From NCBI GenBank assembly GCA_958009085.1, contig OY253680.1, positions 124,001 to 188,000 of the forward strand: a stretch of 64,000 nt of DNA, in the 5' to 3' direction. Shown here piece after piece: positions 1-64,000 of the stretch (its first letter is position 1; the number at the start of each line of letters is the position of its first letter). This DNA comes from Protoeuglena noctilucae (taxonomy: Eukaryota). The notes below the pieces were generated by a model. That model ran no database searches. It had not been told where the DNA came from and worked only from the letters and a program-made list of their open reading frames with translations. A program made the position numbers and the translations under genes.

Positions 1-3000
1 GCGGCCTGCGTGGGATTCGAACATTCGCAGATTTGAATGGGAATGGGTTGTAGATGGGAATGATGGCAAGTAATGTGAACGAAATGTGGGAGGGGTGAGA
101 GGGCGAGGGAGCTTGGATGGGTGAGAGTAGAGTAAAGAGAGCTTACAGAGTGGCTGGGCAATAGGTGATGGCGCACAGCGTGGTTGAGCAAGAGAGAGTA
201 GTCAGCAACTCAAATGCAGCTTGGCTGTCTTCCACAATGTCTCACCTGTGGCAGGTACACCCTCTGCGGCATCCAGTCCAGGGGGTCAGCGGCGCGGGCC
301 TGGGGGAGACGAGAGAGGGAGGCAAGCATTTCATATTAAGCAATTACATATGCTGATACTAGCACATGTCAGGTCATGCGATGCCACACACCGCCCTTGC
401 ATCACCAGCGACCACAGACACCCACACCCCCACCCCCACACCCACACTGCTACCCACCCCCACCCCAACACCCCCACCCACACCCACCCCCTCACCTTGA
501 CTGCCATGGCCAGCAGCGCCCCCTTGCTGCTCATGCGTGGGTTGTACAGCACCGTCAACACCCCCTCCTTGCGCCCCCCGTGACCCACGAGGATTTGATC
601 AATCTTGTCGTGCCACTCCAGGCCCACCACGCTCCCGGACAGGCCCAGCATGCGTTCCACCTCTCCCGTCTGCGGAACGGTGGGAGTGACTTTGATAGAG
701 AACGTAGTACTAGCATTGCAGTATCCAGTACTAGCATGGGGTGACGTCCTAGCGTGCAGTGACACACCACCAAGGTAGTCATGAACACCAGCTGCCCGTT
801 GTCCCCATCCCTCCCATCTCTCAGCATAACCATCACACCACTCTCACCTCCGCATTCAAAAACACCAGCTGCCCGTTGTCCCCGTCCCGTGCCGCGCTCG
901 TCCCCGTCGCCACCACTCTGTCCCCCGGCCCCAGCCTCACTGCCGTGTTCTCATGGGTATTTAAAAGACCCTCACGCACCCACACCGCCTTCTTCAGATT
1001 GCGCTGGTCCCTGCGAGCGTGGCAGTGTAGAGACGGGGGTTATAGAAGGGTCCTATAGGAAGGGTCACCCTTCTTCTCATTGTCGTGCTGGCGGTGCAAT
1101 AGGCGCCAGCCAGTATGCTCGCCATTGCTGCTCAGCGCTACCACTGCTCTGCACCTTCGCTACACCCCCAATCCCACCCCCACCCGCACCCCCCACCCCT
1201 CACCACCGCTATGCACGCACACCCCACAAGCACACCCCACATAACCCACCCCATCCTCACCCCATCCTCACCACCGTTACATCCCCCCCCCCATAAGCAC
1301 ACCCCTCCTCACCACCTCGCCACCGTCCCGTCCGTGCTCCTCGACACGAACCCCAGACCATCTCTGAAGAACTGCACCGAAGACACCGACTCCCCGTCCG
1401 CATGGGCAGACCGGAAGAGGTGCTTGGGTCTAGTCGCGTAGTTCCACTCCTGCCGGCCCTTGCCGAGGATGTCGGCGTTGGCGACTAACACCGTGCCCAC
1501 GGCCGCGCTGTAGCCGAACTTGCCGCGGACGTCGTAGAGGTGCACGGAGCCGTCCTTGAGGCCCGCGGCGATCTGTTGGGGGGGGGTGGGGGTGTGGTGG
1601 GGTGGTGGGGGGGGGGTGGGAGGTGGTGGGGTGGGTTGAACGGCGATGTGTGAGGGGTCTGGGTGGGGGTGAATGCATACGTGGATATACGCTCATCCCA
1701 CCCCACCGCCCCCACACCCATGTCCCCCCCCGTCCACCCCTCACCTGTGCCCCGTCGTTGCTGTATGCGCAAGTGGACACATGCACCCGCGTTCCCGGCC
1801 GCACGGGCTGTGGCTTGATGACGGTCGTCTGCTTGATCTCCCAGAGGTCCCAGGCACGCACGGTGCCGTCCTCGCTCGACGTGATGGCTGCGGGAATAGG
1901 GGGGGTGCATGCCGAAAAGGAATGTTGATAAGGAATGTACAAGTGAAGGTGGTGGATGATGGGTCACACTCTCTTATCCCGCTTATCCATCAATGCCGCC
2001 CCTCACCCTAAACATCTTCCATCAACCACCCATGCCCCAAACCCCTCTTCCCAACCCACTCACCCACACTGGTATGATCAATTAACCCTTCCCCCCCCCC
2101 CCCCCCCCCCTCACCCCCACCATCCACCACCCCCCTCACCCGTCCCCCGGTCGGTGGGGTGCCACTGCCCCCACGTGCACGCCGACACGTGACCCGTCGT
2201 GTTCCTCATGTCCCGGATGTACATGTAACCCCTCGGCAGCTCCCCCAGCTCGTGCCCCTCCCTGTCATACACGAACGGCTGCGGGCTGCCGTTCACCACC
2301 AAAAGGCACTCCCCCGCGGGACTCCAGGATAGGGCCAGGATGGGGTAGCTGCCCTCCTTCTTGGCGCCCGGCTCCATCATACTGCGTGAGGACATGGTAA
2401 TGTTATATTTATATGATGTGGTTGATAAGAGGAAGGTGACTGGTGCGCTCTCAGGCTCGCACGCTCCCAGCACAGGTGGGGGGCGACGACAAGCGACCCG
2501 CACCTCTCACCACCCCCCACAACTTCCCATTACCACCCACCAACACCCTCTCCGCCCGGTCACTCACCGGTAGCATTTCTTGGCCGACGTCATGCCGTTG
2601 AAGTCGTACATCCGAACCGTGTCGTCGAAGCCCCCCGTGGCAAAACGTGCTCCCTGGGGGTCCACGGCAAGGCACGATACGAGCCTGGCGTGGTGCTGCA
2701 CCGTCAGCTCGTGCGAGGCGGGGATGCCCAGGCGTTCGTCCACCCCGTCGTCCGCCCCTTCGCCAGCAACGCCGGGCTCAGCGTCCGCAGTCGGCGGGGC
2801 GGGAGGCCCTACGTCAGGTTCGCTGTCCTCCCCGTCCCCCGCGCCCGCGCTGTCCCGCTGGCCACCTGAAGAGGCGCCGTCCGCGTTACTTCGCGCGGCC
2901 GCTTCGCCCCCAGAGCTCCGCCGCGCGCCGGCTGCGGCCTCGCGACCCGACGACCCGCGGGGCACGTGCTGCGCCTCGCCCGGGCCCGCCGCGGCCGGAG

Positions 3001-3323
3001 CGGGCGCGCGCTTGGCGCCACCGAAGCTCCCAAATCCCATGATTGCAGCGACGTCCACGTCCGGGCCCGCGGAGGGCTCATCGGCGAAATCTTGCGGTTG
3101 CGCAGCCTTGGAAGGGCGCGGGACGTCGGCCCATCCGCCTTCTGCGTGCGGGTGGAAGGAATGACGTTGACTGACCAGGTTGCACACCGCTGTCGGACAA
3201 GAGAGCGTTGCCAGGCGTCAGGCTCGGTGAGAAAAGACGCGCGCTGCCCGACGCACCTGTCCGGGCCTTCTGATAGCCGTTCATGCGGCGCAGTTCCGCA
3301 AGCTCATCCTCGCTGTCGCTCAT
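1..3323 (-). CDS. WDR70: WD40-repeat protein, WDR70/gad-1-like (multi-exon, 3' end runs off the window)
   Basis: ATG at 3323 (MSDSEDELAELRR..). Spliced exons give IMGFGSFGG, LVSCLAVDPQGARFATGGFDDTVRMYDFNGM, GYMYIRDMRNTTGHVSACTWGQWHP, TSSEDGTVRAWDL, FVSRSTDGTV and LEWHDKIDQILVG, which match WDR70 family motifs as I recall them. GT-AG boundaries are visible; another exon starts at about position 5. Confidence 0.85.
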
Positions 3324-3911
3324 TGCAGCTGGACGCGCGAACCCAGCGGCGAGAGCCGCCTCAGAGGCTCCTTCCGCCCGGAGCTCTCCCAACCAGCGGC
3401 CCCTGAGCGACGGCGGTGAGAGAGAGGAGGATCGCGCGATCCGCGATGAAGAGGAGGCGAAATGTAACCCCGGGAGTTCCTCTCCCGTCAAACACAGCGA
3501 CGACGTGCGCCGCGAGAGGGCGTCGACTGGTATGCGCGTCTTTTGTGCACAGCCGGCTTGCTGGACACGCGCGCTGGCGATGGCGGCTACGTTCTTCATG
3601 TGCCTGCCCAGCCACCTCCGTGTCCCGCTTGAAGACGTAACGAGGAGCTCTGGCAAGGACGTCTGTCGTTTCGACAAGCGCTTGCTCTGCACCGTGGCCC
3701 CCGCGTGCCCCCGCGCCATACTCCTGCTAGTCCTGACAGTCCCCTCGCCTGAATCGCAGCTGCCCTGCCCAACCAAACATCCTTGCGCCGCACACTGCGC
3801 TCTTTCCGTGGCGTGCCCGCTCTAGCTGTTCACGCGCATCCCTCGCAGTTTTCGCGCAGTGCTATGTCGAGCATAGCAAGGGGCGTCGCCTGCGTGTCTT
3901 GAGGCGCAGGG

Positions 3912-6900
3912 ATGGGGGTGCTGGATGAGGGGGCCCGAGCCCCCGCAAAACCTGGGGCGTTATTTGGTGGCACATGCGGTGAGGGACTCTCCTCACGGGC
4001 AGCGAGACATGTGCGATGGTCATGTAGTCGATGTGTGAGACAACGCGCTCGCCCGCGCGGCGGCCGCGCCGCGGGAGACGCCGATGCGGCGAAGTGCGTG
4101 CAGTGGTTTGCAAGGAGAACATGAGCAGCATACGATGTCCAAAGTGCGGGGAAGTCCTCTTTTGCAAGAGCGACTGCAAGCGTCGGGGTCTGGGTCACCA
4201 CTACAAGGTGAGAGGAGGCCACGGGCCATGCCCGCTTGGGCGGTCGCCACGGATGGGGACAAGCGCCAACGAGGCGGCCCAGAATCGTCGCGCGACATGT
4301 TCGCAACAACATTCATCACCGCATCACGCACCGCGACGCGGTCCCGGCGCTGTGAGGGCCGAAGAAAACGACGGACGGCTCATTGCCGCTGACCAAACGA
4401 CGCCAGACGAGAGCTTGGGATCTCGATCGACGCTGATATCGCTAGAACGTCAGCAAATGGCACTGGCAGCAGGGAGCACTCGCGGCAATCGCAAGGAGCG
4501 CGGCGCACAGCCCCCGTTGCAAGCGGCCAAGCTGCAGGCGCCCGCCCGTCGCCGCGCGTGCCGGAAAGAGCCCGCCGACGCGTCACACACATCTCACTGA
4601 CTACCCCAAAAAGAACGACTACGCTTGGGAATCTTTACAGCCCTACTTACACTCCGTGGCACCGTTGCTTTTCCCGCCCCCAGAATTTCTGCGCGAACCC
4701 GCCCGCCCACTTCAGCAACGGGGACGACGAGGGTTCCGTAGAGTCGGGAGAGATCACGTCTTCGTCCCCGCCGGGGAAGCGGCACCGCAAGCTGCCCAGG
4801 GACGACGACGGCGACGGGGGCGTCAGCAGCAGCGGTTGGGCGGCCAGTGGGTTCGAGAGGACATACAAAGGGCGCGATCACGCGGCAGGCGACGGCCCCG
4901 GCGGTCCGGGTCCCGGGCGGCGCCGGGAGGTGGGGCGTGGCGAGCGGGCGTGGGGCATCGAGGGAAGGGAGGAGCGAAGGGCGACGGAGCGTGGCGAGCG
5001 GACACTGGAGGTGCGTTACAGTCCCTGCTCCTGTCAGCCTTAATGACGCATCACGAAGCCCTCTCTGCATTGATGTCTTCGCTGCCCCCACTGCCACCCT
5101 AGCTGCCATGAGGAAGGGCCGCCGCCAGAGCTCAGTGTCAGAACTGCCGCTGTGCCGGACTCGGTGACTCGCAGGGTCCCTTGGGGGGCGAGGACGCCGA
5201 AGAGGCCCTGGTGGTGGACGCGGGTGTGGGCTTGTCGTCTGATTTGGTAGATGCCGTGCTGTCACCCGGGCTGACACCGCGGGGAGTGCGGTCACGCAAA
5301 GCCTTGGGGCAGCAGGGAAGGGGCGAGGTGGAGCCGGTGCGCAGCGTGGCGCGTGCGCTGGGAGAGGAGAGGAGGGAGGAGGGCGGGGGCGGGGCGGGGG
5401 ATGAGGCGAGAGGGAATGACGGGAAAGGGGATGACGCCAAAGGGGCAGCCGAGGAGCAGTGGCGGGCTGATGCTATCGCTGAGCTCAAGTGAGGATCTTG
5501 ATTGGGTCAGTGGATGATACAGATAACAAGAGATGAGCTGTGGAGAGAAGGATGTGTTTGATTGTACTGTGATTACGACCACGGGGCAAGGGTGTTTGTG
5601 TGTCCCATCTCACCAACCATCTGTAATCGTCCAACCCAGCCAGTCCGACCTTCCCTCCTTGCTCCCCCATCCCACCCCATCCCAATATCTCTCCCCTCAT
5701 CTCCAGCCCCGTTTCTGACACGCCCGCAGGCGCCAGGAGGCGCTGTGGCGGTCGGTGCGTCTCGCCCCGCCAGAGCGGAAGTGGGTGCCCAGCCCCCGCC
5801 CCACCCCGGGGCTGTGCCTGGCGCCCGGGGAGGGCGGGGACATACCCCGACTGACGGTGGTGTCCTGGCGTTTGATGACGCACGCATCGGTCGTGCAAGT
5901 GTGCGGGGGGCGCGTGCCGGCTCACTTGGCCTGGGAGGCAAGGACGGCGTCGGTTGGTGAGGCTGATAATGGAGAGAGGGTTATGTTTGTGTGTGTGAGA
6001 GAGATTGTGGGGTGACATGCCAGGATCACCAGCGCTCCCAGCCCTTCCCTTACTCACCCCCCTCACTGCCTCTCATCCCCCTCACCCCCCAACCCCCACT
6101 CACCCCTTCACCCCACCCACCCCCCTCACCCCCCAATCACCCCCCCCCCCCCCCCCCCCCCCCAGTGCACGAGCTGCGCCAGTGGGCCCCTGACGTGATC
6201 CTCATCCAGGACGTGGAGGCCTCCGCCTTTGCGGCACTGGAGCGCCCGTTGCGAGGGCTGGGCTTCCAGGGCATCCGGGTCGGGTCCAGTGGTCCCGGCC
6301 AGGCCGTCTTCTACAAAGTGTCGATGTTCGATTTGGTGCACGTGCGGGGGTGCGTGGCGAACGCGATACTCGGGAGGTCGCCGGCACAGGTGGGGGGGGG
6401 GGTGGGGTGGGGTGGGGTGGGGTGCGATAGATGGGGTGTGACAGGTGGAGTGGGATGGGGTGCGGTGGGGTGGGGTGGGATGCGGTGCGGTGGGGTGCGA
6501 TAGGTGGGGTGGGATGTGGTGCGATGGGATGCAGTGGGGTTGGTGGGATGCGATGGGTGGGGTGCGGTGGCAAGTCATTACTACCGCCAGCATCCCAGGT
6601 CGGGTGCCACTCACCCCACCGATCAAACCCCCTCTTACTTCTCACTCCACACACAGGTGGTGCGCGCGCGCGTGACGGAGGCGGGCGACGACAATACCGA
6701 CGCCCCCCCCACTCTGTGGCAGGAGCTGCGGGCGAATGACCAAGTCGCGCCCTTTGCCACCATCGCCATCCTCAGGCACCGCCCCTCCTCCAAGCCCCTC
6801 GCCTGCGCCAGCCTGCAGCTGAGTCCGGCGGGGATGCAACCTGACGTGGCGGCGGTGCACGCGGACTTGGTGGCCTGGGCCGTGCAGGCAGCCGCACAAG

Positions 6901-7499
6901 GCGCCTTGGACGATTCAGAATGGGAGGGACTGCCCGTGGTGTTGGGGGGTGACTGCTGCCTCCCCGCGCGCATCTACCGATCCCACAAGTTCTACCACGT
7001 CGCCCCGAACGCCCCGCCCTTCCGCCCGGGAGTGCATGAGTTGCTGCAGTCGGGCACTCTCGCCCCATCGCACATCGACCACCCCAATGTGAGGAGGAAG
7101 GAGGCACTGCTACCACCGCTCGAGACCCACGGCCTATCCCTGTTCAGCTGCATGGCGGCGGCAGACGGGGGGGAAGAGCCCCCAGTTACTGCGATGGGAC
7201 CGGGGCCCCTAGCCGCCGAAGTGCGGGGCACGACGCAGCCCGTGCCGCCTAGCGCGGCTTGTGCGAGCGTCGATGTGGTGCTGGCCACGTCACGGCACTT
7301 CGCCGTCTCGCGCGTCCTCGAGATGCCCTACCCGGTGCCGGCGAGCGGCGTTTCTGACGCCGGTTCTGACGCGCGTGACCCCAGTGCACACCCGGTGGAG
7401 GGACTGGAGGCGATGCCGGGGATGCGCACGCCTAGTAACCACTTCGCGATCGGGGTGGAGCTGGCGTTTCGGAGTAATTTGTCAACAGGGAAGGGCTGA
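3912..7499 (+). CDS. MYND zinc finger fused to a CCR4/Angel/PDE12-like EEP domain with degenerate catalytic motifs
   Basis: Approximate exons 3912-3978, 4104-4208, 4684-5010, 5175-5488, 5730-5956, 6166-6389, 6657-7499 splice in frame. They give CVVC..RCPKC..FCKSDC..HHYKNFC (MYND) and the EEP-like motifs LTVVSWRLM, LAWEAR, PDVILIQDV, GQAVFYK, PVVLGGDC, VDVV, PSNHFAI. Confidence 0.75.
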
Positions 7500-8121
7500 T
7501 TGTGAGGGTTGCGGGGGACGTGCTGTGGGGTGGTGCGTGGGGGTGTGTGAGAGTGGGGGCCAGGGTTGGGCGGCGTGTGGGATGGGGCAGTTTTGTGCTT
7601 GCGGTAGTAGTGTTGGCATGAGAGGTCATTGGCATTGGCATTTGATATAAACGGCACCTTGGGTTCACAGGGCTCGTCGCGATGCTCTGCGAAAATGAGA
7701 CCAATTTATCAAGGGCAGCAGTGCTAACCAACCTTGGGTAGCAATACGCAACGTCGCATGCCGCCACTGATGCGCTCTGCATGCTTGCCAGACTCATCGC
7801 GTGTCAATGGCTGTGTCAACAATCATGACTGCGACAGTTGAGCGACGCAAGACACGGGAGGGTCAAGAGAGGGCCGCATGAGAGATGAAAGCGGCTCAAA
7901 GGGCGCTGGGGTGAAGGGACAGGGTTGCAGGGTCCGCTTTCACTGACGACACGCAACGCGGCGCAGCATGGGGGGATGGGAGGGGAGGGGTAAGGCCTGA
8001 CCAGACCTGTTGGGGTGTGGTCAAGCGCGCCAGTCACAAACCAGTGCTGAAGTGGGGCCCATCACGTGATCTCATCTGTTGAGCTCATGTGATAAGCCTG
8101 TCCCATCTCATGGACCCTCCC

Positions 8122-10057
8122 TTAAGCCACGACGGCCACGGGTCGCGTGATGCGGATGGTCGAGGTCAGTCGCGGCGCCAACTCCTCATACTGCAAGCAA
8201 AATGATTATGTTTATTATCGATGCTAATGCTAAGCAGGGTCGGTACTCACACCCATGCCGCATACCTCCCGCCCGCACCCCATCTCACTGAACCCAGCCC
8301 CTGTGCCCCTTCCACACGCATCCCCGCCCTGCTCTCCTCTCACCAGCGTCCATATTAGTGCCGTCTGCAGCGACCGCTTCACGAACCTCGGCCCCAGCCC
8401 CGCCATGAGGACCGAGACGCCCTTGGAGCTGAGCTTGCGCACGGCAGCCGCCGTCACGCTCTGCAAGCACGGTGGGACAGGGGGCAGTGGCTGGCAGGCT
8501 CTGTTGACACAGTGGCAAAGGTGGCAGTCGTGACACAGTGGGCACTCGCTCGCTTTGTCTCTCGACTGCCCCCTCATGACTGTGCATATGTGCACACCCC
8601 AGTCCAGCCACAGTGTCATCCGACAACGATACCGTCAATGATATCACCAATCACCTTACCGCTGGCCTTGGCAGCCTCGGCGCTCTGCAGCTGCACCAAT
8701 ACCCCACCTATCGATACAAGCCATCCATCACAAATGTTGTCATTCGTATCATTTCTTATGATCACCTTGCCGCTGGCTTTCGCAGCCTCGGCGCTCTGCA
8801 GCTGCACGAAGGTGCGTACGACGTCCATGGGTTGGGTGGCCAGCGTCGCGCCCACGCTGCCGATGAGACTCGACACCAGATTCGTGGCGATGCCCTCGCC
8901 CAGGCGCTGCCCCAAGGCCGCCTTGGCCTCGCTGCGGGCGCAGGGGCAGAGGGGAGGAGGCGTCAAGTGCTCGTCCCTCGACACACAGTGTCTACAACGA
9001 CACGTGCGACCTAAGCATCTGAGCCAGCTGCACGCCCCTTGCTGAGGCCGCAGATGCACATACCATTTGTATAACAGCATCGTCATCGAGCATCGTCATC
9101 GAGTCATCCGTACATCATCACCGTAGTCACCTGTATATCATGAAGTAGAGCCCGGAGTAGGGCGCGTTGGTGAGGACGGTGGGGACCAGGCCCCGGAACA
9201 GACCGCGCACGCCTTCCTGCTTCACGATGCAGGACAGCGCATGGAACGTGTTGGCGTATCCCTGCGCGTTGCCCGCCTCCATGCGCGTCTTGACTACCTG
9301 GGGATCCATCAAAGGGAGTGATATATATTTTGTTATATGCCATATATATATCACATATGAAACATCGTATGCGAGTCGAGCCGGCTTTCTGACGTCAACC
9401 AGTGTGAAGCTTCAGGGCACGTGCCTTGCGTGAGCACGCAAAGCGCTCACCGTGACCGGGGTCATCAGCGCCGTCGTGGATCCCCGCGAGAGGGCCCCCG
9501 CCGCCAGCGCGAACATTCCGCCGAGCCTGTCCGGGTCCCCGCCGGCCGCGACCTGCCTCCGCTGCAAGACGGGCTTGAGCGTTTCGAGCACGACAAAGTG
9601 GAACCCCGATCCGATGCCCAGCCGCAGGACCGTGGGCTGAGTGCCCGCCCAGAAGTGCAACACTCCGCGAAGACCTTTGTCGCCGCGCGCGATGGCCACG
9701 ACCGCCTCGCGCAGCGTCGCGGATCGCCCGTCAATCGCCAGCGTCTGCGCCTTGGTCCTGGGAAGCCGAGGGGCGGGGAAGGAGTCGCGACAGGCTGTTG
9801 ACGACCTCATTCATGTAATAAAGAATGTCGTGCGGAGCCAAGCGACTCGGCAGCGGGGCCGCGGACGCCACGTTGGCTGCTGCGAGTCTGCGTCACCTGA
9901 GCACGTCGAGGGGCTGCAGGAGGATGCCGCTGACCATGCCCGATATCGATCCCGAAAGCACGCTACTGAGCGTGGATATGACGGGCTTGATATCGGACGT
10001 GGACGCCCCGGGAGCCTGCGAAGCGAGGGAACTACCAAACGGCGGATTAGCGGCCAT
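8122..10057 (-). CDS. Mitochondrial carrier family protein, SLC25A38/Hem25 (glycine carrier)-like
   Basis: Three carrier repeats (QPLDVLR, TPVTVVKTRME, QPMDVVRT), plus GLFRGLVPTVLTNAPYSGLYF and AGLGPRFVKRSLQTALIWTLYEE. TAA at 8122-8124. The subfamily call is from remembered motif similarity. Confidence 0.85.
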
Positions 10058-10617
10058 ACGCACGCGATACTGGGAGTTTCCATGCAACCGCTCATAGAGT
10101 TACCATCACTCATGCGGGGACACACCAAATGAGGCAAGAATAAAGCCACTCGCCTCCGTCACGCCGCTGCGTCCGGAACTAGTCATGGTAAGCCGTCCCG
10201 CGCGCGATGAACTCGATGTAACTGTGCTCCGGCAGTCGCGATGAATATCTTGATTCGAAGTGTGCGTGCAGCGGAGCTACTTGGCCGAAGAGACCGCGCG
10301 AGCGCACTGCGGAGAGGCGCGTCACTAACGAGCACAAATGTGCGAGTCCTCGCCTCGCCGCTGCTCCCTCGGACGAAGCCACTGCAGCAGGTATGCGCCA
10401 AAGTGTTCCACGCAATCAGCGCTTGCCGGTGATTCTCATCCACCAGGCCGCACGTCAGAACTGGCAGATGCTCGTCAGGTCCTCCGCGCCCGATGCCGAG
10501 CCGCTCGCGTTTATACATGTCCCCATATCATGTTTCGCGTTTTAGAAAACCATCGCGACCCTCATTTCATCCCCTCTCCCCCTCTTCGCTCAAGTTTCGG
10601 CCCCAGCCTGTCGTGCG

Positions 10618-12055
10618 ATGTCGGCCCTGCGGTCGCTCCGCTCGTCGCTGAGCTCCGCCCTGCTCCGGCGCACGGACAACTCAAAAGCCTGGGTTGCGTG
10701 TCGAGCGTACTCCGCGTCGCCCGAAGGCCAGACGGCGCAGCAGGTCGCCGTGGTGCAGGGCGCATCCCGCGGCCTGGGTGAGCGGCGCGGCGCCGCGTCC
10801 GGGGCGTGACGCATGGCTGTGACAAAGTGTATCGTTCATCCTCTCGGCGCTGCTGCCCGCAGGCCTCGAGTTCGCGACGCAGCTGGCGTCGCGGCCAGGG
10901 ACGGTCGTCTATGCCACGTGCCGAGACCCTGCCACCGCCACGCAGCTGCGCGAGCGCCAGGAGCGACATGGAAACATTCGTATCGTCCGTCTGGACGTTC
11001 ACGACGAGGCGACGATCCGGGACGCGGCTGGATTGATCCAGAGCGAGGCGGGCAAGGCGGACTTGGTGCTGAATGTCGCAGGGCTGCTCCACATCCCCGG
11101 CGCGATGTCCCCTGAGGTTTCCTACGAACGAGTCACGCCAGAAAACATCCTCCTGTCCTTCAAGGTGACATTGAGACTGCGCGTGGAACACAGGAGTTGG
11201 TTGGGATGAAGCGTGGCGGTGGGGTGCGTCAATCGGAGCGTTGCACATGAGAAGTCAAAGCTTCTGCCCGTTGGTCGCTTTGCAGACCAACGCGATCGGG
11301 CCGATGCTGGTGGCCAAGCACATGGTGCCGCTGCTGGCCAAGGGAGGGGACCGTGAGGTGGGCAGGCCGGCTGTGCTGGCCAGCCTGAGCGCCAAGGTCG
11401 GCTCTATCTCCGACAACAGCCTCGGAGGGTGGTACTCGTACCGTGGGGCGAAGGTGAGATGGCCATCTTAACCTGCGTGGGACGGCCGTCGGGCGCTCGC
11501 TGTGTCGGGTTGCGCATGTGCATGTGCTGTGCTCAGCTGACCTGAGCCAAACCGTTCCAAATCCTCGCAGGCAGCGCTGAACCAGATGATGAAGACGCTG
11601 TCGATCGAGGTGGCCCGCAAGAAGATGAACGTGGCGTGCTTGCTGCTGCACCCGGGCACCTGCAACACTGATATGAGCGAGCCCTTCCGGCGCAACGTGG
11701 TGCGTGTGTATATATTATATGTGTGGGTAGATGTGTGTACATGTACATTTGTATATGTAGTGTATAGAGCATGTAGCGTTTGCTACGATGACAAATATAT
11801 GAGATGCCCCTGCAGCACTCCTTCAGCAATGGCCGTTGGCATGCACACATGCTCAGTCCATACCTGGTGTCACGGATTCGAATCATACAGCTGGGTTCTT
11901 TCTCACATCATGGCCCTTCGCAATGCCCGCAGCGTCCCGACAAGCTTTTTGAGGCCGATCGTGCTGTGCGGCAGCTGCTGGAGATTGTCGATGGGGCGAG
12001 GCTGGAGGACAACGGGAGGTTCATTGCGTGGGACAAGTCTGACCTGCCGTGGTGA
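10618..12055 (+). CDS. Short-chain dehydrogenase/reductase, C-factor (CsgA)-like, with N-terminal targeting-type peptide
   Basis: VVQGASRGLG, NAIGPMLVAK, SAKVGSISDNSLGGWYSYRGAKAALN (YxxxK), LHPGTCNTDMSEPF, GRFIAWDKSDLPW*. The N-terminus is Ser/Arg-rich. Confidence 0.9.
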
Positions 12056-12382
12056 TTGATGTCAATGTGCAGCAGCCCTGAAGGCGGGTGTTGCCGTGGT
12101 GACGTGGGCAGGCGCGGCTGTGGTGACACTGATGCGCAGCAGTGCAGCACTCCTGGGGGCAGGCAGGCGCCCCTGCAGCTGTCGTGTGGCCTATCCTTTA
12201 CTCTTACGGACGCGGATCCTGACAGAGATCTGTCAGGGCCCTGTGCCATGGAACTTTTCAATATGTTTTGGTCTCTTGGGTGCTGAGATGGGACCCGAGG
12301 CGTCGTTGCTGTTGAAGAATGCTCTCCAATTTCAATGGTTCTCACTCAAGATCGTCAATGCTCTTTTGCAACTATGCGGAAC

Positions 12383-13585
12383 TCACTCATCCCACTTCAG
12401 CTGCAATTCGCTCCTGCCTATGTACTTGACGATGCCTCTGCCCAATCCATCCCCCCGTGCTCGCGATCGGTAGGCCCCTGCCCCTGCTCCCATCCCTGCC
12501 CCCGCCCGCCCAACTCGCGCTGCCCCACCTACCCCTGCCCCTGCCCCATCCATCCCATCCCTGCACACCGCACAACCGATGCTCGAAACCCGCCCGATGT
12601 TAGGAGCCCCAGCCGATGCCAGAATCCCCGACCCACCCTTGAACAGCGCCTCGAAGACGGAGCGGATGGTGGAGACCGACGCCAGAATCGTCTCGTGGGC
12701 GTCGCGGTGGCCCGTGCGCATGTCCTTGCACATGTTGCACGACTCCACGCAGTTGTGTCTCGTGAAATCCAGAATCACGCCGTTAACGACGCGCGTGGGT
12801 CGGTCCAAGTCCGCGAGAGCCCGGTAGTCGAAATACTGCAGCTGCCCCCACGTCGCCGTCAGCGAGCTGCACCAGTAGCACGTCAGGCGCGCGAGCATCC
12901 CGAGGACGTAATAGGGATCCTGGCGGACGAAGTTGCCCGAGACGCCCCGCCCCGCCCGGTCGTTGCGGGCTTCGATCTCGGCCATGCGCGTGCTGGTAGG
13001 GGCGACAGCGAAAGAGAAACGTGCTATTGGGATTGTCAGGAGGAAAACAGCCACCGCAAGGGCCATGACGTCTTCTCGCGTGCTTGAGATCGGGCGTGCT
13101 TCAGAGAGGGCGTGCGTGAAAGCGAGCTACAGCACGTGTCTCACAGGTGCCTCACCTCAGCGAGCGCAGCATCGTCCACACCTCCGCCTCCGTCACGGGG
13201 CTGTCGTCGTTGAACGCCTTCTTGAGGTCGCCAGCCATGGACGTCAGCGAATCCTTGGAATCGTCGCGAATTTCCTCCAGGACCTCCGTCCGCACCAGCT
13301 GCAGCCCGCGGTAGAACCTGCGCGGACTTAGACCTATCGGAGTCATTCGTGGACTTGTCTACGATATCTTCGTGCGTCAGGATCAACATCGCAACATAGG
13401 CCGGCCTCCCCGAGGCAATATGGGGCCCAACAGCACTGCGCTCACAGGGACTCCGCCACGGCATCGTTTCCCGTCGTCTGCCGCAGCATATCGCGCAGCT
13501 CTTTCTCCAACGGAAGCATCCATTTCTCCCACAGCTCGGAAGGACGCAGGTCCTCCGGCGGAGGGCCGCGTCCTCGCCCATCCAT
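12383..13585 (-). CDS. Hypothetical protein (about 3 exons), family not recognised
   Basis: Protein-like stretches MDGRGRGPPPEDLRPSELWEKWMLPLEKELRDML, RRFYRGLQLVRTEVLEEIRDDSKDSL and DPYYVLGMLARLTCYWCSS..HNCVESCNMCKD, separated by GTGAG donors. Both ends are uncertain. Confidence 0.5.
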
Positions 13586-13841
13586 CGCCAAGCACGCAGT
13601 CCCGTCGCGCAGTCGGGGCAGTGCAGGGTCGGCGATGTCCCTTTTCCCCGATAAAAAGCAATACGTCTGTATGTGCGACGAGATGCTGGCGCGAGCGTCC
13701 AAAGATGGCAGAGTTCCGGCGCCGGTACGCGCGCCAGCACTCTTGGGCCCCCGCCTTCTCTGCACTCGCTGCGCCTTCAATGGACATTTGTGCCAGTGGC
13801 AATGGAGCCAATGCCATGCTCAGAACAACTACAGCCCAACC

Positions 13842-15431
13842 TCAGCAGCCAGACGTCTCTCCCGCCTCGCAACGGACTATGTTGCACGAGAAATGCGACA
13901 GGCGGCCGTCGCTGGTGCAACACAGGCCGTACCCCCTGCAATCGGCGATCTGCACGTCCCGCACCTCCGCCCGACCGCCATCCCGGCAAAATACGCCGTC
14001 ACCCTCGACCGTCCGCGTGATACTCCCACCCTCCACCACCACCTTGCTGCCCCGGCTGAGACAAGAGACGCCACACTGCTGACAGCCGGCGACCTGCACA
14101 CCCCGCAGCTCCACCTGCCCGCCCTCAAGGCATATCACACCGTCACCGTCCTCGACGCCAATGATGCTGCCCCCCTGCACCACCATCTTGCTGCCCTGGC
14201 TGCCGCAGAAGACGCCCGATGCTTGGCAGCGTGCTATCTGCACGTCCCGCACCTCCGCCTGCCCGCCCTCTCCGCATTTCACGCCGGCGCTATCAAAGCC
14301 CTTGCACCCAGCGATGCTGCCCCCTTGCATGACCAGCTTGCTGCCGTGCCCGAGGCTGGCCACCCCACTCGTCTGGCAATCTACGATCTGCACGCCCCGC
14401 ACCTCGGCCTGCCCGTGATCCAAGCACATCACGCCACCGTCCTCGACAGTCCCGGTAATGATGCCACCCTCCACGATTGCCTTGCTACCCTGCCCGACCG
14501 TGACGACGCCGCACTTCTGACAGTCAGCAATCCGCACGTCTCGCACCTCTGCCTGCCCGCCATCCTCACAAGACACCCCCATACCGGTCCTCGACCCCGA
14601 GATGCTGCCCCCCTGAACCACCACGTTGGTGCCCTGCCCTCTGCTGACAACGCCAGACCTCTCGTAATCGGACATCTGCGCGCCCCGCAGCTCCACCTCG
14701 CCGTTCCCAGAGCACGCCACAGCGTCACCACCTATCCCCTTGACACTACCGCCCTCCATGACCACCTTGCTGCCCTGCCCGTGATTGGCCACGCCGCCCT
14801 TCCGGCAGTCCGCGATCTGCACGTCCCGCAGCTCCACCTGCCCACCCTCAATGCACCACATGCCTTGGCCCCCAGATCCCGCAATGCTGCCACTATGCAC
14901 GACCACCTTGCTGCCCCGCCCTTTGCTACCGATGCCGGACTTCGGCGCATCGACGATGTGTACATCGCTGAGCATGACCTTGCCACCCTCGCACTGCACG
15001 CCCATCCCCACCGCCGTCACTCCCTCCAACCTCAGCACCCCGCCCCTGTACGCTGCCAGGAAACACACACCCGCCCCTGGGTCATCTGACGCCGCCCGCA
15101 GCGTCCCGTTGCGCACGGTGGCCACCGCGCCCTCGCCCCGGACTACAAGCTTGCGTGACAGCACGATCTCGCGGCTCCCCAGGTCCACGACGCCCCCCTT
15201 GGCCATCGCCCGCGCCAGCTCCTGTCCGCTCAACACTTGCCTGCGAGCCGCAACAAATGGTACGTGGCTTTGCGTTAATAACAGCATGATCGGCCCTCGC
15301 TGTGGACGTCGGTGTGACATGACCCTCTCTGGACCTCAGTCTCACCGAGCCTCGCCCGTTCCTGTGCCTTCAGCTGTCCCAGCCGGATCCAACGCACGCA
15401 TCTCTGCGTCCATCCCGCTCCCGCCAGCCAT
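13842..15431 (-). CDS. Right-handed parallel beta-helix (pectin-lyase-like fold) repeat protein
   Basis: One long exon carries about 8 repeats of 46-50 aa (CxxGGQxExRxVQIxxCxxxGVxxxGxGSKxVxxGGSI). A short first exon (MAGGSGMDAEM..) is probable; the start is uncertain. Confidence 0.75.
13890..15000. repeat. Coding tandem repeat, unit about 138-150 bp
   Basis: Recurrent DNA blocks such as CGATCTGCACGTCCCGCACCTC and CACCACCTTGCTGCCC at about 141-144 bp spacing. Confidence 0.85.
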
Positions 15432-16530
15432 GCCCGCCACTCTGCACAGCGACGGTCACCTCGTCTGCGTGCGTGCGTGGCGGTGACAGGAGGGGCATGT
15501 GGACGCCCGGGAAGGCCACAGCACGCGCAAATGGCTTAGCTGCGCCATGTACAGCTCGGAACCGCGCAAGCAAACGAGCCAGAGAGCAGCGCGGGCCCCT
15601 TAGTAGTGACCGATGTGACCTGCCCTTCCGTCCCCGCAGGTAGCTATCTCCGTCCCCAAGGGTGCCTCACCTGTTCGGTCGCGAGCAAAAGCAACGGAAT
15701 GCGCCCAAGGCAAGTCAGGAGATGCCCGCTCGACGGAGCCCGGGCGTGTGGGCCGCTCACCGGACATCGAGGAAGCGCAGCGTGGGTGCGACATGATTTA
15801 AGGGAGTGTTGCCGTTGGCAAGGAGGCTGCAATCCCATGCTGACCTTCGCTCAGAGACTTCAATCATTTAAAGCGGCAGCCGCAGCTGTGGGGACGACAC
15901 ACAGCATGCGGGCTACCAAACGAGCTTCAGCTGCACTGGAAGCAGCTAGCAGGCCCCTGGCCCCTAACTCGCACCACGCTGCGAGGCGCTACAACTCACG
16001 GGCGTGAACACAACGAAACAAGGAGTCCACGACAGGCGCCACTGTTCGGAGGCGCGAGCTGGCGATCAGGGTACGTAAGAGATGACATAAGGCGCTGCCT
16101 GGACCGCAAAGGTGGGTAGGGATGGGGCAGAGGTGGGGCGAGAGCTGAGAGGGACCTGTGAGGCGGGCGTTGCGTGCACCAGACACACCCTCACGCACCC
16201 CAGCCCCCCCCAGCGCTGGAGGACTGGTGCGAGAAAGGCAGGCAGATGGAGGCTCTGTTTGTATCTAACCGTCCATCACGCACGCTCCACACTCGGCCTA
16301 GCTCAGCTGGACAGGGGAGCTGTGGCGAACCGAGGAGTACTCTGCCGACACCCGACCCATTGTACACCATCGCGTGCGTCACTCGCGCACCCCCCACCCT
16401 GCCAGCGGGGTGTTGTCGTGGTCATGCGCTGCGGTTCATGTAGTCTCGCACCGACACCACCACCCACTCCCCGTCGTTTCGCCTACGCACCAGGCCGCTG
16501 GGTGGGATGGGCAGCGGCTGCGTGCCCCTC

Positions 16531-19500
16531 ACCACCACCCCCTTGCGATCGGGGGTCCATTCCAGCAACAGAGTGCCTGCGCGGGTGGGGTAAGTGGGAT
16601 GGGGGTGAAAGATTAGGTCAAAGGTTGCATGAGTTGCAGGGCGCCACACATCGCTAGTATGCACTGTTAACTCCATGCTCCCCATCGCCCTCACCTCCTG
16701 CACACCGCGGGCACTGGTAGTGCTCCACCCTTTGCATGGCTTCCCAATCCAGGCCCACGCACTGCGGGATGAAGGTGGGAGGTGAGGGTCTTATCACTAA
16801 TTATCATTACCAATTGTAATAATTACTAATATTATTATCACCAATAATCATTAATTACCAATCATAGTTCTCACCTCCGGGTGCAGCCAGTCGTGGCACG
16901 CCTCGCACTGCACGAAGTTCCTCTCCTCGCTGTCGTCCGCCAGGCAAATGCAGTAGAGCTCCTCCCCTGCGGATGTGGAAAGTGGGGGACTCGGGTGGGA
17001 TATAAAGAGTGATAAAAATAATTAAAATAGAATATCAATAAAAATGTAATAATAAAATAACAATAGTATGACTAAAAGACAAAACTGACATATGTTACTA
17101 AATTTATTATAGTTATAGTAATAACAATAATCCTCATTCTCATGCCCCGCCACCCCCTCACCGTCCTCGTCGTAGATCCCCATGCCCACGGGCTGACCCC
17201 TGGGGCGCACCTTGCGCCGCTGCAGCACAGGGAGCGGATGAGTCTGATGAATCTCAATTATCAAATAAAAGATATAGATTTGCCCCACCACCCCACAACA
17301 CCCCCATCACAACCCCACTCGCCTTGGTGGCCCGCGTTTCAAACGCGTCGTCCTCCGGCGTGGGCGACAGGGGCAGACGGTGCATGGCCACCTCCAATTC
17401 AAACTCATCGTCTCTTCCCGAATTTAAATTCGAATTGGAATTCGAATCCCCGGACTTCCTTCCTCCCGCGTTGCTTAAGGGGTCGGGGCTGGCGGGCGGG
17501 GAGTTTGGGCCGGCGGGGGCGGGCGGGCGGTGGCCGGCGCCGTTTTCTGACAGCCGGTGGGGCTCGGAGCGGGGGTGCTTGCGGGAGGACTGCGGGGGCG
17601 GGGAGGGAGAGTATACTAACCGGGAGAGGTGTGTGTGTATGATGCGGAGGGGAGGGAGCTGGGAGTGGTGTGGGAAAGGATGGCGACAGGCGACAGGGGC
17701 AAGCGTTGACCTGTTAGTTATCATTACTACCATTGTAACTCTGAAAAGCCATTATTATAGTTCTAACGACCTCTCACCGGGTCCGGGAACTTGCCCTTGC
17801 GGTGGAAGAAGACGCCGCAGGGGTTGCAGACGAGGTGGGGGCCCACGTGGCGCCACTGCTTGGTCTGCGATCGTAGATGAGAGGAGATGAGGGTGAGAGT
17901 GATGGGCAATGACGGTTGTTATGGACAGGGTTGCAGACGATTGCTTGGTCTGCGTGAATGGATAAGGAGAGGAGAGATAGAATGGTGTGACGCAGTGACA
18001 GTGACAATTGCCATGGACAGGGGTGGCTGCAAAGCACGCCATGTGTCGCCACTCCTTGATTTGCGCATGAGTGATAGTCTCACCTTGGTCGACCCGCACG
18101 CGTGGCACTTCCCCGACAGCAACTCAACACGATCATTCATTCACTGTCAACACTATCATCCATTCACTCTCACCTTGGTCGACCCGCACGCGTGGCACTT
18201 CCCCGACAGCTTCTTGGGCGGACGCCCGCGGCCACGCACGGCGCCCCTGCGAGGGAGGCAGGGGCAGTGCGACTGTGCATGAGAGGCAGAGACGGTGGCA
18301 GTGACAGGGGAGGGCGGCAGTGCAGCGACAGTGCGGCTGTGCATGGTGGCAGTGACAGTGACGGGCAGAGAGGTGACGGTGGCGGTTCACGGTGGCAGTG
18401 CAGCAGTCGAGAGCTCAGCGTGGTGGTAAGCGTGGTTCCAACTGCACCCATCATCCGCGCTGGATACCACGCACCGCTGTGACAACGATGCTTGGTCTCA
18501 TCACACCCAACCAACCACCCCCGCTGTCACCCCACCCACACCCATCCCTCACCCCGCCCCTCTCCCCGATCCCCCCGCCCCCCCATTCCTGCCCTCATAG
18601 CTCCCCGCCGCCCCGCTCGCGTCGTCCCTCTTAACACTTGCAGCAGTGTTGGCTGGCTTGGATATGACTGAGCCGATGGCGGTGGATGGGCCGATGCCCA
18701 GCGTGGCGCTGCGGGGGGTGGAGAGGGGAGTGGGGAGGGTAGCAGTGAGGGGAGGGGGGCAAAGAGGGTAGCACACAGGGGTGCCATGAGGGGCTGTGGG
18801 CTAGTCGATGCCAATCGCCTTATCGCTCATTGCCAACAATGCATCACATCGCCTCATCCTACCGTCCTTCACCATTAACTCATCCCATCCCACCAATCAC
18901 CGTATGTGTTTCTCCGCCAGTGCGAAGAAGCACTCCATGTATGCCTTGAGGTACTCTGCCATATTGGGGTCCAAAGAGGCCCACACGACGTGGTGGAGCA
19001 GCCCAGTCACCACGCGGCTGCAGAGGGGTGAGGGAGATGATTGGAAGATGATGGGAAACGTCAGCAGGTAGCATCTGTGCGTGTGGGACATGAGAGGGTG
19101 TGACTCAAGGCGGGGGATGTTAGAGCTGCAAAGTGACATAGTGACGGGCAATCTAACAGCACAGGAAAATCAACCAAATCAACCCCTAACTCTCGTATGT
19201 TGAGGGAGAACCCCTCCCTATTTCCCAAAATGTCCCATGCTGCCCATAACAGATAGCATCAACACAACCCCTTCCTTACTCCTCACCGTATGTTGAGGGA
19301 AAAGCCCTCCCTATCTCCCACATTGTCCCCGCGCCACCCCCCGGCCGCCCCGTCCGCCCCCGCCGCCTCCATCCGCAACGTCGCGGGTTCGAACCCCGTC
19401 GTCGCCAGCGCCAGTTCCGCCCCCGCGTCGGCCCACGCCGGCCGTCCCGGCGGCGCCCTTCCCAGGCAAGCGGGGCAGGTGCAGGTGGGGAGGTGCGAGA

Positions 19501-22149
19501 GGCGGGCGTGTGTGCGGCACAACAGACCCAGTGCGTGCTGGAAGGAGGGTCGCCAGGCTGTGACGAACGCGAGCACGACTCTCAGGTCCTCTTCCAGCAC
19601 CGCTAAGAGGCGCCAGGTGGCGCCCAGGCTGCCCTGGGGGGTGGGGTGGGTGGGGTGAGGGGGTGAGTGAGGGTGAGTGAGGGAGAGGGTGGAGGTCAGT
19701 GAAGTGACAACCGAGTGACAATGTCGTACAGTTACCCGTCACCTCTACAACTGGATCAATACCCTGCTACTAACTAACTCCATCGACACAACAGTACAGA
19801 CACCCATGACCCGTGCTTTCGTCCACCCCCTGACAATCATCATCGTCATCACCCGCCCTCCCATCCCACCTGCGCCTCCACGTACTGTCAATCGCACAGC
19901 AACAATCCCAATCAACGCAATGCAGATTTATCAACATAATACACACACCCATCCTCTAATCACACCTGTGCCTCCACGTACTGCCTCTCGGCCTCCTTCC
20001 CCACCCTCCTCCTCCACGCCACTCGCACGTAGCTCAACCCCAACGGTCCCAACGTTTGAAAGTCGATGGCCTTGCCGTGTTCCACATGGTCGTGCACCAC
20101 GCGAGCCACCCACTGCCCCACGCTGCCCTGGCGCTCCACGTCGGCCAATGCTTGCTCTGTGGGTGTGGGTGGGGGTGATTGTGAGATGTGAGAGGTGTAA
20201 TCGTCAGTCACTGCCCCCACCTGCCCTAAGTCAAGGCCACCGAAGCGACACCCGCCGCTACACCCACCACCCCCACCATTCTCGCCCTCCCTATCAACCC
20301 CACCAAAACACTACTCCCTCACCCGTCTCTGTAATGAGCGCCATCAGCACTATTCACCCTCTCTCACCCTAACTATCAACCCCACCATCGCCCCACCCAT
20401 CATCACACCCAACCCCACCACCCATTCACCCCTCTCCCTCACCCGTCTCTGTAATGAGCGCCATCAGCGCCTGCCCCGCCGTGGTCCCCTCCTCCTTGGG
20501 CCCCCACTTGGCCCCTTCAGGCGCCGCGTTGACCACTGAGTCATTCAGAGTCGATGCGATGGATGGGTCCAGGTTGGAACGGCCAGAGCAGTGGAGGGGC
20601 TCGGTCTGTGTGTGTGTGTGTGTGTGAAGGATGATGAGGAGGGTGTGTTGGAACAACAGAGCCCAAACAGTTACCCGCTAGTAGCGCTCTGGTTCGATGC
20701 TTCGTTACAACCTCTCGCCAGTGCTGTCCCAGTCAGGCCACCCCTCTCGCCCGCTATTGCTATCGCCACCGCCACCACCCCTCCACCCACTCACCCTCTT
20801 GGGCACGTGGAAGTAGCTGTGGGACCCGTCGAGCGGCGCGAGGTTCATGATGTGCGATAAGGGCATGATCTGCAGGGCCCGCGTCATGGGCAGCAGCCGC
20901 TTGTCGCTGCGGCACTCCATGGTCCGGTCCTGACACATCTCCGCCAGGACCGCAGGGACAAAGGGACGGTCCTCCTGGGGGGTAAAAGGGATAGAGTGGC
21001 AGTGGGCGGTATGCTTTGCGCGAGTGGGGCAGTTGACCGTGACATGCGAGCGACCCCTTGCCCACGCACTCACTAGCACCGCATCTGTATACCCAAAGCA
21101 TCTCATTCTGACACACTCAAACCCTTGCCAGAACCCCTTCCCCCCAAAGCACGCACGCACGCACCTCCGGGAACCTCCCCACGATGATGTGCCGCGCACG
21201 CCCCACGTGCCGCTCGCGAGGTCTCGGTTCGTATCCCGCGAACATCTTCTCGAGCTTTTCGCGGATGCGAGCGCTGCGATCCGAGACCGCCGCCGCCGCC
21301 CCGGCCCCGCCACCCCCCGCCGCCACCGCCGGCCCTTCTGCTAGCGCGGACACCCCCGCTGACGCGCGCCTGTCAGAAAACGCCCCCGAGTCACCCTGCC
21401 TGTCCTCCGCATCCCCCTCTCCCGTTCCCGATCCTTCCGAGGATGTCGACGACACCTCCACGGGTGTTGCCCCAGGGCGACCGCCAGTCACAGTGCCAGA
21501 AACGCCCCCGCCCCCCCGCCCGGCCCCCACACCCTCCCCCGGCCCCCACCACCCCGCCGGGGCTTCCGCGGTCGACCGCCCGCGCTCCGACCCATCCGAC
21601 CCCTCGCTCGCCGTGGCTGGGAGGTCCGAGCTGCCCCTCTCAGCCGTCTCGCTCCCCCGCCCGCCCTCCCACAGCGCACCCCGGCCCACCTCGCCCACAC
21701 CGCCCCTGCCGCCCCTCCCGACCTCCCCCGCCCCGCCGCCGTTCCCCTTCCCACCCCCCGCCCCCTCCGCTGCCCCTGCACCTCCCCCTGTGCCGCGACC
21801 TGCAGCTGAGGCCAATGCCTGGGGCCGGTCCCCGCCCGCGGGCGCCGGCGCGTCGGTCGGGGGCAAATCTAGCTCCCCTACGTCGAAGGCGTTCAGAGCA
21901 TCGTCATAGTCCGCGAACGCGGTGCCGAGGAAGTCTGGGGAAGCAAAGCGAAGGGGCGCAAGGTCAAAACCTGCGTCGAGGGAGCGCCACGGTGCCGCTG
22001 CGCCCCACTATTGCGGACTGGGAAGAAGCGGAAGGATGCGAAGGAGCCGCTGGGAGCCCGAGGCGGCCATGGCGTCGCCATTCCGGGGCTGAGTGTGGCG
22101 TCCCACCTGGGTCCAGAAGGTCCGGGCTCCCCGCGCGTCCCCTGTCCAT
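16531..22149 (-). CDS. Large chromatin/transcription protein with AT-hook, GATA-type zinc finger and C-terminal PHD finger (3' end unresolved)
   Basis: Probable start MDRGRAGSPDLLDP|DFLGTAF. Spliced exons give RGRGRPPK, CHACGSTK|TKQWRHVGPHLVCNPCGVFFHRKG and ELYCICLADDSEERNFVQCEACHDWLHPE|CVGLDWEAMQRVEHYQCPRC (C4HC3). Confidence 0.75.
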
Positions 22150-23063
22150 GGTTCCGTGCCTGGACGCAGCGTGTCCGATCAAAACATTCGAGGCGCTGTC
22201 AGCCCTCGGCACTCTGCAGCGAACAGGACGGCACGAGGCGTGAGGCAAAGAGCGTCACAGATCACGTCCAGGACCGCAATTACGACGCATTGCGCAGTCG
22301 CGACGGCGTCCTTGTACGAAATTAAAAGTCCCGGCGCGCAATGGGCTGCAGCCGTCGTTCGCCGGCGTCTCCCGCCACCCACCTCTTCGCCAGGCGGCCG
22401 CTACGCAGGCGGCATGCGCACGAGCGCGACGATAGTCCCAGTATCGACCTCGCGGGGCCGCTGATCGGGTGCCCGTCGCTGTCGACGTGGCCGAGAGCGG
22501 GTGATCTGCGTCCAGGCGCGTGGAACGGTGCCTGATCGGGGGTGTGCGCGATCGATGGATTTGCAAGTCGTGCTGGCGAGGGGTTCGAAAGGCCGGACGA
22601 ACGCTGGAAAGGCACACACTGGCGCGAAAGCGTGCCAGTCGTGGCGGATCATCGCTCCCGCTCGGGCAGCGAAAAAGTGTTTGATAGGCATGAGATAATA
22701 GCCCCAGTGCTGTGCTGTGGGATAGCCCTTGAGGGGTGGCGAGAGCGGGTGCCGGCCTAGCCGGGCAAGCCAGATCGCGTCCACAGAGGTGGCTGATGCG
22801 CTGTTGGCCACACAAAAGGCATTTGAAAGGAGGATTCTGAGCTTAGGGCCTCTGGCTTCGCACGCAGCTTCCTCCTGGATGCCCTGGGCTGTAAAGTGCC
22901 CGGGCCGAAGCGATCATGCGATATATCACGCGTTTCGGGCTTGCCAATAGCTTCATCGTTAGCACATTGACATATGCGTGTCGTTTCCGAGGTTCAAGCG
23001 TTGCCAGACGGCTACACGCATGCGCGACATTTAGCCCCCGTGCTGCAGCTGCTGCGGCTCCGT

Positions 23064-26000
23064 TCAGTCCATCTGGGCGTCTCCGTCAGCGTCCGCCTTC
23101 TCCTCCGCCTGCCCGTCCCCGTCCGCCTCGTCGCCCGTGACCGTGAGTGCGAAGTCGTACTCCTGGTCGCATCCCAGGTACGCGTCGCACATAAACATCA
23201 GCTTGAGGTTGTACTGGCCGGGACCTGCGATGTTGTCAGGGTAAGACGCGATGAGAGGCGCGTTAATAGTACAATAACACGCCTATGATAGGAGTAAAAG
23301 AGGCGCTTGCGTGATATGCGCACCATTGCCCGCGCCACAACCCACCGCAACACACTACCACCCATCTCGGAACCCCGCCCTCACCCGGCGCCTTGAACTG
23401 CAGGTTGGTGCGGTTCTTGAGCCCGAGCGTGACCTTCTTGATCGCCAGCAGCTGGTTGCTGGCCGGGTCGCCCACCACCAGCCACCACCCCTCGTCGCGC
23501 CTTCCCGGGAACAGCGGGGCGTCGACGGGCGGCACGTCGCCCTCCCACTCCCTCTCCAGCTCCACCGCCACCTGCACCGCCTCGCCCTCCGCGACGCGCG
23601 GGGCTGACAGCTGGAACGCCAGTTGCACGTCGGGGTAGCGGTTGCACACGCGCGCCACGTCGGCCATCTCCGTCTCTGACATCCCCAGCAGGGCATCCCG
23701 CTTGGCGTCCTCCAGGTCGAGCAGGTCGAACACCGTCTCCACGCCCGCCTCCTTGCACTCCTGGGGGAACAGTGGGGGTGGTGGTTGGCATGTGGGGGTG
23801 AGAATGTGAGGGTGGCAGTGGGGGTAGCATCGAGGGTAGCAGTGCGGGTGGCAGTAGGGGCGGCAATGAGGGTGGCCATGGGGGTGGCAGTGAGGGCAGC
23901 AGTCAACAGACGCACCTGTCAACTTACACACACACTCCACCAACACCCCACCACCACCACCCCCCATGACCACACTCACCCGCGCCTTGTCCCGCGTGAA
24001 GTGCGGCAGCTGCAGCAAGGGCGAGTCCTTGTCCCACATCCCCTGCGTCACCATCTGCGACATCTCCATCGCCGCCACCGCCGGGGCCAGCCACCCGCTG
24101 GAGGCAATCACGTCGACCGCCGCGTGCAGCAGCCGCAGCGACTGCCGCACGACCTTCTGCTGGTCTATCGCCATGTCGCCACCCACGTGCTTGCGCGAGA
24201 AGTGCGCTTGCAGCAGCGCGTTGGCCTTGACGTGGGGGTCCGTGTACCGCTGGGAGGAGACGGGCACGGGGGAGTGGAGCACCAGGCGCCGGACGTGGTC
24301 GTCGTCGCCGGGGCGGGTGGGGAGCGAGTCGAACTGTGAAAGGGGGTGCGGGGGGGAGGGGGTGAGGGTGATGGGGCTGTATTGGAAGGGAGTCGAACTG
24401 AGGGGGTGGGGGGGTTGGTGGCTGAGGGTGGGGTGGAGGTGAGGTTGAGTGGTGTGTGGGGTGGGTGGGTGATGAACAGACAATCGTCGCAGAGACTCAA
24501 ACCCCAAAGCAAGCAGGCGATCATCGCAGCGACACGTACCCAAGCCTGATAGCAACCCAGCATCAATCACAGCCTCCCCCACCCCCCATCCCCCTCTCTC
24601 TCCCCTCTCACCTCCGACGCCGCGCACACAATCTCCAGCAGTCCCCGCGTCTTGGTCTTGGCGGTGAGCGAGGACCCAAACAACTCAATCGTGGTGTATC
24701 TGAGATAGTAATAAGCCGCGATCATGCCCAGGTTGAGGGGGGAGACGTCGGTGGTGTCTTCCTCCACGGCGATGCACCGTGCTTGCTCGAGGTTCGTGAG
24801 GGTGGACTCGACCAGCTCGGAAAGGTGCTCGGAGAGGTGGCTGGGAGGAAAAGGATAGGAGAAAGGGGATGGTCAGTATTTGAAATGGTGGTATAAGCAT
24901 GCATGGGGGTGTCGATTCTCACCGACAGCCACACCCCGCACAGCCCCACACAACCACTGCTACAGTCACACCGCACACTGCCACAGCCACAGGCATTGCT
25001 GCATCCCCCCCACACACCCCACACCCCTACACCCCTCCCAACAACAACACAACACAACACAACACACACTCACGTCTGCGTGACGCCCGTGAGGTTGTAG
25101 TAATTCGGGTTCTGCGTCAACCGCCTGAAGAAGAAGGTCCACGTCAGCCAATCCACCGCGTCTTGCTTGGTCTCGATCTCCCGTGTCGTCACTTCGGCAT
25201 TTAGGTGATCGTGCAGGAAGTGGTCCAGGTGGGACTCCACGGGGAGGGGCTCGAAAAGGAACTTCTTGTAGTACTCCTTCTGCGGTGATTGGGAATAAGA
25301 GAAGGGGTGTGGGGTGGGGTGGGTGAGCTGGAGGTGACGGGGGCAGACAGGCGGCGAGGTGTGCGTGGGGCGGCAGTGGTAGTGACTAAGGGTGTTGCTG
25401 CACCTGTATTATTTAGCCAAGTAACCCCACCACCACTCCCACTTGCCCTCGCACTTGCCCATGTTGTCCACCGCTAGCCTCACCACTACACTCATACACA
25501 ACACACACTGTATATACAATTGCAGTACAATTGTAATTAATTAGTATAAACAGCAACCCCACCATATGACTCGCCTTGGGCCCGTGGCACATGAGCACGC
25601 ACTTGCCCATGTCGTCGACCAGCGGCCGTGACGCCCTCCCGATCATCTGCAGCAGGTCCGCCACTGGCATGTCAGAACCACCGATGCCCGAACCGTCGAA
25701 GAACTGAGTCCCCATGATGACCACCAGGAAGGCGGCCGTGGTCATGCCCCAGCACGTGGCTGCGGTGGCCACCACCACCTGTGAGGGGAGGGGTGGGTGG
25801 GGTGGTGAGTGGGAGTGGGTGGGTGTTGTGGGGTGGCAGTGGGGGTGGTAGTGTGGGTCAGTGGGGGTGGTGGTAAGGGTGGGAGTGGGGGTGGTGTGTT
25901 GGGTGGTAGAGAGGGTGGGTTGATGGCCGGCAACGTGCCGTGAGTGACGTGTTGTGAGCAATGCATGCAATTAGTGATGATGACCAGTCATTGCCAGTCA

Positions 26001-29000
26001 TGTATACACGTCCCATTCTCTCTCCCTCACCTGTATGGCCCCCGACTCGAACAGCGTGTCCACCACCTCGCGCTCCACGGCCGGCATGCTCTCGTGCACA
26101 AACGCCACGCCGAACTGAGGGGGGCAGGGGGGGAGGGGAGATGTGAAGTGTCAGAGATGCAAACACTGTGATTGGATCATATCGTCATACAGTGTTTGAG
26201 GCATCAAATAGTCAAAGGCATCTCTCCACCCCTGCACCCATCGGTACCATCACCCGCGCCCCTCCAACCCACCCACCCATCCACCCCTACCCCTCACCTT
26301 CACCCCCTCTCCCCACTACCCCCACCCGCACCCCCACCCCACCCCCACTCCCACATCTCACCTGCAGCGCGTGCCAGAGCGCCTTGTCCCTGACCATCTC
26401 CACCACACCCACACCCATCCACCCCACTCACCCGCACCCCTCATCCCCCCACACACATCACCCACACCCCACACCCCTTCCCCCATGCAACCCACACCCC
26501 ACACCCCCTCCTCTCACCTGCAGCGCGTGCCTGAGCGCCTTGTCTTTGACCTTCTCCAGGTATGGCGCCAGCGACTCCGCGGGCACGTGCAGGAAGCGCC
26601 CCGGCTCCCCGTTGCTCGCCGCGAAGGTGAGGAGATCGAGGGCGGTGAGCCGCGCATGCTTGCGTGTGGGGACGAACACCAGCGCCGGCTTGGAGCCCTG
26701 CGCGTGGTTGACGATGGCGTTGAAGGCCGGCTTGGCCATGGCCTGCATACGGGCCTCGAAGTTCGACACGTCGAATCCCTGCACGTGGATCTCCAGCGGC
26801 ACGGGCCGGACGCCCGGCGGGAAGTTGAACAGGCAAGAGGCGGGGGCCCCGATCCACTCCCCCATGTCGCGCGCGTTGGCCACCGACGAAGCCAGCCCCA
26901 CGATGCGGATCGGGCGCTGCTGGAGGGAGGAGAGGAAGCGGGTGCGCGACACGGCCACCTCCATCACGTGCCCGCCCTCTCCGGACAGCAAGTGCAGCTC
27001 GTCGGCCACCAACAGCGCAACGTCCTGCACCGCCCGCCGCTGCCGCCAGCGCCGCGAGAGCATGTCCCACTGCTCCGCCGTGGCCAGGCACAGGTTGGAG
27101 CTCTCCAGGATTTTGTTATCCGCCGCGGGGGCGCCCGTGAGCGACCGCACCGCGAGCCCCAGCACCTTCCCGAACCGGGCCTCCCAGTCCCGCAGCCGCT
27201 CCCGCACGATCGCCTCCGTCGGCGCCACGTAGACGCAGCGCGCGGGGCACTTGCCCTCGAGCGCGCGCGAGAGCATGCGCAGCACGGCGAACTCGGCGCA
27301 TGCCGTCTTGCCGGAGCCGGTCGGGGCGGCGACCAGCACGTTGTCGTCCGTGTTGTAGAGCGCCGCGAAGACCTGCATCTGGATGGGGTTGAAGGTCCTC
27401 ACGCGGCCCTCGTAGATCGCCTCGAACTCGGCATTGCGAAGGGCCGAGATGGGCAGGGGCTGCAGGTCCAGTAGCTCGGTTGGCGGGGGGAACTTGGCAG
27501 GCAGCAGCAGTCGCTGGAAGGAGACGGGCAGCGTGGTCTCGGACTGCAGCCACCGGTCGGATACCACTCGGACGAAGTACTGGGGCGGGAGGGGCTCGGC
27601 GATGGGTACCGTGAAGGCGAGCGTGTGGTCTTCGCTCGCGTACTGGGCCCTCAGCAGGAAGAGCTCGTGGTGCAGCAGGACCTCGGAGTCGGCGTCTTCT
27701 ACCAGAACCCAGAAGGGCTCGACGAAGCCGTGGACCTTGTCGTCCCAGGCGAAGTCCGGCGTGATGGTGAGCTCGATGCGCACCACCGAGCGCGTGATGG
27801 GCTGCACGTGGGCCGACAGCTCCAGCTTGGGGAACTGGTGCACCAGGCGGTGCAGGCTCTTGCCCAGCTTAGGCATGCGGACCAGCTCCCCCAGCTCGGC
27901 GGGCGTCAAGTCATAGTACCGCTCCCACGCGATGTCCTTGCGCTCGATCTTCTGCAGGATCTCCGGCGGCACCCCCCGGAACTGCCGGAGCGGCGACTGC
28001 GACGCCCAGATGCGCCGCGTGACCATCTTGCACAGCGAGAGCGCCTTATCGGCCAGCTGCGCCCACCCCCGCCTCAGGCAGATCTCAAAAAGGCATCGTA
28101 CCAGCCGCCCCGCGCTCTGCGTGACGTAGACCATGTCGCTGGTCACCGCGAGGCCCTCCAGCTTGAGCCGGCTGATGTACGTCTGCAGAAGCATGTTGAT
28201 CTTGGCCGTCGGCTCCTCGATGCTCTCCTTGACCGGGATCGGAACCCGCTCCACCAGCTTGGCCAGCTCCTGCTTCTCCTCGTCGCGCACGAGGATGTAC
28301 TTGAACTCGTCCGAAAGCGCGAAGAGCCTCAGCAGGTCAATCTCCCCCATGGACGGCCGGAGGTGCTCGTTGTAGGTCGCGATGGTCGAGTGCGTGACGT
28401 AGTAGTGCGACGCGATGCGGCCCAGGTCGGTCGTCTGGATGGAACCCGACCGACGGTCGTAGCGCAGCAGGTTGTTCTTGTCCAACACCGACGCGGCCGT
28501 GTGAGCCAAGTCAGCCCGCCGCGACTCCAGCAGAGGGTCGCTGTCGGCCTCGTCCACCGGCAAGCCGTACAGCGTCGGGTTGCGCAGCATGCGGACGTAC
28601 AGGTACGTGTACCCCAGCCACTGCGCCGCCTCCTTCAGGTTGCTGACCGTGCCCAGCACCACCTCGGCGTTGAGGCTGTCGGCCAGCTTGCCCACCAGCT
28701 GCGACTCCACCGGGAGCTGCTGGTTGAGCAGGCTCAGGTAGAACTGCAGCTCGCCGTGGCCCGTCAGCACGATGCCCTCTCCGAACGTATCGTGCTGCGG
28801 GCGCCCGGCGCGCCCCAGCATCTGCATCATGTCCAGCATGGACAGCTGGTCCCACCCGGACTTGACCGGGTTGTACACCTCGGTCCCCTTGATGATGACC
28901 GTGTGGGCGGGGAGGTTGACGCCCCACGCGAGCGTGGCGGTCGACACCAACACCTGGATGTGGCGATCGGCGAACAGATCCTCCACCAGCTGCCGGTCCG

Positions 29001-32000
29001 ACCGCTGCATGCCCGCGTGGTGGATCGCGAAGCCGTGGGGGAGGAGGTCCTTGAGATCCGAGCTCTTGACGTCCTCGGATTCTGACTGGAGGATCTCGCG
29101 GCTGGCGGCGTCGTCGCGCATGAAACGCCCCATGATGTCCTTGGCCAGGCACTGGTCGCGGAGGTACTTGGCCGTCTGGGGGTGAGTGGGTGGGGGTGAG
29201 TGGGTGAGTGGGCGGGGTGGTGACTGACTGAAAGGGGCAGGGGTGGGGTAGGGCGTGGGTGCGGAGGGAGGGGGTGGGAGAGGTGACTAACTGATGAGGG
29301 TATTGGTGGGGGAAGAGGCGATGCACGGTGCAAGATTAGCAATGGCATGACCCATCAGCTAGGCCACGCAACGTGTCACGCCTGCAGCAGCACGTCACGA
29401 TCCTCACCTCGCACGCCCCCTTGCACTACCAGTAAACCAACACCTTAGTCCCTAACACGCAAACAAAATAGACGAACACCAGCCCATACGTGTCTAAGGC
29501 ACTCGCCTCCTTGCACTACTAGTGCACCAACACCCCAGCAATGACGAAGCAATCATACAAACACCGCCCCATGTCCCACTCGCCTTGGCCGTCTCCTTGC
29601 GCGAGTGCACGAACACCAGTATCTGGTGCTTCCCGGCCCTCTCCGCGACCTTCTCGTAGCATATCTCGTTCATGAGCTGGAACCGCTGCAGGGGCTTGCG
29701 CACCGTGATGCCGATGAACTGCTGCTCGAGCGGGCAGGGCCGGAACGAGTTGTCGAAGAAAAAGAGTCCCTTCTCGGGATCGACCCTCAGGAACGCCGCC
29801 ACGTCCTCGTAGTTGGGAAGCGTGGCCGACAGCCCCACCAGCCGGATCATCTCCTGGGTCGATTCGATCTGCCGCACCGTGCGCGCCACGATAGCCTCCA
29901 GCACGGGACCCCGATCGTCGTGCAGCAGGTGGATCTCGTCGATGATCAACAGCTTGACCAGGTTGGTGTACGTGCGGTCGCCGGACTTGCGCGTGATGAT
30001 GTCCCACTTCTCGGGGGTCGTCACGATGACCTGCGTGTCCTCAATCTCGGCCCGCGAGAGGTTCACGTCGCCCGTGAGCTCCCGGACCTTGATCCCGTAC
30101 GCCTCGAGTCGCTTGCCGAAGTTGCCCACCATCTCGGCCACCAGCGCCTTCATCGGCGCCACGTAGACGATCTTGAACGCCGACGTGTCGATCGTCCCGT
30201 CCTCCCGACGGTACAGCCCGACCGTGTGCATGATGGAGAGCATCGCCACGTTGGTCTTGCCGGCGCCCGTGGGGGCGCAGATGAGGAGGTTTTCACTTGA
30301 GAAGAGAGCGGTGTCGTACACCCGGCTCTGGATGCGGTTGAGCTGTTTCATGCCTGAAAAAGCGTCCCACGCCCACTCGGGCATGTCCGAAATGTTCACC
30401 AGGCGCTCTGCGGGGGCGGGGTGGGTGGGGGGTGTTGGTGGGTGGGGTGGGTGGGGACATGGTGAGGTGGGGTGGGTGGGGGCGTAGGGAGCAGTGAAGG
30501 GTGAGAGGTGGCATAGGGAGCATAGACGAGGTGAAGAGCTAAACATGCGGCGGCCAGCCAACGACAGCGCTTAGCAAATCACCAGCCAGCCACAGCGCTC
30601 GACCCCTCGCAACGACCCCAGTGGCCGCCACCCAGCCCCACCGCTTCCCCGCCCCCACCAACCTCGCAAAGCAAAGCAAACCCAGCAACCGCCTCACAAA
30701 CCTCACTCTCACAACCCCTCCTGGTAACAACCCCCCCCCCCCCCCCCCCCCCCTACTCACCCTTGTCCGCCATTGGCTTGGGCTTGAGCGCTGGCACGTG
30801 TACTTCCTCGTACCCCTTACGGGACATGCGGTAGGACCCGGGAAGCTCCACCTTCTTGTTGCTCATCAGCCGCCCGCCCTCGTGGAACTCGAGGTTCTCC
30901 AAATCCAGCTGCCGGCGCCCAGCCGCCGCGTCACCCGCCCCCGCGCCCTCGCCCGCCCCGTCGCGCCCCGCCCCCATGCGCTCCCGCAGCTTCCGCGCCT
31001 CGCTCTTGATCGCCCGCTCCGCCGCCGCCTGCCGCTCGCGCTTGGTGCCGCGCGTGGCGCGCAGGGCCTCCAGGATGGGCGCCGGCATGGCCGCCTCCAC
31101 CTCGGCGCGCTCCGCGTCGCTCTGGGCCCGCGCCAGCCGCGTGCACCACACCACCTTGTCTCGATTCCCCAAAAGCATCTTGATGAGCGGGAAGCGGTCA
31201 TAGTCGACCAGCGCCACCAGCTGCGACTCGACCTCCAAGTCCGGAGCGTCCGACCCCAGCAGCCCCAACACCTCATCCGCCAGGGACATGGCCTGGTTGG
31301 GATCCAGCGCACCCTCCCCGTACGCCCGCGCCACCTCCCGCTGCAGCCAGTACGCGTCGATGTCCTGGGGGTTCAGCCCCGCGTCGCCGTCGCCGTCGGC
31401 CCCCAAGTCGCGACGAGTGCGAATGTCGCCCTTGCCAAGCTCGTCCTCCTCGCCGCCCTCCTCGTCCTCGTCGCGGCCGTCCACCTCCTGCGATGACGAA
31501 CACGAACGATGTAGATGGTGAGTGGGTTCGCAAGGACCACCATGCTAACCCAACCAGGCAAAAACTCATGCGCCACGCCATGTCTGCTCCGCTCTGCTTC
31601 ACCCCAACCCATCTACCCCTACTTCTGTGTGATTGAATCCACTCCGTCGAATCTTACTCCTCACCAGCCAATGCGCCCCACACCCCACCACCCACGCACC
31701 CAACCCCACCCATCGCACACGCACCACCCAAGCCCCACCCCACACCACCACCAACCCCACCCCCACACCCCTCACCTCCGCCATGACGTCGTCCGGATCC
31801 CCCTGCTCCTCCTCCTCCTCGTCAAACTCCACCGCGACCCCAAACTCCTCGGCGTCGTGGTCCACGCCCGCGGCGTCCTTCTCCCTCTCCTCTTGCGTCG
31901 TGAAGTCCCCGATCAAATCCGAGATGGCGTGCAGCTCGCCGAAACGCTCCTCGGTCATCGATCCCAGCAGGCCCTCGAGCTCCTTTTTCTTCTGAGGGGC

Positions 32001-32848
32001 CGTCCGGCCCTCGGCTTTGATGACCGACAGCACCTCGTCGGCCGCCCCGCGCAGGATGTCCTCCGGCTGGTCGCCCAGGGACTCCTGGATTTTCGAAAGC
32101 ATCGCCTCGTACGCCGCGCGCGTCTCCCGCGTGCGCGGGCGGTACAGCCCGGCCGCGTCGACGTCGAGAACAGACCGCGCTGCACGCGCACGCTTCTGCT
32201 TGCGCGCCAAGGGGTCCAGCTCGTCCGCGCCCGGCCGGCGCTTGGCCTGCGTCTTCGCCACGGGCTTCTCCGGGGCCACGCGGTCCCCCATAGGGAACAT
32301 GCGCTTGTTCTTGAGCGACTCGGGCGCGCCCGTGGGCTCCGAGGCGATGCGCGCCGAACGGTTCGCCGTGAGCACCAGGTTGGAGTTCTGCGTGGGGAGA
32401 AACACAACCTCAGTCGAAGAATACGCGGAGACCGGGGCGAGGCCGCGCGACGGACGCGGCGGCGGGGGGAAAAGCGCCGCGTGCAGTGAAGCCCGCCCCG
32501 CCCGATCTCCGCTCTACGCCGCCAGAAGCCAAAGCTGGACGCATGATGGCATCTTAGCCATAACACGGAAGGCCCGTCAGAGGGCCGTCCGGGCCGGACA
32601 TGGGCGCGGGGGCCCGTCTCCACAGCCCAACAGGACAGGGCCCCAGCCCGGCGCGCGAGGCCCACAGGAGCCCTACCAGGGTTTGCCGCGGGCGTCTCTC
32701 AGCCATCGCTCACCTGCTTGTAGTCATACTGCTTGAACCTGGCGATCGTGTCGGCGTCCTTCGCGTTCCCCGCTTGGAACTCCTTCTGCAGCGCCGCGCG
32801 CTTCTCCTCGATCCCCGGCGCCCCCGCCCTGTCGACATCGCGTCCCAT
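23064..32848 (-). CDS. BRR2: U5 snRNP 200-kDa helicase Brr2
   Basis: [36 protein letters not shown], two Ski2-like cassettes ([30 protein letters not shown]), Sec63 domains, and terminal [12 protein letters not shown] with TGA at 23064-23066. Confidence 0.97.
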
Positions 32849-33292
32849 CTTGACCCGCCTCCGGTGTCAAGGCGCCGGCGGCAGCCGAGATCGATGGGGA
32901 GAGGCCTCCCCCCTGTCTCCTGCCCCTCCCTGCCCCGCAATCAAGCAGAGCGCGCGGGGTTACCCGTGCACTAGAGGATAGCGTGAGCTGCAGGCGCTAC
33001 GCGAGACCCTGCGCCCGCGCGGCGATCCACAAGGGGAGCACGCCCGCGGTGACGAGCGTGTCAAAGGAAAGGGTAGATTTGGGCGATCGTCGGCCTCGCC
33101 CAGCTCTGTCCTGCGCCATGCTCGTGCCCTACGCAAGTCCTGGGCGGCGGGGGGCCGCGGTCGGCCCCGTGCACTGGCGCTGGAATCGCGTGTCGCGCCC
33201 GGGCTCACGCTCGTCGGCCCCAGCCGCCGCGCGACCCCTCCAGTCCCTCTCTATTTACGTCCCGGAGTATCGTGTCGCGCTCAGAGGGGCAT

Positions 33293-35250
33293 ATGTCGGG
33301 TCGTGGACGAGGCGGCCGCGGTGAGCTCGTGGGCCTCGCAGGAGCGGCTGTGGGCCTTCCGGAACGGATGAGCGCGATTTGATTTGGATGAGGAACATGT
33401 TCTCGCCCCCTTCAAGCCGTTTCAACCCTTGCCCGGGGAGCATCGGCGACCCGCCCTTTCCAGCCGTCTCCGCGTTGTCTCCGCGCGGAGGGAGGCCCTA
33501 CCCCTTGTCTGCCCTGTCCGTTTCTCGACAGCAGTTGGTCTATCTTAGTCAGCACGCCCTGGGGGCTTCAGAGCGACCGTCCGCTGGGTTCGCTCGCGCA
33601 GGGGGCGGCCGCGGGTTTGGGGGTCGCGGAGGCGGGAGGGGAGGGGGTCGCGGGTTTGGGGGCCGCGGGGGCGTCGAGAAGGGCGGGAGGGGCCGCGGGT
33701 GAGCCTGCGCCGGCGCGGGCGGGGGCTGCGTTGTCCAGCGGGCGTTCGCGGCGGCGCACGCGCCGGCTTGGGCGGTAAGCGTGACGCGGTGGGACTACTC
33801 TCCTCCGCAGCGGGCGCGGCGGTGCGCGTGGCGGCCGCGGTGGGCGCGGGGGCGGCCGCGGGGGCGGCCGCGGCGGCATGAAGGGCGGTGCCAAGGTGGT
33901 GATTGAGGCTCACCGCCACGAGGGCATCTTCATCGCTCGCGGCAAGGAGGACGCGCTCGTGACTCGCAACCTGGTCGTGGGCGAGAGCGTGTATGGCGAG
34001 AAGCGCGTGGCGGTCGAGGTGGAGGATGGCACCAAGGTGGAGTATCGCGTCTGGAACCCGTTCCGCTCCAAGCTGGCCGCGGCCGTCCTGGGCGGCGTGG
34101 ACAACATCCACATCAAACCGGGCGCCAAGGTGCTGTACCTGGGTGCCGCGTCGGGCACGTCCGTGTCACACGTCTCGGACATCGTCGGCCCCGAGGGCGC
34201 CGTCTACGCCGTCGAGTTCTCCCACCGCTCCGGGTGAGTGCTTGGCATCGATAGAGACGCCGCTTGGCGGGCTGGGCTCTGCTGGGTGCACGGAAGAGTG
34301 CATGCGGCGAGGTTGCGACCAGCCTCTGGGTTGGTCTGTTGGGTGCCACCTTTGGAGCCCTTTCAGCCCATGCGTGCTTGCATGCGCGTGACACGAGCGG
34401 TGCTTGCTTGCTTGCTGGCCGTCACGCACTGCCGCTCCTCGCTCGCAGGCGCGACCTGGTCAACATGGCCAAGAAGCGGCCGAACGTGATTCCCATCATC
34501 GAGGACGCGCGGCGGCCGGAGAAGTACCGGATGCTCGTGCCGATGGTCGACGTCATCTTCGCGGACGTGGCGCAGGTGCGTGGAAGGCCAGAGGGGCAGC
34601 TGCAGCTGCAGCTGCAGGCGCGATGAGCTAAGTGTGCTTGTGCATGGCCCGCGCGGGCCGGGCGGTGACGAGGAAACTGTTTATCCGCGCTTCTGATCCC
34701 TTCGGGAGGTGCAGATATTACTTGCTTGGTGAATTCTGTCTGAGCCCACAGATCCATGCGCGCGCGTGCTTTGCTTCGCTTTCCGCCCTTTGCCACCGCC
34801 GACCGCCCCGCCCGCCGCCGCGACCGCCCGCAGCCGGACCAGGCGCGCATCGTGGGCCACAACGCGCAGTACTTCCTCAAGAACAACGGCGGCATCGTCA
34901 TTTCGATCAAGGCCTCGTGCATTGACTCGACCGTGCCCGCCGAGGCCGTCTTCGCCCGCGAAGTCAAGAAGATGCAGGAGATGCAGATCAAGGCGAGTGC
35001 GGCGATGGTGCCGGCGTTTCAAGGGATGCATGGAAGTTCGAGTCGCAGCCGCGGAAGCGACTGGTCGCACGTCGGCGGCCACACTGAGGGCTTCTCACCA
35101 CAGAGTTCGTCATCAATATATCGCATCATCTCTTTTGCTTTCACTCTGCGCTCGCAGCCCAAGGAGCAGCTGACGCTGGAGCCCTACGAGAGGGACCACG
35201 CCGTTGTGGTGGGCATCTACCGGTCCCAGAAGAAGAAGAAGGACGACTGA
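33293..35250 (+). CDS. FBL: Fibrillarin (rRNA 2'-O-methyltransferase)
   Basis: RGG/GAR N-terminal exons from ATG 33293, then [71 protein letters not shown]. Confidence 0.97.
34660..34747 (+). ncRNA. Intronic box C/D snoRNA, predicted LSU (25S/28S) rRNA methylation guide
   Basis: Terminal stem GGGC (34660-63)/GCCC (34744-47); C-like box GTGACGA 34665-71; D' CTGA 34693-96; TCCC-TTCG-GGA hairpin; D CTGA 34740-43. The guide CTTGGTGAATTCTG (34725-38) is complementary to the conserved LSU segment CAGAAUUCACCAAG (recalled, not aligned). Confidence 0.8.
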
Positions 35251-35820
35251 GGCACCGTTGCATGAAACGTGCTTTGCAATGGAGGATATGGAGGACACCG
35301 GCGGCACTTCTGGCACGTGTCGCTTTGTGCGATGGCCAGACAGGTGGTTGGTTTGGGATGGGGATATAGGTAGGGTCCCGAGGGCTGCACGGCTACTGTG
35401 CTGTGCCATGCCCCGCCACGGACCCTTGGTGGCGGTTCACCGAGACGCGATGGAGTCACGGTGTGCTGTTTCGGTGCTTCTTGCCTTGCGTCGGCTTTGC
35501 GCGGTGGGCTGGCCTCACCGATGTTCGCTGGGCTAGCCAGTTGCTTGCCCCGGCAGTTCTGAGCCCTTGTGTGTGTTTGCCGGGCCCACGGCATCTAGTC
35601 TGCCATTTCGCTCGTAGCCAAGGGTGGGCCCAGACCATGGGCCTGCAGAGATGACGCGGCTTTTCCTTGCATGTTCTCGTGTCTTCCCGCGCCCGGGGTG
35701 TAAAAGCTGGCCACGCGCGGCCGCCCCTCAGTTGCGAGGATTGAACGTAACGGAAACAAAAACCAAACGCTGAGCTGTAGTGAGGCAGCTGCAATCATCC
35801 GTGCAATCACCGACCCACAG

Positions 35821-36645
35821 TCACGATGACAGCCAAGCAAAGTGCTCGTTGCCCTCCCCGCCCTCGGGAATGACATCCAACTTGTACACCAGCCGCACGT
35901 CGTCCTCGCAGCACCCGCCTGGAGGCGAGCGGTGCACGGCGCCACGCCCCTGCCGGCCCGGCCACCCCGACCCTTTCAGCAGCAACACGTCCCCCGGACC
36001 CGCCTCCCACACTTTTGCCCCCCGGCGTGCGTCTGTAGTACTCCCCGGCTGCAGGGAACAAGCCGAGGACTAACTTGAGCTATTTCTGCTCCGCTTCTGC
36101 TTTAGTTCTGCACATCCACTGCCACCAAGGACCCCCCACCCAGGGCCACGCACCTGGTCGGTTTGGCCCAGCCACGCTCGGATCCTCGCTTGCCCCTCCG
36201 AGAGGTACAGCGCGTCCTCATCCTCCACCCACTGCGTCCCGTGGCCAAAGTAGGTGACCAGAAGCCGCACGGCAACCTTGTCTTGATGCCAGCGAGGGCA
36301 CGGCCGCGTCCGCAGCAGCTCTAGCGACGCTTGCAGGCCGCGCAGCCGCCCCAGCGCGCGCGTCTCCGACAGCTCGGTCCAAAGCGCCGCGGCGACGGAT
36401 GCAGCGTCCGCTGTTACGCCCTCGGTGGGCACGGGCAAGGCGTGAAATCCCTCCATCAGCCGCTCGCGCATCGCGTCGGCGTCGCCCTCGGGCAGCAGGA
36501 TCGGCACATCCGCTCGGAAGCTAGGGACGTCGGCCAGCTGCGTGGCGAGCTGGGCGCTGTTGACGCGGTGCTCGTCCGGGCCACGCGCGACGTGCAGGAC
36601 CGGTCCGGGGCCCCGCAGGCCGCGTAGTGCAGCTGCGGGCGTCAT
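35821..36645 (-). CDS. DUF1826-like protein (2 exons; start may lie further upstream)
   Basis: CPRWHQDKVAVRLLVTYFGHGTQWV and GDVLLLKGSGW..GAVHRSP..RLVYKLD match the motifs I associate with DUF1826. Confidence 0.75.
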
Positions 36646-37091
36646 TAGAGCGTTAAAACGGTGACGAAGGTTCCAATGTGCGATATAGCGTTTGCCTTCG
36701 ACACTCGGGGCGCGCGATGAGGCACCAAGCAGCGCTCACCACGCAGCGAAGAGTTGCAGATAGCGGGGGCGGGACGAGCCCCCGAGTTGGCGACGGCCAC
36801 GGATGACATGACGGCCATTGCAGTTCACGATATGCGGAATGGACATTCTGTGAGTCACGAGGCAGATTTTCACGTCCGACGCAGGGCCGGCGCCAGACAC
36901 GACGTCTGTGACTTGATGAAGCTCCCGATGCCACGACGAATGGCTTTACGGGTTTCACGCGACGTCTGTGCGTCGCGTCCGCTGTCCTTGGCGCCTCGAG
37001 GCAGCACCTTCTGTCCCTTCGTCTACTCCCATGCGCTAGCACAGAATATATCGCCCGGGGCGCAACTGCACCGCATGTGGTAGGAAGATAG

Positions 37092-40000
37092 ATGGAAAGA
37101 GGTGACATCGAGCGCGGTCTTATGTGGCGATTCCCGCTGAGCCCGTCTCTATCAGCCTCCCAGCGTGAGGTGTTCCTTGTTCGCCCCCCGCAGTCGACCC
37201 GCCCTGGCGCGTCGCGCTGCCATTGGAGCCAAGTATATGCACGAGTCGCGAGGATGCGCTGGACCTGCGGCTGCGCCTGTTCGAGCTCCGCGTGGGCGAC
37301 CTCGCGGACTCGCATTCCCCACGCACGCTGGAGGAACCCCGCCCGGCCGATGGAGCGACGCGTGGGCCTCTACGTCGCGCTCTCCGCGCCGTGAGTCTCC
37401 TGGGCCGCGTCGCGTGGACGCTCATCACCCGCGGCGTCGCTCAGAGCATGCCGCGGGTCTGCACGAAAGACTCGCCCGGCGTCAGCGCAGCGACGAACGG
37501 CGCGGCCCTCCTGGCCCACGCTCTGGCGCTCGTCGGGAGCCTCATGAACCGCCTGCGCACCGGGGAGGGGCGCCGGGGCGTGAGTGGTGCGTGGATGGGT
37601 GCGGTGGAGGGTCCCAGGCAGGCGTCCCTCAGCGCAGCGGCGCTGCAAGGCATTGCCTCGCTCGCATGCCGCCGCACGCCCATCGCGGGAGTCGCCGAGG
37701 CTGCCGTGGTTCTGCTATCGATCGGAGTGGGGTATGCTGAGCTGCGGCGCAAGTGCCGAAGTGGCGTGCTGCAGCAGGGAAGGGAGACGGAGGAAGGTGA
37801 GGGGCTGGGGGGTGCGTGCCCGTCACAACTCACATCCGCACTGCCATGGCTATCTTGCGCGCACCCCTGCTGCCTGTTACGACTCGCAAGTCGTAACTCA
37901 CCCCTCGCACCGCCCCCACCCCCGCAGCATGGCGCAAAACGCACCGATGGGCCGCCCGCAAGGCCGCCAAGCATCTCCAGGACCTGCCAGACATGCCGCC
38001 GCTGGGCCCAGTCGTGACACTCCTGGCCCTGGCTTCAGTTGCCGCCCGGCCCAGCGACCCGTTCCATCACCCCACCGGGCCTCAGCTTTCAGTGTCACTA
38101 CCGGCTTGGGCGGTCCTGGCGGCGCTCCGAGGTCACTGGCAAGCCCTGGTGCCACAGACGTCGTACCAAGTGGACCCCGCCTTAGTGCAGGAGGTCTATG
38201 CAGGGCCTGCCGCGCACCTGTACACAGGAGGGGCTGACGCGGTGGCATCAGTGGCTGGTGAGGGTGGCCCTGATAGCAGGGAGGCAGTGGGGGCGTATCA
38301 CCGGGCCGGAATGCGCGCGGAGGGGTCTCAACAAGAGACGCTGAGGGCTCGCGGTAGCTCAGGGGTCTTAGCCTTGGCAAGGGGGCACGCAGAGGGGTGT
38401 GGACATGAGGAGCTCGCGACCCCGGCTCTCTTTGGAGCGGGTGACCACAGTGCTGGGACTGATGCTCATGAGGAGGGTGGCAGTGTGATGGAGAAGCTGC
38501 AGCTCGCGCACCGCGCCATCGTGCTTTGTGCTGTGTTCCTGCCGTTCATGACGCTGGGGATCGTGCTGCTGATTCTGGCGGCCCTCTTGCCGGGGCGGGG
38601 CGATGGGGTGGGTGGTGACGGGGTGCGAAATGGTGGGGTGAATGGTGACGGGGCAGGGGTGTTTGGTAGCAAAGGAAGGGCGGCGACGGTTGGAACTGGG
38701 CTTAAAGCGGAGCGTGGCAGTGGTGGCGAGACCAGCGGGCGGGTCACGGGTGAGGGCTTGGGTGAGGTGCGGGGGTCAGGACTCACCAGGGGCCGCGTCG
38801 GGATGGATTTTGGCAATGTTAAGCGCAAGAAAGGCACCGCGCGTGCGGCGGGGCAGCGTGGGGAGAGGGGAGGGTGCGTTGGCAGCCGGGAACAATCCCC
38901 TGGGTCCCCTGGGGCAGCTGCGATGAGCGGCGGCGCCAGTGTGAGCAGCCCGGCTTCTACAGTCACTTATCATGCACTGCGGGAGTCGACAACGCCTAGC
39001 CGCCCGCGCCGGAGCCTCGGTCACGGGGACGCGGGGACTGCGGTGGGGCATACCCTTACCCATGGATCGCATGCCCCGGGTGTCGTGCGGCATGCGACCA
39101 TCGTCAGCGGCAACCCGACGACCGCCGTGGCATCAACAGCATCGACGTCCTTCCATGTCACGCACGTGGTGCCAGGGCAGGGTGCGTGGACGGTGCCCTG
39201 TCGGGCGCCGCTGCAGGTGGCGGGGGCAGACGTGGCACCGAGCAGGGGTGGGAAGCGGGTGGGGGTGGGGAGAGTGGTGACGAGTGCCGCTCATAACCAC
39301 CACCCCGTGGTGTCACAGATCCGGAGAGTGGATGCGGAGCTTGGGTTTGACCTGGAGGAGTTGGGCCAGGGCGGGGACGGGCGAGAGGGGCAGGGGGTAC
39401 GAGAGGGGGGCGGAGCGGGGTTGCGGGAGAGTGCGATGAGGGCGGCGTGGCGGCTGCTGCTGTGGGGGTGCAAGGGCGCAGGCGAGTGGGATGCGAGGGG
39501 TTTGTGATTGGTAAATGTTGGTGGGGCAACGCAGCTACGCTTGCATGGGGCGCGTTGCACGTGGGCCGGTGTTTGCTGTTGCACATGGCGGTGGCTTCAG
39601 TCGCATTAGCTGGGCTCTACTGCATCTCGCATGGCAGCATGTCTTGCATCCAATGACATTGCTCCCCATTGCTTTTATCACCCCCCTTGTCACGTATCAC
39701 CCAGCCCATCTCTGCAGGGGCGGCGTTCCAGAAGTGGGGCCAGTGGGCCGCCACGCGCGAGGACATCTTCCCCGAGAGTTTCTGCGACGTTCTCTCGGAG
39801 CTCCACGACCAGGCGCCGCAGCACAGCTGGGAACACACCAAGAGACAGGTGCGTTGAGAGCGTCATAGCTGGGGACATAGCAAGGGACAGGTGCGTTATC
39901 TGCATGACAGCTCGGGAGCACAGCCGCACAGCTCGGGGTACATGGCATGCACTGCACCCAACTCTCTTGCATGTATCGTAGCCAACTCTTGTGCCCAACT

Positions 40001-41557
40001 CTCTCGTCTTGCACATACCGTCTCCATCCCTCCCCGCAGGTCGAGGACAGCTTCGGTGTTGCGTTAGACGACCTTTTCGAGTCCTTCTCTCGCGAACCCA
40101 TTGCGTCCGGCAGCATCGCCCAGGTGCATCGCGCCAGACTCGGGAGGGGTCTGGACGGCAGCCCGGGGCCAGAGGTGGCGGTCAAGGTCCGGCACCCCGG
40201 CGTCGCCAGGTGCGGGTGGCTACGGGTTGCGGGTTGTGCATGATTAGATGATGACGTGCTCTTGTTCGCTGTGGTGCTTTAGGCTTGCGGTGCAAGATGT
40301 GGTGTGACCATCCTGACCCATTGATCTGGGCTTGGAGCCCTCATGCGGCCACCTCCTGCCCTCCGTGGCAGCTTGCCCTTGCGGTATCGCAGTGCCGTTG
40401 TCACCGAGCACCTTCCCGTATCCGTGACGTGACCCACTCGTCTGTTCGCCCACCCAGGTGCATCCGCGACGACTTCCGCATCCTTCGTCCCCTGGCCGAC
40501 GCGGCTTCGTCCGTCTGAGCGCTGCGGGGCCTCAACGCCCGTGCCACCGTAGCGCAGTTCTCGGCCACCATGACGGCGCAGACGGACCTGCGCGTCGAGG
40601 CGCTGCACCTCAAGCGCGCCTGCGAGCACTTCAAAGTCGCGCGGGGCTCTGTCGTGATCCCGGAGCCACTCCCGGGCCTCGCCTCAGGTGAGCCCTGCGC
40701 CGATGCCGCCGCCACCGCCACTGCCACTGCTTCTGTTACTGCCACTGCCACTGCCGCTGTTAGCACCATTGCCACTGCCACTGCCACTGCCTTGCTCTTT
40801 GTCCCCGCAGAGGCGGTGCTGGTGGAGACGTTTGAGGCGGGCCACAGCGTCGCGCGGTACATGCGCGAGCGCACGCCCTTCAACACGCGCATCGTGTCAA
40901 TGGGCGTCGACGCGTACCTCAAGATGCTACTCCAGGTGATACGGAGGGAGTTGCATGCAAGCGTTGCTTCAAAGACTGGTCACCCTTCAAAACTCGTCAC
41001 CATATCGAACCTGTCGTGCCCCTGTCCCGCAGGACAATTTCGTGCACACGGACCTCCACCCGGGCAACATCTTGTGCCGGCCGGCGCGGGACGCTGCCGC
41101 AGCGGAGGCCGGGGAGGTGGAGCTGGTGCTGCTGGACTACGGACTTGCGGAAGAGCTCACCGGAGCGGTCCGCCGACACTTCGTGAGTTTCCTGATGTGT
41201 ATCGGGGCGGGAGACGGGCGCGCGGCCACGCGGCACCTGCTGCGGTGGGGCACGGCGCAGCGTTGCGAGGATCGGGAGGCCCTGGAGGCGGACATGGTGC
41301 GGCTGTTCCGGGAGCGATGCGACGTGGAGAAGCCCGGCGGCATCGACGTCGACGCGGTCATGAAGGCCGTGCTGCAGCTATGCCGGAAGCACGGCGTCAC
41401 GATCGACTCGCAGTACGCGGCCCTCGCCATCGGCGTGTGCGTCGTGATGGGCTTCGCGACGAGCCTTGACCCGGACGTCAACCTCATGGACGCGGCCATC
41501 CCCTGCTTCCTCGCCTACAGCCTCACGGGGCGCGTCACTGGCCGTCTGTACATGTGA
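37092..41557 (+). CDS. ABC1/UbiB (aarF-domain) atypical kinase, ADCK2-like; 5' exons uncertain
   Basis: GAAFQKWGQWAATREDIFP, LSELHDQAP, PIASGSIAQVHRA, VAVKVRHPGV, DLRVEA, DNFVHTDLHPGNIL, LLDYGL. TGA at 41555-41557. Confidence 0.88.
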
Positions 41558-41763
41558 CGCCGCGTCGCCGTGTTCCAGGGGGAGCCGGGGTCCGATGGCT
41601 TTGCTCCTTGTATCTGCTAGCTTGACAGTTTACATTGGCATCCATTTTCCCACCATTCTTCTATTCCTCTTCGCCTGGGCATTGAAACCGGGCCCTCTTG
41701 CATGTAGGGTTTTCGAGCACCCCCTCCCTTTCATCGGGAAAACCCGGCGATTTGACGTCACTC

Positions 41764-41882
41764 GGATCAGAAGGATCGCGGGAATCACTGGATTCATCCC
41801 AGTGATCCCCGGGAATCGCCGGGATCATCCCCGTGATCCCGGCGATCCCCGCCACTGCCGCAGTGATCCCAGCGATCCCGGG
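41764..41882. repeat. Left subterminal repeat array (GATCCC / GGGATCA motifs)
   Basis: About 11 GATC-like cores, mostly about 9-10 bp apart, e.g. GGGATCATCCCCGTGATCCCGGCGATCCCC. Confidence 0.85.
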
Positions 41883-42423
41883 CCGCGGCCCTGATGCGCG
41901 TGCGCGCCCCCGCGTTTGCTCAGGGGGCTCGAGAGGAGGCGGAGAGACCGCACATTTGCTAGTTGGTGCTAATGACTGCCTCGGAGGCCCCTCTCGCGTC
42001 CTAAAGCTTGCTCCAGCATGCAGACGGGGGCCGTCGACGCATCCGGGGTCCGCTTCCCCTGCGCCGCCGCTGTTCAACGTGAGATGTCCATATCTATGCG
42101 ATGAGCGGGAGCTCGCGGGCTCGCCGGGCCCCCGGGGGCGCCGGGGAGGTCCCCGTGCTCGACCAGGCCTACCGCCGCCGCGGCCGCGATCGGGCACGCA
42201 GCGCTTGGCCTATGGATTGAGGTGACCTAAATCTCGCTAGCTGCGGCGCCTTTGCCGGCTACGCCGCACGGAGGTGGCTGCTGCATGGGAGGTGAGCCGT
42301 CCCCGCCGTCATGGCGCTGCGGATGGGGGCGCGGGGCTGGCTTCGGAGAATTATCTCGATACAGATGACATCGCCGGCGTCGGGGACCTGGCACCGCGAG
42401 CATCGGGGAGCTCCTGGGGTCAC

Positions 42424-45400
42424 CTACTCCTCGCCGCCGCTGGCGTGGTGCTCCCAGACCTGCTGCACGTGGCCGCAGTGAAGAAGCTTCCCAGCAACTT
42501 TCACGGCGTGAAGCTGCCGCCGAAGGTTGCGGAGGGGCACGCACTTCAGAGCCTCGCCCTCCGCAGGCTCCAGGAGCGACAGCTGGGGAGGCTGCAGCGC
42601 TCCCAGGTTGGTGTAGAACGACAAGCACTGGTTGGACAGGTACCTCAGGTCGCATGGGGCCCTGTGCACCGGGGCCACCAGGGCGCAGAGGAAGGTCCCG
42701 GCACCGGAGCTGGTCTTCGCCTCAACCCCGCACACGACCCTGCCCGTCTGCAGCGTGCCCCTGTCCGGGAGGTACTCGACGAAGGACAGGGTCTCGTCGG
42801 TGGCGACGATCCTGGCCCGGTCCCCGCTGGCCGTCCCGATCTCGACCGTGGAGGTCAGCGCGACCTCGCCCAAGACGTGGCAGGGAAGCCCCGCGCCCTT
42901 GAGGGCGTTCAGGAGGTCCGCCTTAGAAACGAAGTCTTCCGCGCGTCCCTCGCTGCACAGGTCGTTCTTCTTCAGGACGGTCTTCACGCCCTTCACTTGG
43001 TCCTCGGGCTGGGACGGGACCGGCTGCTCCGCCCTCGCCCGGCTCTTGATGACGGAGGCCGCCCTCTGAGAGATGACGCTGGTGCTCGCCTGCGACAGGG
43101 CTCGGGGGTCAGTCCAGCGCGGCTCAGCATGGCACGCGGGTCGAGCGCCGTGCGACCGCATCGAGACGTGTGAGTCGCAAGAAACGCGTCCTGCGTGGGC
43201 TTCCCCGCGTCGCCTACGCTGGGCGGCGCTTCTTGCCTGTACCTGCACGTCGCCCTTGCCGTTCGTGCGCGCGTTGGCAATGGGCTTGTGCATGCGCTCG
43301 GCGTCGTTCATGCTGCCCAACATGATGGAGCCGTTCCTCGCCACCACTGCAGGGAAATGCGAAAGCGCGTGGCACTTCTGGCTGTTCTCGATCTTGCTGA
43401 AGAGGGGCTTCTCCGTGCGGACGATTTCGTGGCCACGCAGCAGCGTCTTGAGCACGACCTGCGGCGACACGGCAGCGACAAGGCTTCCAGAGTGAGTAAG
43501 GGGCAGCGAACGATGGGGCTGGTGTTGGAGAAGGCCTCACGTGGAGGACCTTATTCAGCTGCGCGTCCGCCGCCTGCGCCCCTGCGATGGTGGCGCTCTC
43601 CAGGGACCATTCGGCATAGAGATGAAGGCATGCCAGGGCTACGGCCACGAGCCCAACCCTCTCGTCGTGCACGTCTTTGCTGCCCGTAGGCTCTGCAAGG
43701 GATGTGGTGGTGGGGAAACACTCCCGGGGTTCCCCGGCCCGCATCGCGATACCCGCAGCTCCTCCCGATGCCCTCGCAGCGCTGACTGTCGGCCTCGCCT
43801 CGAGAGAAGAGCTCGACGAGGGCGAAAGGCAGAGCTTGGATCAAGAACCTCGCCTCGTACGCCTTTATCTTCCCAAACGGGTCCACGAGGCTCAGCACGA
43901 TCTGGAAGGTCTCGCCCCACGGACGGGCGTGGATCCATGCCGGGGCCTGCGCTCCACCCACACGACGATGGACATGCCAGGTGAATACCGAGCAGCTGCG
44001 GCGCCACTGCAGGCAACGCACGCCATTGCCTGACCTGCAGCTCACCTTGGCATCCGCAATGATCGATGCGAACGCAGCCAAGAGGGCGTTTGCCTTTGTC
44101 GCAGACTCTCCCGCTGCCGCGTTGTTGTAGAGGACGGTCAGTATGCAGAAGGGAACAGTCTTGCCCAACATTCCCAGTTCCACGGTGTGCATGGGGTCAG
44201 GTGCTTGGCCCTGATACAAGTCCGACCCGAACTCGTCCCAGTACGACAGGGCAGGAACCACAGGATGAATTTTGCTCTCCCTGGCTTGTTCGTTGGCCCT
44301 GGCCGTCCCCACGTCCCTCCTCAAGCGCAGGATGTGCTGCACCTGGAGGCGATGCAGCGCGACGGTGCGAGGCGTGCGGCAGTCATCCTGGAGGCACAGC
44401 GGGCACGACCTGACGGCCAGCGTGGACGAGTTGGCCATCATGTCGTTCAGCTGCGCCGCCAAGACGGGAAAGACGATGACTCTCCCGACGTCGGGGAGGG
44501 TCATCCACACCCCACCGGACCTCGCCACGCCAATCAGCTGCCGGTCCACGGCAGCCAGCCGCCGCTGGATGGCCTCTCTGTTGTTCAGGTCTGCCTGTGA
44601 CCCCGGAGTGATCCCGGACACCTGCGGGGGCCTCGAGCGACAACTCATACACGCGGCGTGGTGGTGGACGTGTGGGCTGCAACGCCGGCAATCCTCCTCT
44701 CGCCTTCATGGACTCGACGGTGGCCACGGTTCGCGGCGTCCCTGTCCTCACGGCCTTGCAAGGCGACAGGAGGTGCATGTGGATGGGCGTCGTCGATGCG
44801 CCCTTGGTCATCTCCACCCCGTCGATGCTGTACGCGACGGGCACGAGGAGCAGCCGGGCGTGCAGCTCGGGGCGGACTTTGCCAGCGACAGCCTCGGCTA
44901 TGTCGCTATACCCCTTCGCCCGGGAGAAGGTGAGCTTCTCGTGGATGCTGGGATGCGTCTCATGTGGTCTCGCCCGCGCCTGGCGTGACCGTTCCCGTGC
45001 CTCGCTGAAGTCTCGCATCAACTTAACGAGCGTCTTGGGCTTGATCTGCTCCGCGTGCACCAGCATGTCCCTCAGCACCGTTATCGTTTGGTAGATGATG
45101 GTTGTGCTGCCCTCCTCTTGCAAAACCTGCAGGCCGTGCGTGCACTGGTTGGCGTCAGCCCCCTCGGCCGCGTCCGAGGCCCTCGACACAAGCGGCACCG
45201 CGGCGTGACGCACCTCGTACTGGCCATGGATGCTGTTGAGTGAGGTGTGGAACGTGCGGTGGGAGCGCCCGAGGTCGAGAAGGTCGTCGCGGATGTCGGG
45301 GCGCAGCTTCACGAAGCAATCGAAATGCGCTGCCGTCAGCGATGCCATGAACTGCGCCCCTGCTTCAAGTTGGCTCAGGTACTCATCGTCACTGTCCCTG

Positions 45401-45927
45401 CTCCTGGCCCGCCATGCCTCCAGGTCCTCCGGCAGCTTCAGCGGTTCGTACTCCCCGGGCGCAGGAAGGCAGGAGACTCCAGGAGCGTCCTCTTTGGGCG
45501 CATCATGCGCTCCGGCGCTCTCGGGCGGTTCACCCCTCTCCGAGTCAATGTCCACGTCTATGTCCACGTCCGTGTCGGCGTAGTGGAGCCACGCGAGTCC
45601 TACATCTTCGCTCTCGCCATCACTGCCCGCAGCAACGTCCGCCGTCCCGTCTTCCTCCCGCAGTTCTTGGTCTGGTCCCGCGCTGGCGCTGTCGCGTGCC
45701 AGCCCGTCCGAGCCTCGCAGAGACGGAGAGACATAGTGTTCGTGTGGGGCGGCGGGGCGGGGTGCTTCCTGGCGGCTCTCCTCGCCATATCTCCAGCCCC
45801 ACAGCGCAGGGCATCTTTGCTGATGCCGGGCGAGCTTGGCCGGGGTATCGAATTGCGTTCCACACGCGTCGCATTCGAGCATGGTGAGCTGCAGCGCAGG
45901 TTGCGATGCAGGGTTCAAGGCGGGCAT
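42424..45927 (-). CDS. Plavaka-type DDE transposase with N-terminal zinc finger (spliced)
   Basis: CDACGTQFDTPAKLARHQQRC; VAYSIDG; GRVIVFPVLAAQLNDMM..SCPLC; PDPMHTVELGMLG; QKCHALSHFP..NGS..NDAERMHK..RTNGK. The motif order matches Plavaka/CACTA transposases as I recall them. No stops were seen within the inferred exons. Confidence 0.78.
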
Positions 45928-47142
45928 GGTGAGGGCGTGGAAGCGGAGGTGAGGAAAGTCCAGCGCGCGCTCTGTGGGTCAGGCAGGCTCAGGGGTCGTC
46001 AGTCCTCCAGGCAAGCGGGGGTGGATTGCAGGGCTGCAGCGACAGCACCGCGCACAGGCGAGGCTCGGCGCTGCTGGTGCGAACAGCGCTGGATCATCGT
46101 CCCTCTCTAGGGTGAGAGTGCAGCCTGCTGCTGAGCCATCTGCGAGGTGTGCTGACGTGGCTGGGGAGGGGAGGGGCCAGCTCCCGTGAGGTGAGATGCA
46201 GCATACGCATGACTAGATCAGGTCGGACATTGTCGCTGTCCCCGAGGTGCGCGGTTGGTCTGCTGCGCTACCGGTGGGGTCTGCGACACGGTCAGGTGTG
46301 CAAGGGGGGGTTGGTTGGCTGGGAGGGACGAAGGGCTGGTCCGCCAGCGTGGTATCTCTGTACTTGCTGACTGTACCTGGCACCGTGCCTGCACTCTCTC
46401 ACCCCGAGACTGACTCTAACTTCGCCTAACAAGCACGCAGGCGCACGTGCCACCTCGTCCCAAGTTCCGGCGCTGGTCGGGTGCTGGCCGGGCCCGCCAT
46501 GGCTCGTCCGCCGACCCATGCCCCTTGTCTGTCGTCTGGCGTCCGCGGCGCCCCGCAGCGGTGGTCATCGACTCCTGGGGCGGCCGTCGGCACGGCGGAG
46601 TCGCGCACGCCACCATCTCCCGAGTGCCTGGCCCGAGTGCCGGAGCGCCGCTCCCCGATGGAGCGGCAGCGTCCGGAACAAGCGGTCGGTGCCTCTGGCG
46701 GTGGTCGCTGCGCGCTCCCGTCGCGCCTGCGGCCGCCCGAGTCCGGCTGCATGTGCGTGCATGAGTGCGTTGCCTAGAGCGTCACGGATGGTCATGTAAC
46801 CTCGGCGTAGGGATTGAAATACCAATAGCTACGCTAGGGAGCGATTACGGGCCGAACGGAGCCCCCCGGGCCGCGCGGGCCCCGGAGCGCGCGTGCCCAA
46901 AAGATGCGTCCGATCGCGATCAAGATAGGTCTGATCGCGGCCGAGAAGGAAGATAGGCGGCGGGATAGCCTCGGCTAACGCTTCCGGCGCCGCTGCGCTC
47001 CCGAGTGGGCCCCGCTCCCCGCGATCCCCGACCACGACGAAATGCCACGAAACTGCTCCCAGCGGCCTCTCGCATCCCGGGTGCGCCGTGGCCGTAACCG
47101 CGCCGCGTAAAACGGCCTCCCCAGGGAGATCGGGCGCGCGGC

Positions 47143-47273
47143 TGGAATCACTGGGCTCAATGAGGGTTTACATTACAGTCTGTGTCGTCAGTGGGATCAC
47201 TGGGATGATCCCTCTGATACCCCGGGATCAGCGGGATGATCCCCACGATTCCTGGGTATCACGGGGATGATCC
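47143..47273. repeat. Right subterminal repeat array (inverse of the left array)
   Basis: GGGATCACTGGGATGATCCC, GGGATCAGCGGGATGATCCC and GGGTATCACGGGGATGATCC are near reverse complements of the left-array unit. Confidence 0.85.
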
Positions 47274-47452
47274 TACTGACGCCAGACTCGCGGTTTTCCC
47301 GATGTTGAATCCTTCGCTGGTCAAGGCGGCCGATGCATCGAGCTTTCGCGTCTGGAGACGGCAGCGCCTGCCATCGCTTGCCATCGCGGGCCCTCGTCGC
47401 TTCCCCGCGTTCCTGAGGGCGCCTTGCGCGACGCCGGCCGTCGCCGCCGACG

Positions 47453-50009
47453 ATGGCGGACGTGGAGGGGCCCCTTGAGGGCAGGGATGTGGGCATGGGC
47501 GTGACGGGGCACCTGTACTACCCGCACGACCCCCAGGCCTACCTCCAGTTCAGCTTCCACCCCAATGCGCCCTTCACGGGCAGCGCTCTCAAGTGGCGCT
47601 CTTACGTCTACGACGACGGCACCACGTGAGTGACGCTGCGGCCCCCGCGCTGCCCGAGAGGCCGAGGGGGAGGGTCGAGCCGGGCGGCGACCGATGCGAT
47701 GGCACGTTGCTGCGTGCGCCGCGCATCTGTTTGCTGATTGGTCTTTCGGGGACCTGGGTTCGCTCGCCGCGGACGTCCAGCAGCCCCGGGATGCGGTCGG
47801 CCACCACTATCCGTTCCCGGTCGCGGGCGGGGGGTCCCGGGGCCCCCGCCGCGCCCCTCGATAGCGCGAGGGTATCGGTTGTCCCTCATAGCCCGCGTAT
47901 ATGCGCCCCGTCCCTCATATGTCATCGGGAAGCGCCGAAAGAAGCGCAGGGGGCCTGCCCGCGTGGCGCGTGGCCCCCCGCGAAGAAAGCGCGCGAGAAC
48001 GTCCCGCGCCCGAGCGCTTTCCGCCTTGCGCACGCATCAATCGCGCGCTCGGCCTCCCGCGCGGTCGCCACACGCCCGCCCCGCCTGCGTCGCCCGCAGC
48101 TACGAGGGCCTGATGAAGGACGAGATTCCGCACGGCCGGGGCGTGATGACGGTCGGGAAAGGCGAGCTTGGCGCCGGGGGCCTCGCGGACCAGAAGTACG
48201 GCGACCGCTACGAGGGCGAGTTCATGGCGGGGTTCGCGATGGGCATGGGTCAGTACACGGCGGGGGATGGGACGCTCTATCGCGGCGAGTTCATGTTTGG
48301 CAAGAAGGACGGCTGCGGCGTGCTCTCGGACCTCTCGCCCTTCTACAAGAGGCTCTCCAAAGGGGTCGACCCGCAGGTGGGCGGCGACTGGGGCTGTGTG
48401 TTGCGCGGTACACTGTACGGTGCATGGGGCTGGTGCAGGCCCAGTTGCCAAGACCTTGGCCTGGACGCAGCGGGTGCTGGAGAAGTACGCGTATGGTATG
48501 AAATACATGAAATATTACCTGGTTTCTTACATAATCCGCACGATCCGCAGAAGGCGTGGAAGGCGTCTCAGGAGGAGATTGAGAAGGGGAGCGTCTACGG
48601 TACTTGGATTAAGGACTCATATGTGGGCGGACCCGACGAGTCCGGTCAGCTGTGCCACATGGAGGAGATCAAGGGGACCCTTGAGGAGGTGGAGGAGGTG
48701 GTGGCGAGGGCCAGGATGTTCAAATGGAAGCCGGACGGCGACGTCGGCCCCTGGCTCATGCGCGACGGCGGGGAGGTGCCCGCCCAGATGCAGCAGCACC
48801 CGCTGCACTACCCCTTCAACACGGGCTTCCTGATGCCCGGACCAGCCGGGAACGCCTTCGCGATCCCTGACGACGCGTCCCTGAGGAGGGAGATGGCGAC
48901 GGCCGCACAGAACCATTTGAACATCTTCCGGAGCAAGAACCTGCAGAAGGATCCGGAGCCGGGGTCCGTCCAGGCGAGTCGAGGGCGGGGGTTGGGGGGG
49001 GAGGTGTGTTAGCAGGGTGGTAGTGCAGGGTGGGGTGTTAGTGCGGTGCGGGGTTCAGTGCGGCATTGACTGTGGCTGTGGTATAGTACATGTGGTCAGT
49101 TCGATGCAATCCACTTTCGCACCAAACCGTGCTGTGCTTACCACCCCCTTTCCAGGACAAGGCCGACAAGCTGTGGGCCAAGGAGCTGAAGAAGATCGAG
49201 GACGAGAAGAAGAGGCGGGCGGAGATCGAGCGGCGGCGCATCCGGCAGATGGAGATCGCAAAGGGATTGGAGGCGACGGGTAGCAAGGGTGGCGAGGGGG
49301 CGGCTAAGACGGGTAGCAAGGGTGGTGAGGGGGCGGCTAAGACCGGGAAGGGATCCGGGAAGGCTGGGGGCAAGAGCGGAGGCGGGTCGGATGCGGGCGG
49401 GGAGGGGCAGCGGGTGGCGGGGAAGGGTGCAGGGGCGAAGGGCGGTGCTTCGGGTGCGGGTAGCAAGGGTGCGGGTGGCAAGGGGCAGGGCGCGCAGCCC
49501 GGGGCGCGAAAGCCGGGGAGTCAGGACGCGCCGGGGGGCAAGCGGCCTCAGGTGGTGTCCGACAGCGATGACGAGGTGCGTGGGGTGGTGTGTGCGTGGG
49601 GGTTGTTGTGGTGTGTGGGGTGCTTGGTGCAGCGTGGTGTATGCGGCTTGTAATGGTGGTAAATGTTGATGTTAAATCACACGTTCCATTCACCTCTCCT
49701 CACCTCCACTCACCTCCCCCTTCCCCGTTGCAGGACAGCTCCGGCTCTGACTACGATGAGGACGACCTGGTGGCATCCGTCCCAATGGAAAGCGAAAATG
49801 ACGATACCAACTCGATTAATAATATCAATGGCCAGTCGCAGCACGGTGCCGGGGTGCACGGCGGGCGTGGGAGCGGGTTCGGGGGCGGGAGTGCGTTTGG
49901 GTCTGTGACGCTGGGGCTGAGCCGGGCGGTGCGGGCGACCCACCGGGCCTGGGAGAGGATGGCCAAGCGGGCGCAGCGCATGCCGAAGTGGGGGCAGGCG
50001 AAGCACTGA
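47453..50009 (+). CDS. TIC100: MORN-repeat chloroplast translocon component, TIC100-like
   Basis: YVYDDGTT|YEGLMKDEIPHGRGVM, RYEGEFMAGFAMGMGQY, YRGEFMFGKKDGCG (MORN), then VARARMFKWKPDG..QHPLHY..LMPG, resembling the TIC100 conserved block. A Gly/Lys-rich tail follows. Confidence 0.72.
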
Positions 50010-50201
50010 GGGGGATCGCATAGCTGCTCTCTGCTTTTACAAATGCTGCTCGAGATTGAAAGTTGCCTAAAAGTTCAAACAATTCGGCACACATGCAAGA
50101 AGTCACTGCTAGTGAGGCCCTTTCACTCAACACCCCTCATAGCGCCACCGGCACCCTTGCCGCCACCCCAACTGCCACCCTCGTCGCCACCCCCACCCCC
50201 C

Positions 50202-53200
50202 TCACGCCGCCATGGCCGTCATCGTTGCGATCTTCTGATCCACCGCAGCAATCTTCTCCTCCAAGACGGCCAGCTGCTGCCGCACCTCCCCCACCACGTC
50301 CGCCGGGGCCTTATCCACGAACTGCAGAAAGGTAGAAGTGAGAGGTTGACAAGCTGCGCCAGTCCACAAACTGCAAATCATGCAGCCCGCTCTTGTCAAT
50401 TGCTAGTAACTGGCAATCAACGACATCACTACCCCATCCCATGCCTCATCCGTTCCTCGCCTTGGGGTTCCCCAGCCTCGCCCTCAGCCCCTCGGCCTCC
50501 CCAGTCGCTATTCTTAATATGACTATCACCCATCACCAATCATAGTGCTATTGATACTCGCCTTGGTATTCTTCAGCCTGGCCCTCAGCCCCTCCACTCC
50601 CCATCGCCACTCCCATTTACCATTTACTATCTCCATCACCAACCCCAGTCACATCGATAGTACTACTCGCCTTGGGATTCTTCAGCCTCGCCCTCAGTCC
50701 CTCGGCCTCCTTGTCGATCTTCGCCCGCTGCCCTTTCAGTCTTTCGATTTCCTTAGCTGCATCAAACAGACCTGCCATGGGCAGGGAGACCTCCACACCC
50801 GGCATCACCACCAGCTGCACGGCGGCGTTGCTCTGAGGGAGAAGAGGGGTGTTGGGGTTGGGGTGATGGGGCGTGGGTGAGGCTAGGGGTGAGTGAGAGA
50901 GCTGGGGCAAGAGGTGGTGCATGAGTGTCGCTAATGGAGTGACTTGCAACCCTCACTCTCTTAAACCCTTTAAAACCCCTCACCACCACCCCACCCACCC
51001 CTCACCTGCCCCCCCGCCCCCTCACCTGCCCCAACCCCCCTCCCCACCACCCTCGTCCCCTCCCCAACCACATACCCCTCACCCTCACCACCCCACCCAT
51101 CACCCCCACCCCTCACCTGCCCCCCCGCCCCCTCCCCCACCACCCTTGTCCCCTCTTCCTCCAACTTGCACAGCAGCGCCACCAGGCCCATCTCCCGCTC
51201 CACCTCCCCCCGCAGCGCGGCGTCCTCGATGCAAATGGTGGCCGGGATGCGCCTTCCCAGCTCGACGTTGTACTCGGCTCTGGCGTTCCGCACCGACCGC
51301 ACGATGGCTTGGAGGGCGGCGTAGGAAGACTCGGCATCGGGGTCCCTGCGATGGGAAGGGGGGTGAATGGGTGTTGAATAGTAATGTTGTTGTATTTATC
51401 TTTATAATTACTTATACCATAATTCTTACCATAATAATGATAATCATAACAATACTCAACACACATATCACCACCTCCTCTCCGCAATTACCTGGGCAGG
51501 TCGTCCCTGGGCCACGGCTGCACCGTCAAACTGACCCCTTCTATGCGTGGCAATGCCAACCACAGCTCCTCGGTTACAAATGGCATCAGCGGGTGCAGCA
51601 ATCGGAGGAGCAGCTCGTAGCAGTATAGGGAGGTCTCGAGAGCAGCGGCCTTGCGGGCGGGGTCGCCTGGAGATGGGGGGGGTTGGGGAGGGGTGGAAGA
51701 GGGGGTGGTGTAAGGGGTGATGGGGGTGAGGGATGTGGGGTGGTTGAGGGGGGTGGGGTTGTGAGAGGGGTGTTGGGTGTGGTGGGAGGCAATGGGAGGC
51801 GGTGGTTGATATGCACAAGTAATATTGACGATCATATGGTGACGGCAAATAACACCACCGCGATATGCATTTATTGCTATTATACTAGCTATATTAATAA
51901 TAACAACAATCATTGCCCATTCTCTCACCCGAGTAGATGCGGTCCTTGGCGCTCTCGATGTACCAGTCGGCGAACTCTGACCAGAAGAAGTCATACAATA
52001 CCCTCCCAGCCTCTGCCATTTCCAGCTTGTCCAGAAGCGCAGTGACCCGCGACGCCACGGCATGTGTCTGGGACACCACCCAGCGCTCGGCCAGGGGGAG
52101 CTGGGAACGGGAAGGAGAAGGTACTACTGTTAATGATGATAGTAAAGTAATTGATATTGATATTGATAGTGATAGTGATAGTGATAGTGATATTGATATT
52201 GATATTGATATTGATAGTGATAGTGATAGTGATAGTGATAGTGATAGTGATAGTGATAGTGATAGTGATAGTGATATACCCCTCTCTCACCTCCCCCATC
52301 CTCTCCGGCACCGTCGCCGCCCTCTCCGCCATCTCCGCCACCTCGTCATCGGTCGAATCTTTCAGAGAGAATTCGAGGAACTTGCCCGCGTTCCACACCT
52401 TGTTGGTGAAGTTGCGGTTGGCAAGCACACGATCTAGGCTGAGGTTCAGGTCCTGGCCCACGGCCGTGCCGGTGGCAAGGGTGAACCTGGGGGGGAAGGG
52501 GGGTTGAGAGGGGGCGATTTACCAAAATTTGCATAATAACTATGATATTACTAATTACAATAATGTTCATTTCTATAAAAAAATTATCACAATTCATATT
52601 GAAATTTAAATACATTACCGTCAATATTCGACAACATCATAAACTATATAAGTATAAGTCCATAATCACTCACCTGCGAGCGTCGCATCCGTACTCGGCG
52701 ATGGTGTCCACCGGGTCCACGACGATGTCCAGCGACATGAGCAATATCTAGCTATAATTACACACATATATATAAACACTACTCACCTGAGAGCGTCGCA
52801 TCCGTACTCGGCAATGGTGTCCACCGGGTCCACCACGTTGCCCAGGGACTTGGACATCTTGCGACCCTTCTCGTCCCGCACTAGGCCATGCAGGAAGACG
52901 GTCTGGAAGGGGGGTTGGCCCGTGAACTGCGGGGGTGAGGGGTGGGGGTTGGGGTGAGGGTGGCAGTGGGGGTGGTGTTAAGGGTGGGGGTGGGGGTGGG
53001 GGTGAGGGTGGCAATGGTGAGAGTAACAGTCATCGCCACCCCTCACCTCAATGCCCATCATCATCACCACCCATTATAATCCATTATCCATCATCATTAC
53101 CCACGACCATCCCTCACCTCGATGCCCATCATGATCATCCTCGCCACCCAGAAGAAAAGGATGTCGTGGCCCGTCTCCAACACTGCATGGACAACACGGA

Positions 53201-56200
53201 TAGTAACATAGTAAGACCCTAACCCTAGAAAGGAGACAGAATAATACAGCTCATGTCACATCACATCACAGCTCATCTCACCCGTAGTCGGATAGTACTT
53301 TTTCAAATCCCCCGCCCCCTCCCCCGGCCACCCCAGGGTGCTAAAGGGCCACAGACCGGAGGAAAACCACGTGTCCAACACGTCAGGATCCTGTGTCAGA
53401 ATCACGCCGGGGCCGTGGCGGGCGCGGGCGAGCGACTCGGCCTCGGCTTGGGTGCGGGCGACGACGTAGGTGGAGGTGCTGGGGTGAGGGGAGAGGGGGT
53501 GGGGTGTTATGGGGTTGGTGTGTGGTGGTGGTGGTGATGGTGTAACCCTCGCTAACCCTTCCCATACACCAACCCCCCCTCACCGCCCCTCGTTCGCCTC
53601 CAATACACCGCACACAAACCTCCACCGCCATATACACCCCACCCCCATATACACCACCCTTACTCACCGCCCCTCGTTGGCCTCCCATGCCGCGTCCCCA
53701 TCACTCGCTACCCCACACTCTATAACCATTCTACAACCCAACCCCCCCTCCATACACCACCCCCCCTCACCGCCCCTCGTTGGCCTCCAGCGCCGCATCT
53801 GCCGCCTCCTTTGACTCGTGCACGTACCACACGGGGATGCGGTGTCCCCACCAGACCTGCCTCGAGATGCACCAGTCGCGGATGTTCTCCAGCCAGCCGT
53901 TGTAGATGCCCACGAAGCGCTGCGGGGGGTGAGTGGGGGGATGGGGGTGGGAGAGTAATTGCACACACAGACACACCCACACAATTACACCCGCACCCAC
54001 ACACACCACCCTACGCTCCCGTCCCGCACCTCACATCACTCACCCGCATCCACACCCACACCCACCCACCCACCCACCACTCACCTCCGGCAGTATCGTG
54101 ATGCTCCCGTCCCGCACCGCCCCCAGCGCCGGCTCCGCCAGCGGCTGCATTCTGACGAACCACTGCTCTGACACCATCGGCTCGACGATCTCGCCCCCGC
54201 GCTGGGAGCGGGGGACGCGGGTGACGTAGTCTTCCACTTTGATCACCAGGCCCTCCTTCTGTGGGTGGGAGGCGGGAGGGGTGATATGAGAGATGCGTAA
54301 GCAATGTGACGTAGTCCTGTACCTTGATAACCAGTCCCTCTTTCTGTGGGTGGGAGGTGAGGGGCCAGAGGGGTGACATGGGAGGGGTGACACGTTATCT
54401 ACTCTTACCACCAGGCCCTCCTGTGGGTGTGCCTGTGTATGTGTGGTGACACAGTGTGATATCAACACATGGATGCTTTGGTACGTACTGTGTAACGCGC
54501 GCCATGGCCATCGCCTCACCTCCATGTCTGCCCACAGCGCCTCCCTTGCTTTGAATCGGTCCAGGCCGGCGTACCTGCGACGATATACATGGGTAAGTGT
54601 GTTCATAAGTGAGTGGTTACTTGAGAAACGCCCCTCCACTGCAACACACAACAGCACTCGACACCCACCGCTCCACCCTTCACAACAACACGCACCTCCC
54701 CTCCGCCCCACCACCACTACATCCCCCCTTTACCCGCACCGCCCTGCCACCCTCACAACAACATCACCGCTCCACCCACTCCACCCTGCCACCCAACCGC
54801 ACCACCCCCTCATCCCTCACCTCCCCTCCACCCCTCAACGACAACAACCCCCCTCATCCGATCCCTCACCTCCCCGCCGCCTCGTTCATCGACCCGTCCC
54901 GGTTCATGATGCTGATGATGGGCAGGTCCAGGCGCTTGCCGATCTCCCAGTCATTCGGATCGTGGCCGGGGGTGATCTTCAAAGCGCCTGTCCCGAACTG
55001 CAAGCGATGAGCGATGGGGGTGGAGTGAGTGATGGAAGGGGGAGGGAGTGGTCATCAGAGCACCCGTCCTAAATTGCACACAATGGCACATCACATCTCG
55101 GCATCGGTGCAGCACAGAACAGCACAGCACGATTGCAGTGACACACAGCCATGACCACAGCATTACTCACCTCCATGTCCACGTACTCGTCCGCCACGAT
55201 GGGCACCGTGCGCCCGCCGGACATGGGCACCACGCACTCCTTGCCCACCAAGTGACGGTAGCGCTGCGGGGGAGACAGTGTGTAGTGTGCAGGTTGTGTC
55301 ATGTAGTGTGCCCTACCCCGTCGCCCACCCATCACCGTTCAACTGAGCTAGCTGTAAAAACCACCACAGCCACTAGCCCCTGTCTCCACCAACTAGCCCC
55401 TCGCCCACCCCACCCACGCCCTCTCACCTCGTCGTTGGGGTTGACCGCCACCGCGGTGTCTCCGAGGATGGTCTCGGGGCGCGTGGTGGCCACGGGGAGG
55501 AAGTCGCTGCCGCCGGCGACGGGGTACTTGAAGAAATAAAGCTTGCCTTTCTCCTCCGAGAAGTCCACCTCTGCGGATGGCCAACGACGGCGCAGTGGTA
55601 TTGCATTGCAATGGCGAGGGGACACGAGTCATGGATTGGCGCCGCGACGCGACCGGGCGACCTGGCTGGAGCACCAAGAGTTGCAAATAGCTCCATACAT
55701 GCAAAACGCCACACGCGCACCGATGTCGGAGACGGCCGTCTGCAGCGCGGGCGACCAGTTGACCATGTAGGCCCCGCGGTAGATGAGGCCCTTGTCGTGG
55801 AGCCGGACGAAGGCCTCCGCGACGCCCCGGCTGAGGTCCTCGTCCAGCGTGAAGCGCTCGCGGCTCCAGTCGCATGACGCGCCCAAGCGGCGAAGCTGCG
55901 ACAAGACGGCAGCGAACGTGATGCCCGCTGCAGCCTCGCGAAGCGCGGAAAGCAAGCAGCGCTACGCATGGAACAAGGTTGACACAACATGCTTCCATCG
56001 CGAACCTGCATCGTGATGAAGCCGCCGTACTCGCGCTTCCACTCCCACACTCGATCCACAAAGGCCTCGCGGCCCATTGCGAGCCGAGAGACGCCTTCCT
56101 TGGCCAGCATCTTCTCCACGACCATCTGCGGTCGGAACGGGTCACTGCGGTTATTGTTCGCACCTCAACCCGCGCCCGCCGGCCCCTGCTGTGGAGAGCC

Positions 56201-56821
56201 ACCAGCGCCTTGCTCCCTCGCGCGCGCGCAAAAGCAAACGCCCTTGCGCGATATCCCAGCCGCGCGCGAGAGCAAACAAGGCCTCCAATGTGGCGCGACC
56301 GCCCCGCAACACACCTGCGTGGCGATGCCGGCGTGGTCCGTCCCGGGCAGCCACAGCGTTGGCCGCCCGCGCATGCGCTGGAAGCGGACCATAATGTCCT
56401 GGAACGTGGCGAACATGGCGTGTCCCATATGCAGACGCCCCGTGACGTTCGGCGGCGGCATCGGAACGACGAACGGGTCGCCTGCGGCCCGCTGCGCGTT
56501 GGCCGGGTGGTCCGGGCTGAAAAAGCCCTGCTCCTCCCACCAGGCGTACAGCTGCTCCTCGCGAGCCACGTCGAAGTTCTTATGCAGCTCCTTCCGCTGC
56601 GTGACGGCGGACGCGCGGGCCCGGACGGCCGCGCGGCTGGCCACGGCCCCTCCGGCCGTCCACATCCCGGGCACCCGCGTCGCCGGGCCCGCCCCGGAAG
56701 ACGACGCGAGGCGCCAGCTAGTCGCCCGCATCATCAGGCTCGCGCAAAAGGTGGGTCCCGGGCACAGCGGGGGCCGAAGCATGGCGCTGGGCCGAGATGG
56801 CAGGGCCAGCTGGGCCTTCAT
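50202..56821 (-). CDS. valS: Valyl-tRNA synthetase, organellar (bacterial-type) with transit peptide
   Basis: [93 protein letters not shown]-terminal coiled coil, TGA at 50202-50204. Confidence 0.97.
52150..52276. repeat. Compound hexamer microsatellite (GATAGT)n/(GATATT)n in a ValRS intron
   Basis: Directly visible, about 20 units. Confidence 0.95.
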
Positions 56822-57237
56822 CTTGCCATCCGCGCCGTGGTGGACGCGCTAGGGTCGACGTAGCAGTGCCTACAGCTATTACCGAGCGATGTGCCCGTGA
56901 AGCGCCCAAGAACAAGCTGCCTTTGCTTCTGGCAGCTTGCGGCACAAAGGGTGACGGTGCAGCTTTGGGGGAGCAGCCATGCCAGAAGATTCTCCCACGT
57001 CCACCTCTGCTCTACACTTGTCTCTCATTGGCATGCACACCGTCTAATCGACTCTGTTAGGAGCTTCAACCGTGGTCGTCCCACCGAGTGACAAGTCTAG
57101 CCATCCGACTTGCTGGCCTAGCCCCCCGATCAAGCAGCCAGTACTTCGTCGCCAGCAACCCCCGTAGAGCGGGGCGCAGGTCAACAAGTTAACCCGCGAT
57201 GAGCCCACCCACTGCAGTCCTACGCCCCCTGCCAGTC

Positions 57238-57792
57238 TCACTTGGCCCTTGGGTCGGTCGACACCACGTCGACGATGTCCTGAATCGACACCACCTTGTC
57301 AATCACAGAGTCGGGGAACTCCACCTGCGGCCAGACGCGACGGAGCTAGTGAGCCTAGCAGCCGAGGAGAGCTCAGTCGATGGCTTGGTGCTGCTGCACC
57401 GTGAATGAGGCACCAGCCCTCACCCCGAACTCCTCCTCCACCGCCATCAAGACCTCCGTCTGCTCAAGCGAGTCCAGTCCGAGGTCCTTCCCCAGCGCGG
57501 AGTCCGCCTCCACCTTCGCCCCCTTGAGCGCAGGCATGTCCTCCGCCAGCTTCTGCGGAAACAGCGCAGTGATCGTCCGTTTCGCGCGCGGAGACGCTCT
57601 CTGCCTTGGTGTCGTGCCGTAACACACGGAGCGAGCCAGTGAAAGCAAAAAGACCCGTGGAGAAGTCGAACTCACCCCGAAGAGGGCCGCGACCCGCTGG
57701 TGGACCACGTCACGGTCCAGGAAGCCTCCCGTGACGAAGCAGCGGGGCTGCGGGCGGGGCCAAACACGCACGCTTCTCGACAGAATCGACAT
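57238..57792 (-). CDS. Mitochondrial-type acyl carrier protein (3 exons)
   Basis: Presequence MSILSRSVRVWPRPQPRCF, then FLDRDVVHQRV, KDLGLDSLEQTEVLMAVEEEFG|VEFPD..DIVDVVSTDPRAK*. Confidence 0.9.
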
Positions 57793-58668
57793 CGGCGGCG
57801 CGGGGCGCCGAGGCCGATGGCCGGGGCCGTGTGGGAGCCGGAGAACTGGCCTCGGCTCCGTCCAGTCCCTCACTGTCCACGCGCGCTCAGCCGCCTCGGT
57901 TCCTAGCTCGCGTGGTCAGTGAACCAGTCAGCTCTAGTCTCCGCGGCGAAAGGAGCGATACCCTGCGTCCCTCGCCTGAGACCACGCCCCCGCCAGGCCC
58001 GGCTGCAGTCCGCTCGCTTGGAGCAGAGACCTCCCGATCCTGCCCAGCCGCAGCATCAGATCCCTACCAAGAACACGCTCCTCGAAGTACGGGCCCGTAA
58101 GGAGGCCTGAAAGAGAGGAGAGGAGAGGAAAGCGCCAGCGCGTCGCGATGCCCGAGTCAGCCGGTGGTCGAGTGGTCCGCTGACGCAAATTGGCACACCC
58201 ACGGCATCCGGCTGGCATTAGGGCCCCGATTCTGCCGAAGTTTCTGGCTCCGTGCCAGACCTGCTCGTGGGGGCGCACATTGGCGGCGAGCGTCCCTGTT
58301 CTCGACCATTGAGGACTTTGCATGCATCTCAGGTCAAGCCGACTGGACGGCTCTGCGACGTGGGCCTGGACGACCGGAGACTCGTCGCAATAACGGTGAT
58401 TCTGCCCTATACCTGGTTGCTCATATGAGCTAGGAACGGATGCCGCCCTAGCTGCTGTCCACGGGGTAGCAGGAGGCCCCGGGAGTGCTGGGAACGGGTC
58501 CGACGCCTTGCCGCGCCCCGCGAGGCCGTCCTAGGCGCCACGGTGCGCCCATGCCTTCCCCGACGTGCTTCCGTTGCAGGAGACACCAGTAACTAACCCA
58601 AGCGTCTGTCCTTCGGACCTGTGACCGGCTTGGCGGCCGCCGTTTCGACCTGCCGAGCGCCTGGGAAA

Positions 58669-61600
58669 ATGGACAGCAAGCGGCCAGTCGGGCGGTCGGA
58701 GCCGGAGCCGATCCGACAGGTGGTTGGGTTCCAAGTTGCGGGAATGGAGGAGAGCCCGGCTTCGCTGGGCAAGCTCGCGCGCAACAAGGAGCAGGGCGGG
58801 TCGGACTCATCGCTGCAGCCGCTCGTCACCATCGTCCCCACGGCCTTCTCCGGCCGGCGAGACAGCGCGCGGGGGGGAGGAACACCTGCGGAATCCCAAA
58901 CAGGTGCGTGGCGGGGCGCAGCGCAGTGCGGCGCGCAGGGAGAGGCATGCAAAGATGCGATGACAGGAAGCTGCTGGCAGTTGCGCCGCGATTCGCCGAA
59001 AGAGGCGAGACGCTGCTGAATACTCGCGTCATTTGCAGAAGTGAATCTCCAGATGGGAGAGCCGATGCCGGAGGAGCCCGGGACGCCGACCATCCTGTCG
59101 ATGAACCGTGCCCAGTCCACAGGACCAGGCTTGAAAGCTCCCGCGCCTCAAGTGAGCTCACGATGCAGTAGCATGACAGCTTTCGGTGTGTGCCTGGCTG
59201 GCGTCCCCCAGGATGCGGTCTGCCGTGCTGAGCGGTGTTTGCTGACAGTGCTAAGGATGATGACATGCTGCATGTTGGGGTACGTCAGCCAGGCATACAC
59301 CGAGAGCTGTCGTGCCCGTGCATGCTCGCAACCGACCATTGCTTCCCTAGCCCAAAAAATACTGCTAATGCCTGGTGCCTCTACTCGCCTGCAGGAGCGC
59401 CACTCAGATGGGTCCACTACACGGCAGCACCCCTACATCGAGACGGCCAATTCAGTCCAGGCTGCCTCAGATGAAGGTCAGTTGTCATCGTGCCTAGCAT
59501 GCTACCCCTTTGTCGCACGCTGCCGCTCCCTCACACACCTTGCGCAAACCCTACCGCTCCCTCACACGCCACCGCTCCCTCACACCCACCCACCCTTCTG
59601 CTGCCCCCCCAGATTCCCCAGGCCTGCGCCCGTCCATGCCAAGCCCCACCACCTCGGCACCGCCCCTGCCCACGGTCGCCAAGGCAGTGCCCTTGGAGGT
59701 TGAACCCCCACCGCCGTTGCGGACTGCGGGGTCCGGGGAGGTTCGCCCTGGGGCCTTCAGCAAGCAGGAAAGGCAGGACAGGCCTGGGAAGGAAGCGGAG
59801 ATCGGGGAGGGTTCGCGTGGGGCGGGTCCTGCTACGCAGGACAGAGGGCGCGAGCGTGGGGAGGGTGCTAAGGCGCCACAGCGTGCGGAGAGCGGTGGGA
59901 GGGAGGGCGTGCAAGGGGATGCTGGGGCCCGGCCGGCCGGGGGCTCGGAGCAGGGCAGGCGGGGTGCGGGGAACGAGGGTGCGGGCGGTGGGAAGAAGGG
60001 GCCGGGGGAGGGTGGGGAGGGCAGGAAGGACCGGGGGACGGATTTCGTCCCCAAGCCTCGCATGACGTGAGTGGAACAGAGGATGAGATTGCACGAGGGG
60101 CGCCGTGTGCAGTGGCAGGTGCTAGCTGGTGCGCTGACAGCAAGCATGCAAGGGTGCTACTGTAAACGCTTTCTTTGATATCACCAATGCAGGAAGGAGG
60201 AGCGGCGCGCGCTTCAGGAGAGCCAGCGGCTGGCCAAGGCGGAGGCGAAGGCGAACGCCAAGACCAGCAAGGGTGCCAGCGAGGGCGGGTGCGAAGGGGG
60301 CAAGGAGCCGTACAGGTGCTCCGTATGCAAGGAGCCGGGGCACAACATGAGGACCTGCCCTCACAGGCAGGGGGGCAAGGAGGGCGGGGGCGAGGCGGCC
60401 GGCGGCGCGGGGCAGAAGGCCGCGGGGCAGCAGGGGGCGCCCGGGGGTCGCAAGTCGGGAGACAGCGTGCGGGGCAAGGATGCGGGGGCGGGCAAGGATG
60501 GGGCCAAGGCGGCGGGCGGCAAGGGTGTTCCCCGGGAGCGGCCCCGTGGGGAGATCAACCAAGTGGAGTTGTTCGCTCATTTGGAGCACTATGACCCGTC
60601 CATCGTCCAGCGCCTCATCGTGGACCGAGACCCGAACGTGAGCGGCACTGGGCGCGCGTTGTGGATCGTTTGGTGATGATCATGAAAGAGCGTAACCACG
60701 GCTTTGGTTGTGACACCTCGCGTTTCTTCAGGTGGATTCTCCCATTCTTGTTGACACCCCATCGCTTTCCTCTTCCCTTTCTTCCCCTCAGGTGGACGCC
60801 CCCATCCACGCCGCCTGGCTGCGCATGGCCCGGGACACGGCCGAGCTCAAGATCGTCGGGGGCGACGCGAGATGCGAGGCATTGCTCCGTGCCTTCGCCG
60901 AGCTCATCCGGGACTACGAGCCCCCCCGGGAGGCCTCCAAGTCCCTGGGGAAGGACCTGTTGTTGAAAATCAACAAGCACGTGGACTTCCTGCTCAAGTT
61001 CCGGCCCCAGGCGTCGGCCATGGGCAACGCCACGAGGTTCGTCAAGATCGAGGTCGGCAAGCTGCCCCAGGACATCAACCGCAACGAGTGGCCGTCCTAC
61101 AGGCGAGTGTGCGCGGCGTGCTTTGCTGTTTGCCGGCCTGACCACCCTCTGGGAGCGTGCAGGTCCGCGTGTCAGTTTGTGCTAGTCTGTGCCGGTTGAG
61201 CTGTGCTAAAAGCTTACCTTGCTCGACTCTTAGCCGATGCTTTAGCTCCCGGTCCCAAGCCCCACCTCGTCTTTGCACACCTGCCTCACCCCCACCACAC
61301 GCGCGCCCGTCGCGACCCCCTGTACCACACCACACCACCCCCACCCCCTTGTCGCCCGCAGGGACATGCTGTTGGCCAAGATCGACACCTTCCTTTACGA
61401 ACGGGTCAAGGTGGCTGCGGAGGACACGGCTCTGTACGCCTGCGACAAGGTGCTAAACGGTGACGTCGTGCTCACCTACTGCTACTCGGCGCTCGTCGCC
61501 AAGACGCTGCTGGAGGCCAAGGCGCAGGGCAAGCGGTTCAGGTGAGGGGCAGGATGCATGGGTACAGGACTGTGCTTGTGTGGTGGAGGCATGCGGACAT

Positions 61601-62453
61601 GGGATGGTCGACGGCTGGGCAGCCGGCAAGCGTCTCCAATGCGGCACCATGTTGGCGCGGCATTGTGGGCATGGATCGCGGATCGCTTTGCTTGCTATCT
61701 TTTTGCAACTTGCCCACGATTGTCCCCTCCTGTCGCAGCGTGGTGGTGGTGGACTCTCGGCCCCGCATCGACGGGCAGAGGGCCGTGGAGGAGCTCACGG
61801 CGGCTGGCATCTCGTGCCAGTACGCGGACGTCACAGGCGAGTGCCGGCATGGAGCAATGTTGGGTCTGCGATGGCCATGGCCATGGCGTCGACGGAACGC
61901 CTTTGGCCCCTGCCACGCCCGCAGCGCTGTCCTACATCATGCGCGAGGCCACCAAGGTCCTGTTCGCTGCGAGCGCCGTCCTCGCGAACGGCAGCGTCTT
62001 CGCGCGCGCGGGCTCCGCGATGGTGGCGCTGGTGGCCAGGTCTTACTCAGTGCCTGTCATCGTCCTGGCCGAGACGAACAAGTTTCACGAGCGCGTGCAG
62101 CTGGACGCCATCACGACCAACGAGCTCCTCGACCCGCGCGCGCTCATGCAGTTCTCCTTCGAAGGGCCCTCGGAGGCGGAGGTGAAGGGCGCAGCCAACA
62201 TGGTGAGCAGCCGTGCGCGCAGCTGCAAATGCGCGGTGCGCCCGGGCGCCCACGGCCGCGGCCGCGCTCACGTGCATGGCATCGCGTCTTGTCGCAGAAG
62301 AACCTGCAGCTGCTCAACCTCAACTTCGACGTCACGCCGGCCGACCTCGTCACGGTCGTGGCCACGGAGGCGGGCCTGGTGCCGCCCTCGGCCGTGCCCG
62401 TCATCCTGCGCGAGTACCGCAAGGACCTCCACGCCAACCTGGGCAATGCCTGA
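58669..62453 (+). CDS. EIF2B4: Translation initiation factor eIF2B delta subunit
   Basis: Plant-like start MDSKR..IRQVVGF; KEERRALQESQRLAK; VELFAHLEHY; IVGGDARC; RPQASAMGNA; GDVVLTY; VVVVDSRPRIDG; LANGSVFARAGSA; ETNKFHERVQLDAITTNEL; LNLNFDVTP..PVILREY. Confidence 0.93.
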
Positions 62454-64000
62454 AGGAAACAGCCGGCCCTTGCGGCGCTGGCGTTCTCTGGCGTGCCTTT
62501 TCCGACTGTTGCTCTTCCTCGGCGAGGTCTTTGCGCGCCCAGTCCGCTGCGTTGAAGTTTCCTGAAGTCGCCCGTGTCCTCCTTCGCCTGCCGTACCGCG
62601 CCCAGTCCGTGTTGGTCAACTAGCTGGGCACCCGGGGCCCCGGCAACGCCTGTCCCGACAAACCGAGACGTGCAGGTGAAGGAAGCGCTGTCTTTGCACC
62701 GCGGGCGACCCCGCGAGCTGTGGCGGGGTCCCGGGGGTCCTGTGCAGGGTTGGGAATCCCGCGTGGCCCCCTCCGCGACGGGCCCCGACGACGGACCGCA
62801 CGCCGACGCCACGAGCGAGGCCACGGATCAAACAAATGCCCCACGGGGCCTGGGATTGTTGACCGCATGCAGCGAGCTTTGCCGCTCGGCGAGCGCGCGT
62901 GGGGCCGAAAGCCCATGTCCGGCGCGTCGCTTTTCTCCCAGCGCGGTTGTTCCGGCATCTTGTGGGCGTCTGGCCCTCGCCCGGGCGCTGCCCGACCCGA
63001 GTCGGTCGGGCCGGGAGTCCGCGGCCGCGATGTCCGAATTCCCCGCTTAATCTCCATTCCGTGCAGGTACCGAAGCGTGTCGGGAGGTCCCGCTGCCCGC
63101 ATACTGGAGCCGCGGGCCACCTGGGTGTCTTGCCAGCCGGGCCCCCGCGGCCGGCGCGTTGCATCGGGATCAAAGGTGCGGCGAATGCATCCTTATCGCC
63201 GATCTCTTCTGCTCAAACCAGACCCTCCCCGCTCGCGTCAGGGCGACGGCAGCTCCGGCCAATCGTCGCAGGGAATCGGCTTGACCCTGATAAGGGGCAG
63301 GGGGACGGAGCGCGCACAAGATGGGAAACTCTTGCTCGGGTAAATCGACGGCCCAGGCCGACGCGCCAGCGCCCACGCAGACCAAGGCAGGGAACCCAGG
63401 GAACAAGGTGACTCGCTGCGCGTGACGGGGACGTCCAGCGGGTTTATTTCGCCCTATACGGACGACTTCAGCATTTTACGACTGTGACGGCGCTCGCTCG
63501 CGACTCCTGGGCTCGCCGGGGACGCTGTCCGGCCACCGAACCCTGGCCCAGTCTGGCGTCGCGCGGGGCTCCCCACTGCCCTCCCTAGGCCATCAACCGG
63601 TCTTTTCTTCTTGTATTTAGCCCCGGCAGCGTGCTCTCAACCCCAATGGAGCTTGGCCCGGGGTCCCTTTCAGAAACACCCCGGGTTTCCCATGCTCTTC
63701 ACGTTTCCGCGTGGTTCCTGCACCACATACGCGGCAGACGTTTCCTCCTGCGGTCCTCGGCCTGCTCGTCGTTCCCTGCCGCAGCATTTCGCGGGGCCAG
63801 TGCTGTGACCTCTCCGCTCTGGCCTCCGCACCCGGCCCCCGGTCCCCCGTCTCCGTCGCTTTTTTGACTGTGCCATGGGGGACACGTGGGTCGTCCGCTC
63901 TGCGGGGTGCCCGGAGTCGTCGTATGGCGCCCCTACCTTCCTCGCATGTTGCTTGCCGCGCCTTGGCCGCGCTCCGAGCGACGCGTATCGGTTTCCGACC

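Follow-up and report, generated by a model that had tools for sequence, protein, structure and literature searches.

Local copies of exon-intron junctions within introns of a 64-kb window of Protoeuglena noctilucae DNA

The window, the whole 64-kb stretch of DNA analysed from the marine green alga Protoeuglena noctilucae, holds a WD40-repeat gene, a mitochondrial-carrier gene, a GATA-finger gene and genes for BRR2, an ABC1 kinase and ValRS. About one third of the introns examined contained a decayed copy of a neighbouring exon end with its splice signal included, here called an echo (Table 1). Echo pairs were located by a repeat search and a diagonal scan of the window. All 19 echo positions of the first-pass annotation were recovered exactly or to within a few bases, one of them as a marginal match, and about eight more were found. 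Literature searches found no description of junction echoes at such density.

Table 1. Echoes and their source copies, in window positions. "New" marks echoes beyond the 19 of the first-pass annotation; paired scores are probe versus control.
Gene	Intron	Span	Strand	Echo and source
WD40-repeat (WDR70 in the first-pass annotation)	670-847 (predicted)	784..888	-	784-811 = 861-888 (27/28), 77 nt off; followed by the other 13 exon nt + donor as a decayed copy, identity patchy; donor probe 28.5 vs control maximum 16.0
Mitochondrial carrier		8650..8807	-	8650-8696 = exon end + donor 8761-8807 (94%), offset 111 nt; spacer 64 nt, 39% GC
GATA finger (GATA/PHD)	17865-18173	17865..18210	-	perfect 43-nt donor echo 18078-18120 = 18168-18210 (43/43); acceptor-side echoes of next exon start, 18039-18065 and ~17919-17961 (both new)
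GATA finger		19194..19329	-	19194-19236 (new) = exon end 19287-19329 (88%), offset 93 nt; echo donor decayed
GATA finger		19850..19983	-	19850-19887 = exon end + donor 19946-19983 (84%), offset 96 nt
GATA finger	20157-20442	20280..20468	-	perfect 35-nt echo 20314-20348 = 20434-20468 (35/35), offset 120 nt; further internal repeat 20280-20305
BRR2	24334-24611	24373..24414	-	weak acceptor-side echo (new) of acceptor + next exon start (21.0 vs control maximum 16.5)
BRR2	25280-25574 (GC-AG)	25440..25620	-	25440-25472 = exon segment 25588-25620, offset 148 nt
BRR2	26115-26517	26342..26558	-	26342-26402 = exon end + donor 26498-26558 (87%), offset 156 nt; 41.0 vs 12.0
BRR2	29176-29583 (GC-AG)	29414..29617	-	old echoes 29504-29534 and 29414-29444 (new), 90 nt apart, of exon end ~29590-29617; marginal
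ABC1 kinase		39822..39892	+	39864-39892 = exon end + GT 39822-39850, offset 42 nt; sole plus-strand case
ValRS	50322-50670 (GC-AG, RNA-supported)	50456..50703	-	three-unit array, period 101-109 nt, mosaic identity; source 50665-50703, echoes 50555-50594 and 50456-50500
ValRS	50833-51116	50994..51155	-	perfect 30-nt echo 50994-51023 = 51105-51134 (30/30), then an 18-nt insertion and a 21-nt copy 51042-51062 matching 51135-51155
ValRS	52487-52786 (RNA-supported)	52668..52849	-	52668-52736 = 52781-52849 (91%), offset 113 nt; 63 nt exon + GTGAGT in AT-rich intron sequence; 58.0 vs 14.0
ValRS	52927-53117	53036..53137	-	53036-53066 (new) = exon end + donor 53107-53137 (90%), offset 71 nt
ValRS	53479-53770 (RNA-supported)	53572..53788	-	three-unit array; source 53752-53788, echoes 53649-53685 and 53572-53602
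ValRS	54259-54519 (RNA-supported)	54221..54422	-	acceptor-side tandem array, period 80-85 nt; source 54221-54279 (acceptor, ~21 nt intron, 38 nt exon), echoes 54306-54364 and 54398-54422; 39.5 vs 13.5
ValRS	54575-54869	54812..54881	-	short donor echo 54812-54842 (new) of exon end + donor (19.5 vs 16.5)
ValRS	54998-55170	55044..55085	-	old acceptor-side echo (31/42; new) of acceptor + 30 nt of next exon; AG lost (18.0 vs 14.0)

The window was scanned for direct repeats with copies 25-400 nt apart, counting only non-simple (non-low-complexity) segments, and the result was compared with eight composition-preserving shuffles within 50-nt blocks. The scan returned 34, 29, 22 and 15 segments at scores of at least 16, 18, 20 and 25, respectively. 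At a score of at least 16 the shuffles returned 1, 0, 0, 0, 0, 0, 0 and 0 segments, and none at 20 or above, and a chance origin was rejected on this difference. Thirteen of the 34 segments were coding repeats of one gene. With these set aside, 19 of the remaining 21 lay in exon-junction arrays spread over 15 introns. Three weaker pairs were aligned locally and compared with 300 shuffles. The pair 25440-25472 and 25588-25620 scored 21 and the pair 39822-39850 and 39864-39892 scored 19 (shuffle maximum 13.5 for each), and the pair 29467-29534 and 29551-29617 was rated marginal because it scored 16.5 against a shuffle maximum of 15.5. Exon-end probes scored above all 26 control introns at 10 of 27 donors (2 marginally) and 4 of 27 acceptors. 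At a score of at least 17 there were 13 donor and 6 acceptor echoes among 40 introns, with a control rate of 71 in 3120 probe-intron tests, and at a score of at least 25 there were 11 donor echoes versus 1 acceptor echo. These rates describe a sample of one 64-kb window.

An independent culture-labelled run (X1) gave contigs over 47277-52141, 53019-53964 and 54089-57400 that agree with the window without a single difference or gap. An assembly artefact is an unlikely source of the echoes and was rejected, since these culture-derived contigs hold identical copies. The earlier claim that exon-intron junctions are duplicated at the DNA level with the copies lying in the intron is supported.

Every echo was placed inside an intron by RNA contigs, same-species transcript protein, BRR2 homology or continuity of the GATA zinc finger. 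For ValRS, RNA-contig joints place 8 introns, and a same-species transcript-derived protein aligns in ungapped blocks that end at the source copies. BRR2 intron positions were taken from protein homology. For the WD40, carrier, GATA and ABC1 genes the only guides to the introns were splice consensus, the extent of Pfam matches and reading-frame logic, making the exon maps of 4 of the 6 genes predictions. The Pfam Mito_carr match in the carrier gene stops at the source copy, and the GATA finger reads through without interruption only when the outer splice sites are joined. Wherever a site was shown as spliced it was exon-adjacent and never the echo, and the RNA joints listed (15 of 38) use exon-adjacent sites only. 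In ValRS, the RNA joints listed and the transcript-protein blocks show only a single member of each duplicated set of splice sites in use, with the coding sequence unchanged; homology or frame suggests the same for the outer site in the other genes. Splicing from an echo donor would nearly always bring an in-frame stop into the message, as at 11 of 13 donor echoes every stop-free candidate frame meets a stop before the echo donor.

Echoes were found in direct orientation only, and reverse-complement probes of the flanking exon ends gave 0 clear and 2 marginal matches of 54. Exon makes up 18-63 nt of an echo and intron a further 5-20 nt; the echoes lie 40-215 nt into the intron and always at most 215 nt from the source. 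Donor echoes are mid-intron: the introns concerned measure 178-403 nt, and the echoes begin at positions 13-159 within them. Duplicated blocks vary in length from 23 to 69 nt, spacers between copies measure 33-95 nt, and events recur at many junctions. As in junction-spanning internal duplications, the two direct copies lie in one gene, one of them across an exon-intron boundary. Tandem exon duplication with mutually exclusive splicing was rejected on the single splice site and short exon part of each echo, and intron gain by tandem duplication of an AGGT segment on the mid-intron position of the donor echoes, which keep their own GT and consensus.

The first-pass annotation had described a process that is ongoing, tandem, expands introns and creates decoy splice sites, an interpretation that is partly supported overall. 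Introns with echoes had a median length of 286 nt (n=17), against 192 nt for those without (n=23; p=0.019 in a one-sided Mann-Whitney test), consistent with expansion. The copies do carry decoy splice sites, and 8 of 13 echo donors differ from the real donor by no more than about 1 bit in score. The tandem description holds for the three-copy arrays, which show near whole-unit similarity with mosaic identity and are the only cases in which the sequence between copies is also duplicated. It fails for the two-copy pairs, which are block-spacer-block and not whole-unit tandems because the spacer resembles neither flank in 9 of 9 tested. Three perfect pairs fit an ongoing process, but identity can be patchy or mosaic, so that recent gene conversion could also explain these pairs.

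Intron ends in the window are of low complexity and polar. The 5' third is 46% G and 10% C and the 3' third 43% C and 15% G, AGGTGAG occurs 10 times in sense versus 0.7 expected, and short-period arrays are numerous. Echoes accompanied 1 of 9 donors without a GTGAG or GCGAG core versus 12 of 31 with one, a hand count that is not significant. A G-run trigger is not general, because several spacers (those at 18078, 8650, 52668 and 53036) are AT/GT-rich and without G-runs.

We favour, at a probability of roughly 0.55, junction-anchored local duplication of DNA through template switching or the repair of breaks, with the copies tolerated in introns because the outer splice site is still used. Usually the copied block takes in 18-63 nt from the exon end together with the 5' splice signal and some intron bases beyond it; less commonly it takes in the branch/pyrimidine/AG region and the next exon's first 20-40 nt. 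The first step would be break repair or replication template switching within the low-complexity intron ends, G-rich with GGTGAG-like motifs on the 5' side and C-rich with CTCAC-like motifs on the 3' side. A broken or stalled end may use microhomology to mispair with the outermost motif, the true splice site itself, then copy outward into unique exon sequence and rejoin, leaving block-spacer-block. Later, and here partly demonstrated, unequal exchange or slippage between blocks could build tandem arrays of 2-3 units with a period of 70-160 nt, and short-patch conversion involving the exon copy, which is under selection, could keep parts of the blocks very similar. Splicing stays at the outer, exon-adjacent site in the RNA-supported ValRS introns and probably does so elsewhere, so that the copy would become intron and lengthen it. 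We infer the first step, the boundaries and the age of the events, since no allele pair with and without an echo was seen. A search for orthologues yielded no locus with introns.

Some observations sit uneasily with duplication by break repair. Such repair usually gives inverted copies too, and none were seen. The perfect blocks could owe their identity to recent conversion of duplications that are themselves old, and would then not be fresh events. For the donor bias the one explanation at hand is an assumed rule under which whichever site is transcribed first wins.

A less probable account, though the best placed of the alternatives, is ordinary whole-unit tandem duplication of 70-160 nt across the junction. 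The intron part would decay through its indel-prone low-complexity sequence, and short-patch conversion would refresh the exon-derived block from an exon copy under selection. The near whole-unit similarity of the ValRS acceptor array (period 80-85 nt) and of the three-copy donor arrays fits this account, the mosaic, patchy identity suggests conversion, the blocks stop where constraint stops (exon plus splice consensus), and all 4 mismatches of the carrier pair are at the same codon position. The perfect blocks of 43, 35 and 30 nt, however, stop abruptly without flank similarity, and the 52668 block is 91% identical, yet its spacer matches the flank only at the shuffle median. At 18078 the 47-nt spacer is a 23-nt tandem repeat that is 15% diverged although the flanking blocks are identical. 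Conversion should also have kept intergenic duplicates similar, and none were seen in the local-repeat scan of the window.

Selection for the echoes as functional decoys, recruiting U1 or exon-end factors (especially at weak GC donors) or serving as regulated unproductive sites, appears unlikely. Such a role would suit the mostly intact echo donors, their frequent parity with the real donor and the premature stops that their use would yield, and 3 of 3 GC-AG introns among 27 annotated carry echoes, one marginal. Against it, divergence of the exon-derived parts touches every codon position in most pairs, some splice signals have been lost (the donor at 19194 and, in 2 of 6 acceptor echoes, the AG), the genes are unrelated housekeeping genes with no common motif beyond the splice consensus, and the RNA joints listed show only outer sites in use.

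An RNA-mediated origin, in which junction-spanning pre-mRNA fragments were reverse-transcribed or used as repair template and inserted nearby, is more doubtful still. Sense orientation and restriction to transcribed junctions agree with it, as does the GATA intron in which a donor echo and an acceptor echo adjoin, the two together resembling a miniature exon end, short intron and exon start. These abutting echoes nevertheless look like separate events because their identities differ (100% versus ~81%), and no poly(A), reverse-transcriptase gene or dispersed copies were seen in the window, where copies stay close to their source. A mobile intron family (introners or miniature transposons) with echoes as target-site duplications is very improbable and was rejected: direct repeats do flank an inserted spacer and marine green algae are reportedly known hosts, but the 64 kb searched held no near-identical element copies in unrelated genes and, beyond simple C- or G-rich runs, no other copy of any spacer, cross-intron control alignments were near background, and the repeats are variable and far longer than transposase duplications.

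The junction-anchored duplications favoured here have partial counterparts elsewhere. Internal gene duplications spanning exon-intron boundaries were reportedly described by Gao and Lynch in 2009 (PNAS). Tandem duplication of an exonic AGGT segment into a new intron is an intron-gain route covered in a review (PMC3443670). These resemble the echoes in being short intragenic duplications of a splice site, one copy of which works while the extra is spliced out. Unlike these sporadic events, the alga copies existing junctions into existing introns, in about one third of them, and its copies are mostly donor-sided and usually block-spacer-block. A human 403-bp duplication likewise places exon end, donor and intron start in tandem inside an intron, and mostly gives aberrant transcripts with premature stops, and disease. 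In the alga, by contrast, equally strong decoy donors lie 71-187 nt downstream and the joints listed use the outer site only.

Small duplications and templated insertions at double-strand breaks, by patch-mediated repair or staggered breaks, polymerase-theta end joining and Pol alpha-primase fill-in, are the subject of four papers (PMC8355091, PMC7165422, PMC5728401, PMC12153051). Like the echoes, these are direct copies from within about 100-200 nt of the break, bounded by microhomology, and repeated rounds build arrays. Typical inserts are shorter than the echoes and some of them are inverted, an orientation not seen in the alga, and the junction anchoring seen here is not known to be a feature of them. 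Introner elements, associated with the names of Huff et al. (2016) and Gozashti et al. (2022), are said to have marine algal hosts. They share with the echoes such a host, sequence added as intron and a splice site from duplicated host sequence. Introners form dispersed near-identical families with short target duplications and create new introns, whereas the echoes have no common element and are long duplications inside pre-existing introns. The introns of this alga would grow by copying their own borders, with the original splice site still in use.

Local repeats separated by 25-400 nt were scored along every diagonal, a match counting +1 and a mismatch -2, with intronic echoes defined as direct copies of a flanking exon end and its splice site, and the source as the exon-adjacent original. 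Non-simple segments numbered 34, 29, 22 and 15 at scores of at least 16, 18, 20 and 25, and eight shuffles within 50-nt blocks gave 1, 0, 0, 0, 0, 0, 0 and 0 segments at 16 or more and zero at 20 or more. The pairs claimed in the first-pass annotation were recovered by a repeat search of the window as families D8, D12, D14, D15, D18, D19 and D20, and the weaker ones, with echoes at 25450 and 29500 (BRR2) and 39863 (ABC1), held up in local alignment against 300 shuffles, the one at 29500 marginally. Contigs from X1, an independent culture-labelled sequencing run, were used to check for assembly artefacts and matched 47277-52141, 53019-53964 and 54089-57400 with 0 differences and 0 gaps, so the arrays there are not an artefact of this assembly.

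Thirteen of the 34 segments were 141-150-nt coding repeats of a beta-helix gene at 13.9-14.8 kb. Nineteen of the remaining 21 lay in arrays starting at an exon-intron junction (15 introns, six genes; one 64-kb window), bearing out the junction enrichment proposed from sequence alone; the exceptions were short tandems (see table). Donor probes consisting of the last 70 nt of exon and 12 nt of intron were then aligned to their own intron, using 26 other introns as controls. This intron-to-flanking-exon alignment, run for the window, agreed with the proposal: 10 of the 27 donor probes scored higher in their own intron than in any of the 26 others (ValRS introns V6, V9, V11, V12, V16 and V17 and BRR2 introns B4 and B6, with B1 and B3 marginal). 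Acceptor probes did so in 4 of 27 cases (V7 strong; V5, V11 and B8 weak), and 54 reverse-complement probes gave 0 clear and 2 marginal matches. When 13 introns predicted in the WD40 and GATA genes were added to the 27 annotated ones, a score of at least 17 was reached by a donor echo in 13 of 40 introns and an acceptor echo in 6 of 40, with a control rate of 71 in 3120 tests. Echo-bearing introns were longer (median 286 vs 192 nt, p=0.019). None of the 10 plus-strand introns was positive in the probe test, and the plus-strand ABC1 gene nonetheless has one pair. A strand bias was considered, as all strong echoes lie in minus-strand genes, but with the ABC1 exception and few plus-strand introns we make no claim of one. 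Together these data show that junction segments have been duplicated in DNA repeatedly, in direct orientation and near their source.

A separate segment, 41749-47306, stood out by X1 depth, about 1200-2100x where its flanks have ~28-60x. Its two borders have loose ends, and close to each of them lie 31-nt tandem repeats that belong to one family (41779-41840 and 47192-47273). In the RNA runs it showed high coverage and plus-strand splicing (4 GT-AG joints). No Pfam match was found for the 15 frames of at least 125 residues scanned within it and no Rfam match for the segment, and its exons, when joined, did not yield a convincing reading frame. The segment, about 5.6 kb long, probably represents a multi-copy element that is possibly mobile. 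Rfam gave no family match anywhere in the window.

Splice-site use was read from assembled RNA contigs of three metatranscriptome runs, which covered one 20-kb stretch and included eight minus-strand ValRS intron joints among the 15 of 38 joints listed. The listed joints used the real donor only, despite equally strong decoy donors 71-187 nt downstream. A 649-residue ValRS protein of the same species, from a metatranscriptome contig, aligned in ungapped blocks of 95-100% identity that terminated at the source copies, and the echoes appeared as additional, weaker blocks. Splice-aware refinement resulted in 17 ValRS and 10 BRR2 introns. The zinc finger of the GATA-type gene is divided between two exons, one with its end at 18174 and the next with its start near 17864, which identifies the copy at 18168 as the true exon end and the copy at 18078 as intronic. 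Introns of the WD40, carrier and ABC1 genes were assigned from the splice consensus, the extent of Pfam matches and a rough intron finder, and gene models were predicted for four of the six genes. Of 26 training introns, this simple ab initio finder reproduced 15 exactly; it also placed false plus-strand introns inside minus-strand ones, making it a rough guide only. In at least two introns of ValRS it chose the echo donor. The scores of 8 of 13 echo donors differed from that of the real one by no more than about 1 bit, and in 11 of 13 cases, whichever stop-free candidate frame was taken for the upstream exon, a stop came before the echo donor. Wherever RNA or homology was informative, the outer site was the one spliced.

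Coordinates of RNA-supported ValRS joints and of repeats lying away from exon-intron junctions
Feature	Position	Strand	Evidence
ValRS RNA joint	50321>50671	-	RNA contigs
ValRS RNA joint	51344>51491	-	RNA contigs
ValRS RNA joint	51665>51928	-	RNA contigs
ValRS RNA joint	52484>52785	-	RNA contigs
ValRS RNA joint	53478>53771	-	RNA contigs
ValRS RNA joint	54258>54520	-	RNA contigs
ValRS RNA joint	54572>54868	-	RNA contigs
ValRS RNA joint	54997>55171	-	RNA contigs
Right-handed beta-helix protein gene, at least 6 coding repeats of 141-150 nt	13943-14900	-	Pfam Beta_helix, E 5e-24
Junction-free 31-nt tandem	47193		diagonal scan
Junction-free 33-nt tandem, 2.1 copies, 97% identity	49275-49343		diagonal scan

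The window has a G+C content of ~64% and abundant short introns, and exon translations of two of its genes, with best hits in green algae, match valyl-tRNA synthetase (ValRS) and the spliceosomal helicase BRR2. Sampled words of 48000-57000 were found at 99% in public runs including a culture-labelled one, with smaller shares in marine metagenomes and metatranscriptomes. The 27 annotated introns (ValRS 50.3-56.3 kb, BRR2 23.2-31.8 kb) are polar on the coding strand, the 5' third being 46% G and 10% C and the 3' third 43% C and 15% G. GTGAG-like motifs are over-represented in sense orientation, with AGGTGAG occurring 10 times inside these introns vs 0.7 expected, and branch-point-like CTCAC motifs are over-represented towards the 3' end. 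Short-period G- or C-rich arrays are numerous. Three of the 27 are GC-AG introns with donor GCGAGT (50322-50670, 29176-29583 and 25280-25574), all three carry a donor echo, one of them marginal, and the GC is preserved in the echoes. One ValRS intron, 52487-52786, is very AT-rich for a 64% G+C genome and holds a GC-rich exon echo, and the next, 52152-52276, contains a (TGATAG)n microsatellite of ~21 units.

On the coding strand a donor echo comprises the donor, preceded by 18-63 nt of exon end and followed by 5-20 more intron bases, and is offset from its source by 42-210 nt, mainly 71-156 (8 of 16 offsets are divisible by three, which is uninformative). Three pairs match perfectly (43/43, 35/35 and 30/30). 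In two-copy pairs the spacer is 40-95 nt long, and in 9 of 9 it resembled neither the exon nor the sequence beyond the echo, so these pairs are block-spacer-block and not head-to-tail; the duplications had been described as tandem, which suits only the three-copy arrays. Spacers are often AT/GT-rich (GC 25-50%), and the one of the 18078 pair is itself a diverged 23-nt tandem repeat. When 16 spacers were blasted against the window no second copy was found, the matches being simple C- or G-rich sequence except for a further exon-derived piece in the 50994 case (ValRS). A minor X1 contig (depth 6.6 vs ~50) has 28 other letters in place of 51015-51106 (92 nt), between echo and source of that pair; it may be a length variant at the echo site and is too weak to use. 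In the 784 pair of the WD40 gene a 28-nt block at 96% adjoins largely decayed exon-derived bases. In the GATA intron 17865-18173 two acceptor-side units come directly after a donor echo, so that most of its 309 nt come from its own borders. All four echo-exon mismatches of the carrier pair at 8650-8807 fall on one codon position, a pattern consistent with either chance or synonymous changes within the exon copy; across pairs the codon-position pattern is inconsistent.

The main rival to junction-anchored duplication by break repair or template switching is tandem duplication of the whole unit followed by decay and conversion. It suits the three-copy arrays (ValRS introns at 50.3-50.7, 53.5-53.8 and 54.3-54.5 kb), where similarity extends across nearly the entire 80-109-nt unit and one echo is nearer the exon in the 5' half and the other in the 3' half, but it misfits the blocks that are perfect and end abruptly. 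Less likely or rejected were a role as functional decoys, templating by RNA and origin from a mobile element.

In the reading we favour, junction-anchored duplication would begin with a broken or stalled DNA end in a motif-rich intron end mispairing with the outermost motif, the true splice site, a step reconstructed from post-event alleles in one 64-kb window; the end would then be extended by copying exon sequence, and finally rejoined. Such a step would explain why pairs take the block-spacer-block form, why blocks end just beyond the splice consensus, why the range is short and why copies are visible only where unique exon sequence was dragged in. Unequal exchange and short-patch conversion may later have produced arrays and mosaic identity. 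Selection may underlie the donor excess, since transcription reaches the true site later than an acceptor echo but earlier than a donor echo. We also consider, as a speculative and rather doubtful extension, that exon ends are copied into introns over and over by a process which recognises splice junctions or is triggered there, in connection with transcription, splicing or the sharp change of composition at the 5' splice site, and which would be a main intron-lengthening route in this lineage. Some introns would then be almost wholly border echoes, as the GATA intron appears to be, tolerated since the spliceosome would strictly prefer the outermost site over equally strong decoys.

Intron growth, movement and origin are still mostly inferred from rare, old events, and here many events of differing age, from identical to barely recognisable, occur in one small region. 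If the pattern is genome-wide, this alga would offer a natural series for reading mutational mechanism from strain differences, a natural test of splice-site choice with decoys as strong as the real donor, and a warning for gene predictors, which may mistake echo donors for real ones. The 80 loci retrieved from metagenomes with ValRS as the protein query were all contiguous matches, bacterial or transcript-like, at 49-66% identity, and included no intron-bearing orthologue. Full-text searches of non-subscription literature gave no account of pervasive intronic copies of flanking exon ends. Internal gene duplications across exon-intron junctions are an established idea, and Gao and Lynch (2009) reportedly described them. 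Intron gain by tandem duplication is likewise established as an idea (PMC3443670). In humans a 403-bp duplication of an exon-intron junction leads to aberrant splicing and disease (PMC9052919), whereas in this alga, with comparable duplications, the listed RNA joints are still at the real donor.

Follow-up and report, generated by a model that had tools for sequence, protein, structure and literature searches.

Internal gene duplications were reportedly tied to intron change by Gao and Lynch in 2009, and tandem genomic duplication is said to have been linked to it by Hellsten and co-workers in 2011. For the choice of an acceptor, a first-AG scanning rule applies. Duplication as a route of intron gain is set out in the available excerpt of Lehmann et al. 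2010 (PMC2891723). In intron 7 of human F7, a 37-bp VNTR minisatellite has a first unit that spans the exon 7/intron 7 border (Borensztajn et al. 2006, PMC1557585); according to the accessible portion of that report, the authentic site lies beside look-alike pseudo-sites, which are silent, and the exon-attached site is the one used. Green-algal introns are described, in the corresponding portion of Zhao et al. 2014 (PMC3887541), as densest in tandem repeats, with an excess toward the intron ends. Single-gene precedents exist, and a genome-scale account of copies of an exon edge plus its splice site in an alga was not found in the literature searched, the coverage of which was incomplete. The locus described here, intron 7 of a valyl-tRNA synthetase gene, carries two upstream copies of its own 3′ junction. 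These copies probably arose through tolerated junction-spanning duplications that lengthened the intron, the exon-attached copy being spliced and the upstream copies decaying.

The window, that is, the whole 64-kb stretch of DNA analysed, is eukaryotic and GC-rich (0.55–0.71 per 2 kb), and the host gene, on the minus strand, encodes a valyl-tRNA synthetase (ValRS) of the organellar type. A search with the exon-8 peptide returned 1339 matches at E ≤ 0.001; the matches listed carried PF00133, PF08264 and PF10458, many of them were named valyl-tRNA synthetase, and the closest named relatives among them were chlorophyte green algae (73–84% identity, 58 residues). The N-terminus looks like a putative transit peptide. 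A fraction of 0.98–0.99 of the words sampled from the 6.3-kb gene was found in four runs of the source organism, and 0.33–0.40 in marine metatranscriptomes, approximately the exon share. Splicing was read from contigs assembled from four RNA runs, namely the metatranscriptomes X1, X2 and X3 of one study and X5 of a second. Fifteen RNA joints gave an exon model whose translation starts with all of P0001 (649/649 residues), an independently predicted protein and the only 100%-identical one in the database. In this model, exon 7 (54520..54574, minus strand, ending in ADME) is followed by the donor GTGAGG, and exon 8 (54085..54258, minus strand, 174 nt, ending in ILPE) is backed by the homologue search as well as by the RNA joints. 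The intervening intron 7 (54259..54519, minus strand) is a 261-nt GT..AG intron that stays open in frame throughout, and P0001 contains no insertion at its site. The joint 54258→54520, which reads CT..AC on the plus strand, equivalent to GT..AG on the gene strand, was present with zero mismatches in one contig each of X1, X2 and X3. The X5 contig stops at 54260, where its 12-letter loose end plus 2 ambiguous letters equal the first 14 nt of exon 7. The RNA contigs bear out the true exon start at 54258 that had been assigned in the initial annotation.

The 3′ part of intron 7 and the beginning of exon 8 consist of three units of approximately 80–85 nt, each composed of a C-rich pyrimidine tract, CACAG and the first 34–38 nt of exon 8. 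Unit A (54221..54305, minus strand), anchored by the RNA and the gene model, comprises the last 47 nt of the intron, with the used AG at 54259-54260, and the first 38 nt of the exon. Two decoys, delimited by alignment and shuffles, lie on the same strand: unit B (54306..54390), with 38 exon-like nt from 54343 and an acceptor equal to that of A over 14 nt, and unit C (54391..54470), apparently the oldest, in which CACAG is followed by 34 exon-like nt from 54420 and an additional AG is located 12 nt upstream. A and B align over 52 nt, with identity in the 14 nt ahead of the AG and the 2 nt past it, and the exon-derived 38 nt contain 7 base differences (82% identity). The identity of C to A is lower than that of B; its first 12 exon nt are exact, and divergence with an indel follows. 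Unit B has approximately 26 nt without a counterpart in unit A, so that the tandem repeats are not clean. Both decoys also carry a donor-like sequence, GTAAGA 12 nt past the exon-like start of C (54403-54408, minus strand) and a weak GTACAG 21 nt past that of B (54317-54322, minus strand). The initial annotation had described this arrangement accurately: CCCACAG followed by exon-like sequence at 54258, 54343 and 54420, offsets of 85 nt for B (out of frame) and 162 nt for C (in frame), five synonymous codons plus one Glu/Gln codon between A and B, and the reading EGLVVRVDN for C were all recovered. The "protein-level conservation" of the decoys that it added is a needless assumption, since the frame is lost in B and the exon-like part of either copy ends after 34–38 nt.

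That B and C are true copies, beyond chance, was confirmed by shuffling. Aligned with the B region, the 59-nt core of unit A scored 34.5, and with the C region 15.0; the maxima over 2000 dinucleotide shuffles were 14.5 and 12.0, respectively, so that neither value was reached in any of them. Likewise, the start of exon 8 scored 20.5 when compared with intron 7, whereas none of the 14 other ValRS introns gave it more than 9.0. The locus has the hallmarks of a junction-spanning repeat, in that neighbouring copies, here three units, each carry the splice site together with the exon edge, and the exon-attached copy provides the splice site in use (54258→54520; P0001).

Acceptor strength was evaluated with a weight matrix built from the 14 other RNA-supported acceptors of ValRS (positions −20 to +3), which themselves score 9.6–19.0 bits. 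On this scale A reaches 10.2 and B 9.9 bits, and C 1.8. The claim that two good-looking acceptors are bypassed consequently holds for B, the score of which is close to that of A, but not for C, which is poor. The junction check proposed together with that claim came out in favour of A: in the assembled contigs exon 7 is joined only to the acceptor at 54258, and joints to 54343, 54420 or 54432 were absent from the contigs of the four runs (threshold 1 read per 100; contigs drop rare variants). Because rare variants are dropped, the result concerns the dominant transcript, which splices to A, rather than showing that the decoys are never used, and low-level use of B or C is compatible with the contig data. 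Splicing to B would lengthen the mRNA by 85 nt and throw it out of frame, and splicing to C would lengthen it by 162 nt free of stop codons. The donor-like sequences score 6.2 after C and −0.5 after B, compared with 3.7–13.3 for real ValRS donors, and a micro-exon use of C is conceivable but unsupported.

RNA structure as a means of hiding the decoys was rejected, as the intron fold gave z = +0.68 and 146 of 200 shuffles folded at least as well. No usable branch consensus was obtained from the 15 ValRS introns, YTNAY being absent from the last 70 nt in 5 of them. A stretch of 25 nt in unit A (54281..54305, minus strand) contains two YTNAY motifs, with the A at −40 and −29, and the counterpart in B is approximately 10 nt shorter and has a single YTNAY, at −15. 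The probable reasons for the skipping of B are that the branch site would lie in the last unit, downstream of the AG of B, that the unit of B appears to have lost the matching branch-site segment and that no real exon follows B.

Comparable copies recur within the same gene. Each of the 30 exon edges flanking the 15 RNA-supported ValRS introns was compared with its adjoining intron, the other introns serving as controls, and 5 of the 30 had a copy there that scored above every control. The copies include the acceptor edge of intron 7 as well as exon-end-plus-donor copies in introns 9, 11 and 12, the donor-type scores of which are 15–48.5 against control maxima of 8.5–10; intron 8 contains an exact 16-nt piece of exon 8, and intron 9 has two extra copies. 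Two extra copies, here of the exon end plus GCGAGT, are also found in intron 17 (GC-AG, 50322-50670, located from loose ends in X1–X3), and intron 16 holds a 30-nt copy with 100% identity, giving two identical donors that are bridged by no contig. In each of the introns for which RNA or P0001 is decisive (7, 9, 11, 12 and 17), the exon-attached site is the one used.

The whole window was further compared with itself (offsets 30–500 nt, length at least 28 nt, identity at least 75%), and the resulting 50 rows were sorted by hand. Approximately 27 rows were low-complexity, microsatellite or in-exon repeats, 6 were repeats within a repeat region at 13.9–14.9 kb, one was the focal locus and one (784/861) was not classed. 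The remaining rows represent 13 donor-type loci, in which an exon end and its donor are repeated inside the adjoining intron at offsets of 42 to 156 nt. Five of these are in ValRS and eight elsewhere (8650/8761, 18078/18168, 19194/19287, 19850/19946, 20314/20434, 26342/26498, 29414/29504 and 39825/39867). At the eight, exon status was assigned where an open frame extends as far as a GT or GC donor; Pfam lends backing at three of them, 8761 matching Mito_carr and both 26498 and 29504 a Brr2/SNRNP200-like helicase, and at five it is defined by open frame plus GT/GC alone. A Pfam scan of nine proteins found no family in six. Three pairs are 100% identical (18078/18168, 20314/20434 and 50994/51105), and the process is therefore recent. 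The youngest pairs outside the focal locus have a unique spacer between the copies that is not repeated past the second copy, which makes end-joining with filler as likely an origin as replication slippage; unequal exchange is also a candidate. In the rest of the 64-kb window, the spacers of 10 repeat loci matched nothing but G/C-rich low-complexity sequence, and an introner or transposon-derived intron was rejected because no dispersed spacer family is present within the window.

A similar structure is found in a related organism. P0002, a 127-residue open-frame call on a 9.6-kb contig, is 83% identical to exon 8 and contains two copies, 50 residues apart, of a segment made up of an acceptor-like MVCS and the 21 exon residues that follow it; the copies agree at 24 of 25 residues. 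Judged from the sequence, this appears to be the same kind of event, a repeat of acceptor plus exon start, at an intron position approximately 40 nt from the intron position here. ValRS DNA from a close relative was not found in a metagenome scan, where the best 80 of 292 confirmed loci all had at most 77% identity; these loci are taken to be mainly bacterial ValRS.

The initial annotation had singled out the focal pair as the strongest case of synonymous bias in the window, and the pair was picked on that ground. Six of its seven A/B differences fall at codon position 3 and one at position 1 (P = 0.007 against one third). For comparison, nine pairs of an exon and its nearest copy were pooled (311 nt), leaving out the three identical pairs, two loci with indels or uncertain frame, 784/861, the exact 16-nt piece and all second-order copies. 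Position 3 accounts for 21/35 differences in this pool (P = 0.001 for an expectation of one third). One third is, however, the wrong null, as changes in two lineages are added together and those in the real exon can only be synonymous. A constrained-exon null with equal rates and these codons predicts a position-3 share of 0.44 and a synonymous share of 0.36. Against a rounded 0.455, the position-3 excess has P = 0.06 for the pool and P = 0.04 for the focal pair alone. The eight other pairs, with 15/28, fit the expected share (P = 0.25), and the bias is accordingly not special to this site. Synonymous differences number 21/35 in the pool (P = 0.003 against 0.36) and 15/28 with the focal pair removed (P = 0.044), and this modest pooled excess over the simple constrained-exon model remains unexplained. 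At the three-copy loci, all four differences common to both decoys are synonymous (three in intron 9, one in intron 17), which points to change on the exon side; the decoy-specific differences are at position 3 in 4 of 11 cases by hand count, about one third. With C as outgroup, four of the focal changes are placed on B (three at position 3), one on A (synonymous) and two are undecided. The third-position excess would thus come mainly from the restriction of the real exon to synonymous change.

A biological origin of the bias, with copies derived from a diverged allele or paralogue under protein constraint, or with the exon edge selected away from its decoy, appears unlikely in the light of these numbers. 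It would account for the synonymous share, which exceeds expectation also in the eight other pairs, and for the predominance of position 3 among the changes on B, which occurred despite the intronic location of that copy. The numbers are small, however, and the bias itself was the reason for choosing the focal pair; the other pairs have a position-3 share that fits the simple model, the decoy-specific differences at the three-copy loci show no such preference, and the three identical pairs indicate that copies need not be born diverged. A regulatory role is rated as equally improbable. The decoys would then be working alternative sites that tune ValRS output, with B as a +85-nt poison acceptor feeding nonsense-mediated decay, with C and B serving as micro-exons that keep the frame (12 and 21 nt, respectively), or with C supplying an in-frame 54-codon insertion. 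The absence of any such joint from the contigs of the four runs and the lack of the insertion in P0001 argue against this, even though the acceptor of B is locally equal to that of A and no in-frame stop codon interrupts either the 162 nt between C and A or the intron as a whole. A GT does follow both exon-like pieces at multiples of 3 nt, and the site after C scores within the range of real donors; the site after B and the acceptor of C do not encourage such a role. Above all, the same kind of copy occurs at approximately 13 other loci in varied frames and with stop codons, which favours a mutational by-product. Mutually exclusive tandem exons were rejected, since the copies cover just 34–38 of the 174 nt of the exon, B is offset by 85 nt and no alternative joints were seen.

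The remaining alternative concerns the intron itself, which could have been born when an exon segment with an AGGT was duplicated in tandem (the Rogers model), the copies being its remains. That introns can be gained through tandem duplication is well established, as far as the available portions of PMC3443670 and PMC2891723 go, and intron positions differ between the ValRS described here and its relative P0002. Nevertheless, the intron contains no copy of the upstream exon end, which scored 7.0 there (control maximum 9.5), every unit opens with intron-type sequence and has its own AG, and exon 8 has no counterpart to the donor or to the first approximately 100 nt of the intron. A birth of intron 7 by this route is largely refuted, and we give it hardly any chance. 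The uncopied upstream exon end and the unrelated 5′ part of the intron show instead that intron 7 predates the duplications.

The history that we favour is accordingly one of tolerated duplication within an existing intron. Two successive, local, near-tandem duplications of an approximately 80–85-nt piece straddling the 3′ end of intron 7 would have copied the pyrimidine tract, the AG and the first approximately 38 nt of exon 8. A working mRNA would be possible only from the copy still joined to the rest of the exon, and presumably only those alleles survived that spliced to the exon-attached acceptor. The two upstream copies would in this way have turned intronic, adding approximately 160 nt to the intron, and would now be decaying, C being the older and now a poor acceptor, B the younger and still good-looking. 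The same process may be common in this genome and would mostly leave exon-end-plus-donor copies. An extra donor downstream should be harmless if the first donor is used, and an extra acceptor upstream should usually capture splicing; the approximately 13:1 ratio of donor-type over acceptor-type copies may be explained by this difference between harmless and usually harmful copies. We infer this reason for the asymmetry from the first-AG scanning rule and by analogy with the available account of F7 intron 7 (PMC1557585).

Taken alone, the focal locus is an ordinary by-product of duplication. It nonetheless provides a clean natural test of 3′ splice-site choice, with locally identical acceptors 85 nt apart of which the downstream one alone appears in transcripts. 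Viewed alongside a dozen donor-side copies nearby, it suggests that introns of this genome are often lengthened by junction-spanning duplication, and the rules of splice-site choice could then be read from the duplications that are tolerated. The density of copies, at least 14 exon-edge copy loci in 64 kb, is a more interesting lead than the focal locus. A more far-reaching proposal is that border-straddling duplications are an ongoing and major source of intron growth, that a preference for the first donor and the last acceptor filters them, and that the real edges diverge synonymously beyond the neutral expectation; we regard this as speculative and rather doubtful, if somewhat less so than the regulatory role weighed above. 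If true, the synonymous divergence would reflect either selection for a real site distinguishable from its decoy or the use of a diverged allele as template. The locus also calls for caution in annotation, as open-frame gene callers can fuse a decoy with the real exon, as in P0002.

Among known systems, F7 intron 7 is the closest precedent, at least as portrayed in the accessible part of its description, a border-straddling repeat being present and the exon-attached site being used in both. The donor-type loci of this window match that description closely. The focal ValRS case differs from it in lying on the acceptor side rather than the donor side, and a 5′-to-3′ donor-scanning rule is therefore no explanation here. 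Moreover, the ValRS units are diverged (B 82%, C less), whereas the F7 units, as reported in that part, form a VNTR of identical repeats, so that the ValRS array falls outside that class; any silence of the pseudo-sites, too, would be read from contigs in ValRS, as against mutagenesis in the F7 excerpt. The GC-rich algal genomes of Zhao et al. 2014 (PMC3887541) are represented, in the portion available, by short-motif repeats and their density and not by units that carry an exon edge with its splice site. Finally, the duplications invoked for intron gain, as outlined in the excerpts at hand, share with ValRS intron 7 that a short intragenic duplication copies splice signals and that the choice of site preserves the mRNA. 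They differ in that the models of intron gain create or relocate introns, whereas ValRS intron 7 already existed and was only lengthened, with its position unchanged.

Introns 12, 11, 9, 17 and 16 of the gene for the organellar-type valyl-tRNA synthetase (ValRS; n = 5, besides intron 7) were each found to carry one or two copies of the end of the preceding exon together with its donor, placed 71-113 nt downstream. On the minus strand, the copies pair 52668-52739 with 52781-52852 in intron 12, 53036-53066 with 53107-53137 in intron 11 and 50994-51023 with 51105-51134 in intron 16, while two copies each are present in intron 9 (53555-53612 and 53639-53696 versus 53742-53799) and in intron 17 (50429-50493 and 50530-50594 versus 50639-50703). 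Wherever assembled transcript contigs or P0001, the independently predicted database protein, could decide, the splice site in use at these loci is the one joined to the real exon. Intron 17 (50322-50670, minus strand) is itself a GC-AG intron with a GCGAGT donor, supported by RNA via loose ends. Elsewhere in the gene, 16 nt from the interior of exon 8 recur exactly in intron 8 (54015-54030 versus 54103-54118), located 88 nt downstream and lacking a donor, and intron 13 is mostly filled by a long (GATAGT/GATATT)n microsatellite (52107-52289).

Similar copies were observed in other genes of the window, where an apparent exon end with its GT or GC donor is repeated 42-156 nt deeper in the intron at eight loci (8650/8761, 18078/18168, 19194/19287, 19850/19946, 20314/20434, 26342/26498, 29414/29504 and 39825/39867); the exon status at these loci is one that we infer, with Pfam support at only three of the eight. 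Two of the eight pairs are 100% identical, and near 19194 the GT has been lost from one decoy. At a distance of 24 kb from ValRS is the gene of a Brr2/SNRNP200-like spliceosomal helicase (26461-30570, minus strand; domains DEAD, Helicase_C, Sec63 and wHTH); its exons are open and very long, two of the donor-type copies fall within it, and it contains an apparent GC-AG intron, likewise with a GCGAGT donor, at ~29570-29585 (minus strand). The repeats at 13948-14843 (plus-strand coordinates), with periods of ~150 and ~290 nt, look like a repeat-domain coding region without relation to splice sites.

Several ValRS introns carry CCTCACC-type motifs near their 3' ends, which are complementary to the donor consensus GGTGAGG. 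In intron 7, the region of the intron's own 5' splice site (54514-54523) is a perfect 10-nt complement of 54353-54362, the C-rich tract immediately upstream of the AG of decoy B (exon-like start 54343). The overall fold of intron 7 was not significant.

In the related organism represented by P0002, an open-frame gene call, the predicted protein fuses a decoy, made up of an acceptor and 21 residues of exon sequence, to the real exon. Intron positions also differ from those of the ValRS gene studied here: the acceptor lies ~40 nt further in, and the relative has no intron at ILPE|RF and has one after WLENIK, a hint that introns turn over rapidly in this lineage.
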